Notes under the pieces: generated by a model | Databases searched by the model: none | Told to the model about the DNA's origin: nothing | Seen by the model: only the letters and a program-made list of their open reading frames with translations | Translations under genes and position numbers: made by a program | Assembly (NCBI GenBank): GCA_050303195.1 | Contig: JBNLBG010000006.1 | Coordinates: forward strand, 953 to 64,952 | Length of the DNA stretch: 64,000 bases | Direction: 5' to 3' | Source of the DNA: Allomuricauda sp. | GTDB taxonomy: Bacteria; Bacteroidota; Bacteroidia; Flavobacteriales; Flavobacteriaceae | Shown: positions 1-64,000 of the stretch, one piece after another | Numbering within the stretch: the first letter of the stretch is position 1 | Layout: each line of letters opens with the position of its first letter

Positions 1-480
1 ATGGGACTGACCATTCCATCGTATTCCCAAGTTGTTAAAACTGAAGAGCTTTCAGAAGTAATTGTCTATGCTACCAATTACAAGTATCTCAGCAATGTAA
101 ACTCACAAGAGGTTACATCAATTCCAGTGACTGCACTGGAACGAAAAGTTGCAGCGTATGATATCAAAAACTCCGACATCTACATGGATGAGTATGATTA
201 TTATACAGTGACCTTTTACATCCCTGAGGGAAAAATTTTGGCTGCTTATGATAAAGACGGCAAGATTATTAGAACTGCCGAAAAATTTAAGGACATCAAC
301 CTCCCCGTTACCGTAAAAGAAGCTGTGTTGGAAAGATTCCCTGAATGGACCATTACCAAAGATATTTATTTGGTAACCTACCATGAAGACAAGGGCATCA
401 ACAAAAAGTACAAACTTAAATTGGTCAACGGTGACAAAGTATTACGAGTAAAATTGGATGCTGGAGGTAACTTCCTGTAG
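1..480 (+). CDS. hypothetical exported protein, PepSY-like fold suspected; may continue upstream of the window
   Basis: ORF is open from base 1 to the stop at 478-480. The C-terminal ...KYKLKLVNGDKVLRVKLDAGGNFL resembles PepSY-like modules. No catalytic motif seen. Confidence 0.35.
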   Translation: MGLTIPSYSQVVKTEELSEVIVYATNYKYLSNVNSQEVTSIPVTALERKVAAYDIKNSDIYMDEYDYYTVTFYIPEGKILAAYDKDGKIIRTAEKFKDINLPVTVKEAVLERFPEWTITKDIYLVTYHEDKGINKKYKLKLVNGDKVLRVKLDAGGNFL

Positions 481-515
481 TCTTTACAAAACAATAACCT
501 AAAAGGTTTAAAACA

Positions 516-731
516 ATGTCAGTATTAAAAGTAATTGAAATCCTAGGAAACTCAACGGTGAGTTTTGAGGATGCCGTTCAGAACATTATCACGGAAGCGT
601 CAAAAACCGTGAGAGAAATCAAGTCTGTCTATATCAAGGACATGCAAGTAACTGTGGACAACAATAAAATTTCCCAATATCGTGTAAATGCGAAAGTTTC
701 CTTTGCTATTGCTGATGATATGGACAACTAA
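516..731 (+). CDS. dodecin family flavin-binding protein
   Basis: 71 aa. VIEILGNSTVSFEDAVQNIITEASKTVREIKSVYIKDMQVTV...YRVNAKVSF follows the dodecin pattern in size and beta-alpha-beta-beta layout. Followed by a strong terminator. Confidence 0.7.
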   Translation: MSVLKVIEILGNSTVSFEDAVQNIITEASKTVREIKSVYIKDMQVTVDNNKISQYRVNAKVSFAIADDMDN

Positions 732-738
732 CCATTTT

Positions 739-779
739 GGGCGCATTCTTTTTAGTGTGGAATGCGCCCGGATTTTTTT
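739..779 (+). terminator. Rho-independent terminator after the dodecin gene
   Basis: Perfect 10-bp GC-rich stem gggcgcattc (739-748) / gaatgcgccc (760-769), 11-nt loop, then a T7 run at 773-779. Confidence 0.85.
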
Positions 780-825
780 GCCCTGGGGTTACGTTGAATA
801 GGTCCCAAACCTTAAATCGTACTAT

Positions 826-1458
826 TTAGCTGAAATTCTGGGATTCCTCAAAATATCGTATGGCCTCTTCATCCGTCACTTTATCAAACTCATCATAAAA
901 TTGACCCACTGCCCTAAAATTGTTAGGCACCAAAAGACAAATGACCTCTTCAACATTGGTCGAGTTCTTTAGTTTTTGAATGGCACTTTTGGGAGCAACG
1001 GGAACGGCCACCACTATTTTATGAGGTTGTTGTTTCTTTACCAACTCCACCGATGCCAACAAAGTGTTGCCTGTAGCGATACCATCATCTAGGATGATCA
1101 CTGTTTTGTCTTTAAGGTTTTGAGGTTGTCTACCCTTATGGTATGAATCATGTAGTTCCCTTAACCTTTCCCGGATTCTTTGGGTTTCACGCGCAATATA
1201 GTCCCGTGTTACAGTGACCGCATCGTTTAGTATAATATCTTCAAGGCTTACGGCCCCAATAGCGTATTCTTTCTGAAAGGGATGGCCTATCTTTTTGGTG
1301 AGTACTACATCCAAAGGAGCTTTAAGGGCTTTGGCCACAATGCTCCCTAATGGAAGTCCCCCCCGGGGGATGGCCAATATCACCAAATTTTCTCCTTGAA
1401 AACCCTTCAATACTTCTGAAAGTTGTATGCCCGCATCAATCCTATTTTTAAACATCAT
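826..1458 (-). CDS. phosphoribosyltransferase family protein
   Basis: 210 aa. PRPP-binding motif VIILDDGIATGNT. Last gene of a three-gene minus-strand operon. Confidence 0.8.
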   Translation of the reverse strand: MMFKNRIDAGIQLSEVLKGFQGENLVILAIPRGGLPLGSIVAKALKAPLDVVLTKKIGHPFQKEYAIGAVSLEDIILNDAVTVTRDYIARETQRIRERLRELHDSYHKGRQPQNLKDKTVIILDDGIATGNTLLASVELVKKQQPHKIVVAVPVAPKSAIQKLKNSTNVEEVICLLVPNNFRAVGQFYDEFDKVTDEEAIRYFEESQNFS

Positions 1459-1466
1459 CCAGTTTT

Positions 1467-2114
1467 TTATTCAAGATATTGGGAAAACCATGCTGCTGTT
1501 AGTTCCGCTACTTCTTCAAGCTTGCCAGGTTCTCCAAACAAATGTGTTGCTTTTGGGATTATTTGAAGCTCACATTTGCACTGCAGTTTCTCCATAGCTT
1601 TCCTGTTGAGCTCCAATACCTCTTGGTCCCAACTCCCAACCAACAATAAAGTTGGCGCCAACACTTTATGCAAATAAGGCATGGCCAAATCAGGGCGTCC
1701 ACCACGTGATACCACAGCACCAATCTCTTCACCATAAAAAGCCGCTGCCCGCAATGCGGAAGCACTTCCTGTACTGGCCCCAAAGTAACCGATATGCATT
1801 TCCTTCGTCTCTTTCTGGGATTTTACCCAATGGGTAACATCAATCAAACGAAGTGTGAGAAGGTCAATGTTGAAACGGTTTTCATAAACCCGGTCCTCCT
1901 CTTCCGTTAGTAGATCAAAGAGTAAGGTAGCAAGGCCTTCTCTTTGTAATATCCCGGCCACAAAGTTGTTTCTGGAACTGAACCTACTGCTTCCGCTACC
2001 GTGGGAAAAAATGACAATGCTTGTGGCCCCCTCAGGAATGCAGAGATTACCCTGAAGTGCCAATCCATCCAACCTAATGGTCACTGGAATTTTTTTTGCT
2101 GCCAATGACATCAT
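1467..2114 (-). CDS. dienelactone hydrolase / alpha-beta hydrolase family protein
   Basis: 215 aa. Nucleophile elbow GASTG in YFGASTGSASAL and an HGSG oxyanion region. ATGA start/stop overlap with the upstream gene at 2111-2114. Confidence 0.75.
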   Translation of the reverse strand: MMSLAAKKIPVTIRLDGLALQGNLCIPEGATSIVIFSHGSGSSRFSSRNNFVAGILQREGLATLLFDLLTEEEDRVYENRFNIDLLTLRLIDVTHWVKSQKETKEMHIGYFGASTGSASALRAAAFYGEEIGAVVSRGGRPDLAMPYLHKVLAPTLLLVGSWDQEVLELNRKAMEKLQCKCELQIIPKATHLFGEPGKLEEVAELTAAWFSQYLE

Positions 2115-3295
2115 ACCACAACCGCTTTTGCATTACCTTTTTTCAGTACAAAGAGCAATATAATTCCGCCGTAAGCTACAGCCAATACGATTACGGAAAA
2201 CAAGAGTCCTATAAATGGTACCAGCGTCAATAATCGAAGTATCATTGCAATGGCAAGAGAGAGGAACAAAACACCCCAAAAACCCATTGAGCCCTTGTTT
2301 ACCAAATTCCAATAATGCGAGGCAATGGACGCTGCCACCAAGTGTCCAAAAAAGATGCTGAACAGGTAGAACGACAACAAGAACAAACCTATGGGAATAC
2401 CTATAATGATTACAAAGGTGATACCTATTACCAATGGAAAACCTAAAATATAGATCAGCCCATAACCAAACCCTCTCCAAAAGTCGCCCTCCAAGTTGTC
2501 AGCAGCCCTTTTAAAATATTTTCTGAAGGCCAAGTGCAATAACAACAATACCAAAAATGCGGAAAGCACATAAAAAATCCAGAAGCCCAGTGAAGCAATT
2601 CCAAGGGCTTTCCAAGAAAATTCATTCCGTTCTTTCATAAGGTCTTGGTTAAAATGTGCAGAAGAATTGACCAGTGTATTGCCAAAATCAATTTCACCTG
2701 CTTCCGCCCAGTATTCCACATCTCCAAAGAACTGGGCAGTCTCTCCTATCTTTATTTCATCGGCCACTATCTTGGATTTTCCGTGTATTTGTCCGCTAAT
2801 GCTGATATCTCCTCCGTAGAGTTCCATACCTTGGCCAACCTTTCCATTAAAATCCAAATCACCGCCATAGGCCTTTACCATACCATCTACCTCACCTTCC
2901 ACGGTAATTTTTCCTGAGAAATTCACCAAGTTTCCATGTATCTTGGCATTGTCAGTGACAAACACCTCTCCACCAAAAACAATGACATCATCGGCCACTT
3001 CGTTTGAAATAGTCAATTTTCCAGCCATGGCTCTGACGTCATCTCCAATGGGTCCCATGACCAATACATTACCCCCGGCCACTAACAAATCTTGTTGCAA
3101 GCTATCGCGAACCCTGATTTCACTTCCGGCCACCACGAAATCACCATTGATTTTGGATTCCATGTTAATGATTTCACCTGCTGCGTAAAGGTCGTCCTCC
3201 TGATTTTCAGATATGGTAATGGTTTCATCTGCCTTGAACTGCCCCCATAAAAATAATGGTGCAAAAATTGTCAAAAAGACTAGTTGTGTTCTCAT
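2111..3295 (-). CDS. membrane protein with an N-terminal bactofilin-like (polymer-forming) repeat region and a C-terminal multi-TM domain
   Basis: 394 aa. Signal-like N-terminus. About 200 aa of repeated G-x-V/I-x-G-D/N beta-helix-like units (INGDFVVAGSEIRV, VAGGNVLVMGPIGDDV, FGGEVFVTDNAKIHGNL ...), then 4-5 hydrophobic helices. Confidence 0.6.
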   Translation of the reverse strand: MRTQLVFLTIFAPLFLWGQFKADETITISENQEDDLYAAGEIINMESKINGDFVVAGSEIRVRDSLQQDLLVAGGNVLVMGPIGDDVRAMAGKLTISNEVADDVIVFGGEVFVTDNAKIHGNLVNFSGKITVEGEVDGMVKAYGGDLDFNGKVGQGMELYGGDISISGQIHGKSKIVADEIKIGETAQFFGDVEYWAEAGEIDFGNTLVNSSAHFNQDLMKERNEFSWKALGIASLGFWIFYVLSAFLVLLLLHLAFRKYFKRAADNLEGDFWRGFGYGLIYILGFPLVIGITFVIIIGIPIGLFLLSFYLFSIFFGHLVAASIASHYWNLVNKGSMGFWGVLFLSLAIAMILRLLTLVPFIGLLFSVIVLAVAYGGIILLFVLKKGNAKAVVV

Positions 3296-3347
3296 GAGCT
3301 TTTTTTTAAATGACCTTTAAAGTTCCTGATAATAAGCCACTAACGAA

Positions 3348-3361
3348 ATGACCTGCATCAG
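3348..3361. promoter_or_regulatory. FNR/CRP-type box ATGACCTGCATCAG (TGA-N6-TCA), candidate for the minus-strand operon starting at 3295
   Basis: Centre 3354.5 lies 29.5 nt from the first base of the -7-like octamer GAACTTTA read on the minus strand (3325-3318), 22 nt before the ATG at 3295. This is the weakest -7 match in the set. Confidence 0.4.
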
Positions 3362-3382
3362 TAGAACACTTTAATCATCCAA

Positions 3383-3396
3383 TTGACGATTGTCAT
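3383..3396. promoter_or_regulatory. FNR/CRP-type box TTGACGATTGTCAT upstream of the hemG-like gene
   Basis: TTGA-N6-TCA core. Centre 3389.5 lies 29.5 nt from the -7-like TACATTTA (3419-3426), which is 37 nt before the ATG at 3464. Confidence 0.55.
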
Positions 3397-3463
3397 TTCA
3401 GCAGCAAACAACATCTTTTACATTTACAACGATTCAATGCATTCAATCTAAAATCTTACACCC

Positions 3464-3985
3464 ATGAAAATTTTAATTGTTTATGCCACCGGTGAGGGAC
3501 AGACCCGGAAAATAGCCCGTTTTATGGAAGAGGTCCTTCAAGCTGAGAACCACAGCGTGGTAATTGCCGATGCCACCGAAGAGCCGCCATCACCGGAAAA
3601 TTTTGATGCGGTGCTGGTCGGTAGTTCCATTCATATTCAGAAGTATCACTCCTCCATTAAAGATTATGTCATGCAAAATGTGGATGAACTCAATAAAAAA
3701 CCGTCTGCCTTCTTTTCTGTTTCCATGGCCATAGCATCAGATATTGAGGAAGAACATAAAGAAGTGGAGAAAATAGCGCAGCGCTTTTTGGACCAAACGG
3801 GATGGAAGCCCAAGGAAATCAATCATATCGCCGGAGCGCTCAAGTATACCCAATACGACTATTTTAAAAGGCTTATTATGCGTATGATCGCCAAGAAAGA
3901 AGGGGGCTCCACAGATACTTCAAAAGATCACGAATATACAGATTGGGATGCGGTCCGGTCTTTTGTGCTGGATTTTGCCAAATAA
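3464..3985 (+). CDS. hemG: flavodoxin-domain protein, HemG-like (menaquinone-dependent protoporphyrinogen oxidase type)
   Basis: 173 aa. MKILIVYATGEGQTRKIA flavodoxin N-terminus. IAGALKYTQYDYFKRLIMRMIAKKEGGSTDTSKDHEYTDWDAV parallels the long-loop region of E. coli HemG as I recall it. Confidence 0.6.
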   Translation: MKILIVYATGEGQTRKIARFMEEVLQAENHSVVIADATEEPPSPENFDAVLVGSSIHIQKYHSSIKDYVMQNVDELNKKPSAFFSVSMAIASDIEEEHKEVEKIAQRFLDQTGWKPKEINHIAGALKYTQYDYFKRLIMRMIAKKEGGSTDTSKDHEYTDWDAVRSFVLDFAK

Positions 3986-4056
3986 ACTGGTTTCAATTTT
4001 CTGATTACTTTTAGGGATATTGTTCAATCTTTAAATTGACCTAAATCCACCATTGC

Positions 4057-4710
4057 ATGATAATCCATCGTTTTGATTCTGAAAACTCCATCCTCAATAC
4101 CTTCATGGCAGAAATACGGGATAAAAACATTCAGAAAGATGCCATGAGGTTCCGAAGGAACATTGAACGTATTGGTGAAGTGCTTGCTTATGAATTGAGC
4201 AAAACACTGGATTATAAAGCTGTTATGATCGAAACCCCATTTGGAACAAAGAAAAGCTCGCAAACTATAGATTCCTTGGTACTTTGCTCTGTACTCCGTG
4301 CTGGGTTGCCTTTACACCATGGTATTTTAAATTATTTTGATGGAGCAGAGAATGCATTTATTTCTGCCTACAGGCACCATCCTGATGGTGGAGACGACTT
4401 TGAGGTTATTGTAAAATATTTTGCAGCGCCTTCACTGGAGGGCAAAACCTTGGTTTTAACCGACCCTATGTTGGCAACGGGAAAGACTTTGGAAAATGTA
4501 TTGAAAGCTCTTAGTGGCCACGGCACACCAAAGAAAATCCATATCATTTCAGTAATTGGGTCCAAAGCGGGGGTAGCTCATGTACAAGAAGTTTTTCCAG
4601 GAGAGACCCAACTTTGGATAGCATCGATTGATGAAGAGCTCACCAGCAAGGGCTATATTATTCCAGGTCTTGGTGATGCGGGAGACCTATCCTACGGTGA
4701 AAAATTATAA
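4057..4710 (+). CDS. upp: uracil phosphoribosyltransferase
   Basis: 217 aa. LVLTDPMLATGKT PRPP motif and the C-terminal IIPGLGDAGDLSYG Upp signature. Confidence 0.9.
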   Translation: MIIHRFDSENSILNTFMAEIRDKNIQKDAMRFRRNIERIGEVLAYELSKTLDYKAVMIETPFGTKKSSQTIDSLVLCSVLRAGLPLHHGILNYFDGAENAFISAYRHHPDGGDDFEVIVKYFAAPSLEGKTLVLTDPMLATGKTLENVLKALSGHGTPKKIHIISVIGSKAGVAHVQEVFPGETQLWIASIDEELTSKGYIIPGLGDAGDLSYGEKL

Positions 4711-6075
4711 CAGGATTTCTACCACTTCATGAAGCACAGGAATATGGCAACGCCAACCATACGTTTCATGTATCTTGTCTTTGAAGGCATGTAAGGCATC
4801 ATTTTCCCCGTGGATCAAATAAACTTTTTCTGGAATGTTTTTAATAGAACCCATCCAATGCAGCAGTTCGCTTTGGTCTGCATGCGCGGATAGACTTTCC
4901 AAGTGTTCCACTTTTGCCTTCACGGGAATGAATTTTCCAAACATTTTCAATTCTTGGGCGCCTTCCAACAGTTTCCGCCCCCGGGTTTCTTCCGCTTGAT
5001 ACCCCACAAGCAAAACGGTAGTGGATTTTACATCCATTAATTGTTTTAAATAGGTTAACACCCTACCCCCTGTAACCATACCGCTCCCTGCGATCACAAT
5101 TTTGGGTCGTGGGTCATCAATGGTTTCCCAAGTTTCCCGATACGAACTTACTAAGTTTACATGGTTGCACATGTTGTGATATTCACTCATGGAAAGCTTG
5201 TGCCATTCTGGAAAGCTTCCAAATACCTCCAAAACATTGGTGCCCATGGGACTATCCACAAAAATGGGAATGTTGGGAATCTTGTTTTTGTCATACAGTT
5301 TCCAGAGCAAATACATTAAGGATTGTAAACGTTCCACCGCAAAAGAGGGAATAATCAAGGTGCTACGATTCTGCAGCGTTCGTTCAGCCAAATTTTTAAA
5401 AATGGCCTCCAAATCTTCTACAGGATGGTCTTTATCCCCGTATGTGCTCTCCACAAAAAGATAATCTGCCCATTCCGGTCGCAGAGGTGCATCCAACAAG
5501 TCATCTTTCAATCGGCCCACATCTCCAGAAAAGACAAGTACTTTCCCATGAATATTCAGTTCAATAAAAGTAGACCCGATAATGTGCCCATTGCGCTTAA
5601 AACATGCATTGTAATTTGGAGCTAGTTCAATGTTCTCCCCTTCTTCAATACTCTTAAAATACTTCAGGGTTCGTTTTACATCTTCTTGATCATAGAGTGG
5701 CAAAGCTGGGTCATGACTACTGTATCCCTCTTTGTTGGCCCTTTCGGCCTCTTCCTCATGTATTTTGGCACTGTCCTGCAATATAATTTCAGCAATGGCC
5801 AAGGTAGGGGCCGTTCCAAGAATATCCCCCACAAAACCCTGTTTTACCAAAAGAGGGAGGTACCCACAATGGTCCAAGTGTCCATGGGTCAACAACACTA
5901 GGTCTAGTTTGGAGACATCGATGGGAAGAGGCAGCCAATTTTGTTGTCGAAGCTCCTTACTTCCTTGGAACACACCACAATCCACCAATATATTGACATC
6001 TTCAGTCTGCAGATAAAATTTAGAACCGGTCACGGTGCCAGATCCTCCCAAAAAATGGACTTTTAGCTTTTTCAT
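4705..6075 (-). CDS. MBL-fold metallo-hydrolase, beta-CASP family (RNA/DNA-metabolising nuclease type)
   Basis: 456 aa. HGHLDHCG (HxHxDH) motif, a beta-CASP insert and the C-terminal SAHADQSELLHW motif. Its 3' end overlaps the convergent upp by 6 nt. Confidence 0.85.
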   Translation of the reverse strand: MKKLKVHFLGGSGTVTGSKFYLQTEDVNILVDCGVFQGSKELRQQNWLPLPIDVSKLDLVLLTHGHLDHCGYLPLLVKQGFVGDILGTAPTLAIAEIILQDSAKIHEEEAERANKEGYSSHDPALPLYDQEDVKRTLKYFKSIEEGENIELAPNYNACFKRNGHIIGSTFIELNIHGKVLVFSGDVGRLKDDLLDAPLRPEWADYLFVESTYGDKDHPVEDLEAIFKNLAERTLQNRSTLIIPSFAVERLQSLMYLLWKLYDKNKIPNIPIFVDSPMGTNVLEVFGSFPEWHKLSMSEYHNMCNHVNLVSSYRETWETIDDPRPKIVIAGSGMVTGGRVLTYLKQLMDVKSTTVLLVGYQAEETRGRKLLEGAQELKMFGKFIPVKAKVEHLESLSAHADQSELLHWMGSIKNIPEKVYLIHGENDALHAFKDKIHETYGWRCHIPVLHEVVEILL

Positions 6076-6084
6076 AGAGCGCGT

Positions 6085-6927
6085 TTAACCACTGCACAGT
6101 GATTTCATTTCTTTAATGATTCTTTCCTTTCTTCCATTGGAAACGCCCAAATGATCCAAATAGAATACTTCTTCCCGCAATTGCCGACAGAGTACCACAT
6201 TTCTATCCAAAAGAAATTGCTTTTCCCTGTTGGTGAGCAGGGTGGAAACGGTTATTGGATAGAGCCCCAAACAATCAATCCGGTCCTTCAGTCCATCGCC
6301 CATAGGATAATCCCAACTCAAGAGATACAATCCCACACATTTTCCGTATTGCAAGGCGTCTGCCGTAAAGCGTGTATTTGTTACCACCCAACCCAATGTA
6401 TCTTCGAAATCCTTATTCTTTTGGGCTTGAAGAAATCCTTTTACATCATTATATCGGGAGTTGATGTACAAGGGCACCTTTACATTGCAATTAAGGCCTC
6501 CCTCCCCATGGAACTTGCATTCGATGATGTTAAGGGTTCCATTTTTTATGGCCAGTACGTCGATTTCATGGGAAACACAATCACCCTGAAGCTCTTCACC
6601 AACCTTGGTCCGGTATCCGGAATAATGCAAAATTCCTGCAAGAAAACGTTCAAATGGAAATCCTGTGGGGCCCAACTCGTAAATGGCCTTTTTTAGTTTG
6701 TATTTTGAAGCATAGACCGATTTGGCCTTTTTTAATAAAGCAAATGCCCGATTGTAGATTTCCCCGGTTGTAATCTCTGGGTAAAGCTCGTCCATGACCT
6801 GATCCACAATTTTATTGACCACAGAATGAGTGGCTCCACTGGATTTTAGGGAGTTTCGTAACTTGTCAACAGAAAATTTGGTCTTTTCTCCCGTAGATTT
6901 TATAATATCGAATTCCTTCTCTTTCAT
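6085..6927 (-). CDS. ATP-cone domain fused to a PD-(D/E)xK (Mrr-like restriction endonuclease fold) domain
   Basis: 280 aa. The N-terminal about 90 aa (IIKSTGEKTKFSVDKLRNSLKSSG...IYNRAFALLKK) is ATP-cone-like. The core HEIDVLAIKNGTLNIIECKF supplies D...ExK. Ends 9 nt upstream of the beta-CASP gene. Confidence 0.7.
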   Translation of the reverse strand: MKEKEFDIIKSTGEKTKFSVDKLRNSLKSSGATHSVVNKIVDQVMDELYPEITTGEIYNRAFALLKKAKSVYASKYKLKKAIYELGPTGFPFERFLAGILHYSGYRTKVGEELQGDCVSHEIDVLAIKNGTLNIIECKFHGEGGLNCNVKVPLYINSRYNDVKGFLQAQKNKDFEDTLGWVVTNTRFTADALQYGKCVGLYLLSWDYPMGDGLKDRIDCLGLYPITVSTLLTNREKQFLLDRNVVLCRQLREEVFYLDHLGVSNGRKERIIKEMKSLCSG

Positions 6928-6986
6928 CTCTCTAAAATAGTATCAATTACAGTATGGCTCAAATTAAGGAAGTGATTTACAATTGG

Positions 6987-7967
6987 CTAATCCTTATTCT
7001 CCTTACTTGCCGCTTTTTCTTGTTTTCTAAAATACCTCCGGGTCAAAAAATTATGTTTTAGGGCTTCCATATTTTCATTAAAACGTGCCGTTCCTTCCTC
7101 TATGTTTTGCATGGTTCGTTCCAATTGGTTTACCAGAACAGTATCTGTCGCCAAGTAGTTTATGGTTCCTTTTCCTTTGGAAATCGTTGTGGAAAGACTA
7201 TCGAGCGTATGGGAAATTGACACCATTTTTTTGCTCGAAGCTTCCAAGTTTTCCAAAACACTTTTCATCTGCTGACCAGAAATAGAGTCGTTTAGCAGTA
7301 CATCGGCCACACTGTTTTCAAAATTAATGTCCGTTATGATGCCATTGAGCTTTTCAAGTGTGACATTTGCTTCCATGCTCATCTTTTTAAGATTGACAGA
7401 AGTTTGCAAAAGGTTATTAGACATTACCGTATCATTGAGCAATCTTCCCAAGGTGCCCTTGTTGTGTTTTAATTTCTCGGTTATTTCCAACAGGTCGGCT
7501 GTTAAAAGTGCAGCATTCTCATTAGTGACGTTCAAGGTGCTCAACATATCTTCCGCTCCTATCTTGCTGTAGGAAACAATTTGGTCTCCTGATGCAATGG
7601 GTGCGCCTGCTCCTTGCCCAGGTACAATGTTTACGATCATACTACCTACCAAACCATCTGAGCCGATACTGGCTATGGCATTCTTTCGGATATGTTGCAG
7701 CATTTTCTCTTGAATGACCATGGTAACCACAATGGTGGTGTCGTTGAACATTTCAATGGTGTTTACTGTACCAATATCAATACCGGAATACCGAACATTA
7801 TTGCCTTTCTGGAGACCATTCACATTTTTAAAAACCGCATTTATGGTAAAGGTGTTTCCAAACAGATTTTGTCTATTTCCTATAAAATAGGCCGCAAGAA
7901 CCAGCAAAATAGTCCCCAGTGTAACAAAAACCCCTAGTTTTATTTTTTCTGTTGTTGTTTTATCCAT
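6987..7967 (-). CDS. MlaD/MCE family protein (substrate-binding component of the Mla-like ABC system)
   Basis: I chose the ATG at 7967 (MDKTTTEKIKLGVFV... with a TM anchor), 4 nt after the upstream stop. The longer track ORF reaching 8054 would overlap the ATPase by 83 nt. MCE-domain-like GNNVRYSGIDIGTV. Confidence 0.8.
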   Translation of the reverse strand: MDKTTTEKIKLGVFVTLGTILLVLAAYFIGNRQNLFGNTFTINAVFKNVNGLQKGNNVRYSGIDIGTVNTIEMFNDTTIVVTMVIQEKMLQHIRKNAIASIGSDGLVGSMIVNIVPGQGAGAPIASGDQIVSYSKIGAEDMLSTLNVTNENAALLTADLLEITEKLKHNKGTLGRLLNDTVMSNNLLQTSVNLKKMSMEANVTLEKLNGIITDINFENSVADVLLNDSISGQQMKSVLENLEASSKKMVSISHTLDSLSTTISKGKGTINYLATDTVLVNQLERTMQNIEEGTARFNENMEALKHNFLTRRYFRKQEKAASKENKD

Positions 7968-7971
7968 CTCT

Positions 7972-8757
7972 TTATTTTTTAAAGAATGCCTGTACTTTTG
8001 GGTCATTGGAATTGGTAAGATCCTGAAAAGAGCCCTCAGCATAATTGATACCATCCACTAGAAGTATCATACGTTCCGAAATTACCCGGGCACAGTCCAC
8101 ATCGTGTGTAATGATCAATGAAGAGGTTCCATATTCCTTTTGGATGTTGCGCATCAGTTCTATGATTTCCTTTGAGGTGATAGGATCCAGCCCGCTTGTG
8201 GGTTCATCATACAAAATGATTTTTGGTCGCAATATGATGGCCCGTGCCAAGGCCACCCTTCTTTTCATACCGCCTGAAAGCTCTTCTGGCATCAAATCCA
8301 TGGTATGCTCCAAGCCAACACTTTTTAGCGCTTCCAAAACAAAAGGAGTGGTGTCGGTAACCACACCTATTTTCTTTTGGTGCCTTCTCATGGGGAATTC
8401 CAAGTTTTCCCTTACGGTCATGGAATCGTAAAGGGCACTTCCTTGGAACAAAAAACCAATATCCGCTCGTAGAATATCAAGTGCTTCTTGGTGGAGTTCA
8501 CTGATATCCTGTCCCATAACAATGATTTTACCAGCATCCGGTTGTTCCAAACCTACCAGACATTTTATCATGACAGATTTACCCGAACCTGATTTGCCCA
8601 TGACTACCAAATTTTCTCCTTCATACAGCCTCATGTTGAAGCCATTGAGCACGTGGTTATCCCCGAAACTTTTATGCAATCCCTCTATATGGATCATCTC
8701 CTTAAGGGTCTGTCCCGACGTGGATTTCATTGGTATTTCCTTTTCGCTTGACATCAT
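7972..8757 (-). CDS. ABC transporter ATP-binding protein (MlaF-like)
   Basis: Walker A GKSGSGKS, signature LSGGMKRRVALAR, Walker B ILYDEP. ATGA overlap with the permease gene. Confidence 0.9.
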   Translation of the reverse strand: MMSSEKEIPMKSTSGQTLKEMIHIEGLHKSFGDNHVLNGFNMRLYEGENLVVMGKSGSGKSVMIKCLVGLEQPDAGKIIVMGQDISELHQEALDILRADIGFLFQGSALYDSMTVRENLEFPMRRHQKKIGVVTDTTPFVLEALKSVGLEHTMDLMPEELSGGMKRRVALARAIILRPKIILYDEPTSGLDPITSKEIIELMRNIQKEYGTSSLIITHDVDCARVISERMILLVDGINYAEGSFQDLTNSNDPKVQAFFKK

Positions 8758-9533
8758 AGTTCATAAAAAATATCCGATATAAACACAGCTACAAAATCAA
8801 TCACAAACAATAGCATTGAGGTAAATACCACTGCGGTATTTGCGGCCATACCCACCCCAGCAGTCCCTTTTTTGCTGTAATACCCTTTGTAACATCCCAC
8901 AAGACCAATGGCAAAACCAAAAAAGAACGATTTTATGGTAGCGGGAATCAAATCACCATAGGTAAGGGCATTGAATACGGTATTAAAATACAGTTGAAAG
9001 GAAACATTACCCTTAAAATTCTCTACAAGTGCCGAGCCATACAGTGCTACGGCATCGCCCAAAATAACAAGAAGGGGCAACATTAGTGTGGTGGCCATAA
9101 TGCGTGTAACGACCAAAAATTTAAAGGGATTGGTCCCTGAGACCTCCATGGCATCAATCTGTTCCGTTACCCGCATTGACCCCAGTTCTGCTCCAATGCC
9201 CGATGCAATACGCCCAGCACAGACCAAGGCGGTTATCACGGGTCCAAGTTCCCGTACGATGGAAATGCCCACCATATTTGGCATCCAAGAAACGGCTCCA
9301 AACTCTATAAGTGTGGGTCGGGATTGTAAGGTGAGCACTAAACCAATAATAAATCCCGTGACCAAGACCAAGACCAAGGAGCGGTTTCCCATATTATAGC
9401 ACTGCCGCAAAAATTCCTTGAACTCAAAAGGTGGTCTAAAGCCTACTTTAAAAAAACGGCCAGCAAAATAAGATAGCTCCCCAATCTCAATGAAGAATTT
9501 TCGTATTTGTGAAATAGCCTGTGACACACGCAT
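8754..9533 (-). CDS. MlaE family ABC transporter permease
   Basis: 259 aa, multi-TM. RELGPVITALVCAGRIASGIGAELGSMRVTEQIDA is typical of MlaE/Ttg2B permeases. Confidence 0.85.
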   Translation of the reverse strand: MRVSQAISQIRKFFIEIGELSYFAGRFFKVGFRPPFEFKEFLRQCYNMGNRSLVLVLVTGFIIGLVLTLQSRPTLIEFGAVSWMPNMVGISIVRELGPVITALVCAGRIASGIGAELGSMRVTEQIDAMEVSGTNPFKFLVVTRIMATTLMLPLLVILGDAVALYGSALVENFKGNVSFQLYFNTVFNALTYGDLIPATIKSFFFGFAIGLVGCYKGYYSKKGTAGVGMAANTAVVFTSMLLFVIDFVAVFISDIFYEL

Positions 9534-9591
9534 GATTTTACCATTTGAAGGTAGCTATTTTCAAAAATATAACTTGAGATAGGTTATGGGA

Positions 9592-9605
9592 ATGATCGAA
9601 ATCAT
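9592..9605. promoter_or_regulatory. FNR-type box ATGATCGAAATCAT serving the minus-strand mlaE operon
   Basis: TGAT-N4-ATCA. Centre 9598.5 lies 29.5 nt from a perfect -7 element TATTTTTG read on the minus strand (9569-9562), 28 nt before the ATG at 9533. Confidence 0.6.
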
Positions 9606-9609
9606 ACTA

Positions 9610-9623
9610 CTGATCAATATCAT
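9610..9623. promoter_or_regulatory. FNR-type box CTGATCAATATCAT serving the plus-strand 128-aa ORF
   Basis: TGAT-N4-ATCA. Centre 9616.5 lies 29.5 nt from TAACTTTA (9646-9653), 23 nt before the ATG at 9677. Confidence 0.6.
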
Positions 9624-9676
9624 TTTGACAAAAAAGGGTAAAAACTAACTTTAAGAATCCTATAAAAACAAGTAAA

Positions 9677-10063
9677 ATGGAAACAAAAGCTATGTATAAC
9701 TCAGATTTGCACTTTGAACACCAGCAATGGGAAAAGGAGCTTGAATTTTGGGAAGATGAGCTTAGATCTTTTCAAAATAGGCTTGATGAGTTGGTAAACC
9801 GTTGGACAGATGAAAAGGTGTTGGCGGAATTAAGTGAGTTCCAAAACCAGTTTTTCATTCACAAATCCAAGATTGAGGAATTCAAGGAAAAGATCCACGA
9901 GCATGAACTCAATATCTCCAAACATTTGGAAGCCCAAGAGAACGTCATTAATCGATTGCATTTTGAGCACCATAAAAAAATTAGGGAGGGTATTGAAACA
10001 GAAAGAGGCATTTACCATGATTTGAAGAAGAAATTCTTCCGCTTCCTTTCCAAATACATGTAA
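9677..10063 (+). CDS. hypothetical all-helical, His/Glu-rich protein (two HFEH motifs); a metal-binding helical bundle is possible
   Basis: 128 aa. LHFEHQQWEKELEFW near the N-terminus and RLHFEHHKKIREGIE near the C-terminus, plus IHEHE. No family recognised with certainty. Confidence 0.5.
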   Translation: METKAMYNSDLHFEHQQWEKELEFWEDELRSFQNRLDELVNRWTDEKVLAELSEFQNQFFIHKSKIEEFKEKIHEHELNISKHLEAQENVINRLHFEHHKKIREGIETERGIYHDLKKKFFRFLSKYM

Positions 10064-10076
10064 CAGGAGAAAGAAT

Positions 10077-10391
10077 TTTTCTGTAAAACATACTATTGAC
10101 TGTATTTCCCTTAAGCCTGGAGAACAAGTTCAGTTCAATAAAGTTTCCAAAAAAATGGTCAAGAACCAATTTGATATAGATGGGGAAGTTGCCCCGAAAA
10201 ATGGAACCCTAATTTTTAATGAGGTGGGCTTTGAGAAATTCATTCATAAGTTGGAGCACTGGTATAGGGTAAGCTTTCACATTGTAGGAACTCCTCCCAT
10301 AGACACGCTTAATGGAATGAAATACAATTACGATTATGAAGGTAAAAACATAACAATAAGCTTTTTACCAAAGAAAAACGGCCAGCAATAA
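10077..10391 (+). pseudogene. C-terminal fragment of a FecR-family anti-sigma factor (DUF4974-like), N-terminal part missing
   Basis: The frame is open upstream of the track ORF (10155..10391). ...FSVKHTIDCISLKPGEQVQFNKVSKKMVKNQFDIDGEVAPKNGTLIFNEVGFEKFIHKLEHWYRVSFHIVG fits the FecR C-terminal pattern (L-x-pGe..., W-x-G-x-L-x-F-n, leR/HWY-x-V). No sigma-binding or TM part lies upstream. Confidence 0.55.
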
Positions 10392-10770
10392 AATTGCCAA
10401 CCGCTATAGTTAAATCAAAACCAAATTTCTGAATATAGATGTGACGGTCAATATTCAGATTTAGTATTAATCAAAATCACTTCAAAATTATAAAAAAATC
10501 AGTACGGCACCAACCCAACATGTGTAGGGGGTTCTTTTTACCCCTCGGCATATGTGTCAGTAGTACAAATGGCCTCAGAACAATACAAAAAAAGTAAAAA
10601 CATAGCGTCATTCCTTAACCAGACCATAACCATGAAAGAAGATACCAGTCCATTGAATACCAAAGGCCAAAAGATGTTTATAGAAAAGCAGCTTGAAACT
10701 ATTTTAGTTTTGTAGAAAATCTGTCCTAAAGATCGGGGTATCTTCAATGCTATTGTCCAATTTTCCTAGA

Positions 10771-11292
10771 CTATGGCATCAAACTATAAGTGAAACTAAT
10801 ATTTGTCTCTATTGTATTTCCACCGACATCTGTAATATTGAAATCATTGGAAAACACAAAACTGGTTTCACTGTCATTAAAGGTTATGGTTAAATTTTGA
10901 AGAATGCACGCATCAACAAAACTCAATGTATTTGAGGAGAGTTGCCAGGTGCCATCAAAAGTACCCTGATTTTGGCAATTTGTCCCGTTCTGTCCTTGTT
11001 TAAAAGTGTATGTTCTATCTGCATTGAACGTATAAATCGCATCTTTTTGACATTCTCCATATTGCGCAAAAAGATCGGTACTGGGGTTTTCTTGGTTATC
11101 ATCGGTTATATCCACAGCTTCATCGGCAACGATAGCGCTTAGCACCCATTCTCCAACCAATTTCTCTTCATTGGCTCCCAATGCCCCGGTAAAATCTTCA
11201 GGGCAACTAGAAGAACCATCATCTGTACTGCACGAAACAATAAATCCACTCATCATAAACAATGTACCAATACTAAAAATTATTCGCTTCAT
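10771..11292 (-). CDS. lipocalin-like lipoprotein of unknown function
   Basis: I chose the ATG at 11292 (MKRIIFSIGTLFMMSGFIVSCS lipobox); the track start at 11304 is a TTG codon. LVGEWVLSAI... and GTWQLSSNTLSF are lipocalin-like beta-barrel strands. Confidence 0.6.
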   Translation of the reverse strand: MKRIIFSIGTLFMMSGFIVSCSTDDGSSSCPEDFTGALGANEEKLVGEWVLSAIVADEAVDITDDNQENPSTDLFAQYGECQKDAIYTFNADRTYTFKQGQNGTNCQNQGTFDGTWQLSSNTLSFVDACILQNLTITFNDSETSFVFSNDFNITDVGGNTIETNISFTYSLMP

Positions 11293-11544
11293 AGTAAAAA
11301 TCAAAATTTAAGGTTTCTAATTTGATGAAATATTATCGAGATGGTTGCATCGATCATGTATAAAAATTTTTGTTGATTCATCAGGTAAAGTTTAATTATC
11401 TTACTATGAGACTAGCATCAGCTAATTCCAGTAAGATTTTTTACCATCCCACAAAAGCAATTCCCTGATCAAAGAAAGTTGATGTTTCTTTCAAGAAAGA
11501 CATATTTCAACCAATCCAAAAAAAGATGGCTCATGAATTAAAAT

Positions 11545-11871
11545 TTCATTTCCATGGGAAAACTCGGGTATGTGATGCTCTTTTTTCACCACCGGGTATC
11601 AATCCTACCACAAATTCCATATGTGGGCTGTTCGCTTTTTCCTCTTTTCCATCTTCTCTCTATAGTTCAAAGGTCCCATCGGCTCCTGTCCAAATTTTTA
11701 TAGTCGTGGGAGCATCAATTTCTTCATCTGTATACTGACGTATGGGATCCATGGGTATGATGGCTCCAGCACTGATGTAAATGGGCATTGTGGCCAAGTC
11801 AACTTCCCTTTGCATGGTTTTTCCGCCTTCTTCCAATTTTTGGGAGCAATTTATATCATAGAATTGGGTAT
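11545..11871 (-). pseudogene. relic of the C-terminal part of a GH31 glycoside hydrolase (alpha-xylosidase/alpha-glucosidase type)
   Basis: The minus-strand frame reads DTQFYDINCSQKLEEGGKTMQREVDLATMPIYISAGAIIPMDPIRQYTDEEIDAPTTIKIWTGADGTFEL, then an in-frame TAG (11661-11659), then REDGKEEK... This matches the GH31 C-terminal pattern WYDfwtG..ieGG..v..ap.d.iPlfvraGaIiP...qy..e....l.l.iy.G.dG.F.LYEDDG. No intact ORF exists, and more degraded sequence probably continues to about 11990. Confidence 0.6.
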
Positions 11872-12007
11872 CGGAACTATCTTATCCTTATAAGGTTTTA
11901 CGATTTGTACCAATTTCAAGAGCTGAAAAACCACAATTAGTGATCATCACCGGAGAAGGCAAGTGAGATTCTAAAAGTTTGTTCAGCAAAGAAGTACTTT
12001 TCTATAT

Positions 12008-12460
12008 TCAGTTCTTCTTCCTTTCAATGCTCTCGTCGATATAGCCAAAAACCACATTTATTACTACCACCAAAATGGTCAATATTCCCAATTCGATGTA
12101 CATTGAGGTGGCCGCCAAACACCCTGCTCCGGCACTGCACCATATGGTGGCTGCAGTGGTGAGTCCCTTGATTTTGTCTTCTTTTTGAAGAATGACCCCG
12201 GCTCCCAAAAATCCGATTCCTGTGACCACCTGGCTTAACACCCTGGTAACATCAGCATATTCCTCTCCAAAGAACCGCAATGAGATCAAAACATAGACAG
12301 CGGCCCCAAGGGATACCAATGCATTGGTCTTTAAACCTGCACTCTTTCCCTTGTATTCACGTTCCAACCCAATTAAGAGCCCCGCTATGGTGGCCAGACC
12401 AACTTTGATAGCAAAGTTGGTAATGTCTGCTGGATCATAGGTAAACAGTTCTGTCATCAT
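12008..12460 (-). CDS. MgtC/SapB family membrane protein
   Basis: 150 aa, 4-5 TM. GLEREYKGKSAGLKTNALVSLGAA and GIGFLGAGVIL are MgtC-family signatures. Confidence 0.85.
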   Translation of the reverse strand: MMTELFTYDPADITNFAIKVGLATIAGLLIGLEREYKGKSAGLKTNALVSLGAAVYVLISLRFFGEEYADVTRVLSQVVTGIGFLGAGVILQKEDKIKGLTTAATIWCSAGAGCLAATSMYIELGILTILVVVINVVFGYIDESIERKKN

Positions 12461-12710
12461 AAAAGTTGTTTAATAATAGCCTTCGAACCGGAACGTGAGG
12501 GCCATCTCTACGGTCTAAGAATACATTATTCTTACCAATTTCCTCTTTCAGTTCTTGTGTGGCTTTTCCGGTCTTCTGTTGCAATCTACCTAACATTTCA
12601 TCAAATTTACCATCGGAATAGGTTAAATCGCTATGGGTAAGCTCACCATATTTTTGTTTGAATTTACCTTTTACTTCTTTCCATTTGCCTTCTAACGAAT
12701 CATTCTTCAT
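12435..12710 (-). CDS. CsbD family general stress protein (with an unusual 30-aa C-terminal tail)
   Basis: GKWKEVKGKFKQKYGELTHSDLTYSDGKFDEMLGRLQQKTGKATQE is a classical CsbD domain. The tail overlaps the mgtC-like start by 26 nt. Confidence 0.75.
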   Translation of the reverse strand: MKNDSLEGKWKEVKGKFKQKYGELTHSDLTYSDGKFDEMLGRLQQKTGKATQELKEEIGKNNVFLDRRDGPHVPVRRLLLNNFYDDRTVYL

Positions 12711-13304
12711 AACTTCTATAAGTTAAGATTAATTACTATTTTTTCCTACACACAAACTTGGAGCACGCAATCTTGACCTTCGAAGTACATCAACCTTCTA
12801 ATTACCTTAACGGTTCTGCCCATAAAAAAGCCCCAATAAATTGGGACTTTTCTCTTAAATTTTCTTTTGTCCACTGTTCTAGTCATATTTTTTTGTATTT
12901 CAAATTTCAAAATCCGTTCTGGATTTACCTTAAACTACTAAATCCATTCCTCAACGCTTGACGGAAAAAATGCTGAGATTGACGTTGATGATAAAATCCA
13001 TCCAACTTTAATCATCCAATGCGTTAGTTCATTTAAAAGCATATCTAGAAATAGGATAATCTGTACCCTGTTCTACTTGATTTTTCAACCTATTGATAAA
13101 CCAAATATTAACTGGAACGTTGGTGTATGTTAGAAACATAACACGAATACATAAAGTAAGGTATTGACATATTTCAATCTAAAAATTCAATAAAATGACA
13201 ATACTGAAAGGTCAAATATGAGATATTCTAATTGTAAAGGTGATTATGCATCATATTTTACATGATATGCTTCATTTCTTTTAGTGCCCACAGAACACCA
13301 CCAA

Positions 13305-13312
13305 TATCTTTG
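13305..13312 (+). promoter_or_regulatory. candidate Bacteroidetes sigma-A -7 element TATCTTTG for the susC-like operon
   Basis: Exact TAnnTTTG match 45 nt upstream of the ATG at 13358. Confidence 0.4.
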
Positions 13313-13357
13313 TATTACAGTGCATATAACACATTGACTAACTTAAACTTGTAGATT

Positions 13358-16300
13358 ATGATTAAACTTAAACATGCGGTCATAACCCTATTAATTATGA
13401 TTGGGCCTTTGGCATATTCGCAATCATTGACCGTATCGGGAACTGTTACCGATGAAACGGGGTCTCCTCTTCCTGGTGCTTCAGTAGTGGTACTTGGAAC
13501 TACCAACGGGACCCAAACAGATTTTGATGGAAATTATACCTTATCTGATGTAGCTTCCAATGCCACTTTGGTGTTTAGTTATATAGGATATATAAGGCAA
13601 CAAATCGCTGTAAATGGCAGAACTTCCATCAACGTAAGCCTGGCCGAAGATTTACAGGCACTGGATGAAGTTGTAGTGGTGGCCTATGGTTCACAATCAA
13701 GATCTGAGGTAACCGGTGCCATTTCAACCGTTGGTGCTGAAGAAATTAGTGCGTTGCCCGTGGCAACTGCGGATCAAGCCTTACAAGGTAGGGCCGCAGG
13801 TGTAACCGTAACTAATAGTGGTGCACCTGGTGTCGCACCTGTTGTTCGTATAAGGGGTGTGGGTTCTCCGAATGGTGGTGATCCCCTAGTTGTAATAGAC
13901 GGTGTCATCTCCAGTGGACTTGGATCTATTAACCCTAACGATATTGAAAGTATCAACGTGCTTAAAGATGCTGCAACTGCGGCGGCTTATGGTTCACAGG
14001 CAGCCAATGGTGTTATCGTTGTAACCACAAAGCAAGGAAAGGCCGGTAAAACCGAGGTCACTTTCAACACATACACGGGCGTTCAATTCGTGACAGAGCG
14101 TTTTGACTTGTTGAACACGGAGCAATATTTGACTTTTATTGAGGAAGCCTTTGGTACGGTTCCTACAACACCTTTAAGTTCTTCTGGCAACGATACCGAT
14201 TGGCAAGATGCCATTTTTCAGACCGGTATATTGCAAAATTATGATATAGGCATGGCCGGGGGTAATGAAAATAGCAATTTCAGAGCTTCAGTGGGTATGC
14301 TAAAACAAGAAGGTACCATTATTGAAACTGGTTACAACCGATACAATACTCGTTTAAATAGTAACTTTAATGTTACCGATAAGTTCAAGGTTGGTCAAAC
14401 CTTGGCTGTAACTTTTAGGGATTTTACCCCAGAGGTCAATGGAAATAACACCAATAGATCGCTCATAGAGCACGCTATAAAAAGTGCACCATACCTGCCC
14501 ATTTATAACCCGGACAACCCCGGAGGTTTTCAAGGTCCCACATCAGCGTTGGATGGCCAAGATGCCGAAAACCCTGTGAGGATACAAAAAAATGGAAGCC
14601 GTAGTACCAAAGGCACCGAGATTTTTGGAAGTTTATTTGGGGAGTATGAGTTATTCAAAGGCTTGAAATTTAGGTCTCAGTTTGGTTTGGAATATAGCTA
14701 TAGCAACTTTGATAGTTTTACACCTTCCTTTGATGATGATAGCAATGGGCAATCAACACACGCGCAGACCTTTGCTTCGATTACGAAAAACTCTTCAACC
14801 TTTAGAAGATTTCTGTATACCAATAGCCTTAACTATAACATAAGTATCGATGGTGTGCACAATTTTGATGTATTGGCCTTGATTGAAAAAAATGAGGCCC
14901 GTTTTAACCAAGTGAACACTTCTTCCCAAAATTCGGTTACCAATGATATCACACAACATGGTCCAGATCAGGTTGTAGCAACATCAAATACCGACGAGGT
15001 TGACAAAATCGGCTATTTGGCACGACTAAACTACAATTATGACAACAAGTACCTTCTTTCTGGATCTATTCGTCGTGATGGTTCTTCCAGATTTGGACCC
15101 AACACCAAATGGGGTACGTTTCCATCGGTTTCAGCAGGTTGGAACATAGCAGGGGAAAACTTCATGGAGGATTCGGAATTAAATATCCTTAAATTAAGAG
15201 CTAGTTGGGGTACGACCGGTTTTGATGGCATTCCTAACTATAGATTCGCAACCACATTAAATCCCAATTGGATTTATGTCATAAATGGCAATGCAGTTGG
15301 GGGAACTTCTCCGGCAGGTATTCCAAACCCCGATGTAGCTTGGGAAGAAAGGGAAATGCTTAACATAGGTCTAGACATAGGATTGTTCAATAACAAGTTC
15401 ACAGGTGCCATTGAGTACTACAATAACAAGAGTAATGATTTATTGATTGATTTGCCCTTACCCGGATCTTTGGGTAGCTTGGCCTCTACCGTGCCAACGA
15501 ATATTGGTGATGCCGAGGTCAAAGGTTTTGAGGTGAGTTTGGGGTATAACGATTATGAGGGAGATTTTACCTGGTCTGCCAACCTTAATTTCTCTACCGC
15601 CAAAACCGAAATGCTAAGTAAAGGAACTGATGGTATTACCCAAGCATCCACATTTGAAGGATCCATAGTCAATGGTCTTGAAGCAGGTGCTCCGATTTAT
15701 GCCTTCTACGGGTATAAAACCGATGGCATCTACCAAAGTCAAGCTGAGGTAGAAGCTGTTTTGGGCACAGGACAAACTGCTATTCAACCAGGCGATATTC
15801 GTTTTGTGGATCAAAATGGTGATGGTCAAATCAATAATGATGACCTAGTACAGCTAGGCCAGCCCAACCCAGAAATTACCTATGGATTTAATCTGGATGC
15901 AAATTATAAAAATTGGGACTTTAACCTGTTTTTAAATGGGGCTGCCGGACATCAAATTTACAACACCAATATTTATGATTTAGAGGGTATGCCAAGAACG
16001 TTCAACGCTGGTGTGGCTGTTTTGGATAGATGGACCCCATCAAACCCATCCAATTCCATTCCACGTGCATTTGACGGAAACAATGGTATTAATACAGCTT
16101 CGTCCGATCGCTATATTGAAAGTGGTGATTTTACAAGATTAAAAAATGTAACCATAGGATATACCCTTGGAGACAATACAATACTTTCAGATTATTTCTC
16201 TCGATTGAGAATATATGTCAGTGGCCAGAACCTATTGACTTTTACAGATTACTCGGGCCTCGACCCTGAAGTAGGTAACGCAACAATTAACAATTCAGAG

Positions 16301-16369
16301 TTCGGTGTTGACAGAGGAAAATATCCACAACCAAAATCAGTATTGCTAGGATTACAAGTAACTTTTTAA
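13358..16369 (+). CDS. SusC/RagA family TonB-linked outer membrane protein
   Basis: 1003 aa. Signal peptide, CarboxypepD_reg-like TVSGTVTDETGSPLPGASVVVLGTTNGTQTDFDGNYTL, a plug with VVVVAYGSQ, and the C-terminal ...LLGLQVTF. Confidence 0.95.
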   Translation: MIKLKHAVITLLIMIGPLAYSQSLTVSGTVTDETGSPLPGASVVVLGTTNGTQTDFDGNYTLSDVASNATLVFSYIGYIRQQIAVNGRTSINVSLAEDLQALDEVVVVAYGSQSRSEVTGAISTVGAEEISALPVATADQALQGRAAGVTVTNSGAPGVAPVVRIRGVGSPNGGDPLVVIDGVISSGLGSINPNDIESINVLKDAATAAAYGSQAANGVIVVTTKQGKAGKTEVTFNTYTGVQFVTERFDLLNTEQYLTFIEEAFGTVPTTPLSSSGNDTDWQDAIFQTGILQNYDIGMAGGNENSNFRASVGMLKQEGTIIETGYNRYNTRLNSNFNVTDKFKVGQTLAVTFRDFTPEVNGNNTNRSLIEHAIKSAPYLPIYNPDNPGGFQGPTSALDGQDAENPVRIQKNGSRSTKGTEIFGSLFGEYELFKGLKFRSQFGLEYSYSNFDSFTPSFDDDSNGQSTHAQTFASITKNSSTFRRFLYTNSLNYNISIDGVHNFDVLALIEKNEARFNQVNTSSQNSVTNDITQHGPDQVVATSNTDEVDKIGYLARLNYNYDNKYLLSGSIRRDGSSRFGPNTKWGTFPSVSAGWNIAGENFMEDSELNILKLRASWGTTGFDGIPNYRFATTLNPNWIYVINGNAVGGTSPAGIPNPDVAWEEREMLNIGLDIGLFNNKFTGAIEYYNNKSNDLLIDLPLPGSLGSLASTVPTNIGDAEVKGFEVSLGYNDYEGDFTWSANLNFSTAKTEMLSKGTDGITQASTFEGSIVNGLEAGAPIYAFYGYKTDGIYQSQAEVEAVLGTGQTAIQPGDIRFVDQNGDGQINNDDLVQLGQPNPEITYGFNLDANYKNWDFNLFLNGAAGHQIYNTNIYDLEGMPRTFNAGVAVLDRWTPSNPSNSIPRAFDGNNGINTASSDRYIESGDFTRLKNVTIGYTLGDNTILSDYFSRLRIYVSGQNLLTFTDYSGLDPEVGNATINNSEFGVDRGKYPQPKSVLLGLQVTF

Positions 16370-16379
16370 AAAAATTGTC

Positions 16380-17849
16380 ATGAAAAATAAAATTTTAATA
16401 AGCTTAGTTTTTATCATAGCACTAATTGTTTCTTGTGATGAAGATGCTTTGTACAAAACCAATCCAAATGAGCTTTCTCCGGAAACCTTTTTTGCCACTG
16501 CGGCCCAAGTTGAGTCTGCCGTAAATTCAACATATGGATCTTTACAAGAGAGAGGACTCTATTCTCGTCATATGTTTTTTATGATGGACAATATGTCGCA
16601 AGAGAATGGTCGTAACCAACAGTTGGAATCTGATAAGGTAGAATATATCCAGTTCTCCTTCAATTCAAATCATGTGTCCATTCCATTATATTGGGATGCG
16701 TGTTATCGAGGCATAACTAATAGCAACTTGGTTATCAATAACGCAGAAAAAATCAATGCACTCCCCGATTCAGAACTCTCTGGACCAATGAAGGCCAAAT
16801 TTGTTGGTGAGGCCAAGTTTATGAGGGCTTTGTACTATTTCTTTTTGGTAACACGTTTTGGTGGTGTGCCCATAAATGATGGTAACAGCACCGAAGGACA
16901 GCCTAGGGCATCAGTAGATGACATCTACAATATTATTATACAAGATTTAACAGATGCCTCCGCTTCTTTGCGCTCCAAAAATGTTGAAGATACCGGCAGA
17001 GCTACGAAGGAAGCCGCAATAGCCTTGTTAGGAAAAGTGTATTTGTTCAGGAATAATAAATCTGCTGCATTAACCGAGTTTGAGAAAATATACGGTGCTT
17101 TCGAGTTGGAGGAAAACTATTTTGACAACTTTACAGAGGAGAATGAATTTGGAAAAGAGTCAATATTCGAAATAGTGTATGACGATGAAATAGGCGGGCA
17201 ACCATGGGGTATACCCTCAACAGGAACTGCAGAAGCAGGTTTTCGAGGTCAGGAATATGGTCTTCTAAACTGGTACAACGTGCACATTACCGATGATCTT
17301 TTGGATGAATATGAGCCCGGTGATGGGAGAATTAAAGATAATTTTTACCAACCCGGTGATGAGTATTGCTGTGGTACCATTCAAGAGAGTGATTTGGCCG
17401 ATGCCAGCGGTACAATCTACAGAGCAGGATGGAAAAAATACCAAAACTATCACGCTGAAGCCTCTGAGGACGCAGCCTCTGGTATTAACTTCAAATATCT
17501 TCGTTATTCAGACGTGCTGCTTATGATGGCCGAATGTGTATATGAAAATGACCCTGCAAGGGCCGTTGGCTATATTAATGAAGTGCGGACGCGGCCTAGT
17601 ACAGGATTGGCTCCATTGCCCACCACACTATCGTCATCGCAGGTTTTTGATGCCATAGTACATGAACGCAAGTGCGAATTGGCGGGTGAACAGGTACGCT
17701 TCAACGACATTTTGCGCTGGGGCATTGCCGATACAGAATTGGCCGGAAGCAACTTCCAAGCTGGCAAGCATGAGTTACTGCCAATACCTCAAGGGGAAAT
17801 CAATGCGAATTCGGCATTAACAGACGCTGATCAAAACCCAGGGTACTAA
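16380..17849 (+). CDS. RagB/SusD family nutrient-uptake outer membrane lipoprotein
   Basis: 489 aa. Lipobox LIVSCD, 10 nt after susC. Typical SusD segments (RALYYFFLVTRFGGVP, ERKCELAGEQVRFNDILRWG). Confidence 0.95.
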   Translation: MKNKILISLVFIIALIVSCDEDALYKTNPNELSPETFFATAAQVESAVNSTYGSLQERGLYSRHMFFMMDNMSQENGRNQQLESDKVEYIQFSFNSNHVSIPLYWDACYRGITNSNLVINNAEKINALPDSELSGPMKAKFVGEAKFMRALYYFFLVTRFGGVPINDGNSTEGQPRASVDDIYNIIIQDLTDASASLRSKNVEDTGRATKEAAIALLGKVYLFRNNKSAALTEFEKIYGAFELEENYFDNFTEENEFGKESIFEIVYDDEIGGQPWGIPSTGTAEAGFRGQEYGLLNWYNVHITDDLLDEYEPGDGRIKDNFYQPGDEYCCGTIQESDLADASGTIYRAGWKKYQNYHAEASEDAASGINFKYLRYSDVLLMMAECVYENDPARAVGYINEVRTRPSTGLAPLPTTLSSSQVFDAIVHERKCELAGEQVRFNDILRWGIADTELAGSNFQAGKHELLPIPQGEINANSALTDADQNPGY

Positions 17850-17892
17850 GATTTTTATTTTGAGTTAGTTTTTTTTGAATTAATTTTAGTTG

Positions 17893-17926
17893 AACAGCGT
17901 GTAAAAAAATACACGCTGTTTTTTTC
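17893..17926 (+). terminator. Rho-independent terminator between susD and the FG-GAP/VCBS gene
   Basis: Perfect 11-bp stem aacagcgtgta (17893-17903) / tacacgctgtt (17910-17920), A6 loop, then a T run through 17925. Confidence 0.85.
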
Positions 17927-17954
17927 TTATTTTATGTACAGAGTATTCACCTAT

Positions 17955-20900
17955 ATGAAAGTTGCCCACCTATTCTATCTTTTTTCAATCCTGATTATTT
18001 GCATCGGCTGCGAAAACAAAACTGCAAACAAAAAAAAGGATTCCAATACAAAAAGCATGTTTACCAGGTTAAGTGCTTCCGAAACAGGAATTGACTTTGA
18101 AAACCATGTGAATCAAACGAACGAATTTAACTGTGTGAACTACACCTATGCCCTTATTGGTGCTGGAGTTGCTACGGGCGATTTCAATAATGATGGCCTC
18201 CAGGATATTTATTTTGTATCCAACCAAAAAACAAACAAACTCTACATAAACAAGGGAGACTTTACTTTTGAGGATATCACCAAAACCTCAAATACCAAAG
18301 ATGATGCAGGCTGGTCAACCGGGGTAGCTACTATAGACATAAACAACGACGGCTGGCTGGATATTTATGTTTGTAAATCTGCCTCATTGAACGACCCTGA
18401 AGAAAGAAGAAATAAACTTTACGTAAACCAAAAGGATGGCACCTTTAGGGAGGAAGCAAAAAAATGGGGATTGGACCATAATGGTTTTTCCATCCAATCG
18501 TATTTTTTTGACTATGATAAGGATGGGGATTTAGATATGTACCTGGTCAATCATAGGGTAGATTTTGAGAATACCCTACGGATTGAGAACCGCAAGAGCC
18601 AAAAATTTTATCCTGAAACATCCGATCAATTGTTCAGAAATGATGGCAATTATTTTACAAACGTTACCCTAGCTTCTGGAATAACCAATAAAGCATGGGG
18701 CTTGAGTGCATCAATTGGCGATTTTAATAATGATGGGTGGCCCGATATTTATGTGGCCAATGATTATATAGCACCGGATATTCTGTATATAAACAGACGC
18801 AATGGTACTTTCTCAAATCAAATAAATACTCGCTTTAAGCACATTAGCTATAGTAGCATGGGCTCCGACTTTGCGGATATCAATAACGATTTCTTGCCGG
18901 ATCTCGTGGTTCTCGAAATGTCAGCCGAAGATCATGTAAGGAGTAAAGAAAATATGCCAACGATGGATGTTGCAAGCTTCAATACCATGGTCAGCAACGA
19001 ATATCATTACCAGTACATGTCCAATGTGCTGCAGCTCAACAATGGCAATGGCTCCTTTAGTGATATTGGCCAACTTGCCGGGGTTGCCAAAACGGACTGG
19101 AGCTGGGCCCCGTTGGTTGCCGATTTCGACAGTGACGGCCATAAAGACATTTTTGTAACAAACGGGATAGAAAGAAATTTCGGTAATCAAGACTATGTCA
19201 GAAAAGTAAAGGAAAATCTCGATGCCAACATCGCCATGACTAAAATGGAGGTCATCGAAATGATGCCTTCAGATAAATTGGAGAATTATTGTTATCGAAA
19301 TAAGGGCGATTTGACCTTTGAGAATATGACATTTGATTGGGGTTTTGGTGAAAAAATGAACTCCAACGGAGTGGCCTATGCCGATTTTGATAATGATGGT
19401 GATTTAGATTTGGTCATGAACAATATGTCGGACCAGGCTGCAGTATACAAGAATAACGCCTCCTACAATTTTATTTCAATTGAACTAGATGGAAATGCCA
19501 ATAACAGACTGGCCATTGGAGCCAAGGTAAAACTCTACCAGAAGAACAATGTTCAATATCAAGAATTGTACACAAGTAGAGGGTATATGTCCGCCGTTTC
19601 AAGCCGTTTGCTTTTTGGATTGGGCGATGATGATACCGTTGAAAGAATTGAAATCGAATGGCCCGATGGTAAAATTTCGTCCCTTAAAAATACTGAGGGC
19701 AACCAGCATTTGGTGGTTCGCCAAAGTGAGGCCGTTTTTGCTCCACCGTCGACTTTCCAAGCAAACCGAAAACTTAGGCCCATAAAGCCAGAAGCACTGG
19801 GTTTTGAGTATACCCATTCTGATAGTGGTTTTGATGACTTTGGTAAACAGGTCTTATTGCCACAAAAATTTTCACAATCAGGTCCGGCAATGGCAGTTGC
19901 AGATGTTAACAACGATGGTCTTCAAGACGTTTTTCTCGGGGGAGCTAGAAACCAAGCTGGCAGCATTTATGTTCAAAAAGATACCGGTTCATTTGAATTG
20001 TTGGCTCAAAACGCGCTCAAAAAAGACAAAGCGTATGAAGATACTGCAGCACTCTTTCTCGATTTTGACAATGATGGTGACCTAGACCTCTACGTTGCAA
20101 GTGGCAGCTATGAATTTGGGCAGAATAGCAGCATGCTGCAAGACCGTTTGTACATGAACGACGGCAGCGGAAATTATAGAAGCTCCTCGCTGTTGCCAAA
20201 TATAGCTTCGAATACAAAAACAGTTCATTCCTTGGACATTGATGACGATGGCCGTCTTGAAATTATAGTGGGTGGCCATGTAAAGTCTGGCCAGTATCCA
20301 TTGGCAGATAAGTCTTACGTTTTAAAATACGATGGGAAGAAGTTCGTAGATGCCACAGCAGAATTTATACCTGAGTTTTCAGAAGTGGGCATGGTCAATG
20401 CGATATCCGTTTCAGATTATGATGGCGATAATGATCTTGATATCATCGTGGCTGGAGAATGGATGCCCATAACCATTTTTGAGAACGTCCAGGGCGCGTT
20501 TGTCAAGGCAGACCTCCCTGAACTTGCCAATACCGAAGGGTGGTGGCAAAGCATTTCAGCAATCGATTTTGACAGAGATGGTGATATGGATTATTTTCTG
20601 GGTAATTTGGGCAAAAACAACAAATTTCATCCTTCCGCAGAAAAACCACTTCACGTCTATGGTAATGATTTTGATGAGGATGGTACTTTTGACATGGTGC
20701 TCAGCAAAACCTACAAGGGAAACCTAGTGCCCGTACGGGGGAAGGAATGTTCTACCCAGCAGAACAGTTTTATTTCAGAAAAACTCCCAACCTATAAAGA
20801 ATTCGCCAATGCCACTTTGATCGATATTTATGGTAAAGAAGAAATTGAAAATTCCGTTCACAAAATGGCAAAAACCTTTGGTTCGGTTTATTTGAGGAAT

Positions 20901-21242
20901 GATGGTCATGGAAATTTTTCTATCATAGATTTACCCAATCAGGCACAAATAGGCCCCATATTGGGCTTTGAATTTTTAGATGTGAACCAAGATGGCCTGA
21001 CCGATGTTTTAGGCATTGGGGGCATTTATGAAAGTGAGGTCGAGACCATAAGGTACGATGCCAATGTTGGTGTCATTTTGGCGAATGATGGAAACGGAGG
21101 TTTTAAACCCTACAAAGACATCAATTTTTATGTAGGCCGCAACGCAAAAAAAATTAAGGAAATAGTCATTAATAATGAAAAGTATTTGCTCATAGCCAAT
21201 AACAATGACAAGCTTACAATTTTTAAAGAAGGTGGAATTTGA
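17955..21242 (+). CDS. FG-GAP/VCBS repeat lipoprotein with an ASPIC/UnbV-like module (CRTAC1-like)
   Basis: Many D-x-D/N-x-D-G repeats (GDFNNDGLQDIYF, IDINNDGWLDIYV, ADFDSDGHKDIFV, ADFDNDGDLDLVM ...). The central segment RLAIGAKVKLY...YTSRGYMSAVSSRLLFGLG is UnbV/ASPIC-like. I chose the ATG at 17955 (MKVAHLFYLFSILIICIGC lipobox); the track start is 17934. Confidence 0.85.
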   Translation: MKVAHLFYLFSILIICIGCENKTANKKKDSNTKSMFTRLSASETGIDFENHVNQTNEFNCVNYTYALIGAGVATGDFNNDGLQDIYFVSNQKTNKLYINKGDFTFEDITKTSNTKDDAGWSTGVATIDINNDGWLDIYVCKSASLNDPEERRNKLYVNQKDGTFREEAKKWGLDHNGFSIQSYFFDYDKDGDLDMYLVNHRVDFENTLRIENRKSQKFYPETSDQLFRNDGNYFTNVTLASGITNKAWGLSASIGDFNNDGWPDIYVANDYIAPDILYINRRNGTFSNQINTRFKHISYSSMGSDFADINNDFLPDLVVLEMSAEDHVRSKENMPTMDVASFNTMVSNEYHYQYMSNVLQLNNGNGSFSDIGQLAGVAKTDWSWAPLVADFDSDGHKDIFVTNGIERNFGNQDYVRKVKENLDANIAMTKMEVIEMMPSDKLENYCYRNKGDLTFENMTFDWGFGEKMNSNGVAYADFDNDGDLDLVMNNMSDQAAVYKNNASYNFISIELDGNANNRLAIGAKVKLYQKNNVQYQELYTSRGYMSAVSSRLLFGLGDDDTVERIEIEWPDGKISSLKNTEGNQHLVVRQSEAVFAPPSTFQANRKLRPIKPEALGFEYTHSDSGFDDFGKQVLLPQKFSQSGPAMAVADVNNDGLQDVFLGGARNQAGSIYVQKDTGSFELLAQNALKKDKAYEDTAALFLDFDNDGDLDLYVASGSYEFGQNSSMLQDRLYMNDGSGNYRSSSLLPNIASNTKTVHSLDIDDDGRLEIIVGGHVKSGQYPLADKSYVLKYDGKKFVDATAEFIPEFSEVGMVNAISVSDYDGDNDLDIIVAGEWMPITIFENVQGAFVKADLPELANTEGWWQSISAIDFDRDGDMDYFLGNLGKNNKFHPSAEKPLHVYGNDFDEDGTFDMVLSKTYKGNLVPVRGKECSTQQNSFISEKLPTYKEFANATLIDIYGKEEIENSVHKMAKTFGSVYLRNDGHGNFSIIDLPNQAQIGPILGFEFLDVNQDGLTDVLGIGGIYESEVETIRYDANVGVILANDGNGGFKPYKDINFYVGRNAKKIKEIVINNEKYLLIANNNDKLTIFKEGGI

Positions 21243-21243
21243 T

Positions 21244-21941
21244 ATGCAGGTAATTAATAGACATTTTTCTTATGCCCTAAAGATTTTCTTGATTTTATGG
21301 GTTGTTTCCTGCGAAAAAAAACGGAGGAAAGACAATCCGAAAAAATATTTTCCCATTTAAAGCCAGCGGTTACAGGAATCCAATTTAAAAATCAGCTCGT
21401 AGAAAACGATTCCCTCAATTATTTCACCTACTCTTATCTCTATATGGGAGGTGGTGTGGCCACCGGCGATATCAACAATGATGGGTTTAATACATCTTTA
21501 TTTTACAGGCCACTCTGGTGGATGTTTATGGCGAAAAGCCTTTGGAATCTTCATTGCACTACCAAGTAAAATCATTTGCAAGTGTTCATCTGGAAAATAA
21601 GGATGGCAAGTTCATTATACATCAATTACAAGGGATGCACAACTTTCCAGTATCAACCAAATTTTGGTAGATGATTATGATAACGATGGTGCTTTGGATT
21701 TTCTGATTGCGGGAAATTTATATGTTTCTGAAGTGGAAACTCTTCGTAATGATGCTGGTTATGGACTTATACTAAAAGGTGATGGAAAAGGGAACTTTCA
21801 AGCCATAAAAGCATAAGAAAGTGGCTTCTTTGTCAAGGGGAATGTCAAAAAAAAAATATGAGCCCCATTGAGGTCAACAATAAAAAGTACCTTCTTGTTG
21901 CCAAAAATAACGACGCCATCCAGTATGAACGTATAAATTAG
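21244..21941 (+). pseudogene. gutted tandem paralog of the FG-GAP/VCBS gene (frameshifts, in-frame stop, large internal deletion)
   Basis: A lipoprotein start MQVINRHFSYALKIFLILWVVSC begins at 21244. The frame is lost in an A8 run (21314-21321), then runs ...SHLKPAVTGIQFKNQL...GGGVATGDINNDG. It then jumps directly to a segment (LVDVYGEKPLESSLHYQVKSFASVHLENKDGKF..., DDYDNDGALDFLIAGNLYVSEVETLRNDAGYGLILKGDGKGNF, VNNKKYLLVAKNNDAIQYERIN*) colinear with the last about 150 aa of the upstream gene. These segments are spread over three frames, with a TAA stop and an A10 run (21847-21856). Confidence 0.8.
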
Positions 21942-21990
21942 GAATGTTCCTCATTCAGAGCAACAATGCCTAGAAAAATACTTTCAAAAA

Positions 21991-23037
21991 TTAATGGGTA
22001 TATGGGTCCAATGTTTCAATAAAGCCATCGGCATTGTGCGTGATTTCAGCCACCTTTATGGATCTTAAGTGGGTCACCCCTTTGGAGAGACTGGAGTCAT
22101 GGTAAAACAAATACCATTTCCCTTCTACTTTACAAATAGAATGGTGAGTGGTCCAACCCACCACTGGGTTTAAGATTCGGCCCGCATAGGTAAATGGTCC
22201 GTATGGGTTTCTGCCTATGGCATAACAAATAAAGTGTGTATCCCCGGTAGAATAGGAAAAATAGTATTTTCCTTGGTGTTTGTGCATCCATGCCGCCTCA
22301 AAAAAGCGACGTTCATTATCTCCTGCCAAAAGTAATTCACCCTTCTCGTCCAAGATTTGGACTTGCTTTGGTTTTTCCGAAAATTCCAAAAGGTCATCGG
22401 TGAGTTTTGTCACTAAGGGCAACAGGGCGGGTTCATCATCTTTGGGCAAATATGCTGTGGGGCTTTCGGGCTGTTCTGATTTGAATTTTCCCGTTCTCCA
22501 ACGCTGAAGTTGTCCGCCCCACAATCCCCCAAAATACATATAATAGCTACCATCCTCGTCTTCAAAGACAGCCGGGTCAATTGAAAAACTATTCTTTATA
22601 GCCTCAGGCTGCGCTACAAACGGTCCTATTGGAGAATCACTTACGGCCACCCCTATCCTGAATATTCCATCAAAGTCTTTTGCCGGAAAATAGAGGTAAT
22701 ATTTACCGTTTTTATGGGCTGCATCGGGAGCCCACATTTGTTTTTCTGCCCAAGGTACATCATTTACATGCAGTGCAACACCATTATCCTTGGCATCTGA
22801 ATGTATGGAATCCATGGAAATTACATGATAGTCTTCCATGGCAAAATGGCTTCCCAAATCATCAAATGCTTCACCAGCATCTATATCATGTGAGGGATAA
22901 ACATATATTTTCCCATCAAAAACATGGGCAGAGGGGTCCGCCGTATAAATATGTTTTACCAAGGGCGAAGAAATGGCTTTTTCGTTCAATTTATCAAAAT
23001 CAATATGTTCAATGGATTCTTCAGGCATATTTAGCAA
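21991..23037 (-). CDS. GH43 family beta-xylosidase/alpha-L-arabinofuranosidase (no signal peptide, probably cytoplasmic)
   Basis: 348 aa. ADPSAHVFDGKIYVYPSHD, MWAPDAAHKNGKYYLYF, IDPAVFEDEDGSYYMYFGG and FEAAWMHKHQGKYYFSYS are GH43 five-bladed propeller motifs with the catalytic D/D/E context. Confidence 0.85.
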   Translation of the reverse strand: MLNMPEESIEHIDFDKLNEKAISSPLVKHIYTADPSAHVFDGKIYVYPSHDIDAGEAFDDLGSHFAMEDYHVISMDSIHSDAKDNGVALHVNDVPWAEKQMWAPDAAHKNGKYYLYFPAKDFDGIFRIGVAVSDSPIGPFVAQPEAIKNSFSIDPAVFEDEDGSYYMYFGGLWGGQLQRWRTGKFKSEQPESPTAYLPKDDEPALLPLVTKLTDDLLEFSEKPKQVQILDEKGELLLAGDNERRFFEAAWMHKHQGKYYFSYSTGDTHFICYAIGRNPYGPFTYAGRILNPVVGWTTHHSICKVEGKWYLFYHDSSLSKGVTHLRSIKVAEITHNADGFIETLDPYTH

Positions 23038-23045
23038 TTTATATT

Positions 23046-24503
23046 CTATTCGTTTCTTCTTTCATTCAATTCAGTCTCTATCTGTACTTCCATTTTCTTG
23101 TTTATTTCGTAAAAGAACAACAAGCCAATCCCGATTAAAAATGGAATTGCTGGATAGATGCTTACCAACATTCGTGTTCCTTGCACGGCACTTTCAGGTT
23201 GAACGATGGCTTCTCCAGCCACCGCGGCTTCCTTAGCAATGTAATGGTACAGTCCCAAAATCCAGGTGACCAATGCACTACCTATGCTCAATCCCCCTTT
23301 AAGCCCTACCATCATTGCTGAAAAAATAATGGCAGTAGCCCGTCGATTGTTCTTCCATTCTGAAAAATCGGCTACATCGGCAATCATGGCCCACAATAAT
23401 GGAATGGTGAGGCCATAGAAAAAGCCATGCAATATTTGTGAAATAAAAATCATTTCCACTGCCGTTTTGGGAAAGAAATAAAAGGCGATTATAAATACCG
23501 TTGATAGAAATAGAGCGATTCTGAACACATCCTTTTTCCCATATTTATCGGCAAACTGTTTTGAAAAGGTAATCCCCACAATCATAAAAATAATTCCTCC
23601 GGCATTGAACAGACCAAAACCAGCCGAAACTGGATTCTCACCAAAAAAATTGACACCTATATCTGATAGAGAATTTATAATGGGACTTATGAAATCCGAT
23701 AGCCTTTCTTTGTTGACGTAATTTTCAAAATAATAGACATATGACCCACCTTTCATTGCCAACGTGATAAAAACCAAGGTCGTTACCACCAACATAATGA
23801 CCCATGGTCTATTTTTGAACAAATCGGTCAAATCTTCTTTGAGGTTGGAATTTTGTTCTGGTTTGGGAACAATCCGTTCTTTGGTGGTCAAAAATGTAAT
23901 GACCAACATAACTGTGCCAATAATTGCCAGCCAGGTCATCACTATTTCTATTCCAACCGCCTTGTCACCGCCCCCCGCAGATTCGATTATGGGCAGCATG
24001 AACACCTGAACAAAGAATTGGGCGAACATTACCGCCACGAAACGATAAGAAGACAAGCTGTTTCTATCTGCCATATCGCCGGTAATCACCCCGCTCAATG
24101 CGGAATAGGGTAGATTATTGGCTGCATATAATAAAAGTAGCAAGGTATAGGTCACTGCCGCGTAAATGACCTTCCCCTTGTAGTCAAAATCGGGGGTGCT
24201 AAAGGCCAACAATGCAACCACGCCAAGGGGAATGGCGGTATATAATATCCAAGGCCTAAACTTTCCCCATCTGGATTTTGTCCTATCGGCCAATGCACCA
24301 ATAATAGGATTAAAACCGAATGCAGCTATAAGGCCCACGGTCAACATAATGGCCGAAGCGTGATTGGTTTCAAGGCCATAGATATCTGTGTAGAAATAGG
24401 CAAGATAGGTCATTAGGGTTTGAAAGACCAGATTGGCAGAAAGGTCTCCCAGACTATATCCGATTTTTTCCTTTACGGATAATTTTTGGGAATTTGTAGT
24501 CAT
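23046..24503 (-). CDS. MFS transporter, glycoside-pentoside-hexuronide (GPH):cation symporter family (xyloside/oligosaccharide uptake)
   Basis: 485 aa, 12 TM. GYSLGDLSANLVFQTLMTYLAYFYTD and ADRTKSRWGKFRPW are GPH family signatures. Confidence 0.85.
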   Translation of the reverse strand: MTTNSQKLSVKEKIGYSLGDLSANLVFQTLMTYLAYFYTDIYGLETNHASAIMLTVGLIAAFGFNPIIGALADRTKSRWGKFRPWILYTAIPLGVVALLAFSTPDFDYKGKVIYAAVTYTLLLLLYAANNLPYSALSGVITGDMADRNSLSSYRFVAVMFAQFFVQVFMLPIIESAGGGDKAVGIEIVMTWLAIIGTVMLVITFLTTKERIVPKPEQNSNLKEDLTDLFKNRPWVIMLVVTTLVFITLAMKGGSYVYYFENYVNKERLSDFISPIINSLSDIGVNFFGENPVSAGFGLFNAGGIIFMIVGITFSKQFADKYGKKDVFRIALFLSTVFIIAFYFFPKTAVEMIFISQILHGFFYGLTIPLLWAMIADVADFSEWKNNRRATAIIFSAMMVGLKGGLSIGSALVTWILGLYHYIAKEAAVAGEAIVQPESAVQGTRMLVSIYPAIPFLIGIGLLFFYEINKKMEVQIETELNERRNE

Positions 24504-24533
24504 TGAAGTATTGTAGTTGATTGTTTATGTTAA

Positions 24534-25673
24534 TCAGTTTGCTTTAAGTGAAAGTACACTATCATAAGCTTTTTTGGGCAGATATTTCCTATCAAAAAGC
24601 AAGGGGTAATTGGAACGCCCTCTTATTGGCCAATTATTTAGCCAGGTGTTTCCATCATTGATGCCCCAAAAAGTAATTCTTTCCATGCTTTCTTTATGTT
24701 TTAGGAAGATTTTAAAAATGTCTTTATACCGCTGTGCCAATTGTATTTTTACAGAGTCTGGCAATTCATTGGGATAAGGGTTCATCTTTTCACTATTTTC
24801 AAAGTTTTGACTGACTTCGGCGCCCTCAAGATCCCAAGGGTTGGGAAGAACAGTGATATCGAGCTCGGTAATGGATACCTTCACCCCTAAATCACTATAG
24901 GTCTTGATACTTTTTTCGATCTCGGTCAAAGAAGGTTGTGTTAACCCCCAGTGCCCCTGCATTCCCACACCATCTATTTTAATGCCTTTTTCTTGTAACC
25001 GTTTTACCAAACGAACCACACCTTCTCTTTTATCTGGGTTGCAAAGGTTATAGTCATTATATAACAATTTTGCATCGGGGTCGGCGGTAGCCGCAAGTTC
25101 AAAAGCGGTCTCAATATAATCTTCTCCCATTACCTTAAAAAAAACAGATTCCCTTAGAGTACCGTCTTCATTTAAGGCTTCATTGACCACATCCCAAGCA
25201 TCAACTTCACCTTTATATCTGTTGACAATGGTGTTGATATGGTTTTTGAGGTAAGTGGCCATAAGGGAGCTATCTATAGTTTGGGACATATAGTCCGCCA
25301 ATTGGCTATGCCAAACCAAGGTATGCCCCAATGTGAACAAATCGTTGTTTTTGCCCAAAGCCACATACCTATCCGATATATCAAAATAAAATGAATCAGG
25401 TTGGGGATGAATGTTCATCCATTTCATTTCATTTTCAGGGCTGATGGCGTTAAATTCTTTGATGAGCAACTGCATTCCCAAAGAATCCCTTTCTTCAATA
25501 AGTTGTCTGTTTATGGCCACTCCAATTAGAAAATCATTGGAAAAGGCTTTTTTAAGCGTCAATACTTCTTGGGTATCTCTATCCTTTGGGGTGTTGTTTT
25601 CACCGCAGGCATGTAGCATTACTAAAATGCCCATAAAACACAAAAACATGCCTTTCTTTCTATTCTTATTCAT
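24534..25673 (-). CDS. GH10 endo-1,4-beta-xylanase, lipoprotein
   Basis: 379 aa. Lipobox LHACG. GHTLVWHSQ, the acid/base motif WDVVNEA and the nucleophile motif VSITELDI. Confidence 0.9.
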   Translation of the reverse strand: MNKNRKKGMFLCFMGILVMLHACGENNTPKDRDTQEVLTLKKAFSNDFLIGVAINRQLIEERDSLGMQLLIKEFNAISPENEMKWMNIHPQPDSFYFDISDRYVALGKNNDLFTLGHTLVWHSQLADYMSQTIDSSLMATYLKNHINTIVNRYKGEVDAWDVVNEALNEDGTLRESVFFKVMGEDYIETAFELAATADPDAKLLYNDYNLCNPDKREGVVRLVKRLQEKGIKIDGVGMQGHWGLTQPSLTEIEKSIKTYSDLGVKVSITELDITVLPNPWDLEGAEVSQNFENSEKMNPYPNELPDSVKIQLAQRYKDIFKIFLKHKESMERITFWGINDGNTWLNNWPIRGRSNYPLLFDRKYLPKKAYDSVLSLKAN

Positions 25674-25786
25674 GGAATGATATTAAAAAAAGTCACTAAG
25701 GTTCCATTCATATCCATGAATAAAAACCTTGGCCATCTTACAAGTTCTCAAGCATTAAAGATTGCATAATTTAGGGAAAACCAATA

Positions 25787-25819
25787 CTACAAATGGGGCA
25801 GTGTATGAAACATTTGTAG
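25787..25819. repeat. perfect 9-bp inverted repeat ctacaaatg / catttgtag with a 15-nt spacer, between the HTCS 3' end and the GH10 start
   Basis: Arms at 25787-25795 and 25811-25819. Could be the HTCS terminator hairpin or an operator of the GH10 operon. Confidence 0.4.
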
Positions 25820-25936
25820 CATAACATAGGCATGGGACAAACCCGTAGGAAAAAGTATCTGTAACAAGTCCATACTTAAGTAGGCATGGAAAAAATTGTC
25901 CTTTACCCTGGGATACAAGCACACACAATGCTTTCC

Positions 25937-28900
25937 TTATTTCAATTCCGTAGGCAATACACCAAACTGTGCCTTAAAACATTTGGTAAAGTAGGATGGA
26001 GACGAAAATCCTACTTTGTAGCACACCTCACTTATCGACTCCGTGCCGTTTTCAATAAATCGCTTAGCATGTTCCAAACGTATTTTGCGCAAAAACTCTG
26101 TTACCGTAAGACCGGTCATTGCCTTGATTTTACGATACAACTGACTTCGGCTCAGGTGTAACTCTTCTGCCAAGGATTCAACATTGAGATTCTCATCTGC
26201 AATATTCTTTGTGATATAATTCAACACCTGGGTCATAAAATTCTTGTCCAAGGAGGAGGTGCTATCCGGAATTTTAAAGTTATCCGAATCACTTAAATAT
26301 TTATTGAACAAAACCTGTCTACTCTGAATTATCTGCTTGAGCTGCGCTCGAAGAACCTTCATCTCAAATGGTTTTCGTAAGTAAATATCCGCACCAGAAT
26401 CAATTCCCTTGACCCAATCCTCGGTCATTGCCTTTGCAGTCAACATCAGCACTGGGATATGGCTTGTTTTTAAATCCCGCCTGATCCGTTTACAAAACTC
26501 GAACCCATCCATTTCAGACATTATCACATCGGTAAGAATTAAATCTGGAAGTCTTTTTAGGGCAATTTCCAGCCCCTGTACCCCATTGACAGCCTCAAAT
26601 ATGGTGTATTCACCTTTAAGTTCATTCTTGAGGTACGTCCGTAATTCAGCATTGTCCTCTACAATGAGCAGTGTTCTGTTTGAACCAGTGCGGGTATATT
26701 CCACTTCAAGATTATCTTCGGGCAATGGTAAAACAGCGAGATTGTTTTCGGAGTCAGGAGGGCACAAAAGTTCATTATCTTTAAAATGATCTTTGCCCAA
26801 GGGCAGAAAAATCCTAAACTTAGTCCCAACGCCTTCTTCGCTCTCTACAATGACCTTACCCTTTAATAGATCCACAAAACTCTTGACCATTTCCAAGCCA
26901 ATACCTGTGCCTCCGTAATACTGGCTGTTCATTTCCTTTACTTGATAGAACCGTTCAAAGATTTTTTCAAGCTCCTCTTTTTTAATGCCAAGCCCTGTAT
27001 CCTCAATATATATCTCCAAAGTCTGTGCCTTTTCTTGACCATCAATTAATGGAAAAACAATTTCCTGTCCGGATCGAAAAACACCAATGGTAATAAATCC
27101 ATTATCCGGGGTTATTTTAAACGCATTGGAGAGAATGTTAAAAATAACTTTTTCCAAAAGTAAGGGATCACTCCATAAAGCTATCTGGTCATCATCTGAT
27201 TCTACCAAGAGAATAATGTTGCGTAATGCGGCTTCTTCTTGAAAATGCTCTGCAATCTCGGTAACAAATGATATGGCTTCCAGCTCAGAGGCCTTAGTGG
27301 AAAACTTATTGATCTCCAGCTTTCTAAAATCCATCAATTCGTCAATAAGACGTTTTAGCCTTGAGGTATTTTTGTGTATGGTCCGAAGTTTTTCATGGGT
27401 TATTCTAGACAGTTTATGCCTTGAATTGGAGAGTACATCTTCCAGCGGGTTTAAAATAAGTGTCAATGGAGTTCTAAACTCATGTGAAATGTTGGTGAAG
27501 AACTGTATCTTTTTATCATTCAGGGCCTCTTCCTGAGTTCTTCTTTCCCTTTCGGCCTCTACTGCTCTTTTTTCACGAATTCGTTGCGAAATGAACTTAG
27601 CTGAGAAATAGGAAATAAGAAGTATGAAGACTATGTAAGACACCAAAGCCAAATTGGTGGCCCACCAAGGGCTAAGAATGGTTATTCTCAAGGTTTTTGG
27701 TATTTCGTTCCATACTTCATCATTGTTCGCGGCCTTTACTTTAAACGTGTAGTCGCCAGGTGAGAGGTTGGTATAGGTAGCGCTTCGGGTTTGACCAACA
27801 TAGTTCCATGTATCGTCAAAACCTTCTAAAATATAAGCGTACTGGTTTTTTTTGGGTCTGGTAAAATTTATAGCGGCATATTCTATGGTAAATACGGATT
27901 GTTTGTGTTTTAATGTGAGTTCATCGGTCTGGGCAATTACCTTATCCAACGGAGATTCTTCATCATTCGGCCCCACTCTTTTATTGAAAAGTCTCAGGTC
28001 TGTGAAGTATACCTCCGGTTTATTGGTATTGGTCTTTACATGATCTGGATCGATATAATTGATTCCTCCGTAGTTTCCAAAATAAAGTAATCCATCACGA
28101 TCCTTAAACGCCGAATTAAAGTAAAAGTCATTTGCCAACAACCCATCATTGATATCGAAATTTTTAAACACTTGATTTTCAATATCCAAATGAGACAACC
28201 CATTGTTCCCTCCTATCCAAAGGTCTCCATTATCGTCTTCCAAGATTGAGGCAATGGTTTCTTGTTTTAAACCATCATTTTGCCCATACCACGAAAAACT
28301 GTCACTAAGGGGATCGTACTTACAAAGACCAGCGCCATCCGTACCGATCCAAATATTGCCCCGGCCATCTTCGTGCAAAGACACAACGGCATCAACAACA
28401 AGGGGGTTTCCCAAACTTTTATACATGGGAACCCTAAGTGGAATTGCTTTCTGTTTCTCTATGGGTGTCCCATTACCCTCAAGCTTATAGAGGCCTGCTG
28501 TGGTCCCCATCCAAATATTTTTGTTCTTATCAACAAGTACTATGCGCATATCACCTTCCCCAGGAGTTGGGTCATCAAATATCTGTTCATTGTGGTGAAC
28601 AAACCTTTTTTGTTTTGGATGATACGAGTGCAACCCTCCCACATAGGAGCCTATCCATATGGTTCCTTGTGCATCTTCCTCAAAACTCATGATGCGATCA
28701 GACTTTAGTCCCCCACCTGAGTTTGAAGCTGTATAATTGATAAAGGTTTTGGAACCGTTGGGCAAATAATAAATCCCTGAATTCCAAGTACCCACCCATA
28801 CATTATTGCCGCTATCAACAAAAAGAGCCATAACGTCCTCTGCACTTAAATAGGCACCGAAGGAATTTTTTGGATTGATCAGGTGCACTATATTTCGGGT

Positions 28901-30079
28901 TTTGGGATTATACACATCAACACCGCCCCCATCCAACCCAATCCACATTTTTCCGCTTCTATCACCTGCTATAGCACTCACTGATGGGGATTGCAAAGAA
29001 TTGTTCACATTGGCGAGGCTACGTATGTCCTTAAACTTGTCATAAAGTTTGTCATAGACACCTACCCCATTGTTGTAGTAACCAATCCAAATACGACCCT
29101 GTCTATCTACAAATATGGACCATATTGAGTTGGCCTTTATACTGTTTACATCAAATTTATTGTATCGATAGTGTTTCACCATATCCCCGCTCTTGTTCAA
29201 TGCAAAAAGACCATCGTTCTCTGTACCGCATAATATGTTACCATCTGGTGCTTGTGCAATGGAGAGGATGCGTTCACTACTTATCCTGTAGTTATGTGTT
29301 TTGAAAGCGTTAAAGGGGTTTATTTCAACTTTTATCAAGCCATTCTCAACAGTTCCAATCCATACAGACCCTTCATCGTCTTTGATCATTGATTCTATAT
29401 CATATGGAACATTGCTATCATCTTTTAAACCATCAAGACCCAATGAAACTTGAACCACTTTGTCCACTTCGTAGGAAAAAAGGCCTTTATTGGTGCCTAT
29501 GAGTAATTCTTTTTCCCTGTTCTTGATTATACTGTTTATCTCTAACGAGGATATATCGGTCTCTCCCATGGAAACATTTTGACCGACCAAGGTTTCTGGG
29601 TCTACTGAAAAAAGCCCACTATAGTGGGATCCCACAATAAGTTTACCCGTTGTGCACTCTTGAATGGCCCTGATGGGAACATTTTCCAAGGCTACTGAAT
29701 CCCTATAGAGTGTAACTTGTTTAAAAGTATCATTATCACGGTCATAAACGTTTAGACCTGCCTCGGTACCAATCCACAATCGATTGTGTTCATCGACAAA
29801 TGTTTTATAAATCAAGGAGCTGTTCAGTGAGGAGGAATCTTTAAAATCCTGTTTGTAAGAAACAAAATCAAACCCATTGTATTTTTGAAGACCAACTCCA
29901 TTGGTGCCCATCCAAATGAGACCCAGGCTATCTTGCACAATCGTAGAAACCGCACGCTGCGAATTTCTCTGGTCAATATTCACAAAATTGTACTCACTGT
30001 CTGAAATCTGTGCATTTAAGCCCACACATTTCAAGAATACAAACCCAAGGGCAATATTTAGCAGTTTAGTTGTTTTCAC
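25937..30079 (-). CDS. hybrid two-component system sensor histidine kinase/response regulator with AraC-type HTH output (HTCS)
   Basis: 1380 aa. Periplasmic beta-propeller/Y_Y_Y region (repeated WIGT/WIGS motifs), a TM segment, HisKA FFTNISHEFRTPLTLI, HATPase GTGIGL, a receiver with TDVIMSEMDG, and a C-terminal HTH_18 (AraC). Confidence 0.95.
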   Translation of the reverse strand: MKTTKLLNIALGFVFLKCVGLNAQISDSEYNFVNIDQRNSQRAVSTIVQDSLGLIWMGTNGVGLQKYNGFDFVSYKQDFKDSSSLNSSLIYKTFVDEHNRLWIGTEAGLNVYDRDNDTFKQVTLYRDSVALENVPIRAIQECTTGKLIVGSHYSGLFSVDPETLVGQNVSMGETDISSLEINSIIKNREKELLIGTNKGLFSYEVDKVVQVSLGLDGLKDDSNVPYDIESMIKDDEGSVWIGTVENGLIKVEINPFNAFKTHNYRISSERILSIAQAPDGNILCGTENDGLFALNKSGDMVKHYRYNKFDVNSIKANSIWSIFVDRQGRIWIGYYNNGVGVYDKLYDKFKDIRSLANVNNSLQSPSVSAIAGDRSGKMWIGLDGGGVDVYNPKTRNIVHLINPKNSFGAYLSAEDVMALFVDSGNNVWVGTWNSGIYYLPNGSKTFINYTASNSGGGLKSDRIMSFEEDAQGTIWIGSYVGGLHSYHPKQKRFVHHNEQIFDDPTPGEGDMRIVLVDKNKNIWMGTTAGLYKLEGNGTPIEKQKAIPLRVPMYKSLGNPLVVDAVVSLHEDGRGNIWIGTDGAGLCKYDPLSDSFSWYGQNDGLKQETIASILEDDNGDLWIGGNNGLSHLDIENQVFKNFDINDGLLANDFYFNSAFKDRDGLLYFGNYGGINYIDPDHVKTNTNKPEVYFTDLRLFNKRVGPNDEESPLDKVIAQTDELTLKHKQSVFTIEYAAINFTRPKKNQYAYILEGFDDTWNYVGQTRSATYTNLSPGDYTFKVKAANNDEVWNEIPKTLRITILSPWWATNLALVSYIVFILLISYFSAKFISQRIREKRAVEAERERRTQEEALNDKKIQFFTNISHEFRTPLTLILNPLEDVLSNSRHKLSRITHEKLRTIHKNTSRLKRLIDELMDFRKLEINKFSTKASELEAISFVTEIAEHFQEEAALRNIILLVESDDDQIALWSDPLLLEKVIFNILSNAFKITPDNGFITIGVFRSGQEIVFPLIDGQEKAQTLEIYIEDTGLGIKKEELEKIFERFYQVKEMNSQYYGGTGIGLEMVKSFVDLLKGKVIVESEEGVGTKFRIFLPLGKDHFKDNELLCPPDSENNLAVLPLPEDNLEVEYTRTGSNRTLLIVEDNAELRTYLKNELKGEYTIFEAVNGVQGLEIALKRLPDLILTDVIMSEMDGFEFCKRIRRDLKTSHIPVLMLTAKAMTEDWVKGIDSGADIYLRKPFEMKVLRAQLKQIIQSRQVLFNKYLSDSDNFKIPDSTSSLDKNFMTQVLNYITKNIADENLNVESLAEELHLSRSQLYRKIKAMTGLTVTEFLRKIRLEHAKRFIENGTESISEVCYKVGFSSPSYFTKCFKAQFGVLPTELK

Positions 30080-30308
30080 GAGGTTGACGAAAAATAAATT
30101 TTACAATTTAGTTTCAATAGGTTGAAAATTTTTAGCTAAAATTCTCAAAAAACGGTGTCGAACATTTCCTTTTTTGATATTGGCGCTTCCAGAGCATCAC
30201 AATTTAAACTCTCAAAATGTAACTTTTACCTGTATCCATTGCAGTAATATTTGCAATTTTTCATACAAATTAAATCTAATTTTGAATACCGAAAGGGCAA
30301 CAAAATTC

Positions 30309-30359
30309 GGATACATCAACACATCTAAAATTCCCAATTATGAATAGGTTGATGTATTC
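30309..30359. repeat. inverted repeat ggatacatcaac / gttgatgtattc (11 of 12 bp) with a 27-nt spacer, downstream of the GH43 gene
   Basis: Arms at 30309-30320 and 30348-30359. On the minus strand it is followed by GAATTTTGTTG, so it may be a terminator, although the loop is large. Confidence 0.3.
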
Positions 30360-30465
30360 ATTTAATTAACCGCGCTCATTATGTAATACCAGTCGGGTAA
30401 CATAAAAGAAAGGATACCAGCCTTGAAGAATAGAGTTTCATGTTAGTTTTTTTAGTTTATTAATT

Positions 30466-32124
30466 TTAGTTATTCAATTTACTCATTATTCTGAAATAGT
30501 CGAAATCTGCATATCCACCTGTTTCTTTTGTGGCATAATTAAAGAGCCCAAAACGATACCCCATAAAATGGGGCAAAGTGTATGACATTTTCAGTTGAGT
30601 TCCTATCTTAATCCATTTCTCTCCGTCTAAACTGTAATAGAAATTGGCTACATCTTCCTGATTGGTAAAATTGCAATTGGCTTTTAAGTAGACCACGTTT
30701 TGTTGTAGCGGTACACTTTCCATTTCTTCAAGCTGACCATTATTTACGCTTACCATGACCAGTTTCTTCTCCTCATTTTCAAATTTTACCCCAAGTTGCC
30801 CATAGTTTTTCTGAAGTAATGCCAAACCGGCAAAATCACCATTTTTCAAATTTGAAACATCCATAGAAATGGTTCCAGAACATACCGGACCAATAGTTCT
30901 TTGGGTAAGTGTATTCCTGGCCTGAACTAAAGTCTCATCCACACGTCCTGTCCGTAATCTCAGGTATCCTTTTCTATCATTAATTGACCACAAACTGTCC
31001 ACTGGATTGTGATTCCATTGCCAAGCCAATGGCAATTTGAGGTCATCGGCTTTTCTGTCAAATTCATCACTGGTCACAATATTTGGAATCAAACCCCTAC
31101 TTGCAGGTAGCTCCAAAGTATCGGGCACCTTGCCCCCAACACCCAAAACAGGCCATCCATCCTCCCATGTAACTGGTGCTAAATAAGGTATTCTACCCAC
31201 AGAACCATAATCCCTAAAAAGATAGGTGAACCATCTACCATCAGGAGTGTCAATCAATCCACCTTGCGCAATGCCCCTATCTTGCAATGCAACCTTGCCC
31301 TCATATGGGCCATTGATGGAGTCTGCACGATGTATCAACACGGTCCGCATGCCATTTCGGGGCCATGTAATGTTAAAAAGGTAATATTTTCCATTCACCT
31401 TGAACAACTGGGAACCTTCTGCGCCCAACATAATATCATCACCTGCTGGGGCACTGGCATTTTCAATAAGCACTCTTTCCGTACCTTCCTTTACACCGGA
31501 CAAATCATCTTTCAATTCAGCTATCATAAGCTTTCCGTTGCCCCAAATCATGTATACTTTTCCATCATCATCAAAATAAACGGTGAGGTCGTGATATGAA
31601 GGTTCAAAGGATTTCACCTCCCAGGGACCTTTTTCAATATTTGTTGTGGAATAGACATAGGTTTTTCCAGTGGTTGCTGCGAAAGTGAACACATAAAAAA
31701 TGCCATTATGATACCGAATACAACTGGCCCAAGACCCTCTTCCATAAGCGTTTTCACCATTCTTCAGATTAAGGGCATCAACATTGCCAAGGGTATCATA
31801 GGCGTAGTTGACCAATTCCCAATTGACCAAATCTTTTGATTTCATTATGGGGACTCCTGGACTCATGTGCATGGTTGTACTGCTCATGTAGTAGGTATCT
31901 TCCACTCGCACCATTGACATATCTGGAACATCGGCAAAAATGATGGGGTTTTGCGCTTTCTTGTTTTGGGCACTTCCCAAGTAAAAGATGAAAAACATAA
32001 AGAAAAGTGCCCTAAGTTCTTTTCCTGGAATTACAGGACATACTGAATTTATGGCCTTCTTAAAATAAGGTTCAATGGTGGTACTTTTTAACATCTGGTA
32101 AAAATGTATCTTTTGAACATCCAA
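30466..32124 (-). CDS. GH43 family glycoside hydrolase (beta-xylosidase type) with a C-terminal concanavalin-like beta-sandwich, secreted
   Basis: 552 aa. NPIIFADVPDMSMVRVEDTYYMSSTTMHMSPGVPIMKSKDLVNWE, a later EGSQLFKVNGKYYLF, and a C-terminal about 200-aa beta-sandwich. The true start is probably an internal Met, because the signal peptide LRALFFMFFIFYLGSAQ lies about 35 aa in. Confidence 0.85.
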   Translation of the reverse strand: MDVQKIHFYQMLKSTTIEPYFKKAINSVCPVIPGKELRALFFMFFIFYLGSAQNKKAQNPIIFADVPDMSMVRVEDTYYMSSTTMHMSPGVPIMKSKDLVNWELVNYAYDTLGNVDALNLKNGENAYGRGSWASCIRYHNGIFYVFTFAATTGKTYVYSTTNIEKGPWEVKSFEPSYHDLTVYFDDDGKVYMIWGNGKLMIAELKDDLSGVKEGTERVLIENASAPAGDDIMLGAEGSQLFKVNGKYYLFNITWPRNGMRTVLIHRADSINGPYEGKVALQDRGIAQGGLIDTPDGRWFTYLFRDYGSVGRIPYLAPVTWEDGWPVLGVGGKVPDTLELPASRGLIPNIVTSDEFDRKADDLKLPLAWQWNHNPVDSLWSINDRKGYLRLRTGRVDETLVQARNTLTQRTIGPVCSGTISMDVSNLKNGDFAGLALLQKNYGQLGVKFENEEKKLVMVSVNNGQLEEMESVPLQQNVVYLKANCNFTNQEDVANFYYSLDGEKWIKIGTQLKMSYTLPHFMGYRFGLFNYATKETGGYADFDYFRIMSKLNN

Positions 32125-32195
32125 TATAAGTGTTTATTTAACACATCAATGTTCAATACGCAACAAATTACCTGAATCTAGATTTTGGTCCGTTT

Positions 32196-34739
32196 TTATT
32201 CCCTTTCTTTTCTCAAAACAACAAGAGGAGAGCTACTCACAACACTCAGACTATTCCCAACTCCCAACATAAATACTAACAGAATTATTAGTGGCATAAT
32301 CACAAGGAACGGTACCAGAGAAGGGGCAAATGTCATGTCAAATAGCATCCATGCCAATAAAAAGTTAGCTAAAAGGGCCAGTACCACACCCATAAAAGCA
32401 CCTAGGAATCCTAAAATGGCATATTCAATAGATATTATGCTTAAAATCTGTGACCCTTTGGCCCCCAAGGTTCTCAGCAAAGCTCCCTGTTTTACACGTT
32501 GGTGCTTACTACTGTAAATGGCTCCCATAAGTACCGCCACCCCAACAAAAATGCTAAAGAAGGCCATGAAGTTTATCACCCAACTGATTTTACCCAAAAT
32601 ATCCTCCAAAAGCGTCAACATACGCTTCAGATCCAAAATAGAAACGTTGGGGAATGCTTTTACCAATTTTTGTTGCAGCTGTGCTGAACTTTCATCGTCC
32701 TTGGTCCTAGTGGTCATAACTTTAAACTGAGGGGCTCTTTCAAGTATTTCTGACGGAAAGACTATTGAAAAGTTAGGCTGCAATCTACTCCAATCCACAG
32801 TTCTTATACTTACTATACTTGTCTTCATTATCCTCCCCTGTACATTGAAGGTTACCTGCTCTCCCAATGATACTTGTGACATCCTTGCAAAATCTTCACT
32901 TACAGAAATGGGAATACCTGTGTACTGTCGTAAAGGTGGCCATTCACCCTCTATGTTTTGCTCAGAATTGATGAGACTATCCCGATAGGTGACCCTGAAT
33001 TCATGGTTTAATATCCAACGGCTTACTTGGGATGTAGTGTCCCTCCGGATTTCCTCCACATGCCTTCCTTTCAAGGTTTCTACCCTCATGGTAACAATGG
33101 GAATCAAATCTATTACGGGCAATCCTGAAGCCGTAATGGTATTGGCTACTTCATCAGTCTGCCCATTTTGAATATCCATTAAAATCATATTGGCACTATT
33201 GCCATTATCTTCAATGGAGGCTTTTTGTAAAAGCATATCCTTGGTAAAATATAGTGTACTGATCAAAAAGGTTCCAATTCCTATGGACAAGACCAAAATA
33301 AGGGTCTGGTTTTGCGGTCTGAACAAATTCCGTAATCCTTGTCTGGCCGTAAAGCTCCAGGAGTATGGAAAAAATCGTTTCAACAATGCCATAAAAAATT
33401 TGGCTACTCCGGTAAGAATTAGAAATACAGCACTCAAACCAATCACAAAAAATAGTGATCTCTCAAAATCTCCCAAAAGCCAAAATGAAAACCCAAGCAC
33501 AAAAAGGACTATGCCCGTACCCACAGCTATGGTTGCCCTAGAGGAGCGGGTCCCGCCCTCATCCACAACGCGCAAAGCTTGTAAGGGCGAAACATACAAC
33601 GTCTTGATCAAAGGGTATAGAGCAAACAAAACTGACATAGTGATACCTAAAGCAAGTCCTAAAAGGATATCTTGAAAGGAAAGGGATATACTAACATCAA
33701 TGGGCAGTAAATTTCCCAATAGTACTGGAAACAACCGTTGAACAAAAAAACCAGAAAAAGTACCCAACAGGCCACCAATCACACCCATACAGGCTATCTG
33801 AACGAAAAATATAAGGTAGCTCTGATATTTTGTTGCCCCCAAACATTTCAGCACCGCAATGGACTTTAGTTTCATCCGGATATAGATACTCATTCCGCTA
33901 GCAATACCCACACACCCCAGAAGAAGTGCTATAAACCCCACCAAGTTCAAGAACTTACCGAAGTTCTCGTATCGCCTACCCATTCGTCTTGCCTCCGAAA
34001 CATGGGTATCAATATCAGCATCTTCATTGTCCAGCACTGGATCAAGCTTATCTTCCAGTACCTCCATATTCTGGCCTTCTTGGGCGGTAAAATAATATTT
34101 GTAGTCAATACGGCTTCCCGTTTGTACGAGGCCCGTACCATCAATATAACTGAAAGGAATGAGTACAGGTGGAGCAATGGCTCCAAAAACCGAATTACTG
34201 CCAGGTACCGTTTTCAAACCTCCTGCAATGGGAAGTGTAACCGCACCCAACTTTATGCTATCGCCTACTTTTAGATCAAATTGGAGCATGGTAGTGGCAT
34301 CAACCAATGCTCCACCCTTTTGAAAATCTTTTATTGCCGTGGAGGGGTCGGTCTCCAACCCCCCATAAAAAGGGAAATCACCCTCAACACCACGTACCTC
34401 CATAAGTTTTGTTCCCTCATTGCCTGGAAATGCTCCCATGGAAAGAAAATTGATTTCCCTTGCATCAGCACCTCCCAAAGAGTCCATGATGCCCATTACC
34501 CGATCATTGACCGGTTTGTCGCTTTCAATCACAAAATCGGCGCCCAAAAGTTCTTTGGATTGCAATGCAATGTTTTCTTTGAGCAGTCCACTGAAGGAGT
34601 GAACGCTTACCACGGCTGCAACGCCAAGAGCAATGGAGAAAATGAACAACACTAATTTGCCATAGCTCGCTTTCCCATCACGCCATGCCATTTTGAACAA
34701 CCACAATACTCCTGTTCCTTTTTTCTGCCCTCTGCTCAT
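32196..34739 (-). CDS. FtsX-like ABC transporter permease (YbbP-like, duplicated FtsX domains)
   Basis: 847 aa with two 4-TM FtsX modules separated by large periplasmic regions. Its start overlaps the ATPase stop (TAATG). Confidence 0.85.
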   Translation of the reverse strand: MSRGQKKGTGVLWLFKMAWRDGKASYGKLVLFIFSIALGVAAVVSVHSFSGLLKENIALQSKELLGADFVIESDKPVNDRVMGIMDSLGGADAREINFLSMGAFPGNEGTKLMEVRGVEGDFPFYGGLETDPSTAIKDFQKGGALVDATTMLQFDLKVGDSIKLGAVTLPIAGGLKTVPGSNSVFGAIAPPVLIPFSYIDGTGLVQTGSRIDYKYYFTAQEGQNMEVLEDKLDPVLDNEDADIDTHVSEARRMGRRYENFGKFLNLVGFIALLLGCVGIASGMSIYIRMKLKSIAVLKCLGATKYQSYLIFFVQIACMGVIGGLLGTFSGFFVQRLFPVLLGNLLPIDVSISLSFQDILLGLALGITMSVLFALYPLIKTLYVSPLQALRVVDEGGTRSSRATIAVGTGIVLFVLGFSFWLLGDFERSLFFVIGLSAVFLILTGVAKFFMALLKRFFPYSWSFTARQGLRNLFRPQNQTLILVLSIGIGTFLISTLYFTKDMLLQKASIEDNGNSANMILMDIQNGQTDEVANTITASGLPVIDLIPIVTMRVETLKGRHVEEIRRDTTSQVSRWILNHEFRVTYRDSLINSEQNIEGEWPPLRQYTGIPISVSEDFARMSQVSLGEQVTFNVQGRIMKTSIVSIRTVDWSRLQPNFSIVFPSEILERAPQFKVMTTRTKDDESSAQLQQKLVKAFPNVSILDLKRMLTLLEDILGKISWVINFMAFFSIFVGVAVLMGAIYSSKHQRVKQGALLRTLGAKGSQILSIISIEYAILGFLGAFMGVVLALLANFLLAWMLFDMTFAPSLVPFLVIMPLIILLVFMLGVGNSLSVVSSSPLVVLRKERE

Positions 34740-35416
34740 TAACTATAGCTTTCCTCAATTTTACCGGACCTCAACCGGATACTTTTATCTGTTTTTTGGG
34801 CCAATTCCAAATCATGGGTCACAATGACCAGGGCCGTACCCTGTTCTTTGTTGAGCTCAAAAAGTAGTTTTTCAATCTTTGCCCCGGTTTCATCATCCAA
34901 ATTTCCTGTAGGCTCATCGGCAAATAATACAGCCGGTTTATTAGCAAAGGCTCGGGCCAACGCTACACGTTGTTGTTCTCCCCCCGATAACTGTGAAGGA
35001 TAATGTCCAGCCCTGTCCCCCAATCCAACTTTTGCCAATAGTTCTTTTCCTTGTTCGGTTGCTTTTTTAATTCCCCGGAGCTCTAAAGGAACAATTACAT
35101 TTTCCAATGCGGTAAGGGTTGGCAATAATTGAAAATCCTGAAAAACAAATCCAACCTTCTCATTTCTTAACCTAGCTCTTCCATCCTCATCAAGACCTGC
35201 CAAATCCTGACCACATAGCCAAATATCGCCTTCATTGGTACTATCCAGCCCGGCACATAATCCCAGCAATGTTGTCTTTCCACTTCCCGATGGCCCAACA
35301 ATGGCAAAAGTTTCACCACTGTCCACTTCAAAAGAAACATCGTTTAATACGGTGAGGTCATGTTCTCCACTCCTATAGGTTTTATGAAGGTGTTGAACTT
35401 TTAATATCTTTGACAT
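34739..35416 (-). CDS. ABC transporter ATP-binding protein (YbbA/LolD-like)
   Basis: Walker A GPSGSGKTT, signature LSGGEQQRVALAR, Walker B LFADEPTGNLD. Confidence 0.9.
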   Translation of the reverse strand: MSKILKVQHLHKTYRSGEHDLTVLNDVSFEVDSGETFAIVGPSGSGKTTLLGLCAGLDSTNEGDIWLCGQDLAGLDEDGRARLRNEKVGFVFQDFQLLPTLTALENVIVPLELRGIKKATEQGKELLAKVGLGDRAGHYPSQLSGGEQQRVALARAFANKPAVLFADEPTGNLDDETGAKIEKLLFELNKEQGTALVIVTHDLELAQKTDKSIRLRSGKIEESYS

Positions 35417-35493
35417 AAATGCTTTTGGTTAAAACTCTCAAAATACTAAAATTGACCTTCACCAAAAAAAATCCCAACCTTTCCAAGCAGTTA

Positions 35494-36159
35494 ATGTTTT
35501 GTTATTTTTTAACATTCCTACTATTAGGGTGCGGTGGCAAAAGCTCAGAAAAAAAAGAAACGGAAGAATCGAGAACAGAGGAAGAAACCATAACAATCGC
35601 CAGTGATTCCGAAAAGAAGATTCTTTTTTTTGGCGATAGCCTCACGGCGGGGTATGGTCTTGAACTGGGAGAGGCCTATCCATCTATCATTCAACAAAAG
35701 ATAGATTCATTGGGATTGGATTACCAGGTCATCAATGCTGGTCTAAGCGGTGAGACTACGGCCAGTGGGAAAAATAGATTGGAATGGGTGTTGGAAGAAG
35801 GCATCTCCATTGTGATCATTGAATTGGGCGCGAATGATGGACTTAGGGGTGTTCCACTCAAAGAAACCGAATCCAACTTACAGTCCATGGTGGATATGGT
35901 TCAGGAAAAGTTGCCCAATGCCGAAATTGTATTGGCCGGAATGAAGATTCCACCCAATATGGGACCAGAATACACCGCCACCTTTGAGGGTCTTTTTCCC
36001 GAACTGGCAGAAAAGGAAAACGTGTACCTTATTCCATTTCTTCTTGAAAATGTGGCGGGTATACCTGACCTCAACCAAAGTGATGGGATACATCCAACCG
36101 TTGAAGGGCAAAAAATAGTTGCCCAGAATGTTTGGGATGTATTGGGTCCGATTCTTTAA
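35494..36159 (+). CDS. SGNH/GDSL arylesterase-thioesterase lipoprotein (TesA-like)
   Basis: I chose the ATG at 35494 (MFCYFLTFLLLGCGG lipobox); the track start at 35419 would abut the divergent ATPase start. FFGDSLTAGYG block I, GANDG block III, DGIHP block V. Confidence 0.85.
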   Translation: MFCYFLTFLLLGCGGKSSEKKETEESRTEEETITIASDSEKKILFFGDSLTAGYGLELGEAYPSIIQQKIDSLGLDYQVINAGLSGETTASGKNRLEWVLEEGISIVIIELGANDGLRGVPLKETESNLQSMVDMVQEKLPNAEIVLAGMKIPPNMGPEYTATFEGLFPELAEKENVYLIPFLLENVAGIPDLNQSDGIHPTVEGQKIVAQNVWDVLGPIL

Positions 36160-36226
36160 TGGGTTATCAAAAATAGCAATCTCGATTCGTGCAATACTTC
36201 TTTGAAGTAGTTCAAATTATTGTACC

Positions 36227-37666
36227 CTAAACCATGGCAATTTCAACTTTCTGGAATTCGGATTTTTCCGCTCCGCAAACCAAACAGGTGTACTCTTCCG
36301 GTAAATCATCAAACTTGGTGTTTGCATCAATATTGGACTGGGGCTCCCCAATTGCCTCGTCATACACCGTTAAACAGTTTTGGCATTGGTAAACAATATG
36401 CATGGTCTGCTCCTTTTTTGCTGTTTTTTTCTCTTTTGTTGATCCTTCGTGCCCGAGTTGCAAAAAATACTGCTTGCTCAATTCAATAAGAAGATTGGGC
36501 AGTTCCTTTTGATCCACATCTTGGGCATAGATCAAATACTGTCTGGTATTGGGGTCGAAATTCTTAAAATGGCACACATTGTAGGTCGGCTTGGCGTTAA
36601 ACTTTTCCACCAATTGGGACAAAGGGTTCCTTTCAATTACAATAGAGGAAAAATGGGATTGTTTTCCCACATCTTTGCTGATGCCAAAAGTAAGGCCGTA
36701 GGTGCTTATATCGTTTTGGTCAAAGCTGTTCACCAAATATTTTTTAAGCTCCAATGCCTCTTGGTCATCAACAGGTAGATGCCAGTTCATTTCCAATTGT
36801 GAATGCCTTACATTGATTCCCCTTTGTCCTAAAAAACGCTCCAATTCTGGGCGACTCTCCTTGGGAATCCCTTTTATGATGAATGATTTCCATGGGGTGA
36901 TGCATATTTTTCCAATACTGTTGTCCAAACAAAACCCACAAAATTCCTTCAAAAATTTCAGGTCATACCGATTGTTTCTCCAATACAGCCCCAACCAAAA
37001 TTGATCAAGCCCCATACGGTTCATACCCTCATAATAAGGAAAGGTCAAAAAAGGAATGTGAAGCTCCTTATTGATGGCCTTATTGTTATGGGTCTGCATC
37101 CGCTGGTTCAACACCGTGAACAGCTGATCTACATTATCCATGGTATGGTACACTTCTTCAATAGCCCTGCATAGAGAGACTATATCCCAACTATAGATCA
37201 AAACAGGATAGTAGGCACTTTTCTTCCAATGGGGCAATTGTATGTTCAGGTACCAATAATCTTCCTGTTCCGAGGCCACAAAGTTGAGGTTGCCACTAAA
37301 AATGGGCACCAGTCGCTGCTTGGGATCGGTAATGTTTATTTTTAGTTTGGGCAGAAAATCAAACTGTTCCAATAAATACAGATAGGTTGATCCCTTTAAC
37401 CAATAGGTCGTATCAAAAATATCTACCGAAACATAGGAACATACAATATTTTGATACGATCGATTGGCTATGATATCCGTATTGTACTTAGATATTTTTT
37501 CCAGATGGTCCTTTTTTACATCGTTCAAGGGAAAAAGTAGGTCTTGGCGCGACCCAAAATAAACCTCGGACAACCCAGCGGCTTCCAGCATAGCTATACT
37601 GTCCTTGAGTTCTCCAGGGGAGGTAATGCCTCCTTTAATCAATATTCTGTGCAAATCGTCATTCAT
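36227..37666 (-). CDS. NiR/SiR(CobG)-like half-domain protein fused to a C-terminal rubredoxin
   Basis: 479 aa. The C-terminal YQCQNC...YTCLVCGAEKSEF is a rubredoxin (two CxxC knuckles). The N-terminal RILIKGGITSPGELKDSIAMLEAAGLSEVYFGSRQDLLF and KICITPWKSFIIKGIP...FLGQRGINV resemble nitrite/sulfite reductase ferredoxin-like half-domains. No canonical siroheme/4Fe-4S Cys motif found. Starts 3 nt after the nasA stop. Confidence 0.6.
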   Translation of the reverse strand: MNDDLHRILIKGGITSPGELKDSIAMLEAAGLSEVYFGSRQDLLFPLNDVKKDHLEKISKYNTDIIANRSYQNIVCSYVSVDIFDTTYWLKGSTYLYLLEQFDFLPKLKINITDPKQRLVPIFSGNLNFVASEQEDYWYLNIQLPHWKKSAYYPVLIYSWDIVSLCRAIEEVYHTMDNVDQLFTVLNQRMQTHNNKAINKELHIPFLTFPYYEGMNRMGLDQFWLGLYWRNNRYDLKFLKEFCGFCLDNSIGKICITPWKSFIIKGIPKESRPELERFLGQRGINVRHSQLEMNWHLPVDDQEALELKKYLVNSFDQNDISTYGLTFGISKDVGKQSHFSSIVIERNPLSQLVEKFNAKPTYNVCHFKNFDPNTRQYLIYAQDVDQKELPNLLIELSKQYFLQLGHEGSTKEKKTAKKEQTMHIVYQCQNCLTVYDEAIGEPQSNIDANTKFDDLPEEYTCLVCGAEKSEFQKVEIAMV

Positions 37667-37669
37667 AAG

Positions 37670-40600
37670 CTACACTGGAACAGTTTTTAATTGTCGATTT
37701 AAGATAGCCTTGACCTCGGGCTTACAACTTCCACATCCCAATCCAGCTCCGGTTTGGGAACATAATTGGGCAAAATCCGTACAGCCTCCGGCTATGGCAT
37801 CTTTAATATTCCCATCTCCTACTTGGCTACAGGAACAGATCAGACTTCCTTTAAGAGGTTCTGAATTGGACGCGCCCCGCAACAGTTCATCCCGCTTTTC
37901 CGAAAGTTCGATTTCCTCTTCAATGAGTCGTTTAAATTCTGCAAACTCATTTTTGTCTCCCATTAAAATGGCGCCTTTTAAGGTATCATCTTTTACAATA
38001 CATTTCTTGTAGAACCTTTTGCTGACATCCATCAAGAGAATCTCCTCATACGTAGGATCGTTCTTTGGCGCATTTACCATTCCAATACTACAAAGGTCGA
38101 GGTTTTCAAACTTTAGAATATTCATCAGTACAGAACCCCTGTAAATACTTCCCAAGTCGCCAAGGATATAATTTGCAGCTATATCGGCCTGTTGCTCTGC
38201 TGCTGATGTTATCCCGTACAACGCATTTTCAAATTCAGCGATTTCACCCAAGGCAAAAATGGAGGAATCACTGGTTTTTAAATAGGGGTCTACCAAAACG
38301 CCCCTTCGTGTTTCCAGACCGGCTTTTCTGGCCAAATCAATATTGGGGCGTGTTCCAATGGCATAGACCACGGCATTACTCCGCAAAGTTCGCCCAGTTT
38401 TAAGGTTGACCATAAGTGTATATTGGGATTCTTTTTCTTCAAAGATGGTGCTCACCTCGTTATCAAAAAATAATTGAATCCCCCTTTCGGAAACATCTTC
38501 GGCCAATAACCTACTGGAGATGGGGTCCAATTGCCGCTCCATCAATCTTGGGGCTCTTTGAATGATGCTAATATTTATATTTACCTTCTTTAATGCGGCT
38601 GCCAACTCCAGACCCAATAGTCCACCTCCCACAATAACCACGTGTTGTTCAACGGCTGGGAGTCCAGTTTCTGCCAAATAATTTTTGAGTCGGTCCGCAT
38701 CACCGCGTTCCCGCATGGTAAATCTGCCTGGAAGATCTATCCGAACATCACCGGGCACAAATGCACTGCTTCCCGTGGCCATGACCAATAAATCATAAGA
38801 ATGTACTTGTCCCTGATCATCGGTAACCGTCTTTTCCTGAGAATTAATTTTTTGGATGCCATTTTGGGGATATAGATCAACCCTTAGCTTTTCCAATTCC
38901 CCTTGCTTTAGTTTTTGAAGCGATTCCCATGGCAATTCTTCATTCACATATTCCGGCAATAAAACGCGATTGTAGAATGGATGCTCTTCCTTTGAAAACA
39001 CATGGAGTTCGTCTACCCTGTTCTTTTCGCGATAGGTTTGGATAAAACGGTATGCTGCGGCCCCTGCTCCAACGATAATTATTTTTTGCTTCGGTTTCTT
39101 GTATTTTTCCACTTGAACCGCGCAATACTTAAAATCAGGTTCTTTTGAAATGGGATCTACAATATCATTGGTAAGGTTATTGGCCCTACTAAAATCGTCA
39201 TTTAAAATTTTCCCCCAGTGCATGGGCAAAAAAACCACCCGCTCCCGAATGTCATAATTTATCTTGACCTTTACCCTAACACTGCCCCGCCTGCTCTTCA
39301 CCAAAGCGATGTCTCCTTCTTTGAGATTTCGCAAATAGGCATCCACTTTGTTCATCTCAAGATAAGGCGATGGAATATGGGTCAAAAGGCGTTTTACTTT
39401 CCCGGTTTTTGTGCGGGTATGCCATTGATCACGAACCCTTCCCGTATTCAATACCAGAGGAAAATCTGGGGTAGGTTCTTCTGATTTATTGTACAAATTT
39501 CTTGGGGCATTAAAATGTGCCTTCCCATTGGCGGTAAAATAGTCGTGATCTTCAAAGAGGCGAGGTGTACCCTTGTGATCAGGGGATGGCACGGGCCATT
39601 GGAAACTTCCCTCCCTTTTAAGTCGATTATGGGACAATCCTGAAATATCAATATTGGTCCCCTTTGTCATCAAGCAATATTCATCATAGACCTCAGCAGT
39701 ATTCTTATAATCAAATCCACCATACCCCATTTCTTGGGCAAAACGCCATAGGATTTCCACATCCGGCAAGGCCTCCCCGGGAGCATCAATTACTTTGGGC
39801 AAATAACTGATTCGTCGTTCAGAGTTGGTCATGGTGCCCTCTTTTTCCAACCATCCCGCTGCTGGCAATAGTAAATCAGCATATTTTGTGGTTTCTGAAT
39901 TATGGGAAATATCCTGAACGATAACAAAACTGGCTTTTTGGAGCGCCCGTTCAATTTTCTTGGCATTGGGCATACTCACAATGGGATTGGTACAAATAAT
40001 CCAAATGGCCTTCATTTTACCAGATTCCAACGCATCGAACATTTCGGTTGCCGTATAACCGGGGTCTCCATGTATTTCCTTTCCACCCCAGAATTCCTGT
40101 ACTTCTTTCCTGTGTGCCGGATTTCCCAAATCCCTATGTGCAGCCAATAGACTGGCCATACCTCCAACCTCGCGTCCACCCATGGCATTGGGTTGACCCG
40201 TCAACGAAAAAGGACCGGACCCAGGTTTTCCAATATGTCCGGTTAAAAGTGAAAGATTCAATAGGGAAACATTCTTGTCCACTCCAATAACGCTTTGGTT
40301 CAATCCCATGGTCCACATGCTGATGAACCCTTTTGCATCGGCTATCATTTTGGCCGCCTTGCGGATTTCATCGGCTGCTATGCCACACTTTTCCGCTGCT
40401 TGCCGGATGCTGAGTTCAAAGGCTACCTGCTTACAAGCTTCAAAATTGGAGGTGTGTTTTTGTATGAATGATTTATCAATTTTCTTCTTTTCAATGAGCC
40501 ATCTTGCCATGGCATTGAACAGAATGACATCAGTTCCCGGTAATATTTGTAAGTGAAGATCCGCCAAGGCACAGGTCTGTGTCTTACGTGGGTCTACCAC

Positions 40601-41203
40601 AATGATTTTGACCTTGGGATTCTGTTCCTTATGCTTTTCAATCCTACGAAATAAAATGGGGTGGCACCAAGCAGGATTGGCCCCGGCAATCAAAAAACAG
40701 TCGGCCAACTCAATATCTGCATATGAAATGGGAACAGCATCGTTGCCCACAGTTTTTTTATACCCAACTACGGCAGAACTCATGCAGAGCCTGGAGTTAG
40801 TATCGATATTATTGGTTCCTAAAAATCCTTTGGTGAGTTTGTTTGCCAAGTAATATTCTTCCGTAAGGCATTGCCCGGAAACATAGAGGCCAACACTATC
40901 TGGACCATCACGATCTATGATACTTTTGAAGACCGCGGCGGCCCTTTTTAGGGCAGTATCCCAAGTAACCCGCTGCATGGGGTGATTTCGGCTCCACCGC
41001 ATTTCTGGGTATAAAATCCGGTCTGTTGTGTCTTGGGCAACATAGTTCAGGGTCTTCCCTTTTGAGCATAACATACCCTTGTTCACAGGATAGTCCTCAT
41101 TGCCTTTTACGGTCAATACACCCTTGGCATCTTTGGTTACCTCGATGCCACATCCCACTCCACAATAGGAACAAATCGTATTGTATGTATCTTTTTTCTG
41201 CAT
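37670..41203 (-). CDS. nasA: assimilatory nitrate reductase: molybdopterin catalytic module fused to an FAD/NAD(P)H reductase module and a BFD-like [2Fe-2S] domain
   Basis: 1177 aa. N-terminal CSYCGVGCGIEV 4Fe-4S motif and MopB/NapA-like body. From about aa 706, KIIIVGAGAAAYRF and VVIVGGGLLGLELA Rossmann motifs. C-terminal CSCSQV...GCGSCKPEV BFD-like motif. Confidence 0.9.
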   Translation of the reverse strand: MQKKDTYNTICSYCGVGCGIEVTKDAKGVLTVKGNEDYPVNKGMLCSKGKTLNYVAQDTTDRILYPEMRWSRNHPMQRVTWDTALKRAAAVFKSIIDRDGPDSVGLYVSGQCLTEEYYLANKLTKGFLGTNNIDTNSRLCMSSAVVGYKKTVGNDAVPISYADIELADCFLIAGANPAWCHPILFRRIEKHKEQNPKVKIIVVDPRKTQTCALADLHLQILPGTDVILFNAMARWLIEKKKIDKSFIQKHTSNFEACKQVAFELSIRQAAEKCGIAADEIRKAAKMIADAKGFISMWTMGLNQSVIGVDKNVSLLNLSLLTGHIGKPGSGPFSLTGQPNAMGGREVGGMASLLAAHRDLGNPAHRKEVQEFWGGKEIHGDPGYTATEMFDALESGKMKAIWIICTNPIVSMPNAKKIERALQKASFVIVQDISHNSETTKYADLLLPAAGWLEKEGTMTNSERRISYLPKVIDAPGEALPDVEILWRFAQEMGYGGFDYKNTAEVYDEYCLMTKGTNIDISGLSHNRLKREGSFQWPVPSPDHKGTPRLFEDHDYFTANGKAHFNAPRNLYNKSEEPTPDFPLVLNTGRVRDQWHTRTKTGKVKRLLTHIPSPYLEMNKVDAYLRNLKEGDIALVKSRRGSVRVKVKINYDIRERVVFLPMHWGKILNDDFSRANNLTNDIVDPISKEPDFKYCAVQVEKYKKPKQKIIIVGAGAAAYRFIQTYREKNRVDELHVFSKEEHPFYNRVLLPEYVNEELPWESLQKLKQGELEKLRVDLYPQNGIQKINSQEKTVTDDQGQVHSYDLLVMATGSSAFVPGDVRIDLPGRFTMRERGDADRLKNYLAETGLPAVEQHVVIVGGGLLGLELAAALKKVNINISIIQRAPRLMERQLDPISSRLLAEDVSERGIQLFFDNEVSTIFEEKESQYTLMVNLKTGRTLRSNAVVYAIGTRPNIDLARKAGLETRRGVLVDPYLKTSDSSIFALGEIAEFENALYGITSAAEQQADIAANYILGDLGSIYRGSVLMNILKFENLDLCSIGMVNAPKNDPTYEEILLMDVSKRFYKKCIVKDDTLKGAILMGDKNEFAEFKRLIEEEIELSEKRDELLRGASNSEPLKGSLICSCSQVGDGNIKDAIAGGCTDFAQLCSQTGAGLGCGSCKPEVKAILNRQLKTVPV

Positions 41204-41230
41204 TGAAAATTGTACCGTATTTTTTCAATG
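41201..41230 (-). promoter_or_regulatory. 9-bp stem hairpin in the nasA leader that includes the start codon
   Basis: cattgaaaa (41201-41209) pairs with ttttcaatg (41222-41230). On the mRNA this is CAUUGAAAA-N12-UUUUCAAUG, whose final AUG is the nasA start. The stem is AU-rich and therefore weak. Confidence 0.35.
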
Positions 41231-41244
41231 TGAAATTAGAGAAT

Positions 41245-41266
41245 TACGTATAAATACGTAGTACGA
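41245..41266. promoter_or_regulatory. tandem TACGTA core motifs upstream of nasA (TACGTAtaaaTACGTAGTACGA)
   Basis: TACGTA at 41245-41250 and 41255-41260, with starts 10 bp apart, in the 133-bp spacer between the response regulator gene and nasA. Confidence 0.5.
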
Positions 41267-41336
41267 ATATGGTAAAAGTGATGCTTAAAATCGAAGTATT
41301 GGCAATAATTACCTAGAAAAGTTGACAAATTTAAAC

Positions 41337-42026
41337 CTACACCAGCTTGTATTTGTTCGCTTTTTTGGAGAGATCGATAAGATTTTTCACTTTCATTTTC
41401 TTCATTAGATTGAAGCGATGGGTCTCAATGGTGCGTTTGCTGTTCTGTAATTTTTCAGAAATCTCCTTATTGGTATAGCCCGCCAACACCAGTTCCAGCA
41501 CTTGAAGTTCTTTGTTGGTCAGATCAAAGGGATTGTTTTTGTCTTCTTTAGAAGAAGACTTACCATTGATGCTTTTTTCTGGATTGAACAAGTTGTTCAC
41601 CAGAACATTGGATATATCCCCACTAAAATATTTTCCACCTTCCTGTACCATGTGTATGGCCTTGACAAATTCAGTCTTGCCCGTATCTTTTAACAGATAA
41701 CCGCTGGCCCCAGCCTGTACAGATTTTAGAATGTATTCTTCTGAATCGTGCATGGAAAGGATGATGCACTTGGTCTTTCTGTTGCCCACAGAGTTTAAAC
41801 GCTCCACGGTTTCAATACCGCCCAATTCGGGCATACGGATATCAATAATTAAGATATCAGGGGATTTATCATCCACCATCTTCAGGGCCTCCAAACCGTT
41901 GGAAACCTCGCCGATGACATCCAAGTCCGGTTCTTCTTCAAGTAATGCACGTATGCCATCCCGAACCAAAGAATGGTCATCGGCCAATACAATGCTAATG
42001 GTGTGTTGAAGTCCAGATTCTTGCAT
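41337..42026 (-). CDS. NarL/LuxR-family response regulator
   Basis: 229 aa. Receiver (LADDHSLVRDGI..., DILIIDIRMPELGG) and a C-terminal LuxR HTH (LTNKELQVLELVLAGYTNKEISEKLQNSKRTIETHRFNLMKKM). Confidence 0.9.
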   Translation of the reverse strand: MQESGLQHTISIVLADDHSLVRDGIRALLEEEPDLDVIGEVSNGLEALKMVDDKSPDILIIDIRMPELGGIETVERLNSVGNRKTKCIILSMHDSEEYILKSVQAGASGYLLKDTGKTEFVKAIHMVQEGGKYFSGDISNVLVNNLFNPEKSINGKSSSKEDKNNPFDLTNKELQVLELVLAGYTNKEISEKLQNSKRTIETHRFNLMKKMKVKNLIDLSKKANKYKLV

Positions 42027-42128
42027 TACACAAAAATAATCGAATTATTGAAATACCCTAAGAACAAATGAAGGGCCGCTCCAATATAAAAAGGAACAGC
42101 CCCATCAAAGCAAAGCTAATCACTTAAA

Positions 42129-43415
42129 CTATTCCGCCTTGGCTGTGGTAAAAAGTTTTGGTTTAATAATCAACATGGCCCACGCCCAGTTTTGGGAGCT
42201 GGCCGCATCGGCCTCAGCCACACCCTTAAGCTCATACATACCGTCTGCAGGAAATAGGTGCGAGTATCCAATCTTTAGGGCATATCCCTTGAACTTTTGG
42301 GTAAATACCAAATCAACCTCGGTACCCAAGGCATTTTCTCCACTTGGAAGATCTTGTTCGCCCTTAAAGTTCCAGACCTTGGCCAATAGGCCAGATTTTT
42401 CACCTAATTTGAAATTCGCACTGGCATGAATATCGAATAGCCCAACAGAGTTGGCATGGTTGCCCACATAGAAATAATCCATAAGGCCATTGAACTTGTG
42501 GTTGGTACCATATAGTGGAAAGAAGGCACCGGTTTCCCCAGCAGTTTGTCCATCATTTCCACTGATAATCTCGACTCCTGCACCAAGACCAACTGTGCTT
42601 GATGCCTTATAGCTGAGGTCGAGTCCCAACAAATAAGCTCCTTTAACATCTAAACCACCTTGTCTTTCCCCAGTTTGAAGAAATGCATTGGCTGCAAACC
42701 CAAAACTTCCTTTTTTATAGGTTAAATGTGTACCTAAGGTCTGCAAGCTGCTCAACCCATCGGCATTGTCATTTTCATCAAAGTTCTGAAAGCCATTGTT
42801 GAGCAATATCAGACTAGCTGCAAAGCTCTCCCATTTTTGTTTCAGGTAGAGCATCTGCATGGTCTTGTAGCTGAAAAAGCCCGTTGTACTATAGGCATTC
42901 CCAACGGACTGGAAACCGCTAGGGTTGTCATAATCCTGATTAAAGGCAAAAGCAAAATCAAATAAGAAATTACCTTTGGAATATTTGAGCAAGGCTGCAT
43001 CATGGTTACGGGCCTGTTGTGTCCAATCCACGCCACCCAAAATACGCTGGTCGTCATAAGAGAGTATTTGTCTACCCAATTTTGTAGACCATCCAGAGCC
43101 TAAGTCGAGTTGGGCCCATGCTTCAAACACGGCAAAGGTGTCGTTTTCATCATCGGGACGCAGCTGGCGGTTTTCACCCCAAACCATTACATCCTGAAGG
43201 CTTAGATAAAACTTATACTTTTCGGCTTGGTATCCCGCATTTAATCGCGCCCGGGTAGAAGTGGCAAAGCCTGGGTCTGCGGCGTCAGGGATTAAACTGC
43301 CAAAACCGTTTCTGTATTCGGTTCTTGGCCTGAACTCACCATCCAATGTAAATTGTGAAAAAGTGAATTGGGCTGTTAAAATAGCCAAGGCGAGTAATAC
43401 ATATTGTTTTTTCAT
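42129..43415 (-). CDS. outer-membrane beta-barrel porin (alginate-export-like family), part of the nitrate uptake operon
   Basis: 428 aa. Signal peptide, FTLDGEFRPRTEYRNGF start, alternating amphipathic strands, and an aromatic-rich C-terminus. Family assignment is from memory of similar Bacteroidetes genes. Confidence 0.6.
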   Translation of the reverse strand: MKKQYVLLALAILTAQFTFSQFTLDGEFRPRTEYRNGFGSLIPDAADPGFATSTRARLNAGYQAEKYKFYLSLQDVMVWGENRQLRPDDENDTFAVFEAWAQLDLGSGWSTKLGRQILSYDDQRILGGVDWTQQARNHDAALLKYSKGNFLFDFAFAFNQDYDNPSGFQSVGNAYSTTGFFSYKTMQMLYLKQKWESFAASLILLNNGFQNFDENDNADGLSSLQTLGTHLTYKKGSFGFAANAFLQTGERQGGLDVKGAYLLGLDLSYKASSTVGLGAGVEIISGNDGQTAGETGAFFPLYGTNHKFNGLMDYFYVGNHANSVGLFDIHASANFKLGEKSGLLAKVWNFKGEQDLPSGENALGTEVDLVFTQKFKGYALKIGYSHLFPADGMYELKGVAEADAASSQNWAWAMLIIKPKLFTTAKAE

Positions 43416-43458
43416 GATTCTTTTGAGTTTATTGGTTTAAATTTTTATTAGGTCTTCA

Positions 43459-44292
43459 TCAATGTTCCAAAAAGTCGATAAGGTGTTTGCGATACTTGTA
43501 ATAATCGTTATGTTCCAACACTGCCTTTCTGGTTCTGGGACGTTCAAAATCTATGTTTAAAACATCGCCAATTTTGGCCCGTGGGCCACTGGTCATCATA
43601 ACCACACGGTCTGCCAAGAAAATGGCTTCATCCACATCATGGGTAATCATGACCGCAGTAATTTTTTCTTTGTTCCAGATTTCTATAAGAATATCCTGAA
43701 GTTCGCCCCGTGTTAGCGAATCCAACATTCCGAAGGGTTCATCCAAGAGCAGCACCTTGGGTTTAATGGCAAAGGCCCTTGCTATACCTACACGTTGTTG
43801 CATACCTTGTGACAATTCACTGGCCTTTTTATGGAATGCTCCATCAAGGCCCACTTTGTGTAGGTAATATTTAGCAATGTCCTTTTGTTGTGATCTACTG
43901 GCATTTGGAAACACACGGTTTACCCCCAGCAATACATTTTGCAAAGCTGTCATCCAGGGCATTAAGCTCGGGGCCTGAAAAATGACCCCGCGATCTGGTC
44001 CGGGCCCTTTTATGGTACTGCCCAAAACAGCAATATCTCCTCCTGAAATAGGGTTAAGACCCGCAATCATGGAGAGCATTGTGGTCTTGCCACAACCTGA
44101 ATGCCCAATGATGGTCACAAATTCTTCCTTTAGGATCTGTAGGTTCAGATGTTCAAGGACCACATAATCGCCCTTTGGAGTGGGGTAGACCTTTTTAAGG
44201 TCCCTCAAATCCAGCATAATCCTGTCCGATGGATAAGAAATACCATTTTCATGGGGTATGTTAACGGTCTTGTTTTCTATCTGCATTTCCAT
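43459..44292 (-). CDS. nitrate/sulfonate/bicarbonate-type ABC transporter ATP-binding protein
   Basis: Walker [10 protein letters not shown], signature [14 protein letters not shown], Walker [12 protein letters not shown]. Confidence 0.85.
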
Positions 44293-44314
44293 AATGCCTG
44301 TTTTTAAAATTATA

Positions 44315-45154
44315 CTATGCTACAAAGCTCTTTGGACTCAAATCAGGAAGCTCGTAGGTTTCCTGTGATACTGCCTTGCGCTCTTCACCAATCCCCATCA
44401 AATACTCAATAATGGCATTTCTGGTTTTTTTGTACTCCGGATCATCGTTCAATGCTGTTTTGTCTCTTGGACGTTCAATATCAATTTTGAACTCAGGACC
44501 CAATGTGGCCTTAGGGCCTGGTCGTAATGGTATGATCCTGTCAGCCATATAGATGCCTTCATCCACATCATTGGTGATGAGCAGTGCAGTGCGTTGGTCT
44601 TTGCTCCAGATTTTTAGGATTTCATCTTGAAGGTTCCCCCGTGTAAGCGCATCAAGGGCTCCTAAGGGTTCATCCATAATGATCATCTCCGGATTCATGG
44701 CCAATGCCCTTGCCACGGCAACACGCTGGCGCATTCCCCCGGACAGTTCCTTGGGCCTTTTGTTGCTGGCCGGCGTAAGGTTGACCATCTCTATATATTC
44801 TGCCACACGTTTCTTGATGGCCTTTTTGTTTTCCTTAGGAAAGGCTTCCTTTACTGCCATGGCCACATTTTGCCATACACTCAACCAGGGGAGCAGGGAA
44901 TAGTTCTGAAAAATGACCCCTCTTTCATGGCTGGTATCCACTACGGGGCTTCCCTTAAAAAGTACTTCACCGCTGGTGGGTTGCAACAATCCATTGATAA
45001 GGTTTACCAAGGTTGTTTTGCCACTTCCGGTGAAACCGACAATGGCCACAAATTCACCTTCTTCAATTTTGAGGTTGATATCGGTCAGCACTTCGGTACT
45101 ATTGATGCCTTCTCCGTAGGTCTTGCAAACATTGTTCAATTCTAAATATGCCAT
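44315..45154 (-). CDS. nitrate/sulfonate/bicarbonate-type ABC transporter ATP-binding protein
   Basis: Walker [10 protein letters not shown], signature [14 protein letters not shown], Walker [13 protein letters not shown] chose the ATG at 45154 (MAYLELNNV...); an alternative ATG at 45178 would overlap the permease gene. Confidence 0.85.
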
Positions 45155-45164
45155 AATCTTACTG

Positions 45165-46271
45165 TTAAGCGGTTGCATTTTTATTGAACGATACCATATT
45201 CTGGATCACCAACATGATTCTGTCCAGCAAGAATCCTATAATCCCTATAATGAACATGGCCACAATGATCTTTGAATTTGAATCATTGGCTCCATTTTGG
45301 AACTCTTCCCAAACGAAGGAACCCAAACCGGGACTCTGTGCCAAAAGTTCAATGGCTATCAGTACCATCCAAGCTACGGAAAGTGTTATCCGAAGTCCTG
45401 TAAAAATCAAGGGCAAGGATGATGGAAGGATCACTTTGAAGACTTTTTGAAATGGCCCAAGTTTCAATACCTTGGCAACATTGATATAGTCTTTATCCAC
45501 AGAAGAAACACCCATGGCCGTGTTCACCAAGGTTGCCCACATGGAGCAAAGCCCTACACTGATGAACGATATGATAAAGGCACTATCTTGATTGGAATCC
45601 TTGGTCATGGTCTTTACGATCATAAAAACCAACAACAACCAAACTACTGGAGACACGGGTTTAAAGATTTGGATCAGCCAATTGAACGAATTCCGCAATG
45701 TTTCGCTCAGACCAATAATGATACCAATAGGGACCGCAATGACCAAGGCCAACAGAAATCCTGCAAATACAGTTTCCAAACTAGTGAAAATTTGATCCAC
45801 AAATGATGGTCTTCCGGTATAGGTAATGGGGTCTTTGCCTTCGGCAACACGCTTTTTGTTGATGGCCGCCGTTTTTTCCTTGAAAGCCAACTTGTCGGCA
45901 CTGATTTTCTTATGGTCCGCAATCAACGTATTGAAAGATTCCCAAACCTGACCGGGGGATGGTAGTGTATTGGGCTGGCAACTTATATCACCAGACAGAA
46001 TACAGGCCTCCATTTGATCGGCGGCTGCCTGTCCTTGATCAGTTAAAGCTTTCTGGATTTTGTAGTCGGCCTCAATATTGTACAATGCTTTGGCGCCCAT
46101 GTGCCATACCCCTATAAATAGGACTATGGAGATCAAGGGAACAATAAATTTTTTGAAAACTGTCTTGAACTCCAGTTTTGGGGTCTTGACCTTCAATTTG
46201 GACAGGAGTGATTTTACCACTCCCATCCATTTGATGTCATTCACTTTAGTTGCAGTAATGCTTTGCTTCAT
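45165..46271 (-). CDS. nrtB: nitrate ABC transporter permease
   Basis: 368 aa. BPD-transport domain with a long periplasmic insert. EAA-like region [24 protein letters not shown]. Confidence 0.8.
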
Positions 46272-46283
46272 GATTTTTACTGT

Positions 46284-47669
46284 TTAAAGTGAGGAATCGT
46301 CCTTGTTCCCAATTTCAAAGCTGTTGATATAGCCTATGGGATCTTTGGCATCGTATGCGTTTCCATCGATGAAATCTGTAGTTGCAGGTTTGTAACCATC
46401 CGTTTCTGGAATATCCGCTGCGGGAATATGCCCTTCGGCTACCAAAAGCTTGGCCGCTTTTTTCCAGATATCAGGACGGTAGATGTCTTTAATAGTTTCT
46501 TCATACCAAGATGCTGGTTTTGGCTCAGGAATTTGGCCCCACCTTCTCATCTGGGTCAAGAACCAAATACCATCAGAATAAAATGGATAGGTAGCATTGT
46601 ACTTATAGAATACATTAAAGTCGGGCATGGACCGTTTATCTCCCTTTTCAAATTCAAAGGTTCCAGTCATTGAGTTGGCCAAAACAACTTCATCGGCTCC
46701 CACATATTGGGGCATGGATAGAATTTTAACAGCTTCTGCTCTATTGCCTGGCTCATCCAACCATTTTCCGGCACGAATCAACGCTTTGGTCACAGCAACA
46801 GCAGTGTTTGGATTTTCCTCAACAAACTTTTTGGTCATTACAAAGACCTTTTCAGGATTGTTTTTCCAAATGTCATAATTGGTGGTCACGGGAACTCCTA
46901 TTCCTTTAAATACGGCTTGTTGGTTCCAGGGCTCACCTACACAGTACCCATAAATGGTCCCAGCTTCTAAAGTAGCTGGCATCTGTGGAGGTGGCGTAAC
47001 CGATAACAAAACTTCGGCATCAATTTGTCCCTGCACATTATCGGCGGTGTACATTCCGGGATGGATTCCGGCCGCTGCTAACCAATATCTAATTTCGTAG
47101 TTGTGGGTAGATACCGGGAACACCATTCCCATTTTAAAAGGTTTTCCGCTGTTCTTATACGAGGAGATTACTGGTTTTAGGGCATCTGCCTTTATGGGGT
47201 GAACGGGTTTGCCATCTGCATCTTTGGGAACATTGGTTTTCATTTTGGACCATACATCGTTGGATACTGTTATGCCATTGCCATTCAGGTCCATTGAAAA
47301 TGGTGTGACCAGCTGGGCTTGTCGGCCAAATCCGGCTCCAGCTGCAATGGGTTGTCCGGCCAACATGTGCGAGCCATCCAATTGCCCGTCAATAACACGG
47401 TCGAGTACATTTTTCCAGTTGGATTGTGCCTCAACCGAAACAAAAAGACCTTCATCCTCGAAGAAGCCTTTTTCCTTGGCGATGGCCAAGGGAGCCATAT
47501 CGGTAAGTTTGATAAAGCCGAAGGTCAATTGAGGTTTTTCAATTTCCAGTGAAGTTTTAGGTACGTTTGCTTGGGCAGTTTCTGCTGTTTTTTTCTCAGT
47601 TTTCCCTCCGCACGCCATAAGGACTGCTGAGAGTAACCATGCGATTGATTTTAAAGTGATGTTTTTCAT
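46284..47669 (-). CDS. nrtA: CmpA/NrtA family nitrate ABC transporter substrate-binding lipoprotein
   Basis: 461 aa. Lipobox [32 protein letters not shown] and [13 protein letters not shown] are NrtA/CmpA signatures. Confidence 0.85.
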
Positions 47670-47683
47670 AATATTAAGCTTTC

Positions 47684-47697
47684 TACGTATTAGTACT
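47684..47697. promoter_or_regulatory. TACGTA core with flanking arm (TACGTAtTAGTACT) just upstream of nrtA
   Basis: Core at 47684-47689, 14 nt from the nrtA ATG (47669). The arm TAGTACT parallels TAATACT in the narK and nirB sites. Confidence 0.45.
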
Positions 47698-47881
47698 TAT
47701 TTATAGCAAATGTATACTGAGTAATGGAACTATTTTATGGGAAAGCCCATGGCTGCATATCTTTTTAATACATGAACTGTTATGTTACAAACCATGGAAA
47801 AACCTGTCAAAAAACATATTATTCTTTTAACTGACTGATTTATATTTAGATATGTATGGTTGAGGTTTACTGAGTCTGAGG

Positions 47882-47892
47882 TACGTAGTACT
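47882..47892. promoter_or_regulatory. TACGTA core (TACGTAGTACT) in the distal part of the nrtA upstream region
   Basis: Core at 47882-47887. The same TACGTAGTAC decamer occurs upstream of nasA (41255-41264). Flanked by TACTGAG repeats. Confidence 0.4.
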
Positions 47893-48073
47893 GAGAAGCT
47901 CTTCCAGTGCCACACTTATCCATTACAGGCACTAAAATTTGAGCTCATTAAGAATAATGGGGCGAATAAAAATCATTGCCTTAACCGTCCAGAAAGGTTC
48001 GGAATATTCTAATTGATAATGTAGTTGTTGGGAAAAAGTTATTGCCGAAAAGAGGTGACTTTGATATACTATA

Positions 48074-48838
48074 CTATCCGGCCAAATAGAAATTGTGCTC
48101 CAAGATTTCCCTTTTCAAGTAGTCTACATCAACAATGCCTATTCGCTTGCCTTTTGTATTGATAAGGTTTTCTCTTTTAAGTGCGGAAAACGTCCTGATG
48201 ACCTGTTCTTCGGTTGTTCCGGCATAATCGGCATAATCCCTTCGACTCAGGGGTACATCAAGAAAGCCATTGGATTGCCCAAATTTTCGGTTGATGTACA
48301 ATAAAGTATCAATGACCCGCTCCCTAACGGTCATTTGGGAGAGTGACTTTACCTTTGCTTCGCTTTTGTTGAGTTCGTTGGCATAAAAAAGCATTAGATC
48401 ATAGGCAAATGACGCGTCGCTCTTCAGCACTTCTTGGAGCAGGTCCTTTGAAAAGTAGCAAAGGGTTGAATCTTCAAGGGCGATTGCCCCAATGGGGTAG
48501 AATTCTTCGGTGCCAAAACCACGATGGCCAATGATTTCCCCTGCTTTGGCAAAGCGAACAATTTGTTCCCTTCCGTTGATACCAGTTCTAAAAACTTTCA
48601 CCTTGCCTTTTAGGATAAAGAACAATCCGTTTACCGGGGCCCCTTCAATAATGAACTGTTGCCCTTTTTTACACCGGATATCATTTTTACGTTCCATAAA
48701 CTTCGCAACAACGGGGGAGCCAATGTTTTTTTTCAACAAACAATATTCATTATTGCAACGGCTGCACGAGGTGTCTGACATGGATGGTTTTCCATGTCTC
48801 TCCTTGATTTTGGGTCCGTATGCCTCGTAAAATTGCAT
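48074..48838 (-). CDS. Crp/Fnr family transcriptional regulator with an FNR-type cysteine pattern
   Basis: N-terminal C-x2-C-x4-C (CSRCNNEYC) plus a Cys in ALEDSTLCYF, the position equivalent to E. coli FNR Cys122 (ALETSMVCEI). cNMP-like beta-roll. The C-terminal HTH contains EEQVIR. Alternative start at 48781. Confidence 0.75.
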   Translation of the reverse strand: MQFYEAYGPKIKERHGKPSMSDTSCSRCNNEYCLLKKNIGSPVVAKFMERKNDIRCKKGQQFIIEGAPVNGLFFILKGKVKVFRTGINGREQIVRFAKAGEIIGHRGFGTEEFYPIGAIALEDSTLCYFSKDLLQEVLKSDASFAYDLMLFYANELNKSEAKVKSLSQMTVRERVIDTLLYINRKFGQSNGFLDVPLSRRDYADYAGTTEEQVIRTFSALKRENLINTKGKRIGIVDVDYLKREILEHNFYLAG

Positions 48839-48848
48839 CAGGGTCTAA

Positions 48849-50267
48849 TTATTTTGACTTAACATAAACAGGCTTGGGTTGTCCGGCTTTTCCAATTTTC
48901 TCTTCTCTTTCATCGGCAGTTGAGAATTTAATGGCCAATGACATAAATGCCGTTACCACTACAAATGCACCTATAATAAAGTATCCGCTAGAAACGGCTG
49001 AAGATGCAGCTGAGGCTTGGGCCGCTTTTACAGCCTCTTCACCCAATGAAGCATTGACCTTTATTGCGGCTGTTTCTGCCAGGGCCGATTTCGATTTCAA
49101 CAAAAGGGCGGCCAAAAAAGCCCCTACATTACCCCCAGCTCCCACAATACCTGATATGGACCCAATTGCTTTCTTATTGATAAAGGGAACCACAGAGAAC
49201 GTTGCTCCTTCCGCCATTTGAACGGTTAAACTGAATGCCACCAAAAATAGTATTCCAAAAGCTATACTGGTGGTCACAGAAAAAATGGAGAGCATGATGC
49301 CCTCAACGCCCAAGATAAGTGCCAAGAAAAGTACACGCCCTCTCAGTCCTTTCATTTTTCCAAACCGATCACCAAAGAAACCGCCCAAGGTTCTGGCAAA
49401 AATATTCATCAAGGCAAATGACAGAACCAAGTTACCAGCGGTTGTTCTATTAAGGTGAAATGTGTTTTGGAGATAATCGTCCATAGTTCCATATACCGTA
49501 AGTTCCATTCCAAAGCAAGCGGCATAGACTATGAACAAAATCCACACCCTATAATCTGTAAGGGTTTTCAAGAATGGAATCTCATCTTTCTTTTTTATGG
49601 GCAATTCTCCCTTTTCCTTTAACTCGGAAAAATTTCCTTCGGGCGTATCCTGAGTGAAGAAATAATAAACAATCCCCATGACAAAACAGATGATACCTGC
49701 TATGACCATGGAATAACGCCAAGCTATTTCATCTGCCACACCAAAGCTCACCACAGCGGCAGCGATCAAGGGCATTCCTAAGCGGTTGGCCCCTCCACCG
49801 AGGTTTCCCCAACCTGCGGAAGTAGCATTGGCGGTTCCCACAATATTTGGAGCAAACATAATTGAGGTATGAAATTGGGTAATTACAAAAGAGGCTCCAA
49901 TAAATCCGATAAAAAGGCGACATACTAAAAATTGCAAAGGTGTTTGCACAAAACCAATAAGAATAACAGGTAGTGCCCCAATGGTCAACAAAAAGGTATA
50001 ACATAATCTTGGACCGTATTTATCACATAGTTTACCGATAAGAAGTCGTGCAAAAACGGTTCCTGTTACCGCTAAAATGACCGAATTCCATTTTTGGTTC
50101 GGTGTCAATCCCAAATCCCTTACTACATCCGGCATAAACGGAACAATACCGAACCAAGCAAAGAAGCAGGTGAAAAATGCTATTGAGGTAATCCAAAAAG
50201 TTCTGGTTGGAATACTTTTAAAGTTTAATAGATTTAAAGCAGTGGCTTTTTGAGATGTAACGGACAT
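48849..50267 (-). CDS. narK: NarK/NasA family MFS nitrate/nitrite transporter
   Basis: I chose the ATG at 50267; the track start at 50291 is TTG. 12 TM. GWGNLGGG and GIVGAGGNVG are the two nitrate-signature (NS) motifs. Confidence 0.85.
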   Translation of the reverse strand: MSVTSQKATALNLLNFKSIPTRTFWITSIAFFTCFFAWFGIVPFMPDVVRDLGLTPNQKWNSVILAVTGTVFARLLIGKLCDKYGPRLCYTFLLTIGALPVILIGFVQTPLQFLVCRLFIGFIGASFVITQFHTSIMFAPNIVGTANATSAGWGNLGGGANRLGMPLIAAAVVSFGVADEIAWRYSMVIAGIICFVMGIVYYFFTQDTPEGNFSELKEKGELPIKKKDEIPFLKTLTDYRVWILFIVYAACFGMELTVYGTMDDYLQNTFHLNRTTAGNLVLSFALMNIFARTLGGFFGDRFGKMKGLRGRVLFLALILGVEGIMLSIFSVTTSIAFGILFLVAFSLTVQMAEGATFSVVPFINKKAIGSISGIVGAGGNVGAFLAALLLKSKSALAETAAIKVNASLGEEAVKAAQASAASSAVSSGYFIIGAFVVVTAFMSLAIKFSTADEREEKIGKAGQPKPVYVKSK

Positions 50268-50296
50268 GATACTTAGCTTTGTTTGAAACAAAAATA

Positions 50297-50321
50297 AGTA
50301 TTAATACGTATTTTTACGTAC
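50297..50321. promoter_or_regulatory. AGTATTA arm plus tandem TACGTA cores upstream of narK
   Basis: AGTATTAaTACGTAtttttACGTAC. Cores at 50305-50310 and 50315-50320, 10 bp apart. The proximal core lies 8 nt from a perfect -7 element TATTTTTG read on the minus strand (50296-50289), 21 nt before the ATG at 50267. Confidence 0.55.
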
Positions 50322-50454
50322 TTTCTAAAGCCAAACTATAGATTGACGCCGATTTTTATGAAGTTCATAATCTAAGGGAAGAAAATAATGGAAATGAAAA
50401 AAATATTCCTTTTTTTATTCGGAATTGAGAAATTAAAATAGGTTGATTGTCTAT

Positions 50455-51219
50455 CTAAAAGGAAGAGTGCAAAACCCGCATAACTTCTTCTTCAAAAAAG
50501 GAAGGGTGGTCTGCCACCACATCACCCACAACAATGATTCCCGGTTTTGATACATCAATGGATTCAAGCATGGCTTTTGCATTGTTCAATGTGTCGGTAA
50601 TGCAGGATTCTGTGGCTAACGTTCCATTTTGAATTACTGCTATCGGAGTCATTCCGCTTCGGTATTGCCCTATTTTACAGGTGATTTCCGCGAATCTTCG
50701 TATGCCCATCAGTATAATAAGTGTTGCTGAAGATTGGGAGGCCAAGCTTAAATCTTCTGAAAATCCACCGTCTTTTCTCGTTCCTGTTACTACCCAAAAA
50801 CTGCTGCTAACCCCTCTTTTGGTCACGGGAATACCCTGGCTTTCGGGTACAGCAATGGCACTGCTAATCCCAGGAACCACATCAATGGGTATTCCAAAAG
50901 ATTCCACATAATCTATTTCTTCGGAGGCTCTACCAAACACAAAGGGGTCACCTCCTTTTAACCGTACGGCATGGCCATATTGAAACGCACTTTCCACAAT
51001 CAACCGGTTAATTTCATCTTGGCTATGACTGTGCTTTGAGCATCTTTTACCTACGTATATTTTCGGTATGCCAAAGTCAACCTCAGCAAGTAGGTCTTTA
51101 TTGGTCAAGGCGTCGTACAAAACAACATCTGCTGACTTCAAAGTCCTCAAACCCCTTACTGTTATTAGGTCTGGACTACCTGGCCCTGCTCCCACCAAAC
51201 TCACTTTAGCTTCCATCAT
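50455..51219 (-). CDS. cobA: uroporphyrinogen-III C-methyltransferase (siroheme branch)
   Basis: 254 aa. VGAGPGSPDLITVRGLRTLKSADVVLYDAL and RLKGGDPFVFGR are SUMT motifs. Confidence 0.9.
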   Translation of the reverse strand: MMEAKVSLVGAGPGSPDLITVRGLRTLKSADVVLYDALTNKDLLAEVDFGIPKIYVGKRCSKHSHSQDEINRLIVESAFQYGHAVRLKGGDPFVFGRASEEIDYVESFGIPIDVVPGISSAIAVPESQGIPVTKRGVSSSFWVVTGTRKDGGFSEDLSLASQSSATLIILMGIRRFAEITCKIGQYRSGMTPIAVIQNGTLATESCITDTLNNAKAMLESIDVSKPGIIVVGDVVADHPSFFEEEVMRVLHSSF

Positions 51220-51271
51220 ATCGCGGTATTTTGATTTTCAATAAAAATTTTTATGAATCTGACAACAAAAA

Positions 51272-51277
51272 TACGTA
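51272..51277. promoter_or_regulatory. TACGTA core overlapping a minus-strand -7 element for cobA
   Basis: The minus strand reads TACGTATTTTTG. TATTTTTG (51273-51266) is a perfect TAnnTTTG, 46 nt before the cobA ATG (51219). Confidence 0.45.
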
Positions 51278-51294
51278 ATTATTTTTAAATAATC

Positions 51295-51326
51295 AGTATT
51301 AAATTACGTAATAATACTTAGTTTTG
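51295..51326 (+). promoter_or_regulatory. nirB promoter block: AGTATTAaatTACGTAaTAATACT followed by the -7 element TAGTTTTG
   Basis: Core at 51305-51310, 8-nt spacer, -7 element at 51319-51326, ATG at 51351. 20 of 22 nt are identical to the narK promoter block. Confidence 0.55.
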
Positions 51327-51340
51327 AAATGTATTTCAAA
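51323..51340. promoter_or_regulatory. 8+2+8 palindrome TTTGAAATgtATTTCAAA overlapping the nirB -7 element and the expected transcription start
   Basis: Perfect arms at 51323-51330 and 51333-51340. The position suggests an operator. Confidence 0.35.
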
Positions 51341-51350
51341 TTTCATGTGT

Positions 51351-53870
51351 ATGAAAACTGTAATTGTAATAGGTAACGGTATGGTAGGGTATAAGTTCTG
51401 TGAGAAGTTCAGGGCTCATCCTGCAAATTCTTCATTCAGGCTTCTTGTTTTTGGTGAAGAACCTAGACCTGCATACGACCGGGTGCACCTAAGCGAGTTT
51501 TTTGAAAATCAAGATGCCAAAGCATTGGAATTGGCACCCGCTTCTTGGTACAAAGACAATAACATTGAACTTATTACAAATCAAAGAGTTACAGACATTA
51601 AGAGTGACTCCAAAGAAATACACACGATATCAGGTGATTCCTTTTCGTATGACCACTTGGTACTTGCTACAGGTTCTGTTCCTTTTGTGCCTCCTATCAA
51701 GGGTGTTGAAAAGGAAGGGGTTTTTGTGTACAGAACCATTGAAGACCTTGAAGGCATGTTGGCTTATGCTGCCCAGATAAAAGCCATTAAGCCAAACGGT
51801 AAAGCGGCTATACTGGGAGGTGGACTCCTAGGGCTAGAAGCGGGAAAAGCTGTTTTGGATATGGGATTGGAACCTCATGTAGTGGAATTTGCACCAAAAC
51901 TTATGCCCAGACAATTGGATGCGCGCAGTAGTAATGTATTACAACTAAAATTGGAATCCATGGGCATGCAGATTCACTTGGGCAAAGCCACCAACCAAAT
52001 ATTGGGTGATAAGGTCATAGAAGGAATGGATTTTGGTGAAGATGACCAATTGGATGTAGATATGCTCATTATTTCCGCAGGAATTCGTCCAAGGGACGAG
52101 CTTGGAAAAACCTGCGGATTGGAAATGGGTACGCGTGGCGGAATTGTAGTAAACAACAAAATGGAAACCTCCGAAAAAGATATATATGCCATAGGAGAGG
52201 TAGCCCTTTACAACCACATGATATATGGGCTGGTGGCTCCTGGTTACGAGATGGCCGATGTAGCCGTGAACCAGATTCTGGGAAATCCAGAAACTATGAT
52301 GCCAGATGAAATCGACATGTCTACTAAACTAAAATTAATGGGGGTTGATGTAGCCAGTTTTGGAACACCCTATATGCCCGCGGACAAAGGCCTTTCCATT
52401 ATTTTTGAGAACAAGACCAAGTTCCTCTATAAGCGCATCAATGTTAGTCACGATGGTAAAACATTGTTAGGCGGCATTTTGGTTGGGGATGCAACTGACT
52501 ACAACATTTTGCACCAGATGTACCTAAACAATATGCCTTTGCCCGACAATGCTGAGGAATTGATTGTGGGCTCCCGCGGTGAAGGTGGCTCCGCTTTTGG
52601 CAGTGCCATGGATTTACCGGATACGGCCCAAATCTGTTCCTGTGAAAGCATCAGCAAAGGAGATATCTGCAGTTCCCTTATTGAAGGTAAATGCAATTCC
52701 TTAAAAGAAGTTGTCGGTCTTACCAAAGCCACAACAGGATGTGGAGGTTGCAAACCCATGGTAACCGATTTGGTCAACGAAACTCTTAAATCCCTTGGAA
52801 AAGAAGTTAAAGATGTTATTTGTGAGCATTTTGAATACACCCGCCAAGAATTGTATGGCATAATAAAGGTCAAAAAAATAACAACCTATGATGAAGCTTT
52901 GGACAAATGTGGAAAAGGAGATGGTTGTGAGGTTTGCAAACCAGCATTGGCATCCATATTTGCCACCATATATAATGATACTGCCAACAAGGAAGAGGTT
53001 ATTCAAGATTCCAATGATCGATTCTTGGCCAACATCCAAAGAAATGGGTCCTATTCAGTGGTACCACGGATACCAGGTGGAGAAATTACACCGGAAAAAT
53101 TAATTGTCATTGGAGAAGTGGCCAAAGAATATAATCTGTATACCAAGATTACCGGCGGACAGCGTATAGACCTTTTTGGGGCCGAACTGAACGACCTTCC
53201 CGCCATATGGAAAAAATTAATCGATGCCGGTTTTGAAAGTGGTCACGCTTATGGTAAATCATTACGTACCGTAAAAAGCTGTGTGGGTTCCACTTGGTGC
53301 CGCTACGGAATGGATGAAAGCGTAAGTTTTGCCATTGAGCTTGAAGATCGCTATAAAGGATTGCGATCTCCCCATAAACTTAAAGGAGGGGTCTCTGGCT
53401 GCATTCGCGAATGTGCCGAAGCCCGGGGCAAAGACTTTGGTGTAATTGCGGTAGAGGGTGGTTGGAACCTTTATGTCTGTGGAAATGGGGGCGCTACTCC
53501 CAAACATGCACTCTTGCTCGCCGAGCAAATAGATAACGAAACCGTTATAAAATATTTGGATCGCTTTTTAATGTACTATATCCGTACCGCTGCACCTTTA
53601 ATGCGTACAGCCGCATGGTTGGAGAAGTTGGAAGGCGGAATAGAACAGCTTAAAAAAATTGTGGTGGATGACAGCTTAAACATCGCCGAAGAGCTGGAGA
53701 TAGAAATGCAATCCTTGGTCGATAAATACGAATGTGAATGGAAACAAGCTGTGGAAAATGAAGAAATCAAAAAACGTTTCTCACATTTTGTAAATACCGA
53801 TGACAGGGATGATAATATAGTTTTTGTGCCCATGCGTGAACAAAAAATGCCAGAACCATGGACCAACTAA
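51351..53870 (+). CDS. nirB: NAD(P)H-dependent assimilatory nitrite reductase large subunit
   Basis: I chose the ATG at 51351 (MKTVIVIGNGMVGYKF); the track start at 51324 is TTG. FAD/NAD Rossmann folds, BFD-like CSCE...GCGGCKP, and a siroheme/4Fe-4S region SCVGSTWCRYG ... GCIRECAEA. Confidence 0.95.
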   Translation: MKTVIVIGNGMVGYKFCEKFRAHPANSSFRLLVFGEEPRPAYDRVHLSEFFENQDAKALELAPASWYKDNNIELITNQRVTDIKSDSKEIHTISGDSFSYDHLVLATGSVPFVPPIKGVEKEGVFVYRTIEDLEGMLAYAAQIKAIKPNGKAAILGGGLLGLEAGKAVLDMGLEPHVVEFAPKLMPRQLDARSSNVLQLKLESMGMQIHLGKATNQILGDKVIEGMDFGEDDQLDVDMLIISAGIRPRDELGKTCGLEMGTRGGIVVNNKMETSEKDIYAIGEVALYNHMIYGLVAPGYEMADVAVNQILGNPETMMPDEIDMSTKLKLMGVDVASFGTPYMPADKGLSIIFENKTKFLYKRINVSHDGKTLLGGILVGDATDYNILHQMYLNNMPLPDNAEELIVGSRGEGGSAFGSAMDLPDTAQICSCESISKGDICSSLIEGKCNSLKEVVGLTKATTGCGGCKPMVTDLVNETLKSLGKEVKDVICEHFEYTRQELYGIIKVKKITTYDEALDKCGKGDGCEVCKPALASIFATIYNDTANKEEVIQDSNDRFLANIQRNGSYSVVPRIPGGEITPEKLIVIGEVAKEYNLYTKITGGQRIDLFGAELNDLPAIWKKLIDAGFESGHAYGKSLRTVKSCVGSTWCRYGMDESVSFAIELEDRYKGLRSPHKLKGGVSGCIRECAEARGKDFGVIAVEGGWNLYVCGNGGATPKHALLLAEQIDNETVIKYLDRFLMYYIRTAAPLMRTAAWLEKLEGGIEQLKKIVVDDSLNIAEELEIEMQSLVDKYECEWKQAVENEEIKKRFSHFVNTDDRDDNIVFVPMREQKMPEPWTN

Positions 53871-54259
53871 ACACAAATAATATGGAAACACTATTTCAAC
53901 AGTACGCTACTGTTGCTTTGGAAAAGGTAACCGTTTGGTTTAAAGCCTGCCATGAGCGGGACATACCAGAAAATGGTGGAGCATGTATTAAATATAAGGA
54001 CAAGCAAATAGCCGTATATCATTTTAAACGAAAACAAAAATGGTATGCCTGCCAAAACCTATGTCCCCACAAAATGGAAATGGTTTTGAGCCGTGGTATG
54101 ATCGGTGACGCGGAAGGGATAGCAAAAGTAGCCTGCCCCATGCACAAAAAAACATTCTCTTTGGAAACAGGAGAAAACCTCAACGGAGATTTGCCCTCAA
54201 TTGCCACTTTTCCCGTAAAAGTGGAAAATGGCTTTGTGTATATTGGTTTTTCTGAATAG
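53858..54259 (+). CDS. nirD: nitrite reductase small subunit (Rieske-fold)
   Basis: 133 aa. NLCPHKMEMVLSRG ... ACPMHKKTFSLETGE follows the NirD pattern. An alternative start at 53882 avoids the 13-nt overlap with nirB. Confidence 0.85.
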   Translation: MDQLNTNNMETLFQQYATVALEKVTVWFKACHERDIPENGGACIKYKDKQIAVYHFKRKQKWYACQNLCPHKMEMVLSRGMIGDAEGIAKVACPMHKKTFSLETGENLNGDLPSIATFPVKVENGFVYIGFSE

Positions 54260-54279
54260 CTTTAGAAAAATCATAAATC

Positions 54280-54870
54280 ATGGGCAAATCCAAAAAGCTT
54301 TTGGAAGCATTTCAATTATTTGATAAGGCCAATGCACAAGACCCCAATAAAGAAGTTTTTGAGGGTAAGGAATACGCCAAGGAACTTTTGTATGCACAGC
54401 GTATGACAGAAACCTTGAAGGAGTTTGAACCCAATGCCTCCGAAGCACTGCAGCTTACCGCGCGTTGCCAGCACATTTGCCGTTGGGAAATACCCCGGGA
54501 ATCCTATGAAATGAACCGAGTAGGCTATTTAAAATGGAGGCAGGACCTCAAAAAGTTTCACGCGGAAAAAGCAGGTGCCCTATTGAAAAAAGTAGGCTAC
54601 GATCAGGAAATTATAGACCGGGTCAGTTTTTTGCTCTTGAAAAAACAATTGAAGAAGGATGAAGAGACCCAAACTTTGGAAGATGTAATCTGCTTGGTTT
54701 TTTTAAAATATTACTACGAACCTTTCCTAATAAAGCACGATGATGACAAAATGATTTCCATTTTACAGAAAACTTGGAAAAAAATGTCGCCGAAGGGCCA
54801 TGCAGCCGCATTGGCACTATCTTTTTCCGATAGAGGTTCTGCCTTGGTCTCAAAAGCACTATCGGATTAG
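54280..54870 (+). CDS. DUF4202-like protein of unknown function
   Basis: 196 aa. RCQHICRWEIPRESYEMNRVGYLKWRQDLKKFHAEKAGALL resembles DUF4202 as I recall it. The family name is not verified. Confidence 0.5.
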   Translation: MGKSKKLLEAFQLFDKANAQDPNKEVFEGKEYAKELLYAQRMTETLKEFEPNASEALQLTARCQHICRWEIPRESYEMNRVGYLKWRQDLKKFHAEKAGALLKKVGYDQEIIDRVSFLLLKKQLKKDEETQTLEDVICLVFLKYYYEPFLIKHDDDKMISILQKTWKKMSPKGHAAALALSFSDRGSALVSKALSD

Positions 54871-54875
54871 CACAC

Positions 54876-54881
54876 TACGTA
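54876..54881. promoter_or_regulatory. single TACGTA core 17 nt upstream of the sensor kinase ATG
   Basis: cacacTACGTAatttgg lies in the 27-bp spacer after the DUF4202 gene. Confidence 0.3.
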
Positions 54882-54897
54882 ATTTGGATGTAAAGCA

Positions 54898-56733
54898 ATG
54901 AAAAAGAGCAATCAGCAGCAAGCATTGGATGTCTCAACATTTTTGAGAATCCGTAAATGGTATCTATTAGCCCTTTCTGCCATTGCCCTTACGGTTATCA
55001 TTGCCCAAATTCTGATACAACAGCACCTTAATTCCCAATTGAGCGATTCCCGTGTGATTAATGTGGCGGGTCGTCAACGCGCCTATAGCCAAAAATTGGT
55101 CAAGGAGGCTTTGCTGCTCAACCAAGAAAATCTTGGAGACAGCGAACAACAAGAACTCTTAGATAAGCTGAAAAACACACTTTATGTCTGGAAGACATCC
55201 CATGAAGGGCTCCAAAAGGGAAATGACAGCATTGGACTTCCCAAGGAGGAAAATGAAGCCATACTTCAACATTTTAAGGAGCTTTCCATACACCATAATG
55301 CCATGGTCAATGCCGTGGAGTCCATGCTATCGGAACAAGACTCATTGAAAAATCAAGCTCAATTGAACATTTTACTGGCCAACGAAGCCCCTTTTCTTGA
55401 GAAAATGGATGCCATTGTAAACGAGTATGATACCATCAGCAAGGAAAAACTACAGAATTTGAAGGTGAAGGAATATTTGCTGTTGGTCTTTTCACTATTG
55501 ATTTTAATCTTGGAAGTGCTCTTTATTTTTAGACCGCTTTCCATACAAATCAGGGAAACCATTCGGGATTTGGTGAAAAGTAAATTACGGTCAGATCAAG
55601 ATGCCAAGGAAATCAAGAAAATATTTGAAGAGAAGGAAAAATCCCTTCAAGAGTTGAAGGAGTTAAACTTTGTGATTGACAATGCTGCACTTTTTGCCAG
55701 TGCCCGTAGCGATGGTTCCGTTGTTTTTATCAGTAAAAAGTTCATGACGCTCCTGGAAGAAACCAAAATCCCACCAAATGTGCACTTATCTGAGATTTTG
55801 ACAGTGGATGAGGGGCAACGACAATACCTACATGAGGTTTTGACCAAGCCTCGCAAAAGCATCCGAACCGAGGAAATTGAGATAAATACCAAAGCTGGGA
55901 AAAAACTTTGGTTAGACATGTCCATTATCCCCATGCACCCCTCGAGTTTAAAACAAAGCGTTTTATTGTTGTGTTCGGACATCACCGAACGCATGAACAA
56001 TCAGAAAAAAGTGGAACAGCTCACACTTCAGAATTACGAAGACCGGATGCGTCAAAAACAATTGCAGGCCAGCCTTATTGTTGAAGGTCAGGAAGAAGAA
56101 CGAAAGCGAATTGCCAAGGACATTCACGATGGTATTGGACAAATGCTTACGGCATTGCGGTTCAACATTGAATCCATCAACCTAAAAAACAAGGAAAAGA
56201 CCAAGGAAAAAATTGATTACCTAAAAAGTCTCACCTCAGACCTCATCAAAGGGGTACGCACCGCAACTTTTAACCTAACCCCACCTGAACTGGGTGATCA
56301 CGGAATCTTTCCCGCTTTGCAAAAAATGACCTCTGAATTGAGCAAATTGACCGGAAAAAACATTTTATTTGAAAATAAGGCCGAGGAGAACATCCGTTTT
56401 GACTCGCTGGCCGAGACCAATATTTATAGAGTTACCCAAGAAGCGGTGAACAATGCCATAAAATACGCTGATGCCAATTATATTTTGGTGACCATTAACC
56501 ATACCGGGGATCTGTTGAGTGTGGTCATTGATGATGACGGAAAGGGGTTTGACCCATCCATTCTGGAAAAACCACCTAAAAATAGCAGCGATGGTGGAAT
56601 GGGTGTGTTTTTTATGAGGGAACGCATCAGTTATATTAATGGTAGGCTTTTCATCAATTCAACTCTAGGAGAAGGAACCCGGGTCACCATAAATTACCAT
56701 CTTGGTGAAACCCTGCAAGAAGTAGAACAATAA
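54898..56733 (+). CDS. NarX/NarQ-like sensor histidine kinase (PilJ/P-box-type periplasmic domain, PAS, HisKA_3, HATPase)
   Basis: 611 aa. [15 protein letters not shown] is a P-box-like motif after TM1. A second TM follows, then a PAS-like region, [22 protein letters not shown] (HisKA_3) and an N/G-box HATPase. Confidence 0.85.
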
Positions 56734-56744
56734 ATAAAACGGCT

Positions 56745-57122
56745 ATGAAAATTAGAATAAAAGGAAATTCGATTCGATATAGATTGACCAAGACTGAGGT
56801 GGAAACCTTTTCCAAAACAGGGTCGTACCAGGAAACTACCGATTTTGGAAACAATGTGTTCACCTACGTACTAAAAGCAAAAAAAGGCATTGATACTTTG
56901 GAGGCGTCTTTTGAGGAAAATACGATAACACTATATCTTTCCGACAAGGAACAGTCTGATTGGGCAATATCGGACAGGGTTGGTTTCAATAACACGATGG
57001 ACTTACCCAATGGAAAGCAACTTTCACTGCTTCTGGAAAAAGACTTTGTATGTTTAGATGAGACCATCGAAGATCAATCGGACAATTATCCAAACCCAAG
57101 AACCGACACCAACGCTTGCTAA
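56745..57122 (+). CDS. hypothetical protein (125 aa)
   Basis: Follows the kinase gene by 11 nt. No recognisable motif. Acidic C-terminal half. Confidence 0.5.
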   Translation: MKIRIKGNSIRYRLTKTEVETFSKTGSYQETTDFGNNVFTYVLKAKKGIDTLEASFEENTITLYLSDKEQSDWAISDRVGFNNTMDLPNGKQLSLLLEKDFVCLDETIEDQSDNYPNPRTDTNAC

Positions 57123-57195
57123 TCTTCAAAAGTTTAATGGGTATCATCTAACCATCAAGAATCTCAAAAGGAAAAATTGATATTGGTAAATAGCA

Positions 57196-57627
57196 CTACA
57201 ATGGAAAAAATTCCTCAATATCCTGTTTTCCTTCGATCAAATCCAAAATGGTTGTGCTTTCAAGCACGTTGATAAACTTGGATTTATTGGAACCTACAAG
57301 TTTGTGAAGTACACAAGGATGGTTCATATCACAATCCTTAATGCCCATGACACATGAGTTGACGCGTTTCTCCCCATCAATGACCTTAACAATATCCATT
57401 AATGTTCGTTGTCGATCATTTTCACTTAAATAGAACCCTCCCCGCGGCCCTCTAATAGACGAAATAATACCATGTCGGGATAATTCTTGCAGTAATTTGG
57501 CCAAATAAGCTTCGGGAACATGCACTACCTCAAATATATCCCTGACCATGATTTTATGGTTCCTGTCGGAGTTCAATGCTAAATAGAGCACCCCTTTAAT
57601 GGCATATTTGGATGAATTGGAAAGCAT
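57196..57627 (-). CDS. Rrf2 family transcriptional regulator with a three-Cys cluster motif (NsrR/IscR-like)
   Basis: I chose the ATG at 57627 (MLSNSSKYAIKGVLYLA...). A winged HTH, then C-x6-C-x5-C (CVMGIKDCDMNHPC). Confidence 0.8.
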   Translation of the reverse strand: MLSNSSKYAIKGVLYLALNSDRNHKIMVRDIFEVVHVPEAYLAKLLQELSRHGIISSIRGPRGGFYLSENDRQRTLMDIVKVIDGEKRVNSCVMGIKDCDMNHPCVLHKLVGSNKSKFINVLESTTILDLIEGKQDIEEFFPL

Positions 57628-57673
57628 GATAGTTTTATCACAACAAAGATTAAAAGACATTTTTATCCTTTTT

Positions 57674-57687
57674 ATGATTTATATCAT
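57674..57687. promoter_or_regulatory. FNR-type box ATGATTTATATCAT upstream of the cytochrome c-fasciclin-nosZ operon
   Basis: TGAT-N4-ATCA. Centre 57680.5 lies 29.5 nt from a perfect -7 element TACTTTTG (57710-57717), 26 nt before the ATG at 57744. On the other side AATCTTTG (57651-57644, minus strand) sits at the same 29.5-nt distance towards the Rrf2 gene. Confidence 0.6.
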
Positions 57688-57743
57688 GTTATAGGTTTGG
57701 GCCGCTACATACTTTTGGGGCATAATTTTTAACCAATTATGTC

Positions 57744-58256
57744 ATGAAAACAACAATAAAAGGAATAGCCCTTCTCTTTGCCCTCATCATCATGGGGTGT
57801 GGAGGAAAGAAAGAGGAAAAAAAAGAGGAAGGCTTCAGCGTACAACGGAAAAAAGCCAAAACGGAACAGCCCGCAGAGACAAACACCTCCGATGAAGTGA
57901 AGGCTTCCGAGCGTGTTGATATGACCACTAAAGGGGTCGGTCCCGTCACGTCTGTTGAATTGGCACCGGAAATTGACCAAGCATTGGCGACCAACGGAAA
58001 AGAAGTCTATGACCAAATGTGCTTGGCCTGCCATAGAATTGACAAAAAATTCATAGGACCACCACCAAATGGGGTTTTGGAAAGAAGAACTCCGGAATGG
58101 GTCATGAACATGATCTTGAACCCCCAAGAAATGGTGCAACAAGATCCTTTGGCGAAAGACCTGCTCCAAGAGTTCAACGGATCACCTATGTCCAATCAAG
58201 GCTTGACCGAAGATCAAGCCCGAGCTATTCTTGAATATTTTAGAACCTTAAAATAA
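57744..58256 (+). CDS. c-type cytochrome lipoprotein (mono-haem)
   Basis: 170 aa. Lipobox IIMGCGG, haem motif CLACH, and a distal Met region PMSNQGL. Confidence 0.85.
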   Translation: MKTTIKGIALLFALIIMGCGGKKEEKKEEGFSVQRKKAKTEQPAETNTSDEVKASERVDMTTKGVGPVTSVELAPEIDQALATNGKEVYDQMCLACHRIDKKFIGPPPNGVLERRTPEWVMNMILNPQEMVQQDPLAKDLLQEFNGSPMSNQGLTEDQARAILEYFRTLK

Positions 58257-58262
58257 ATCCGT

Positions 58263-58844
58263 ATGACATCCACCATTAAACTCAGTATGATGGGGTTATT
58301 CTTACTGTTTGCACTAAACACGAGCTGTAAGAACGGACCCAAAAACGAACCCACTACTTCGGACCAAAATACATCCGAGACTACTATGGAATACAATAAA
58401 GGACAGGCCTTTATTGAAGATGATGAATCCACCCCTAATGTATTACAGATTGCCATTGGATCACCGGACCACAGCACTTTGGTCGCTGCCGTGCAGGCCG
58501 CTCAATTGGAAAATGTTTTGGTAAATGCTGGGCCGTTAATGGTTTTTGCGCCTACCAATGATGCCTTTGGTGCCCTGCCCGAAGGAACTGTGGAAGACTT
58601 ATTGAAACCTGAGAACAAGGATGCTCTCGCAAACATCCTCAAGTACCATGTAACTCCCGGCAACTATTCCAAGGAATTTTTGAAAAATTTTAAAAAGCTG
58701 GGACAGGCCAATGATCAAAGCGTGTCCGTTGAAGTCAAGGGCGATGATGTCTTTGTTGGAGGGGCCAAAATTATGGCCAGTGTACCAGCCGGGAACGGTA
58801 TTGTCCATGTGGTGGACAAAGTCATCCTACCCCCTACTCAATAA
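58263..58844 (+). CDS. fasciclin (FAS1) domain lipoprotein
   Basis: 193 aa. Lipobox LNTSCK. TLVAAVQAAQLENVL, VFAPTNDAFGALPEGTVEDLL, LKYHV and NGIVHVVDKVILP are FAS1 H1/H2/YH motifs. Confidence 0.85.
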   Translation: MTSTIKLSMMGLFLLFALNTSCKNGPKNEPTTSDQNTSETTMEYNKGQAFIEDDESTPNVLQIAIGSPDHSTLVAAVQAAQLENVLVNAGPLMVFAPTNDAFGALPEGTVEDLLKPENKDALANILKYHVTPGNYSKEFLKNFKKLGQANDQSVSVEVKGDDVFVGGAKIMASVPAGNGIVHVVDKVILPPTQ

Positions 58845-58875
58845 CTAATACTAAAAACGAATAAATCCTAAAACA

Positions 58876-60828
58876 ATGAAAATCTATAATCATTTTATGA
58901 TGTCCATAGGAGCAGTGCTGATGCTGGTTTCCTGTGGTCAGCAAAATCAAAGCTCCAACGGGGCCCTGTCGTCCAGTGCCGCCGAAAAAGTGTATGTTGC
59001 CCCAGGCGAACAAGACGAATATTATGCCTTCCTATCCGGAGGATATAGCGGAAACCTCACGGTTTATGGTCTGCCTTCAGGAAGGATGTTTAAAGAGATT
59101 CCTGTATTCTCCCAATTCCCAACCTCCGGTTACGGTTATTCCGAAGAAACCAAGCCCATGTTGAACACTTCCCACGGATTTGTGCCATGGGACGATGCCC
59201 ACCACCCCGATATCTCCCAGACCAATGGAGAATTGGATGGACGGTGGATATTTATCAATGGTAACAACACACCAAGGATTGCCCGTATTGATTTGAGTAC
59301 TTTTGAAACTGAAGAAATCATCGAAGTGCCCAACAGTGCCGGTAACCACAGTTCCTCTTTCATTACAGAAAACACCGAATATGTAGTGGCGGGTACCCGA
59401 TTTTCCGTTCCTATTCCACAAAGGGACATGCCCATAAATGAATACAAGAGCAACTTTAAAGGATCCCTGTCCTTTATCAGTGTGGATCCAGAAAACGGGC
59501 ACATGGACTTGAAATTTCAATTGTTAATGCCCGGGTTCAACTATGATTTATCGCACCCAGGTAGGGATAAATCCCACGGATGGTTCTTCTTTACCACCTA
59601 TAACACTGAGGAAGCGCACACTTTACAAGAAGTGAATGCCTCACAAAACGACAAGGATTTTATCGCTGCGGTAAACTGGAAGAAAATTGAGGAGTATGTA
59701 AATAATGGTGGAGGCACCAAAATGCCCGCCAATTATGCACACAATGTGTATGATGAAGGCTCGCATACAGCAACCACCACTATGAAAAAAGAGGTGTTGA
59801 CCGTAGATCCTTTAAAGGTTCCCGGTGCTGTATATTTTTTACCAACGCCAAAATCACCACACGGTTGTGATGTGGACCCCACTGGGCAGTACATTATTGG
59901 AAATGGTAAACTTTCCGCCGACTTGACGGTACACTCTTTTGATAAGATGATAGCCGCCATTGAAGGTGAAAAATTTGATGGTGAAGCCTACGGTATTCCC
60001 ATTCTTAAATTCGAAGATGTATTGGCCGGACAGGTAAAAAGTGGAGGCCTTGGCCCATTACACACAGAGTTTGACGGTAAAGGCAATGCCTATACCACTT
60101 TCTTCATCTCTTCGGAAGTAGTAAAATGGAAATTGGGCACCTGGGAGGTGCTTGACAGAAAACCTACCTATTATTCCGTGGGACACTTAATGATTCCTGG
60201 AGGTAACTCAAGAAAGCCTTTCGGAAAATATGTGGTGGCCATGAACAAGATCACCAAGGATCGTTATTTACCCACAGGACCCGAGATGGAACACTCTGCA
60301 CAGATCTATGACATCTCCGGAGATAAAATGGAACTGATCTATGATTTCCCAACACATGGTGAACCACACTACGCTGCAGGTTGCCCTGCCGAACTGCTCG
60401 CTCCAAAATCACAGAAAATCTATCGGTTGGATGAGAACAAACACCCTTATGCCGTAACCTCACCCACCGGTTCCAAAGTGGTTCGCGAAGGAAACGAGGT
60501 GCATGTGTATATGTCCACTATCAGAAGCCACTTTACCCCAGATAATATTGAGGGCATTAAAGTGGGCGATAAGGTATATTTCCACATCACCAACCATGAG
60601 CAAGATTTTGATGTACCTCATGGCTTTGCAATGATAGGACAGAACACCTCCGAACTTTTGATCATGCCCGGACAGACCAAGACCTCGGTTTGGGAACCTA
60701 AGCAAGTGGGTGTATGGCCGTTCTACTGTACTGATTTCTGCTCTGCTCTGCACCAAGAAATGCAAGGATATGTCAGGGTTTCCCCTGCCAATTCCAATGT
60801 AGAACTGAAATGGTCACTTGGTGAGTAA
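58876..60828 (+). CDS. nosZ: Sec-dependent (clade II) nitrous-oxide reductase
   Basis: 650 aa. Sec/lipoprotein-type signal (LMLVSCGQ) with no twin-arginine. A His-rich beta-propeller and the CuA motif CTDFCSALHQEM. Confidence 0.95.
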   Translation: MKIYNHFMMSIGAVLMLVSCGQQNQSSNGALSSSAAEKVYVAPGEQDEYYAFLSGGYSGNLTVYGLPSGRMFKEIPVFSQFPTSGYGYSEETKPMLNTSHGFVPWDDAHHPDISQTNGELDGRWIFINGNNTPRIARIDLSTFETEEIIEVPNSAGNHSSSFITENTEYVVAGTRFSVPIPQRDMPINEYKSNFKGSLSFISVDPENGHMDLKFQLLMPGFNYDLSHPGRDKSHGWFFFTTYNTEEAHTLQEVNASQNDKDFIAAVNWKKIEEYVNNGGGTKMPANYAHNVYDEGSHTATTTMKKEVLTVDPLKVPGAVYFLPTPKSPHGCDVDPTGQYIIGNGKLSADLTVHSFDKMIAAIEGEKFDGEAYGIPILKFEDVLAGQVKSGGLGPLHTEFDGKGNAYTTFFISSEVVKWKLGTWEVLDRKPTYYSVGHLMIPGGNSRKPFGKYVVAMNKITKDRYLPTGPEMEHSAQIYDISGDKMELIYDFPTHGEPHYAAGCPAELLAPKSQKIYRLDENKHPYAVTSPTGSKVVREGNEVHVYMSTIRSHFTPDNIEGIKVGDKVYFHITNHEQDFDVPHGFAMIGQNTSELLIMPGQTKTSVWEPKQVGVWPFYCTDFCSALHQEMQGYVRVSPANSNVELKWSLGE

Positions 60829-60852
60829 TTCGGATTGAATCACCATTAACTA

Positions 60853-60889
60853 AAGCGGGCCGTCTTCATGACCTGCCCGCTTTTCTTTT
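60853..60889 (+). terminator. Rho-independent terminator/attenuator directly after nosZ
   Basis: 8-bp stem aagcgggc (60853-60860) / gcccgctt (60875-60882), 14-nt loop, then a ttttctttt tail. Confidence 0.7.
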
Positions 60890-60894
60890 ACAAA

Positions 60895-60908
60895 TTGAAG
60901 TATATCAA
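60895..60908. promoter_or_regulatory. near-consensus FNR box TTGAAGTATATCAA upstream of the nos accessory genes
   Basis: 9 of 10 matches to TTGAT-N4-ATCAA, centre 60901.5. The candidate -7 elements TCAGTTTG (60927-60934) and TAACTTAT (60935-60942) lie at 25.5 and 33.5 nt, not the 29.5 nt seen elsewhere. Confidence 0.5.
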
Positions 60909-60954
60909 CCCTTCTAAAAACCACTCTCAGTTTGTAACTTATAAATCTAAAAAA

Positions 60955-61566
60955 ATGAAAAAGGCTAGTATTTTAATGATAGTTGGCCCCCTCTTCTTAA
61001 TGGGATTGTACATCTTTCCGCTTTGGAATATCATGTTGGGAGCACCTCAATATCCTGATCCTTTGGGTTTGAACATCCATATCAATGGTCTTAAAGGTGT
61101 CAGCGAGTTTGACATTCAAAACATAGATGGCCTAAACCACTATATTGGGATGCAAACGCTTCCAAAAGTTGAAGACATGTGGGAGTTTGGAGCATTCCCT
61201 ATGATCATAGGAATTATGGTGGCCATTGGAGTTTTCATTGGATTTTTGGGGTACTTTAACAAAGTAAGCTATAAATGGTTTTTGGGTTGGTTTGCACTCA
61301 TGTCCATCATGGGCATATTGGGCATGTACGATTTCAATCAATGGATGGTAGACTATGGTACCAATCTTGATCCAAACGCCATTATAAAATTGACCAACCC
61401 CGATGGATCATCGATGACCTACAAACCTCCATTATTGGGTCATGTAAAAATGCTGAACTTTGATGTCACCTCGTTACCATCATCCGGAGCCTGGCTTATG
61501 TTTGTGGGTATGATGCTCACCTTGACCGGTGGTTTTTTGGGTTGGAAAAATGCTAAAAAACAATAA
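60955..61566 (+). CDS. four-TM membrane protein of the nos cluster (NosB-like by position)
   Basis: I chose the ATG at 60955 (MKKASILMIVGPLFLMGLYIF...); the track start at 60868 lies inside the terminator hairpin. Four hydrophobic helices with a periplasmic loop. The assignment rests on synteny only. Confidence 0.5.
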   Translation: MKKASILMIVGPLFLMGLYIFPLWNIMLGAPQYPDPLGLNIHINGLKGVSEFDIQNIDGLNHYIGMQTLPKVEDMWEFGAFPMIIGIMVAIGVFIGFLGYFNKVSYKWFLGWFALMSIMGILGMYDFNQWMVDYGTNLDPNAIIKLTNPDGSSMTYKPPLLGHVKMLNFDVTSLPSSGAWLMFVGMMLTLTGGFLGWKNAKKQ

Positions 61567-61577
61567 TCCCTATCCTT

Positions 61578-62012
61578 ATGAAACACCTTACTATACCCTT
61601 ATTTATTGTTTTCTGTTCAACTATTGGATGCTCCATAAGTCCCAAACCCATTGATTATGGCCATGTGGGCTGCCACTATTGCAGCATGACCATTGTAGAC
61701 AAACAACATGCCGCGCAATTGGTCACACAAAAAGGCAAGGTTTTCAATTTTGACGCGGTTGAATGTATGATGAACCAATTGAAAGATGAGGACGAATCTA
61801 CCATAGCCCTATTTTTAGTAAACGACTTTGACCAACCCGGAGTCTTGGTCGATGCTACAAGAGCCACCTATTTAATCAGTGAAAACATCCCCAGTCCCAT
61901 GGGTGAATATCTAAGCGCCTTTACCAATGAAGAAGCTGCAAAGGAAACTATGGTCAAGCATGGTGGCGAACTTTTTACATGGGAGGAAATTAATAAACGA
62001 TTTAAACTTTAA
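61578..62012 (+). CDS. nosL: NosL family copper chaperone lipoprotein
   Basis: 144 aa. Lipobox STIGCS and the CHYCSM metal motif. The C-terminal SPMGEYLSAF is typical of NosL. Confidence 0.85.
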   Translation: MKHLTIPLFIVFCSTIGCSISPKPIDYGHVGCHYCSMTIVDKQHAAQLVTQKGKVFNFDAVECMMNQLKDEDESTIALFLVNDFDQPGVLVDATRATYLISENIPSPMGEYLSAFTNEEAAKETMVKHGGELFTWEEINKRFKL

Positions 62013-62014
62013 AC

Positions 62015-62482
62015 ATGAGCATGATTGCAGATTTGGAACCCGTAAAATGTAACGGCCTTTTGGCAGACAATTATGTGGGACACTTGGCCTACATTGCCGA
62101 CAATGAACCGCATGTGATACCCTCAACCTATTTTTTTGATGAGGAGCAAAAGTGTATCTTGTGTTTCGCTTCCGACGGGCACCGGATAAACGCTCTTAGA
62201 AAATGTAATAAAATTTCTTTACAAGTCGATAGTATTCAGTCGTTTCGCCATTGGCAATCGGTACAAGTGCATGGTACTTTTCAAGAGCTTACTGGAGATT
62301 GTGCCAAGCAAGGTCTAAAACGTTTTGCGGACGGCGTACAGCAAACCATAGACAATAAAAATGCCGAACGCCCCCATTTTTTAAGTCATTTTTCCGGTAG
62401 GTTGCAAGAAACGGAAATGCCAGTGGTGTATCGTATTGCAGTGACCAAAATAACAGGAAAATCCGTAGAGGATTTTACGTAA
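62015..62482 (+). CDS. pyridoxamine 5'-phosphate oxidase-like (split-barrel flavin-binding) family protein
   Basis: 155 aa. LLADNYVGHLAYIADNEPHVIPSTYFFDE...ILCFASDGHRINALRK fits the PNPOx/general stress protein 26-like split barrel. No signal peptide. Confidence 0.6.
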   Translation: MSMIADLEPVKCNGLLADNYVGHLAYIADNEPHVIPSTYFFDEEQKCILCFASDGHRINALRKCNKISLQVDSIQSFRHWQSVQVHGTFQELTGDCAKQGLKRFADGVQQTIDNKNAERPHFLSHFSGRLQETEMPVVYRIAVTKITGKSVEDFT

Positions 62483-62663
62483 ATCTGATAAAATGGAAAT
62501 TAAGAAAGAAAAGTTTCAAATTTTTTTTGCTGTCGTTTATGGAGGGGGTTCATCCCCGTTTTTTCTTGATTCCCAAAAAAAGAAATTATGACTCTCGGCA
62601 TGGCACCAGTATTTCGGTCTTGTTTATATTGGTAAAATTTAGTGCGCGAAGTACAGGTATATT

Positions 62664-63914
62664 ATGAGATTCAATTTACAACATATAAAATGTATTCTAG
62701 GATTCGCTTTTTTGATGGGACTTCAAATAGGATGGGCAAACACTTGGACCATTTGCAATACCTGTGAAAACAGTTCCATTAAGGAAACCATTCTACGCGC
62801 TGCTCCCCACGACACCCTTTTGATTGAAAAAGGCACCTACAAAGAATTTGAAATATTGGTGGATAAACCTTTGGTCATCAAAGGCAAAGGCTACCCCATT
62901 GTGGACGGGGAAAAGAAAGGGGAAATCTTCAAGGTCACATCGGACAATGTTACTTTGGATGGACTTTTCATTATCAATGTAGGGGTAAGCTATACCAAGG
63001 ACAATGCAGCTATTCGAGTAACACAGAGTAAAAATTTTCTCATCCAAAATATGGTATTGGAACAGTTGTTTTTTGGTATCTACTTGGAAAAATCGTCCCA
63101 TGGCAAGGTGTACCACAATAGGATCATTGGGGAGGCCGTGGACGAATACAATTCTGGCAACGGTATTCAACTTTGGTATTCTTCGGATGTAGAAGTGAGT
63201 AAAAACCATGTACAAGGTACTCGGGATGGCATCTACTTGGAATTTTCGGACCAAATCACCATTACTGATAATGTAAGTATGGGCAATCTTCGATACGGGC
63301 TGCATTTTATGTTCTCAAATAATGATGTCTACACCAACAATACCTTTGAAAATAATGGGGCGGGAGTTGCTGTGATGTTCTCCAAGTTTATCACCATGAA
63401 AAACAATACATTTCGCAAAAATTGGGGAACAGCGGCTTATGGGATGCTGCTAAAGGAAATCAATGATGCGGAAATCAGTGGGAACACCTTTGAGGAAAAT
63501 ACCATCGGTATCAATATCGAGGGGTCTAACCGAATCAAATATATAAATAACGACTTTATCGGCAACGGTTGGGCCATTCGTGTGATCGGAGCCTGCTATA
63601 CCAACAGTTTTAAAGGCAACAATTTCTTGTACAATTCTTTTGACATCTCCTATAACAGCAAATTGAACGATAATGTATTTGAAGGGAATTTTTGGAGCAG
63701 TTATACGGGTTATGATCTGGATAAGAATGGTATTGGCGATGTACCCTATCGACCTGTAAAATTATTTTCCTATGTGGTGAACCGTACTCCCGAAACCATT
63801 GTCCTGCTGCGAAGCCTGTTTATGGATATCATTGATTTCTCCGAACGGGTCTCTCCTGTTTTCACGCCTGATAATTTAAAAGATGCCCAACCTTTAATGA
63901 AAATACGATCATGA
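62664..63914 (+). CDS. nosD: nitrous oxide reductase maturation protein NosD (periplasmic right-handed beta-helix)
   Basis: 416 aa. Signal peptide, repeated parallel beta-helix units (NGIQLWYSSDVEVSKN, DGIYLEFSDQITITDN, YGLHFMFSNNDVYTNN ...) and the C-terminal GIGDVPYRP. Confidence 0.9.
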   Translation: MRFNLQHIKCILGFAFLMGLQIGWANTWTICNTCENSSIKETILRAAPHDTLLIEKGTYKEFEILVDKPLVIKGKGYPIVDGEKKGEIFKVTSDNVTLDGLFIINVGVSYTKDNAAIRVTQSKNFLIQNMVLEQLFFGIYLEKSSHGKVYHNRIIGEAVDEYNSGNGIQLWYSSDVEVSKNHVQGTRDGIYLEFSDQITITDNVSMGNLRYGLHFMFSNNDVYTNNTFENNGAGVAVMFSKFITMKNNTFRKNWGTAAYGMLLKEINDAEISGNTFEENTIGINIEGSNRIKYINNDFIGNGWAIRVIGACYTNSFKGNNFLYNSFDISYNSKLNDNVFEGNFWSSYTGYDLDKNGIGDVPYRPVKLFSYVVNRTPETIVLLRSLFMDIIDFSERVSPVFTPDNLKDAQPLMKIRS

Positions 63915-64000
63915 TCATTGAAATTAACAATCTTCATAAGCGATTTGGTAAAAATCAAGTACTGAAAGGGATTGACCTTAGTATTGAGGAGGGCCATATT
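63911..64000 (+). CDS. nosF: ABC transporter ATP-binding protein NosF (5' end only; continues beyond the window)
   Basis: ATGA overlap with the nosD stop. MIIEINNLHKRFGKNQVLKGIDLSIEEGH is a typical ABC ATPase N-terminus. The name follows from synteny. Confidence 0.7.
   Translation, partial: MIIEINNLHKRFGKNQVLKGIDLSIEEGHI

Follow-up and report, generated by a model that had tools for sequence, protein, structure and literature searches.

Predicted FNR/CRP-type activator sites between hemG and a divergent membrane-protein operon in Allomuricauda sp., probably part of a low-oxygen regulon that includes nosZ

The DNA analysed here is a 64,000-nt stretch from Allomuricauda sp. (the window), in which a 168-bp spacer (positions 3296-3463) separates two divergent genes, one starting with an ATG at 3295 on the minus strand and encoding a 394-aa protein, and the other, hemG, starting with an ATG at 3464 on the plus strand. 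The latter had been described from the sequence as hemG-like, and its product is HemG by the NCBIfam equivalog NF008316 (147.4 bits against a cut-off of 142, residues 1-172) and by Pfam Flavodoxin_5 (PF12724, 3.5e-38), with a long-chain flavodoxin-like fold. hemG is followed by upp, with which it is probably co-transcribed, and the hemG-upp synteny was also seen in loci L002, L003 and L093. On the other side, the 394-aa protein, 91% identical to its counterpart in Allomuricauda sp. CP2A, is the first of three genes in an operon with a dienelactone-hydrolase-like (DLH) hydrolase and a phosphoribosyltransferase (PRTase). The coordinates of these genes, and of the promoter features discussed below, are collected in Table 1.

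Table 1. Genes and predicted promoter elements of the window; positions count from its first base.
Feature	Position	Strand	Remarks
Type I phosphoribosyltransferase (PRTase), 210 aa	826..1458	-	Operon gene 3
Dienelactone-hydrolase-like alpha/beta hydrolase (DLH), 215 aa	1467..2114	-	Operon gene 2
394-aa protein	2111..3295	-	Signal peptide, bactofilin-like beta-helix, C-terminal multi-pass membrane domain (DUF8173, Pfam)
Weaker -7-like element GAACTTTA	3325-3318	-	22 nt before the ATG at 3295; forward strand 3318-3325 reads TAAAGTTC
Leftward FNR-type box ATGACCTGCATCAG	3348-3361 (centre 3354.5)		Predicted to serve the 394-aa/DLH/PRTase operon promoter; half-sites same in L001, spacer altered
Rightward FNR-type box TTGACGATTGTCAT	3383-3396 (centre 3389.5)		Predicted to serve the hemG promoter; composite match; kept in loci L001, L002, L003 and L006
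Bacteroidetes-type -7 element TACATTTA	3419-3426	+	For hemG
hemG, menaquinone-dependent protoporphyrinogen IX dehydrogenase, 173 aa	3464..3985	+	NCBIfam NF008316 and Pfam Flavodoxin_5
upp, uracil phosphoribosyltransferase	4057..4710	+	Downstream of hemG
-7 element TATTTTTG	9569-9562	-	Phased to the 9592-9623 box pair; mlaE operon
Adjacent boxes ATGATCGAAATCAT and CTGATCAATATCAT	9592-9605 and 9610-9623		Same system
-7 element TAACTTTA	9646-9653		Phased to the 9592-9623 box pair; 128-aa gene
Crp/Fnr-family protein, 254 aa, FNR-like cysteines	48074..48838	-	Candidate cognate regulator
Box ATGATTTATATCAT, phased to TACTTTTG	57674-57687, 57710-57717	+	Upstream of the cytochrome c / fasciclin / clade II nosZ operon

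Two palindromes in the hemG spacer

The spacer contains two 14-bp palindromes, ATGACCTGCATCAG and TTGACGATTGTCAT, both of which match TGAY-N4-RTCA perfectly and whose centres are 35 bp apart. On both strands, the distance from the box centre to the first base of the -7-like element that it faces is 29.5 nt. The rightward element, TACATTTA, agrees with TAnnTTTG at seven of eight positions and the leftward one, GAACTTTA, at six; the latter begins with G instead of T, its one mismatch to TAnnTTT, and its TTTR part, the conserved portion of the -7 element in orthologous promoters, is intact. GAACTTTA is moreover identical in loci L001 and L002. The preliminary description of this DNA had placed the boxes, the -7 elements, the 29.5-nt distances and the leftward start codon correctly to the base, and had flagged the leftward element as doubtful with its six matches; weak it is, but TTTR is kept and the orthologues have -7-like elements at the same spacing. 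Judging from the position of TACATTTA, transcription of hemG would start near 3431-3434.

The FNR box reads TTGAT-N4-ATCAA, with the core TGA-N6-TCA. In an alignment of 40 sites the consensus of the boxes found here was a/c-TGAY-N4-RTCA-t, the 5' flank being A in 19 sites, C in 15, T in 4 and G in 2, so that the outer T/A of the FNR box is not conserved among them. When the promoters were anchored on the box, the associated -7 elements were often degraded to TnnnTTTR, and column counts revealed no conserved -33 TTTG some 19-21 nt upstream of the -7 element, a position that the box fills with its 3' half (TCAT). Other signals were sought as well. There was no Rfam match at E <= 0.1 in positions 1-12000, the RNA fold of the spacer was not stable (z-score -0.15), and a scan for sigma-70-type promoters gave no excess; nothing of these kinds competes for the spacer.

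Short palindromes could be chance features of AT-rich intergenic DNA, and the counts of the bare motif taken alone would permit this: TGA-N6-TCA is not enriched in the whole window (26 found against 23.05 +/- 4.4 expected), and over the same range the enrichment of TTGAY-N4-RTCAA with up to two mismatches was not significant. The box signal appears only when the search is restricted to intergenic DNA or combined with the phasing to a -7 element. Intergenic DNA makes up 9.6% of the window, and it holds eight of the 26 TGA-N6-TCA matches (P = 0.002) and five of the seven matches to the stricter TGAY-N4-RTCA (P = 1.4e-4). The composite of TGA-N6-TCA, 23 nt and TAnnTTT occurred four times against 0.11 expected, a number reached in none of 100 shuffles, while independent block shuffles gave an expectation of 0.06. 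All four composites lie between genes and are oriented towards their neighbour, which is hemG, mlaE, the 128-aa gene or the cytochrome c/nosZ operon. What keeps the leftward box (3348-3361) out of this strict composite is only the G, in place of T, at the start of its -7-like element.

Conservation in orthologous promoters

Both boxes are retained in Allomuricauda sp. CP2A and in Muricauda sp. MAR_2010_75, where the changes fall only in the box spacer or exchange one R for another. In Muricauda sp. CAU 1633 (L003), where hemG has a PNP gene of the same orientation before it and an unrelated sequence upstream, TTGACGAATGTCAT is still found at the same distance from TACATTTA. The hemG box of A. 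ruestringensis has a different sequence, ATGATTCAAATCAT, and is again 23 nt from TAAGTTTA, and the hemG upstream region of Flagellimonas hymeniacidonis has no box.

The preliminary description had proposed looking for the box at orthologous genes in other genomes. For hemG this was done by scanning metagenomes with a HemG alignment, which returned 80 loci, reduced to 65 non-redundant ones by collapsing upstream regions more than 80% identical. A perfect TGAY-N4-RTCA lies within 130 nt of the hemG start codon in 31 of these 65 regions. In shuffles of the upstream regions the number averaged 0.6 and did not exceed 4, and elsewhere in these loci boxes occur at a background rate of 0.026 per 130 nt. 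The spacing from the box to TnnnTTT[AG] was 23 nt after 23 of the 35 hemG boxes, 22 nt after two and different after one. The other 34 regions have no perfect box, and together with the boxless F. hymeniacidonis they indicate that membership of hemG in the regulon is not universal. Almost all of the boxed metagenomic loci are low in G+C and have Bacteroidetes-type -7 elements.

The leftward promoter was compared through distant orthologues of the 394-aa protein (41-59% identity) in Poritiphilus flavus, Maribacter aestuarii, Aquimarina sp. and Winogradskyella sp. (L086-L089). A perfect box precedes the ATG of all four genes, at -68 to -70, for which the probability at the background rate is about 4e-7, and the boxes are followed at 23 nt by the -7-like elements GTACTTTG, TTTATTTG, TACATTGA and TAATTTTA. 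The operon of 394-aa, DLH and PRTase genes is conserved in Aquimarina (L088), with an added acylphosphatase, and in Poritiphilus (L086) the PRTase adjoins the 394-aa gene. Poritiphilus also has a second box 36 bp away, phased on the other strand to TAACTTTG and placed to serve a divergent 80aa-upp unit, an arrangement that on the sequence level repeats the design of the divergent pair.

Against these numbers, that is, the 31 boxed hemG regions, the four orthologues of the 394-aa gene and the excess of composites in the window, a chance origin of the palindromes is extremely improbable, and we regard it as refuted by the comparative counts. At the level of the DNA the comparison establishes that the boxes exist, are non-random and conserved, and stand at a fixed phase to the -7 element, which supports their prediction as conserved activator sites of the FNR/CRP type between hemG and the membrane-protein operon.

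Boxed transcription units in the window and in relatives

The same box and phasing had been noticed at a second divergent pair at 9.6 kb, and this held: composites lie upstream of both mlaE and the 128-aa gene. The mlaE side is a single minus-strand string, mlaE-mlaF-mlaD-ATPcone-betaCASP, running from 9533 down to 4705. More generally, no transcription unit in the first ~10.4 kb lacks a box upstream; the units are 169aa-dodecin, with boxes 136 and 189 nt to the left of the window start, 394aa-DLH-PRTase, hemG-upp, the mlaE string and the 128-aa gene. Much further along the window, a phased box also precedes the clade II nosZ operon, to which an Rrf2 (NsrR-like) gene is divergent; nosZ is a classic target of FNR and of DNR/NnrR.

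Phased boxes in relatives precede genes for the universal stress protein Usp, a class II (B12-type) ribonucleotide reductase (RNR), PNP-DeoC with a TerB-like gene, CMD and DUF2267, and further boxed genes encode WG_beta_rep with an SDR, an FMN-binding protein, and Pyridox_ox_2 (PNPOx-like) followed by a PPDK-like (PEP-utilising) protein. The class II RNR gene follows the 394-aa gene in CP2A, and RtcB and Archease are encoded near the island in Poritiphilus. Oxygen-independent isoenzymes, stress proteins, nucleotide salvage and anaerobic respiration are the content expected of a low-oxygen regulon. The earlier suggestion that the first 10 kb look like a low-oxygen response island is thus strengthened, both by the box at each of its units and by the Usp, class II RNR and PNP/DeoC genes boxed in relatives, and the boxes probably belong to a low-oxygen regulon that includes the nosZ operon. 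As far as computation goes, the interpretation given in the preliminary description is supported.

Proposed mechanism, candidate regulator and related systems

We consider it likely that the spacer holds two back-to-back, activator-dependent promoters of the class II CRP/FNR type that respond to low oxygen, with the protein encoded at 48074-48838 as the candidate regulator. Each promoter would consist of a 14-bp palindrome centred 29.5 nt upstream of a Bacteroidetes -7 element (TAnnTTTR, often TnnnTTTR), the box taking the place of the -33 element, and a dimer of the CRP/FNR family would bind each box and recruit RNA polymerase. One dimer would thereby direct transcription of hemG (and upp) to the right, and the other that of the 394-aa membrane protein, the DLH-like hydrolase and the PRTase to the left; the same element would drive mlaEFD-ATPcone-betaCASP, the 128-aa gene, the 169aa-dodecin unit and the nosZ operon. 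In this model, activation as the mechanism, oxygen as the signal, the protein that binds and the points where transcription begins are inferred. A box at the -33 position next to degraded -7 elements is typical of activator-dependent promoters, and the choice of low oxygen as the signal follows from the content of the regulon, with the oxygen-independent HemG and N2O respiration here, and class II RNR, Usp and nucleotide salvage in relatives.

The geometry can be compared with class II promoters of E. coli: between an FNR site centred at -41.5 and a -10 hexamer whose first base is at -12 there are likewise 29.5 nt. By this analogy the box centre would correspond to the class II position of -41.5, provided that the -7 element starts at -12 as the E. 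coli -10 hexamer does.

The protein at 48074-48838 is the single Crp/Fnr protein encoded in the window. It matches PF00027 (cNMP_binding, 2.5e-19) and PF13545 (HTH_Crp_2, 5e-15), and its matches in the PDB include 2gau and the FNR structures 5cvr/5e44. Among 16 orthologues from many genera of the Flavobacteriaceae, C25, C28, C33, C56 and C127 are invariant, in an N-terminus that is otherwise variable except for C25-x2-C28-x-N-x2-C33. The four [4Fe-4S] ligands of E. coli FNR are C20, C23, C29 and C122. The alignment with the A. fischeri FNR structure pairs C127 with the cluster ligand C122; that with E. coli FNR pairs C25/C28 with C20/C23 and leaves C33 one residue away from C29. Of the recognition-helix residues E209, S212 and R213 of FNR, the first and last correspond in the latter alignment to E211 and R215, both conserved, and Ser212 is replaced by Ile (I214). 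In FNR, Ser212 reads the outer T of TTGAT, and this replacement would fit boxes that have no conserved outer T.

Curated models set limits on this resemblance: the protein scored 73.3 bits with the FNR model NF008365, whose cut-off is 228, and was also far below the cut-offs of the FixK and FnrL models. It is FNR-like in design but stands outside the proteobacterial FNR orthologue group. Its gene lies within a nitrate-assimilation cluster whose order, nirBD, cobA, narK, crp/fnr and nrtABCD, is conserved in Cellulophaga (L090) and in L091. The promoters of this cluster carry paired TACGTA motifs and no FNR-type boxes, save for a perfect TTGATCATCATCAA at the narK promoter of L091, which shares bases with the -7 element of the narK-crp/fnr operon; in the window, no box lies upstream of the regulator's own operon. 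Because its synteny is conserved within a cluster free of boxes, the protein may be a dedicated nitrogen regulator, and the true box-binding protein may be encoded elsewhere in the genome. We therefore put it forward as the best available candidate, tentatively and with rather more doubt than confidence.

These observations also bear on the signal. If the boxes were class II sites of a CRP/FNR-family activator other than 48074-48838, responding to NO or N-oxides through a DNR/NnrR-like paralogue or to a metabolic effector, then the box at nosZ, the Rrf2 (NsrR-like) gene beside it and the synteny of the Crp/Fnr gene with box-free nitrate genes would all find a place, the more so as Flavobacteriaceae usually encode many Crp/Fnr paralogues; for nosZ itself, an NO-sensing paralogue of the DNR/NnrR type would fit equally well. 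Most of the boxed genes, however, have no link to N-oxides (hemG, class II RNR, Usp, nucleotide salvage, dodecin and Mla), the set as a whole resembles hypoxia regulons, and the only Crp/Fnr protein in the window bears a conserved FNR-like set of cysteines, so that we regard a non-oxygen signal as unlikely.

Much less likely still is that the palindromes are operators at which a repressor, of the CRP/FNR or another family, occludes the -33 region. The box does overlap the position of a would-be -33 element, and TTGATCATCATCAA in L091 occupies a repressor-like position on the -7 element. Yet repression requires overlap with the promoter and not a fixed helical phase, whereas here even promoters of very different sequence agree to within 1 bp in the spacing from box to -7 element; this rigidity, combined with degraded -7 elements and no -33 TTTG, is a hallmark of activator dependence.

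Class II activation by an FNR-like protein, the reading we prefer, places the hemG spacer beside several known systems. As in the class II FNR promoters of E. coli and other Proteobacteria, there is a 14-bp palindrome with the core TGA-N6-TCA centred 29.5 nt before the downstream element, the box replaces the upstream promoter element, and the core is of the FNR/DNR type and not the CRP-type TGTGA. The predicted targets likewise include anaerobic respiration and oxygen-independent haem synthesis, and the candidate has C-x2-C-x4-C, a central cysteine and the E..R recognition residues. Unlike in E. coli, the downstream element is the Bacteroidetes -7 TAnnTTTG and not TATAAT, the outer T of the box is not conserved (a/c-TGAY), with Ser212 changed to Ile in the candidate, and the N-terminal cysteine spacing is one residue shorter. 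An FNR-type box upstream of a nitrous-oxide reductase operon also recalls the control of nos by DNR, NnrR and FixK in Proteobacteria; in contrast to those systems, the nosZ concerned is of clade II (Sec-dependent) and belongs to a member of the Flavobacteriaceae, and the regulon consists mostly of genes outside denitrification.

A further parallel had been drawn to the hypoxia-induced mycobacterial protein Rv0571c, in which a PRTase would be paired with a putative dienelactone hydrolase. The PRTase half of this link stands, since Rv0571c is listed as a putative PRTase in the M. tuberculosis DosR (dormancy) block Rv0569-Rv0574c, where it lies beside the B12-dependent RNR Rv0570, with Usp proteins and RtcB (PMC5309233). 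The likeness to the DosR regulon is in gene content (PRTase, B12-type RNR, Usp and RtcB), and it is a functional analogy only, as DosR is a response regulator of the NarL type whereas a CRP/FNR protein is proposed here, and the DNA motif differs too. Another CRP/FNR-family regulator with a palindromic site is known from Bacteroidetes, HcpR2 of Bacteroides and Porphyromonas, whose motif is GTAAC-N4-GTTAC and whose regulon is essentially hcp only (PMC1274295). With that motif, HcpR2 was ruled out as the cognate system.

A broader picture, to which we give slightly less than an even chance, is that of a hypoxia regulon widely conserved in Bacteroidota, with hemG at its core. In it, an FNR-like [4Fe-4S] regulator would activate the phylum-specific sigma-A (-7) polymerase from the class II position, the gene content (PRTase, class II RNR, Usp, PNPOx and RtcB) would have converged on that of DosR, and through the same system oxygen would switch clade II nosZ in marine Flavobacteriaceae. 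The mechanism proposed is a known one, set in a phylum and a promoter architecture for which we found no published description; in full-text searches of incomplete coverage, nothing came up on an FNR regulon in Flavobacteriaceae or Bacteroidetes, nor on hemG or nosZ being controlled by FNR there.

If confirmed, these predictions would tie low-oxygen control in Flavobacteriaceae, and more widely in Bacteroidota, to a definite cis-element and a candidate regulator, and would mean that the geometry of class II activation carries over to the Bacteroidetes sigma-A/-7 promoter. They would also give a hypoxia context to families so far uncharacterised, including the DUF8173 bactofilin-like membrane protein, the DLH and PRTase pair, DUF2267, dodecin, and the pair of beta-CASP and ATP-cone proteins. 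Finally, one could test directly how the clade II nitrous-oxide reductase of the abundant Bacteroidota of sea and soil is regulated, a question that bears on N2O sinks.

Genes carried by the box-bearing island

Comparison of the island, the first ~10.4 kb of the window, with two close strains revealed differences in the genes that it carries. In Allomuricauda sp. CP2A (L001 7222-8937) a class II ribonucleotide reductase gene lies directly after the gene for the 394-aa DUF8173 membrane protein, replacing the DLH/PRTase genes, and in Muricauda sp. MAR_2010_75 (L002 1-896) a separate phased box precedes the reductase gene. Close strains thus have shuffled versions of the island's gene content, while the FNR-type boxes (TGAY-N4-RTCA) persist at every promoter. 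The beta-CASP and ATP-cone genes, a pair located 3' of mlaEFD, are kept in both strains and in Muricauda sp. CAU 1633, and probably belong to the box-driven mlaEFD operon. The 128-aa protein, which has no Pfam or NCBIfam match, is rich in histidine, contains HFEH twice and is all-helical as judged by eye; it may form a helical bundle that binds a metal or O2.

Features of the window
Feature	Position	Remarks
Beta-CASP metallo-beta-lactamase RNase-like protein (456 aa) and ATP-cone protein (280 aa)	4705-6927	same strand as mlaEFD
128-aa protein gene	9677-10063	phased box in front
NarL-type response regulator	41337-42026	
Intergenic region, nitrate-assimilation cluster	47669-48073	paired TACGTA motifs; ~40-nt shared stretch (minus strand)
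Intergenic region, nitrate-assimilation cluster	50291-50454	paired TACGTA motifs
Intergenic region, nitrate-assimilation cluster	51219-51323	paired TACGTA motifs
PilJ/PAS histidine kinase	54898-56733	
Clade II (Sec-dependent) nosZ cluster	57196-63914	

Box arrangement at hemG, nosZ and narK-crp/fnr

Several hemG promoters (upstream regions of loci L022, L026/L027/L030/L081, L064 and L071) have a distal and a proximal box in tandem, with centres separated by 22 or 44 bp, which for some lineages suggests a class I plus class II architecture or a cooperative one. The nosZ cluster encodes a cytochrome c, a fasciclin, NosZ, a 232-aa protein without family matches, NosL, a PNPOx-like protein and NosD. 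Since the start codon of the divergent Rrf2-family regulator gene is only ~20 nt from the centre of the cluster's FNR-type box, this box may affect the Rrf2 promoter as well. Among the three nitrate-assimilation loci compared, a box at the narK-crp/fnr promoter is absent from the window and the Cellulophaga locus (L090) and present in that of another relative (L091 6508-6521), where the perfect consensus TTGATCATCATCAA overlaps the operon's -7 element TAGTTTTG. This position, which is like that in the autorepressed fnr of E. coli, suggests autorepression.

Shared motifs of the nitrate-assimilation cluster

A ~40-nt stretch containing ATGTTTTTTGACAGGTTTTTCCATGG, located 5' of the nitrate ABC-transporter binding-protein gene, is common to the window, L090 and L091, and may serve as a leader or in regulation. 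In the cluster's intergenic regions TACGTA motifs occur in pairs, as in ATTACGTA...ATTACGTATTTTTG and in AAGTACGTAAAAATACGTA; some of them overlap the -7 element, and the pairs are kept in the equivalent regions of both relatives. The TACGTA pairs are probably sites for the NarL-type response regulator that is paired with the PilJ/PAS histidine kinase.

Follow-up and report, generated by a model that had tools for sequence, protein, structure and literature searches.

The divergent spacer of 143 bp between mlaE (positions 8754 to 9533, minus strand) and an open reading frame (ORF) of 128 amino acids (9677 to 10063, plus strand) lies within a 64,000-nucleotide stretch of Allomuricauda sp. DNA, referred to here as the window, from whose first letter all positions are counted. 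This spacer carries two palindromic boxes arranged back to back, each with its own -7 promoter element:

9592 to 9605, minus strand: left box, ATGATCGAAATCAT, with the core TGA-N6-TCA at 9593 to 9604, facing the mlaE promoter.
9569 to 9562, minus strand: -7 element TATTTTTG of the mlaEFD promoter, 23 nt past the left core and 28 nt before the mlaE ATG.
6987 to 9533, minus strand: mlaE-mlaF-mlaD operon, toward which the left box is directed (Pfam MlaE, ABC_tran, and MlaD).
9610 to 9623, plus strand: right box, CTGATCAATATCAT, with its core at 9611 to 9622, facing the promoter of the 128-aa ORF.
9624 to 9627, plus strand: TTTG abutting the right box, where a Bacteroidetes -33 element would be expected.
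9646 to 9653, plus strand: -7 element TAACTTTA of the 128-aa ORF promoter, 23 nt past the right core and 23 nt before the ATG at 9677.

The original prediction for this locus described two 14-mers fitting TGAT-N4-ATCA, each phased 29.5 nt from its own -7 element. All coordinates were confirmed on the sequence, and remeasurement gave exactly this distance: the box centers lie at 9598.5 (left) and 9616.5 (right), each 29.5 nt from the first T of its own octamer, equivalent to a spacer of 23 nt between core and octamer. The right-hand octamer, TAACTTTA, departs from the consensus TAnnTTTG.

The same prediction held that the arrangement recurs at 29.5 nt twice near 3.3 kb and once at 57.7 kb. These sites were found, one of the two at 3.3 kb with a degenerate -7 element:

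3348 to 3361, minus strand: box CTGATGCAGGTCAT (as read on the minus strand), core at 3349 to 3360, upstream of a 394-aa ORF (2111 to 3295).
3383 to 3396, plus strand: box TTGACGATTGTCAT, core at 3384 to 3395, with the -7 element TACATTTA at 3419 to 3426, upstream of a Flavodoxin_5 gene (3464 to 3985).
57674 to 57687, both directions: single palindrome ATGATTTATATCAT, core at 57675 to 57686, between the nos cluster and an Rrf2 gene.

The minus-strand site at 3.3 kb is the weakest of the five in the window, its -7-like octamer GAACTTTA (3325 to 3318) being the degenerate one that departs from TAnnTTTG. At 57.7 kb, the -7 element TACTTTTG (57710 to 57717, plus strand) faces a cluster encoding cytochrome c, a fasciclin-domain protein, NosZ, NosL, and NosD, and on the other side the -7-like octamer AATCTTTG (57651 to 57644, minus strand) faces the gene of the Rrf2 regulator, the true start of which is probably its second Met codon, at 57627. 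The targets in the window are thus mlaEFD, the 128-aa ORF, the Flavodoxin_5 gene (a family that we take to be that of HemG, the oxygen-independent protoporphyrinogen oxidase), the 394-aa ORF, and the nos cluster.

We quantified how often such boxes occur in the window. The bare core TGA-N6-TCA, predicted to arise by chance some tens of times in 64 kb, was counted 26 times. The longer form TGAT-N4-ATCA was found three times, all at the intergenic sites, against an expectation of 1.92, which is at chance level, and the full Escherichia coli FNR consensus TTGAT-N4-ATCAA was absent from the 64-kb window. The composite of box and promoter element (TGA-N6-TCA-N23-TAnnTT) occurred four times against 0.37 expected, a count that none of 100 shuffles reached, and every match was intergenic and directed at a gene start. 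With bare TGAT-N4-ATCA at chance frequency, significance is confined to the composite that includes the -7 element, and it is on this composite that the argument must be built.

To determine whether the 29.5-nt spacing is enriched over other spacings, a check that the original prediction had named as able to refute it, we turned from the window to 80 related loci. Each of these loci, which come from many genera and total 862 kb, encodes the 128-aa ORF (the closest, from Allomuricauda sp. CAU 1633, at 89% identity), and this selection means that their site density exceeds the genome-wide density. The result was strongly positive. When TAnnTTTG was required, there were 93 matches at a spacer of 23 nt, and no other spacer between 5 and 45 nt gave more than 3. 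With the shorter TAnnTT, 238 matches were found at 23 nt, compared to a mean of 10.5 and a maximum of 22 at control spacers; directly beside the peak, counts were 7 at 22 nt and 22 at 24 nt, and elsewhere they were close to 10. Composite sites were present in 75 of the 80 loci (median of 3 per locus), and 5 loci had none.

The boxes were also retained in the orthologous spacers, where both they and their phasing are conserved across many genera. Wherever an upstream region belongs to the 128-aa ORF alone, TGAY-N4-RTCA precedes it, followed exactly 23 nt later by TAnnTTT(G/A). The intervening 23 nt are unconserved, with near-zero information content up to the -7 element. These data bear on the trivial explanation that the boxes are chance palindromes or copies of a repeated mobile element. 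Chance would account for the frequency of bare TGAT-N4-ATCA in the window; however, the composite is enriched about 10-fold in the window and more than 20-fold in the related loci, at one spacing only, and the lack of conservation in spacer and flanks argues that the sites are not a repeat element. We consider this explanation practically negligible.

A frequency matrix built from 239 distinct sites reads (A/C)TGA(T/C)nTAn(A/G)TCATTTT, with A or C before TGA in 216 of the 239 and T after TCA in 221. Like the five window sites, the matrix has the inverted repeat of the CRP/FNR family (5-4-5, with a TGA-N6-TCA core), and its flanks are opposite to the outer bases of the E. coli FNR consensus. 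Directly downstream of the box come four T-rich positions, and this T-run ends 19 nt before the -7 octamer. The Bacteroidetes promoter consensus is TTTG at -33 and TAnnTTTG at -7 (PMC2483708), so the position of the T-run matches the expected place of the -33 TTTG. In Flavobacterium psychrophilum, TAnnTTTG spans -12 to -5 relative to mapped transcription starts (PMC9723704). Converted in this way, by analogy with the published starts of another flavobacterium, the box center would lie at -41.5 with the promoter-proximal half-site abutting the -33 element, which would agree with the predicted location of the boxes near the class II activator position. An ORF starts within 200 nt after 219 of 242 sites, and the median distance from the -7 element to the ORF start is 30 to 45 nt for most of the larger families of downstream genes.

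As in class II promoters, the helical phasing of the box to the core promoter is strict irrespective of the spacer sequence. Each box is proposed as the predicted site of a dimeric transcription activator of the CRP/FNR family, its center preceding the first T of a sigma-A -7 element by 29.5 nt, so that it would lie approximately 41.5 nt upstream of the start. The promoter-proximal half-site would abut the -33 element, and the bound activator would touch RNA polymerase directly, as in class II activation. On the sequence evidence, this class II CRP/FNR-type reading is strongly supported by the cis-architecture together with its conservation.

We infer activation rather than repression. The boxes might instead be repressor operators, as a dimer at this fixed position could in principle occlude the -33 element. 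Operators of repressors, however, generally lie across the core promoter, and their position varies. Activators in contact with polymerase need single-nucleotide phasing of the kind seen here against the -33 element at approximately 240 promoters, and single boxes common to two divergent promoters, 29.5 nt from each, fit bidirectional activation. Operator function is in our estimation improbable.

Divergent arrangements were common. In the loci and the window together, we found 55 divergent site pairs, with center-to-center distances ranging from 18 to 74 nt and each box keeping its own 23-nt spacer. A further arrangement, one palindrome flanked on either side by a -7 element at a distance of 29.5 nt, was seen in 16 cases, including the 57.7-kb box. 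Given that the distance within pairs varies and the spacing of each box to its own promoter is fixed, the two boxes at 9.6 kb read as independent, promoter-specific sites rather than as a cooperative tandem or pair. The back-to-back arrangement would then follow from the divergence of mlaEFD and the 128-aa ORF, each promoter needing its own phased site.

To define the genes that these sites precede, the first ORF after each site was clustered, and representatives were checked by Pfam. The downstream families were as follows:

128-aa ORF, preceded by an equivalently placed box: 29 loci.
CMD/AhpD-like protein: 21 loci.
MlaE, the divergent partner, with an equivalent mlaE-facing box in orthologous loci: 18 loci.
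Tandem Usp: 16 loci.
Paralogue of the 128-aa ORF, of about 150 aa: 12 loci.
WG-repeat protein: 10 loci.
FtsH: 10 loci.
Hsp20: 8 loci.
Oleate-hydratase-like protein: 5 loci (assigned by eye, without Pfam check).
DUF6544: 5 loci.
Patatin-like protein: 4 loci (assigned by eye).
BON: 4 loci.
Dps: 3 loci.
DUF1269: 3 loci.
DUF2267: 3 sites in 2 loci.
PEP synthase, zinc alcohol dehydrogenase, and dodecin: smaller groups (assigned by eye from the sequences).

Most sites therefore precede Usp, Hsp20, FtsH, CMD, Dps, BON, MlaE, and unknown genes. Judged by these family assignments, the gene set is of a stress-survival or dormancy-like kind and mostly not one of classical anaerobic respiration. Targets or island neighbors of a low-oxygen type were also present, namely, the nos operon, the Flavodoxin_5 gene, a molybdopterin-oxidoreductase/NrfD operon, Pta-AckA, and alcohol dehydrogenase. 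We propose that the sites would form one large Flavobacteriaceae regulon comprising Usp, Hsp20, FtsH, CMD/AhpD-like, Dps, BON, and MlaE proteins along with the 128-aa ORF and its paralogue, and that in this genome it would also take in the Flavodoxin_5 gene and the clade II nos operon.

The 128-aa ORF itself (9677 to 10063) is conserved in Flavobacteriaceae (114 database matches), with invariant His and Glu residues, and had no Pfam match. Its AlphaFold model is a three-helix bundle (pLDDT of 90.7), which gave no fold match in the PDB better than an E value of 0.2. A hemerythrin-like identity was considered and is unsupported at that best PDB match.

The box at 57.7 kb heads the genes for cytochrome c, the fasciclin-domain protein, NosZ, NosL, and NosD. 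Regulation of nos outside Proteobacteria (clade II nosZ) is poorly understood (PMC6264515). We compared 80 metagenome loci whose NosZ is 77 to 96% identical to that of the window. The composite box was present at the operon head in 65 of the 66 loci with at least 1.5 kb of upstream sequence, approximately 1,200 or 620 nt before nosZ. The Rrf2 gene adjoins the nos operon in 42 of the 80 loci. This adjacency, which in the window is divergent, raises the question of whether the 57.7-kb box is an operator of the neighboring Rrf2 (NsrR-like) regulator and unrelated to the boxes at 9.6 kb. Against this, the nos box matches the core, flanks, and 23-nt spacing of approximately 240 sites that have no Rrf2 gene nearby, and we regard an Rrf2 operator as very improbable. 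We also looked for nos-type and stress-type submotifs, which would hint at two regulators; the boxes show no clean separation. Neither of the two candidate regulator genes described below lies within 4 kb of nosZ in the 80 metagenome loci.

The first candidate regulator is encoded in the window:

48074 to 48838, minus strand: FNR-type regulator gene (cNMP_binding and HTH_Crp_2 domains).

Five cysteines are conserved among 20 orthologues of its product (C25-x2-C28-x4-C33, C56, and C127), and C127 aligns with Cys122 of FNR, the central cluster-ligand cysteine (5cvr/5e44-type chains). From its sequence, the protein is a credible FNR type, with a predicted [4Fe-4S]-type cluster. Identity is 67 to 86% across the aligned genera and at least 69% among the best 120 database matches. 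The recognition helix reads E-Q-V-I-R and is invariant, compared to E-T-I-S-R in FNR: the Glu and Arg are kept, but Ile replaces Ser, so that the helix departs from the E-x-x-S-R pattern of FNR. This serine contacts the outer T of TTGAT in FNR, and its loss in the FNR-like protein fits the altered flank of the box.

This gene is a candidate reader of the boxes. It lies inside a nitrate-assimilation cluster in the window and likewise in Zobellia and Polaribacter, and no box was found upstream of the gene or its operon in the four loci examined (the window, two Zobellia loci, and Polaribacter). The two near-identical Zobellia loci had no composite site in 16.7 kb, nor was there any in the nitrate cluster of the window. 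Instead, the intergenic regions of the nitrate cluster, including the promoter of the FNR-like gene, carry TACGTA/TAAGTA direct repeats about 10 bp apart, which we tentatively assign to the NarL-type response regulator of the cluster. In Polaribacter, the boxed molybdopterin-oxidoreductase/NrfD operon adjoins the FNR-like gene. As a separate observation, this operon, the nos operon, and the Flavodoxin_5 gene point to low oxygen.

The second candidate is a hybrid regulator of 356 aa that combines a receiver domain with cNMP-binding and HTH_Crp domains, has the helix E-T-A-I-R, and is encoded downstream of a large histidine kinase. A CRP-family gene occurs in only 4 of the 80 loci with the 128-aa ORF, and in 3 of those 4, it encodes this hybrid. 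The hybrid is widespread, being found in Flagellimonas, Maribacter, Saonia, Sediminicola, and Ulvibacterium, and is 61 to 88% identical among the best matches. It is not encoded within the 64-kb window, and the contig ends approximately 950 nt beyond window position 1. Five further hybrid-encoding loci (L084 to L088) contain 5 to 11 composite sites per 21 kb, and in every one of these five, all from related genomes, the (mscS)-kinase-regulator operon has a box upstream of it at the correct phasing. Neighboring genes in the hybrid loci encode Hsp20, patatin, CMD, Usp, BON, FtsH, a P-type ATPase, and PfkB as well as ribonucleotide reductase, a ribosome hibernation factor, Pta-AckA, and PEP synthase. 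In the partner kinase, a genuine LOV domain carrying the NCRFLQ cysteine (E = 7e-34 against LOV domains of solved structure) is joined by additional PAS domains and, in some loci, by GAF domains. Such a LOV/PAS/GAF kinase would permit light, redox state, or a gas as input.

Both candidates have E-x-x-I-R where FNR has E-x-x-S-R, and with the base-contacting Glu and Arg in common, both could read the same box. FNR, FixK, and Dnr of Proteobacteria have one box in common, as the two candidates might here. Nevertheless, we favor the hybrid as the regulator more tightly linked to the boxes, on the basis of its co-localization with them and the box upstream of its operon, features that belong to the hybrid and are absent for the FNR-like gene. 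Since the link is one of co-localization, the hybrid could simply be a member of the regulon. Our ranking from these sequence data places the hybrid first and the FNR-like protein second, possibly as a co-reader.

It is conceivable that the FNR-like protein is instead the sole or main regulator, sensing oxygen through a [4Fe-4S] cluster and activating from the boxes under micro-oxic or anoxic conditions. Its five conserved cysteines, the alignment of Cys127 with FNR Cys122, the E-Q-V-I-R helix, and its good conservation across genera are consistent with such a role, as are the targets compatible with low oxygen (nos, Flavodoxin_5, and the Polaribacter operon). However, its gene is always in the nitrate-assimilation cluster, unboxed in four loci and associated with the TACGTA-type repeat, and the regulon consists mostly of stress genes rather than of genes for anaerobic respiration. 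We therefore view a sole FNR-like regulator as unlikely, although less so than the repressor and Rrf2 readings above. Taken together, the data indicate that the boxes are most likely class II CRP/FNR-type activator sites of a large conserved regulon, with the hybrid regulator ranked first. A more specific version of this model, offered tentatively and as somewhat less than an even bet, is that of a master stress or dormancy regulator, in which the LOV/PAS/GAF kinase would act on the receiver-CRP hybrid and, through it, on many sigma-A promoters, including that of nos, with the FNR-like paralogue as a second input.

Known systems resemble parts of this arrangement. Class II FNR and CRP promoters of E. 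coli and its relatives, a type to which FixK, Dnr, and Anr also belong, likewise have a dimeric inverted repeat with a TGA-N6-TCA core and a center at -41.5 (here inferred) that abuts the upstream promoter element, and E. coli FNR has the same Glu and Arg in its recognition helix. Those promoters are built on -35 and -10 elements, whereas the promoters here have the Bacteroidetes -33 and -7 elements (TTTG and TAnnTTTG). The flanks differ as well, TTGA...TCAA for E. coli FNR and (A/C)TGA...TCAT here, matching the exchange of FNR Ser212 for Ile. The nos operon is also a target of FixK2, FnrP, and Dnr in Proteobacteria. While E. coli-type FNR is an iron-sulfur sensor, the regulator best linked to the boxes here is a receiver-CRP hybrid that is probably controlled by phosphorylation, and stress proteins dominate the regulon in contrast to the classical FNR regulon.

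The gene content has a counterpart in the DosR (DevR) dormancy regulon of Mycobacterium tuberculosis, which includes several Usps, Hsp20, PfkB, a P-type cation ATPase, ribonucleotide reductase, and a ribosome hibernation factor. The two are further alike in the GAF domains of the partner kinase and the box before the two-component operon. DosR is a NarL/LuxR-type regulator with another DNA motif, whereas the output here is of the CRP type and the kinase has a LOV domain; the likeness is functional only, not ancestral. A LOV sensor of light or redox state above a multistress regulon that includes Dps- and BON-type proteins is likewise found in the LovK/PhyR/EcfG system of Alphaproteobacteria and in YtvA/SigB of Bacillus, but these work through alternative sigma factors and partner switching, whereas here a conventional activator would act on sigma-A promoters. 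In Pseudomonas aeruginosa with its Anr-dependent Usps, and in Burkholderia cenocepacia with its low-oxygen-activated (lxa) locus, an FNR-family box lies upstream of Usp genes and of stress islands required for anoxic survival; these examples differ from the present case in phylum, in promoter type, and in having no receiver-CRP hybrid.

Very little is known of global transcription control in Flavobacteriia. The original prediction knew of no described FNR-type regulon with this geometry in the class, and our literature search, which covered few subscription-journal papers, found no such motif, regulon, or regulator described for Flavobacteriia. Nor did it return anything relevant on flavobacterial LOV kinases or a characterized receiver-CRP hybrid. 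This regulon of marine Flavobacteriaceae is thus apparently undescribed so far. The mechanism is that of known class II CRP/FNR activation; the differences lie in the -33/-7 promoter, the flanks of the box, the Ile-for-Ser helix, the regulon content, and probably the hybrid regulator.

Class II CRP/FNR geometry would carry over unchanged to the unusual -33/-7 promoters of Bacteroidetes. In practical terms, a 12-bp core at one fixed spacing predicts the promoters of the regulon from sequence alone in many genera. It also gives a common regulatory context to conserved proteins of unknown function, including the 128-aa ORF, its paralogue, DUF6544, and DUF2267, and places the N2O reductase operon of abundant marine heterotrophs in the same regulon. 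If the hybrid regulator does read these boxes, their consumption of N2O would be linked to a signal in the form of light, redox state, or oxygen.

A two-component operon, consisting of a kinase gene followed by the gene for the hybrid regulator, is conserved across the related loci listed below. The kinase is 830-1200 aa long and carries several PAS domains and a true LOV domain (NCRFLQ), with a GAF domain at some loci only. The hybrid regulator (356 aa; receiver+cNMP+HTH_Crp) has an architecture on which a literature search found nothing. Ahead of the operon, some genomes carry a gene for an MscS-like channel.

Positions of the kinase-hybrid regulator operon
L072, 7839-12197
L075, 9069-12073+
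L084, 6823-11071
L085, 6585-11071
L086, 7513-11071
L087, 5254-11071
L088, 5434-11071

The left edge of the window (1-10063) resembles the border of one of the stress islands that surround this regulator elsewhere, with genes for dodecin, phosphoribosyltransferases, UPRTase, Flavodoxin_5, a beta-CASP RNase, an ATP-cone protein, and mlaEFD; the contig end, ~950 nt past window position 1, truncates this putative island. Farther into the window, upstream of a 1003-aa ORF at 13358, a palindrome with the TGA-N6-TCA core (TTGAAATATGTCAA, 13165-13176) was also observed. It is probably outside the regulon of box-preceded genes, because its -7-like octamer is spaced 24 nt away, not 23 nt.

The 128-aa ORF (9677-10063) is predicted with high confidence to form a three-helix bundle (pLDDT 90.7). 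It fell into no Pfam family, and its predicted fold had no match in the PDB. Its invariant residues are H12, E14, H15, E21, E28, E38, H76, E77, and H99, which may mark a metal or cofactor site. A paralogue of ~150 aa is likewise preceded by a box, at 12 loci.

At the 57.7-kb box, the Rrf2 gene (57196-57660) begins at 57660 if its longest reading frame is taken. Its match in Pfam and its N terminus, a typical MLS..SKYA, suggest that the true start is instead the Met at 57627. This start would leave space for a minus-strand -7-like element, AATCTTTG (57651-57644), which shows the 29.5-nt phasing from this box, the one serving the nos operon as well.

The FNR-type regulator gene (48074-48838), which encodes five conserved cysteines, sits within an assimilatory nitrate/nitrite cluster (nrtABCD-like, MFS, cobA, and nirBD), an arrangement also found in Zobellia and Polaribacter. 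In Polaribacter sp. Hel1_85 (L083), the FNR-like gene adjoins a polysulfide- or thiosulfate-reductase-like operon (molybdopterin oxidoreductase / 4Fe-4S / NrfD; 3521-5830), which is preceded by a correctly phased box and accompanied by rhodanese and sulfur-transport genes.

Intergenic regions of the nitrate-assimilation cluster also contain TACGTA/TAAGTA direct repeats ~10 bp apart (for example, TACGTAAAAATACGTATTAATACTTA), located upstream of nrtA, upstream of the MFS-FNR-like operon, and in the cobA/nirB spacer.

Regions with TACGTA/TAAGTA repeats in the window and two related loci
Window, 47670-48073, 50292-50454, 51220-51323
L081, 5405-5529, 6303-6570, 8756-9008
L083, 7838-8000, 8753-9038

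Zobellia and Polaribacter keep these repeats, the last of which often overlaps the initial bases of a -7 element (TACGTAGTTTTG). The site probably belongs to the NarL-type response regulator (41337-42026) and its kinase (54898-56733); alternatively, the repeats could belong to the FNR-like protein. A nitrate/nitrite assimilation cluster is an unusual setting for an oxygen-sensor-like protein.

What the first reader, a model, noticed from the sequence alone, without database searches (positions are those of the whole stretch)
41245..54881. TACGTA-core motif strongly enriched in the upstream spacers of the nitrate/nitrite assimilation operons
I count nine TACGTA hexamers in the five upstream spacers of this cluster:
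- nasA: 41245 and 41255
- nrtA: 47684 and 47882
- narK: 50305 and 50315
- cobA/nirB divergent region: 51272 and 51305
- sensor kinase: 54876

These spacers total about 880 bp. A rough hand estimate from base composition predicts about 0.3 occurrences. Two sites are tandem with a 10-bp, one-helical-turn repeat (nasA, narK). Several carry a flanking arm (AGTAyTA / TArTACT) one nt from the core, and two share TACGTAGTAC.

I spotted only a few TACGTA elsewhere: 18420, 53263 and 56865 inside genes, and 62476 at the stop codon of the PNPOx-like gene. I did not count exhaustively. The motif is a candidate operator for the pathway regulator. The NarL-type regulator (41337-42026) with its NarX-like kinase (54898-56733) is the obvious but unproven candidate. 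The motif does not match the E. coli NarL heptamer TACYYMT.
Basis: seen in the sequence. Interest (0 to 1): 0.7.

Follow-up and report, generated by a model that had tools for sequence, protein, structure and literature searches.

The report
Conserved operator of flavobacterial nitrate-assimilation genes
The TACGTA hexamers are halves of a 16-bp palindrome that sits on the promoters of the nitrate/nitrite uptake and reduction genes in this bacterium and its relatives, and is most likely the binding site of the cluster's own nitrate-sensing two-component regulator, a control circuit I found no description of for this phylum.

Summary
Nine of the window's 16 TACGTA lie in 876 bp of nas/nrt/narK/cobA-nirB/kinase spacers (expected 0.1-0.3). 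None lie in about 5.9 kb of other intergenic DNA.

The functional unit is a 16-bp palindrome, TAMGTA-N4-TACKTA. It has 5 perfect copies in the window (expected 0.01), all at the nasA, nrtA, narK and nirB promoters. Helically phased single hexamers accompany it.

In 80 orthologous loci from Flavobacteriaceae and Cytophagales, 200 of 233 palindromes lie directly upstream of cluster genes. The hexamer before the kinase gene is not conserved.

The best candidate binder is the cluster's response regulator:
- Its recognition helix (RTIETHRFN) resembles FixJ/SsrB, not E. coli NarL.
- FixJ's SELEX site is GTAMGTAG.
- A Thr/Val change at the NarL-Val189 position tracks a C/A change in the half-site in 45 of 45 loci.
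- The FNR-type regulator next door is absent from many loci that keep the motif.

The palindromes overlap the Bacteroidetes -7 box or the transcription start. This geometry suggests promoter occlusion, that is repression relieved by nitrate. The sign of regulation is inferred, not shown.

This is a new member of a known kind, and moderately interesting.

The parts
41245..41260 (.). nasA operator: perfect palindrome TACGTATAAATACGTA, 42-57 nt upstream of the nasA ATG (41203, - strand)
   Evidence: A palindrome is present in 29 of 42 orthologous nasA upstream regions. A -7-like box follows at offset +14 (TAATTCTC, 41239-41246, - strand) or +22 (TAATTTCA, 41231-41238, - strand).
47684..47699 (.). 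nrtA operator: TACGTATTAGTACTTA (TAAGTACTAATACGTA on the gene strand). It ends 14 nt before the nrtA ATG (47669) and starts 7 nt downstream of the -7 box.
   Evidence: A palindrome is present in 66 of 73 nrtA upstream regions. In 44 of them a perfect TAnnTTTG box starts 14-17 nt upstream of the palindrome, which places the palindrome at about +4 to +19.
47707..47714 (-). Predicted sigma-A -7 box of nrtA (TACATTTG), preceded by a degenerate hexamer TCAGTA (47715-47720). Relatives have TACGTA at that position.
   Evidence: Read from the sequence. Conserved as TACGTA-TACATTTG in Maribacter, Zobellia and Cellulophaga loci. The box consensus and its position (-12 to -5) come from PMC9723704.
47882..47887 (.). 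Distal single hexamer, 183 bp upstream of the nrtA palindrome
   Evidence: Relatives carry one or two TACGTA at a comparable distance upstream of nrtA. Its role was not tested; an auxiliary site is possible.
50295..50320 (.). narK operator: three hexamers at 10-bp spacing (TAAGTA 50295, TACGTA 50305, TACGTA 50315), forming two overlapping palindromes
   Evidence: 17 of 22 narK upstream regions carry a palindrome. Triple arrays also occur in L029 and L072.
50289..50296 (-). Predicted -7 box of narK (TATTTTTG). It shares its TA with the proximal hexamer. The 'TTG start codon' at 50291 is part of this box, so the real start is probably the ATG at 50267.
   Evidence: Read from the sequence. The +14 register recurs in 7 narK promoters and 60 promoters overall.
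51305..51320 (.). nirB operator: TACGTAATAATACTTA
   Evidence: 31 of 32 nirB upstream regions have a palindrome, and 28 of those 31 have a perfect or 1-mismatch box at offset +14.
51319..51326 (+). Predicted -7 box of nirB (TAGTTTTG), overlapping the palindrome by 2 nt. The TTG 'start' at 51324 lies inside it, so the real start is probably the ATG at 51345.
51272..51277 (.). Single conserved hexamer, 33 bp from the nirB palindrome. It shares its TA with the predicted cobA -7 box (TATTTTTG, 51266-51273, - strand).
   Evidence: The 31-33 bp spacing class has 68 cases. 18 of the 19 cobA upstream regions that carry a palindrome have a box in the same register.
54876..54881 (.). Hexamer in the 27-bp DUF4202-kinase spacer. 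Probably not part of the system.
   Evidence: No TACGTA occurs in any orthologous DUF4202-HK spacer.
41337..42026 (-). Response regulator (receiver domain plus GerE/LuxR helix-turn-helix), recognition helix SKRTIETHRFNLMKKM. Proposed binder.
54898..56733 (+). NarX/NarQ-like sensor kinase of the Bacteroidetes type: periplasmic PilJ/P-box domain ([14 protein letters not shown]), PAS, HisKA_3, HATPase, and no HAMP or GAF domain
   Evidence: The class is described in PMC8199190.
48074..48838 (-). FNR-type regulator (CX2CX4C plus Cys127), probably co-transcribed with narK. It is a regulon member and the rival candidate binder.

Best explanation
The TACGTA hexamers are half-sites of a 16-bp palindromic operator, TAMGTA-(TTAA-like N4)-TACKTA. 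The proposal is that a dimer of the cluster-encoded FixJ/NarL-family response regulator (41337-42026) binds it. That regulator would be controlled by the NarX/NarQ-like nitrate/nitrite sensor kinase (54898-56733). Extra single hexamers at 10, about 21, about 32 and about 43 bp, all whole helical turns, would allow cooperative binding.

The regulon covers:
- nasA (with a rubredoxin-domain gene);
- nrtABCD and the porin;
- narK and the FNR-type gene;
- nirBD-DUF4202-kinase;
- cobA;
- in relatives, also a globin/reductase set, hemA and moeA.

The palindrome covers about -26 to -11 (sharing the TA of the -7 box TAnnTTTG), about +4 to +19, or about -37 to -22. I therefore infer that the bound regulator excludes sigma-A RNA polymerase. 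On this reading it is a repressor, and the nitrate/nitrite signal relieves repression by lowering its phosphorylation.

Shown: the motif, its palindromic nature, its conservation, and its fixed register to the -7 box.

Inferred: the identity of the binder (about 0.7), the repressive sign (about 0.6 given that binder), and the polarity of the kinase.
For: Motif and conservation:
- The window has 5 palindromes against 0.01 expected, all at four promoters.
- In 80 loci, TACGTA occurs at 4.8 per kb in cluster spacers, 0.53 in other spacers and 0.20 in coding DNA.
- 233 palindromes occur in 1.55 Mb. 200 lie directly upstream of cluster genes. Most of the rest lie upstream of globin, Tll0287-like, hemA or moeA genes.
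- Half-site combinations are almost only inverted: TAAGTA..TACTTA 70 times, the reverse order 2 times.
- A motif-first metagenome scan put about 19 of 120 exact hits next to nas-cluster genes.

Binder:
- The DNA-binding domain is closest to SsrB, EsrB and FixJ.
- The FixJ helix is RTVEVHRANVM; the helix here is RTIETHRFNLM.
- FixJ SELEX gave GTAMGTAG, and its fixK site is TAAGTAATTTCCCTTA (PMC4999443).
- SsrB uses an 18-bp 7-4-7 palindrome and tolerates single half-sites (PMC2837388).
- Loci whose regulator has x-E-T in the helix use C at half-site position 3 (23 of 23 with C >= A). Loci with x-E-V use A (22 of 22 with A >= C). The variable residue aligns with NarL Val189, a base-contacting residue.
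- 24 loci have the regulator and 78 palindromes but no FNR-type gene.
- An unrelated GerE protein with helix RTVETHRCNLM sits beside two TACGTA palindromes in metagenome contig L195.

Sign:
- Perfect TAnnTTTG boxes sit at fixed offsets from the palindrome: +14 (60 cases), -14 to -17 (44 cases, all nrtA) and +25/26.
- The box spans -12 to -5 in flavobacteria (PMC9723704).
- The regulator's own promoter in group B has sites on both sides of the box.
Against: - No binding or expression data exist.
- The Thr/Val versus C/A covariation corresponds to a single branch of the regulator tree, so it is one evolutionary event.
- 25 loci carry palindromes and the FNR-type gene but no regulator within 10 kb. 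L065 has a full nas set without regulator or kinase nearby. Those genomes must encode the regulator elsewhere, which I could not check.
- NarL's base-contact residues are not conserved, so specificity is argued only by analogy to FixJ.
- Repression by a phosphorylated regulator requires the kinase to be switched off by nitrate. That is the opposite of E. coli NarX/NarQ.
- The promoters show no -33 element, which could instead mean they depend on an activator. Control promoters show little -33 signal either.
- The -7 boxes and transcription starts are predicted, not mapped.
Confidence: 0.45

Rival explanations
1. The same operator and the same response regulator, but the phosphorylated regulator is an activator. 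Nitrate turns the kinase on, as in E. coli NarX/NarQ. The regulator then binds and helps sigma-A polymerase at promoters that lack a -33 element.
For: - The P-box of the sensor is conserved, and the kinase belongs to the nitrate/nitrite-sensing class.
- FixJ, SsrB and NarL are mainly activators.
- The fixed +14 register to the -7 box in 60 promoters looks stereospecific.
- No -33 TTG is seen in 91 such promoters.
- The +25/26 class resembles a site that replaces the -35 element.
- The kinase gene lies in a regulated operon, which would give positive feedback.
Against: - A helix-turn-helix on -16 to -11 would occupy the DNA that sigma region 2/3 must contact.
- At most nrtA promoters the palindrome lies downstream of the box, at about +4 to +19 (44 of 66), where no known activator works.
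- NarL activates from -43.5, -44.5 and -77.5.
- Many of the -7 boxes are already perfect consensus.
Confidence: 0.27
2. The palindrome is bound by the FNR-type [4Fe-4S] regulator encoded between narK and nrtA. The site would be read as a 5-N4-5 box, AMGTA-N4-TACKT, with G and C at the positions they occupy in TTGAT-N4-ATCAA.
For: - The geometry is compatible with an FNR box.
- The Glu and Arg of the FNR recognition helix are kept (TTEEQVIR).
- The gene sits next to nrtA in 46 loci and usually has a palindrome on its own promoter.
- 25 loci have this gene but no response regulator nearby.
Against: - 24 loci keep 78 palindromes without this gene.
- Orthologues of at least 69% identity come from many genera, but from no named Muricauda or Flagellimonas species; only one 'uncultured Allomuricauda sp.' entry appears. 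The response regulator has 85-90% orthologues in many of those species.
- Its recognition helix does not change where the half-site changes from C to A.
- Triple hexamer arrays and functional-looking single hexamers do not suit an obligate dimer.
- An oxygen sensor is an odd master switch for an aerobic assimilatory pathway.
Confidence: 0.08
3. An unlinked transcription factor binds the site. Candidates are a global nitrogen regulator, an NsrR-like Rrf2 repressor, or a paralogous GerE-family protein. The cluster's two-component system would then act elsewhere or indirectly.
For: - Promoter-overlapping operators and the regulon content (globin, nirB, narK) recall NsrR-type repressors.
- Several complete clusters lack a nearby regulator.
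- Other GerE proteins with a similar helix exist.
Against: - The window's Rrf2 gene (57196-57660) faces the nos genes, has no TACGTA in its spacer, and is absent from the 80 loci.
- All 233 palindromes in the loci map to nitrate-related genes, and none to amtB or glnA-type genes. The loci are biased towards nrtA, so this is weak evidence.
- The covariation with the cluster regulator's helix would be a coincidence.
Confidence: 0.15
4. The motif is not a protein operator. It is either an extended -7 promoter element (TACGTAnnTTTG) read by the sigma factor, an RNA hairpin in the leader, or a compositional accident.
For: - The hexamer shares its TA with the -7 box in 60 or more promoters.
- The nrtA palindrome is probably transcribed and could form a 6-bp hairpin.
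Against: - The palindrome also occurs 10 nt upstream of the box and downstream of it, and as distal copies in helical phase.
- Only inverted half-site pairs occur.
- Most copies lie upstream of the predicted transcription start.
- Rfam finds nothing.
- Chance is excluded.
Confidence: 0.03

Closest known systems
FixJ binding sites (Sinorhizobium meliloti fixK/nifA; SELEX classes GTAMGTAG and GTAGTTTCCC; fixK site TAAGTAATTTCCCTTA)
   Same: - Same half-site core, TA(A/C)GTA.
- Same footprint of about 16-18 bp with an imperfect palindrome.
- Very similar recognition helix: RTVEVHRANVM against RTIETHRFNLM.
- FixJ has the x-E-V helix and uses TAAGTA. The x-E-V clade here also prefers TAAGTA.
   Different: - The partner kinase here is a NarX/NarQ-like nitrate sensor, not the haem-PAS oxygen sensor FixL.
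- The regulator scores far below the NCBIfam FixJ cut-off (78.9 against 255 bits).
- FixJ sites lie at -31 to -69 and activate. These sites overlap the -7 box or the transcription start.
- These sites are near-perfect palindromes.
E. coli NarL/NarP '7-2-7' sites (TACYYMT-NN-AKRRGTA)
   Same: - A nitrate-sensing kinase paired with a GerE-type regulator.
- A 16-bp inverted repeat with TAC...GTA at the outer ends.
- TACGTAT matches the heptamer at 6 of 7 positions.
- Extra single half-sites occur.
- NarL both activates and represses, depending on site position.
   Different: - The base-contacting Lys188, Val189 and Lys192 are Glu, Thr and Phe here.
- Position 4 is an invariant G, not a pyrimidine.
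- The regulator scores below the NarL cut-off (140.9 against 250 bits).
- The kinase lacks HAMP and GAF domains and has a PAS domain.
- The targets are assimilatory genes, not respiratory ones.
SsrB 18-bp 7-4-7 'flexible palindrome' (Salmonella SPI-2)
   Same: - SsrB is the closest solved DNA-binding domain (2jpc, helix KTVETHRMNMM).
- Half-sites are separated by 4 bp.
- Single half-sites are functional.
- The distance to the transcription start is variable.
   Different: - The SsrB half-site is ACmTTA and does not align base for base with TACKTA.
- SsrB is an activator and anti-silencer of horizontally acquired virulence genes.
FNR/CRP-family boxes (TTGAT-N4-ATCAA) and NtcA (GTA-N8-TAC)
   Same: - Palindromes of similar length.
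- The G and C positions of AMGTA-N4-TACKT coincide with those of the FNR box.
- An FNR-type gene lies in the cluster.
- NtcA also controls nitrate assimilation and has GTA/TAC arms.
   Different: - The sequence differs from TTGAT.
- Canonical FNR boxes are not enriched in the window.
- NtcA spacing is N8, not N4.
- The FNR-type gene is dispensable for motif presence.

Membership tests
Operator of a NarL/FixJ (GerE/LuxR-type) response regulator | Inverted repeat of 6-7-bp half-sites whose centres lie about 10 bp apart (16-18 bp in total) | tested here: met
   TAMGTA-N4-TACKTA. Inverted half-site combinations dominate (225 of 229). The window has 5 copies against 0.01 expected.
Operator of a NarL/FixJ (GerE/LuxR-type) response regulator | A cognate regulator (receiver plus GerE helix-turn-helix) and its kinase are genetically linked to the target genes | tested here: met
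   The regulator (41337-42026) and the HisKA_3 kinase (54898-56733) lie in the cluster. They are linked in 45 of 80 loci.
Operator of a NarL/FixJ (GerE/LuxR-type) response regulator | Sites are conserved in orthologous promoters | tested here: met
   Regions carrying a palindrome: nirB 31 of 32, cobA 19 of 20, nrtA 66 of 73, narK 17 of 22, nasA 29 of 42. 200 of 233 palindromes lie upstream of cluster genes.
Operator of a NarL/FixJ (GerE/LuxR-type) response regulator | The regulator physically binds the site, and regulation depends on the site | not testable with these tools
   Needs EMSA, footprinting, ChIP or DAP-seq, and reporter mutagenesis.
E. coli-type NarL 7-2-7 site | Heptamer TACYYMT in a 7-2-7 arrangement | tested here: inconclusive
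   The geometry is met: TACGTAT-AA-ATACGTA. The heptamer matches at 6 of 7 positions, but position 4 is an invariant G rather than Y.
E. coli-type NarL 7-2-7 site | The regulator is a NarL orthologue that keeps the base-contact residues Lys188, Val189 and Lys192 | tested here: not met
   The aligned residues are Glu, Thr and Phe (contacts from PMC10853779). The NCBIfam NarL score is 140.9 against a cut-off of 250.
FixJ-type site | Half-site TA(A/C)GTA as in the SELEX class GTAMGTAG, and a FixJ-like recognition helix | tested here: met
   PMC4999443. Helix RTIETHRFNLM against RTVEVHRANVM of 1x3u.
FixJ-type site | The regulator is a FixJ orthologue paired with the oxygen sensor FixL | tested here: not met
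   The NCBIfam FixJ score is 78.9 against a cut-off of 255. The partner kinase has a NarX/NarQ-like P-box sensor.
FNR/CRP box | TTGAT-N4-ATCAA-like consensus, and the regulator co-occurs with the sites | tested here: not met
   Canonical boxes are not enriched: 79 found against 70 expected. 24 loci have palindromes but no FNR-type gene. Orthologues are absent from named Muricauda and Flagellimonas species.
NtcA site | GTA-N8-TAC centred at about -41.5 | tested here: not met
   The spacing between GTA and TAC is N4. The sites overlap the -7 box.
Known structured RNA (Rfam) | A match to a covariance model | tested here: not met
   No match with E <= 1 in 40500-58000.

The most novel reading that the evidence does not exclude
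Across Flavobacteriaceae and Cytophagales, nitrate assimilation, together with its cofactor-synthesis and NO-detoxification genes, is switched by a HAMP-less NarX/NarQ-like nitrate sensor. On this reading its FixJ-like regulator works with inverted logic: it sits on the -7 box or the transcription start as a repressor and is released when nitrate is sensed. A single recognition-helix residue (Thr or Val, at the NarL Val189 position) would set the C or A preference in the half-site. This would be the first cis-regulatory code for nitrogen assimilation in Bacteroidota, and a natural case of a nitrate two-component system acting by de-repression.
Probability: 0.4. Interest if true: 0.7.

Novelty: new member of a known kind. 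Interest (0 to 1): 0.55.

Why it matters
Marine Flavobacteriaceae are major consumers of algal organic matter, and their use of nitrate affects coastal nitrogen budgets. I found no description of how Bacteroidota control nitrate assimilation. The full-text searches returned nothing on this motif or this regulator. The review of nitrate-sensing kinases lists the role of the Bacteroidetes class as an open question.

The finding supplies:
- a precise operator;
- a defined regulon: nasA, nirBD, nrtABCD, narK and cobA, plus globin/reductase, hemA and moeA in relatives;
- a specific candidate regulator.

The circuit can therefore be tested directly. The palindrome can also be used to predict nitrate-responsive genes in genomes and metagenomes.

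The overlap with the -7 box raises a mechanistic question about how GerE-type regulators work on Bacteroidetes sigma-A promoters. The Thr/Val to C/A correlation suggests a simple, testable recognition rule within the FixJ-like subfamily.

Tried and rejected
- Rfam search of 40500-58000 at E <= 1 found nothing. An RNA element was dropped.
- The sigma-70 promoter and terminator scan is not applicable to Bacteroidetes promoters and was uninformative.
- Canonical FNR boxes with up to 2 mismatches occur at chance level.
- Palindrome searches with 1-2 mismatches gave no further credible sites in the window.
- The E. coli NarL contact residues are not conserved. The 7-2-7 match is therefore not used as evidence of homology in recognition.
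- The PDB sequence search with the kinase sensor domain gave no hit.
- The top-120 homologue list for the regulator stops at 73% identity. It could not show whether genomes with regulator-less loci encode the regulator elsewhere.
- I looked for a -33 TTG element to decide between activation and repression. It is absent in 91 promoters but also weak in 73 control promoters, so the result is inconclusive.
- The window's Rrf2 protein was considered as the binder. It was rejected because it is linked to the nos genes, is not conserved in the loci, and has no site in its own spacer.
- The literature searches found no bacterial nitrate paper that mentions the TACGTA motif and nothing on nitrate-assimilation control in Flavobacteria.

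Full report
**1. The observation**

The window is AT-rich DNA (41% GC) from a Muricauda/Flagellimonas-like flavobacterium. Its NrtA protein is 98% identical to that of Muricauda sp. CAU 1633.

An exhaustive search finds 16 TACGTA, against 4.7 expected from dinucleotide shuffles. Three coding copies were missed: 29020, 38049 and 51052.

Gene calls and Pfam/NCBIfam scans confirm the layout:

| Coordinates (strand) | Gene |
|---|---|
| 36227-37666 (-) | rubredoxin-domain gene |
| 37670-41203 (-) | fused nasA |
| 41337-42026 (-) | NarL/FixJ-family response regulator |
| 42129-43415 (-) | porin |
| 43459-47669 (-) | nrtDCBA |
| 48074-48838 (-) | FNR-type regulator |
| 48849-50267 (-) | narK |
| 50455-51219 (-) | cobA |
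| from 51345 (+) | nirB, nirD, DUF4202 |
| 54898-56733 (+) | NarX/NarQ-like kinase |
| after the kinase | DUF7009, an Rrf2 gene, and a nos cluster |

The five spacers total 876 bp and hold 9 hexamers.
- The order-0 expectation is 0.28 and the order-1 expectation is 0.09 (Poisson P about 1.5e-15).
- The other 5868 bp of intergenic DNA hold none (Fisher P = 1e-8).
- Coding DNA holds 7 copies in 57 kb.

**2. The real unit**

The window has five perfect matches against 0.01 expected:
- nasA, 41245-41260;
- nrtA, 47684-47699;
- narK, 50295-50310 and 50305-50320, which together make three phased hexamers;
- nirB, 51305-51320.

Allowing 1-2 mismatches adds only chance hits. Three hexamers stand alone: 47882, 51272 and 54876.

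**3. Conservation**

Using NrtA as a probe, I fetched 80 loci of about 21 kb from Flavobacteriaceae and some Cytophagales. I annotated them by tblastn with the window's proteins.

| Measure | Result |
|---|---|
| TACGTA density in spacers upstream of cluster genes | 4.8 per kb |
| TACGTA density in other spacers | 0.53 per kb |
| TACGTA density in coding DNA | 0.20 per kb |
| nirB upstream regions with a site | 32 of 32 |
| cobA upstream regions with a site | 20 of 20 |
| narK upstream regions with a site | 20 of 22 |
| nrtA upstream regions with a palindrome | 66 of 73 |
| nasA upstream regions with a palindrome | 29 of 42 |

Intra-operon spacers (nrtB, nrtC, nrtD, nirD, DUF4202) and every kinase-proximal spacer have none. 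The window's 54876 hexamer is therefore probably fortuitous.

Distances between neighbouring hexamers peak at 10 bp (75 cases), 31-33 bp (68), 20-22 bp and 43 bp. These are whole helical turns.

Of 229 hexamer-N4-hexamer pairs, 225 are inverted combinations. TAAGTA..TACTTA occurs 70 times and the reverse order twice. The spacer prefers TTAA. This is the signature of a symmetric protein dimer.

In total, 233 palindromes occur in 1.55 Mb. 200 lie directly upstream of cluster genes. Most of the others precede genes that fit a nitrate regulon:
- a single-domain globin;
- a Tll0287-like protein;
- an FAD/NAD/2Fe-2S reductase;
- hemA;
- moeA.

A globin-reductase pair co-expressed with assimilatory nitrate reductase has a precedent in Bradyrhizobium. 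This rests on the abstract of PMC4724949 as listed.

A search that started from the motif rather than from a gene gave the same picture. I scanned metagenome contigs for TAMGTATTAATACKTA. About 19 of the 120 exact hits lie next to nas, nrt, nir, narK, regulator or FNR-type genes. The remainder are mostly single hits in DNA of very varied GC content.

**4. Position on the promoter**

Flavobacterial sigma-A promoters have a -7 box, TAnnTTTG, at -12 to -5. Their median 5' UTR is 24 nt (PMC9723704).

Perfect boxes occur at fixed offsets from the palindrome start:
- **+14**, sharing the final TA. There are 60 cases, and this is the usual arrangement at nirB, nasA, narK and the FNR-type gene. The palindrome then covers about -26 to -11.
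- **-14 to -17.** There are 44 cases, and this is the usual arrangement at nrtA. The palindrome then covers about +4 to +19.
- **+25/26.** The palindrome then covers about -37 to -22.

In the window the predicted boxes are:

| Gene | Box | Coordinates (strand) |
|---|---|---|
| nirB | TAGTTTTG | 51319-51326 (+) |
| cobA | TATTTTTG | 51266-51273 (-) |
| narK | TATTTTTG | 50289-50296 (-) |
| nrtA | TACATTTG | 47707-47714 (-) |

The cobA box shares its TA with the single hexamer at 51272. The narK box shares its TA with the proximal hexamer.

The 'TTG start codons' that the mechanical ORF list gives for nirB (51324) and narK (50291) are the TTG of these boxes. The true starts are probably the ATGs at 51345 and 50267.

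**5. Which protein binds**

Two regulators are encoded in the cluster.

*The response regulator*
- It has a receiver domain and a GerE helix-turn-helix.
- Over its full length its best solved relative is NarL. But NarL's base-contacting Lys188, Val189 and Lys192 (PMC10853779) are Glu, Thr and Phe here.
- The DNA-binding domain alone is closest to SsrB, EsrB and FixJ. The helix here is RTIETHRFNLM, FixJ's is RTVEVHRANVM and SsrB's is KTVETHRMNMM.
- FixJ SELEX gave GTAMGTAG, and its fixK site is the 16-mer TAAGTAATTTCCCTTA (PMC4999443). This is the same TA(A/C)GTA half-site.
- SsrB uses an 18-bp palindrome with a 4-bp spacer and tolerates single half-sites (PMC2837388).
- Across the 45 loci that encode the regulator, helix x-E-T goes with C at half-site position 3 (23 of 23 with C >= A). 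Helix x-E-V goes with A (22 of 22 with A >= C).
- The variable residue aligns with NarL Val189. FixJ, which is x-E-V, uses TAAGTA.
- Caveat: the x-E-V regulators form one clade, so this covariation is a single evolutionary event.

*The FNR-type regulator*
- It has a conserved CX2CX4C motif plus the Cys122-equivalent cysteine, so it is probably an Fe-S sensor.
- Its recognition helix (TTEEQVIR) does not vary with the half-site.
- 24 loci keep 78 palindromes without it.
- Its orthologues (>= 69% identity) come from many genera but from no named Muricauda or Flagellimonas species. Only one 'uncultured Allomuricauda sp.' entry appears. The response regulator, by contrast, has 85-90% orthologues in many of those species.

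*Independent hints from the metagenome scan*
- In contig L195, a GerE protein that is 27% identical overall but has the helix RTVETHRCNLM lies beside two TACGTA palindromes.
- In contig L167, a LuxR-type regulator (helix KTVEVHIEH) lies beside a triple hexamer array.

I therefore assign the operator to the response regulator with a probability of about 0.7. The main weakness is that 25 loci have palindromes but no regulator within 10 kb. These include L065, which has a complete nas set. I could not search the rest of those genomes.

**6. The signal and the sign of regulation**

The kinase has a P-box ([14 protein letters not shown]) with the critical arginine, followed by a PAS domain, HisKA_3 and HATPase. 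It belongs to the HAMP-less and GAF-less Bacteroidetes class of nitrate/nitrite-sensing kinases, whose role is listed as an open question (PMC8199190).

By analogy, nitrate should activate the kinase, and the phosphorylated regulator should activate the genes.

The geometry argues otherwise.
- A helix-turn-helix on -16 to -11 competes with sigma for the TA of the box.
- At most nrtA promoters the palindrome lies downstream of the box.
- The same gene carries the site at different core-promoter positions in different genomes.
- In group B, the regulator's own promoter has sites on both sides of the box.
- E. coli NarL activates from -43.5 or further upstream.

I therefore favour occlusion, at about 0.6 given the binder. 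On this reading the DNA-binding form represses, and nitrate or nitrite relieves repression. That requires the HAMP-less kinase to be switched off, or turned into a phosphatase, by its ligand. This step is pure inference.

The -33 region gave no help. There is no TTG in 91 regulated promoters, but there is little in 73 controls either.

In the window and its close relatives, the regulator gene has its own terminator hairpin and a perfect -7 box without any hexamer. It is therefore probably expressed constitutively there.

**7. Comparison with known systems, and novelty**

The element works like the operators of NarL/FixJ-family regulators. It is closest to FixJ in half-site and helix, to SsrB in the 4-bp spacer and its flexibility, and to NarL 7-2-7 sites in signal and outer geometry.

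It is not a member of the E. coli NarL site family, because the contact residues and heptamer position 4 fail. The regulator is not a FixJ orthologue, because the partner kinase and the family scores fail.

The full-text searches returned no description of this motif or of nitrate-assimilation control in Flavobacteria.

It is a new member of a known kind. It is a solid, directly testable regulon prediction for a phylum whose nitrogen regulation is largely unknown. It also poses one unusual mechanistic question: a nitrate two-component system whose operator sits on the core promoter.

Noticed in passing
window 50289-50296 and 51319-51326: The TTG 'start codons' that the mechanical ORF list gives for narK (50291) and nirB (51324) are the TTG of predicted -7 boxes (TATTTTTG and TAGTTTTG). 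The true starts are probably the ATGs at 50267 and 51345.
   Followed up: partly
window 48074-48838 (-): The Crp/Fnr-family protein is FNR-like. It has an N-terminal CX2CX4C motif (conserved in 38 of 46 orthologues) plus the Cys122-equivalent cysteine, and it lies 10 bp after narK. Orthologues come from many genera, but apart from one 'uncultured Allomuricauda sp.' entry none comes from a named Muricauda or Flagellimonas species. The narK-fnr pair therefore looks like an insertion into this genome's cluster. Its own target sites were not found.
   Followed up: partly
window 47700-48073; L062 6224-9747: The 404-bp spacer between the FNR-type gene and nrtA is unusually long. At the same place, relatives carry five genes (globin, Tll0287-like, unknown, FAD/NAD/2Fe-2S reductase, multihaem cytochrome c) preceded by the same palindrome. 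A block conserved among relatives (window about 47792-47822, gene strand aatatgttttttgacaggttttt) is unexplained.
   Followed up: partly
window 42027-42128 (-): The porin-regulator spacer holds an 11-bp-stem hairpin (-24 kcal/mol, z = -2.3) followed by a U-rich stretch. A perfect -7 box (TATTTTTG) sits just before the regulator's ATG. This looks like a terminator plus a separate, hexamer-free promoter. The pattern is conserved in the Muricauda-like loci.
   Followed up: partly
window 57661-57743: The spacer between the Rrf2 gene and the cytochrome c/fasciclin/nosZ genes contains the palindrome ATGATTTATATCAT (57674-57687). It could be the site of the Rrf2 or the FNR-type regulator for the nos genes.
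   Followed up: no
window 54280-54870 and 56745-57122: DUF4202 and DUF7009 genes flank the sensor kinase. In most loci they are conserved in the same order: nirD, DUF4202, kinase, DUF7009. Their function is unknown, and they may be accessory to sensing or to nitrite reduction.
   Followed up: no
L058 14435-15361 (also L063): Cyclobacteriaceae nas clusters that lack the kinase and regulator encode a 308-aa protein with only the PilJ/NarX-like sensor domain, between nrtD and nasA.
   Followed up: partly
L091 1344-1394 and L135 1741-1791: Two unrelated metagenome contigs share a pair of palindromes (TACGTATTGATACGTA and TACGTATTAATACGTA) 35 bp apart, with no nitrate genes nearby. One is next to a GIY-YIG-domain ORF. 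This is probably the operator of a different system.
   Followed up: no
L195 1822-2511 and L167 1842-2669: GerE/LuxR-family genes in unrelated contigs lie next to TACGTA palindrome arrays. The L195 protein has no recognisable receiver domain but has the helix RTVETHRCNLM, which is nearly that of the window's regulator.
   Followed up: partly
window 36227-37666 (-): A 479-aa protein with a C-terminal rubredoxin domain and a weak nitrite/sulfite-reductase ferredoxin-like match follows nasA. It is conserved with nasA in most loci, so it may be an electron-transfer partner of the fused nitrate reductase.
   Followed up: no
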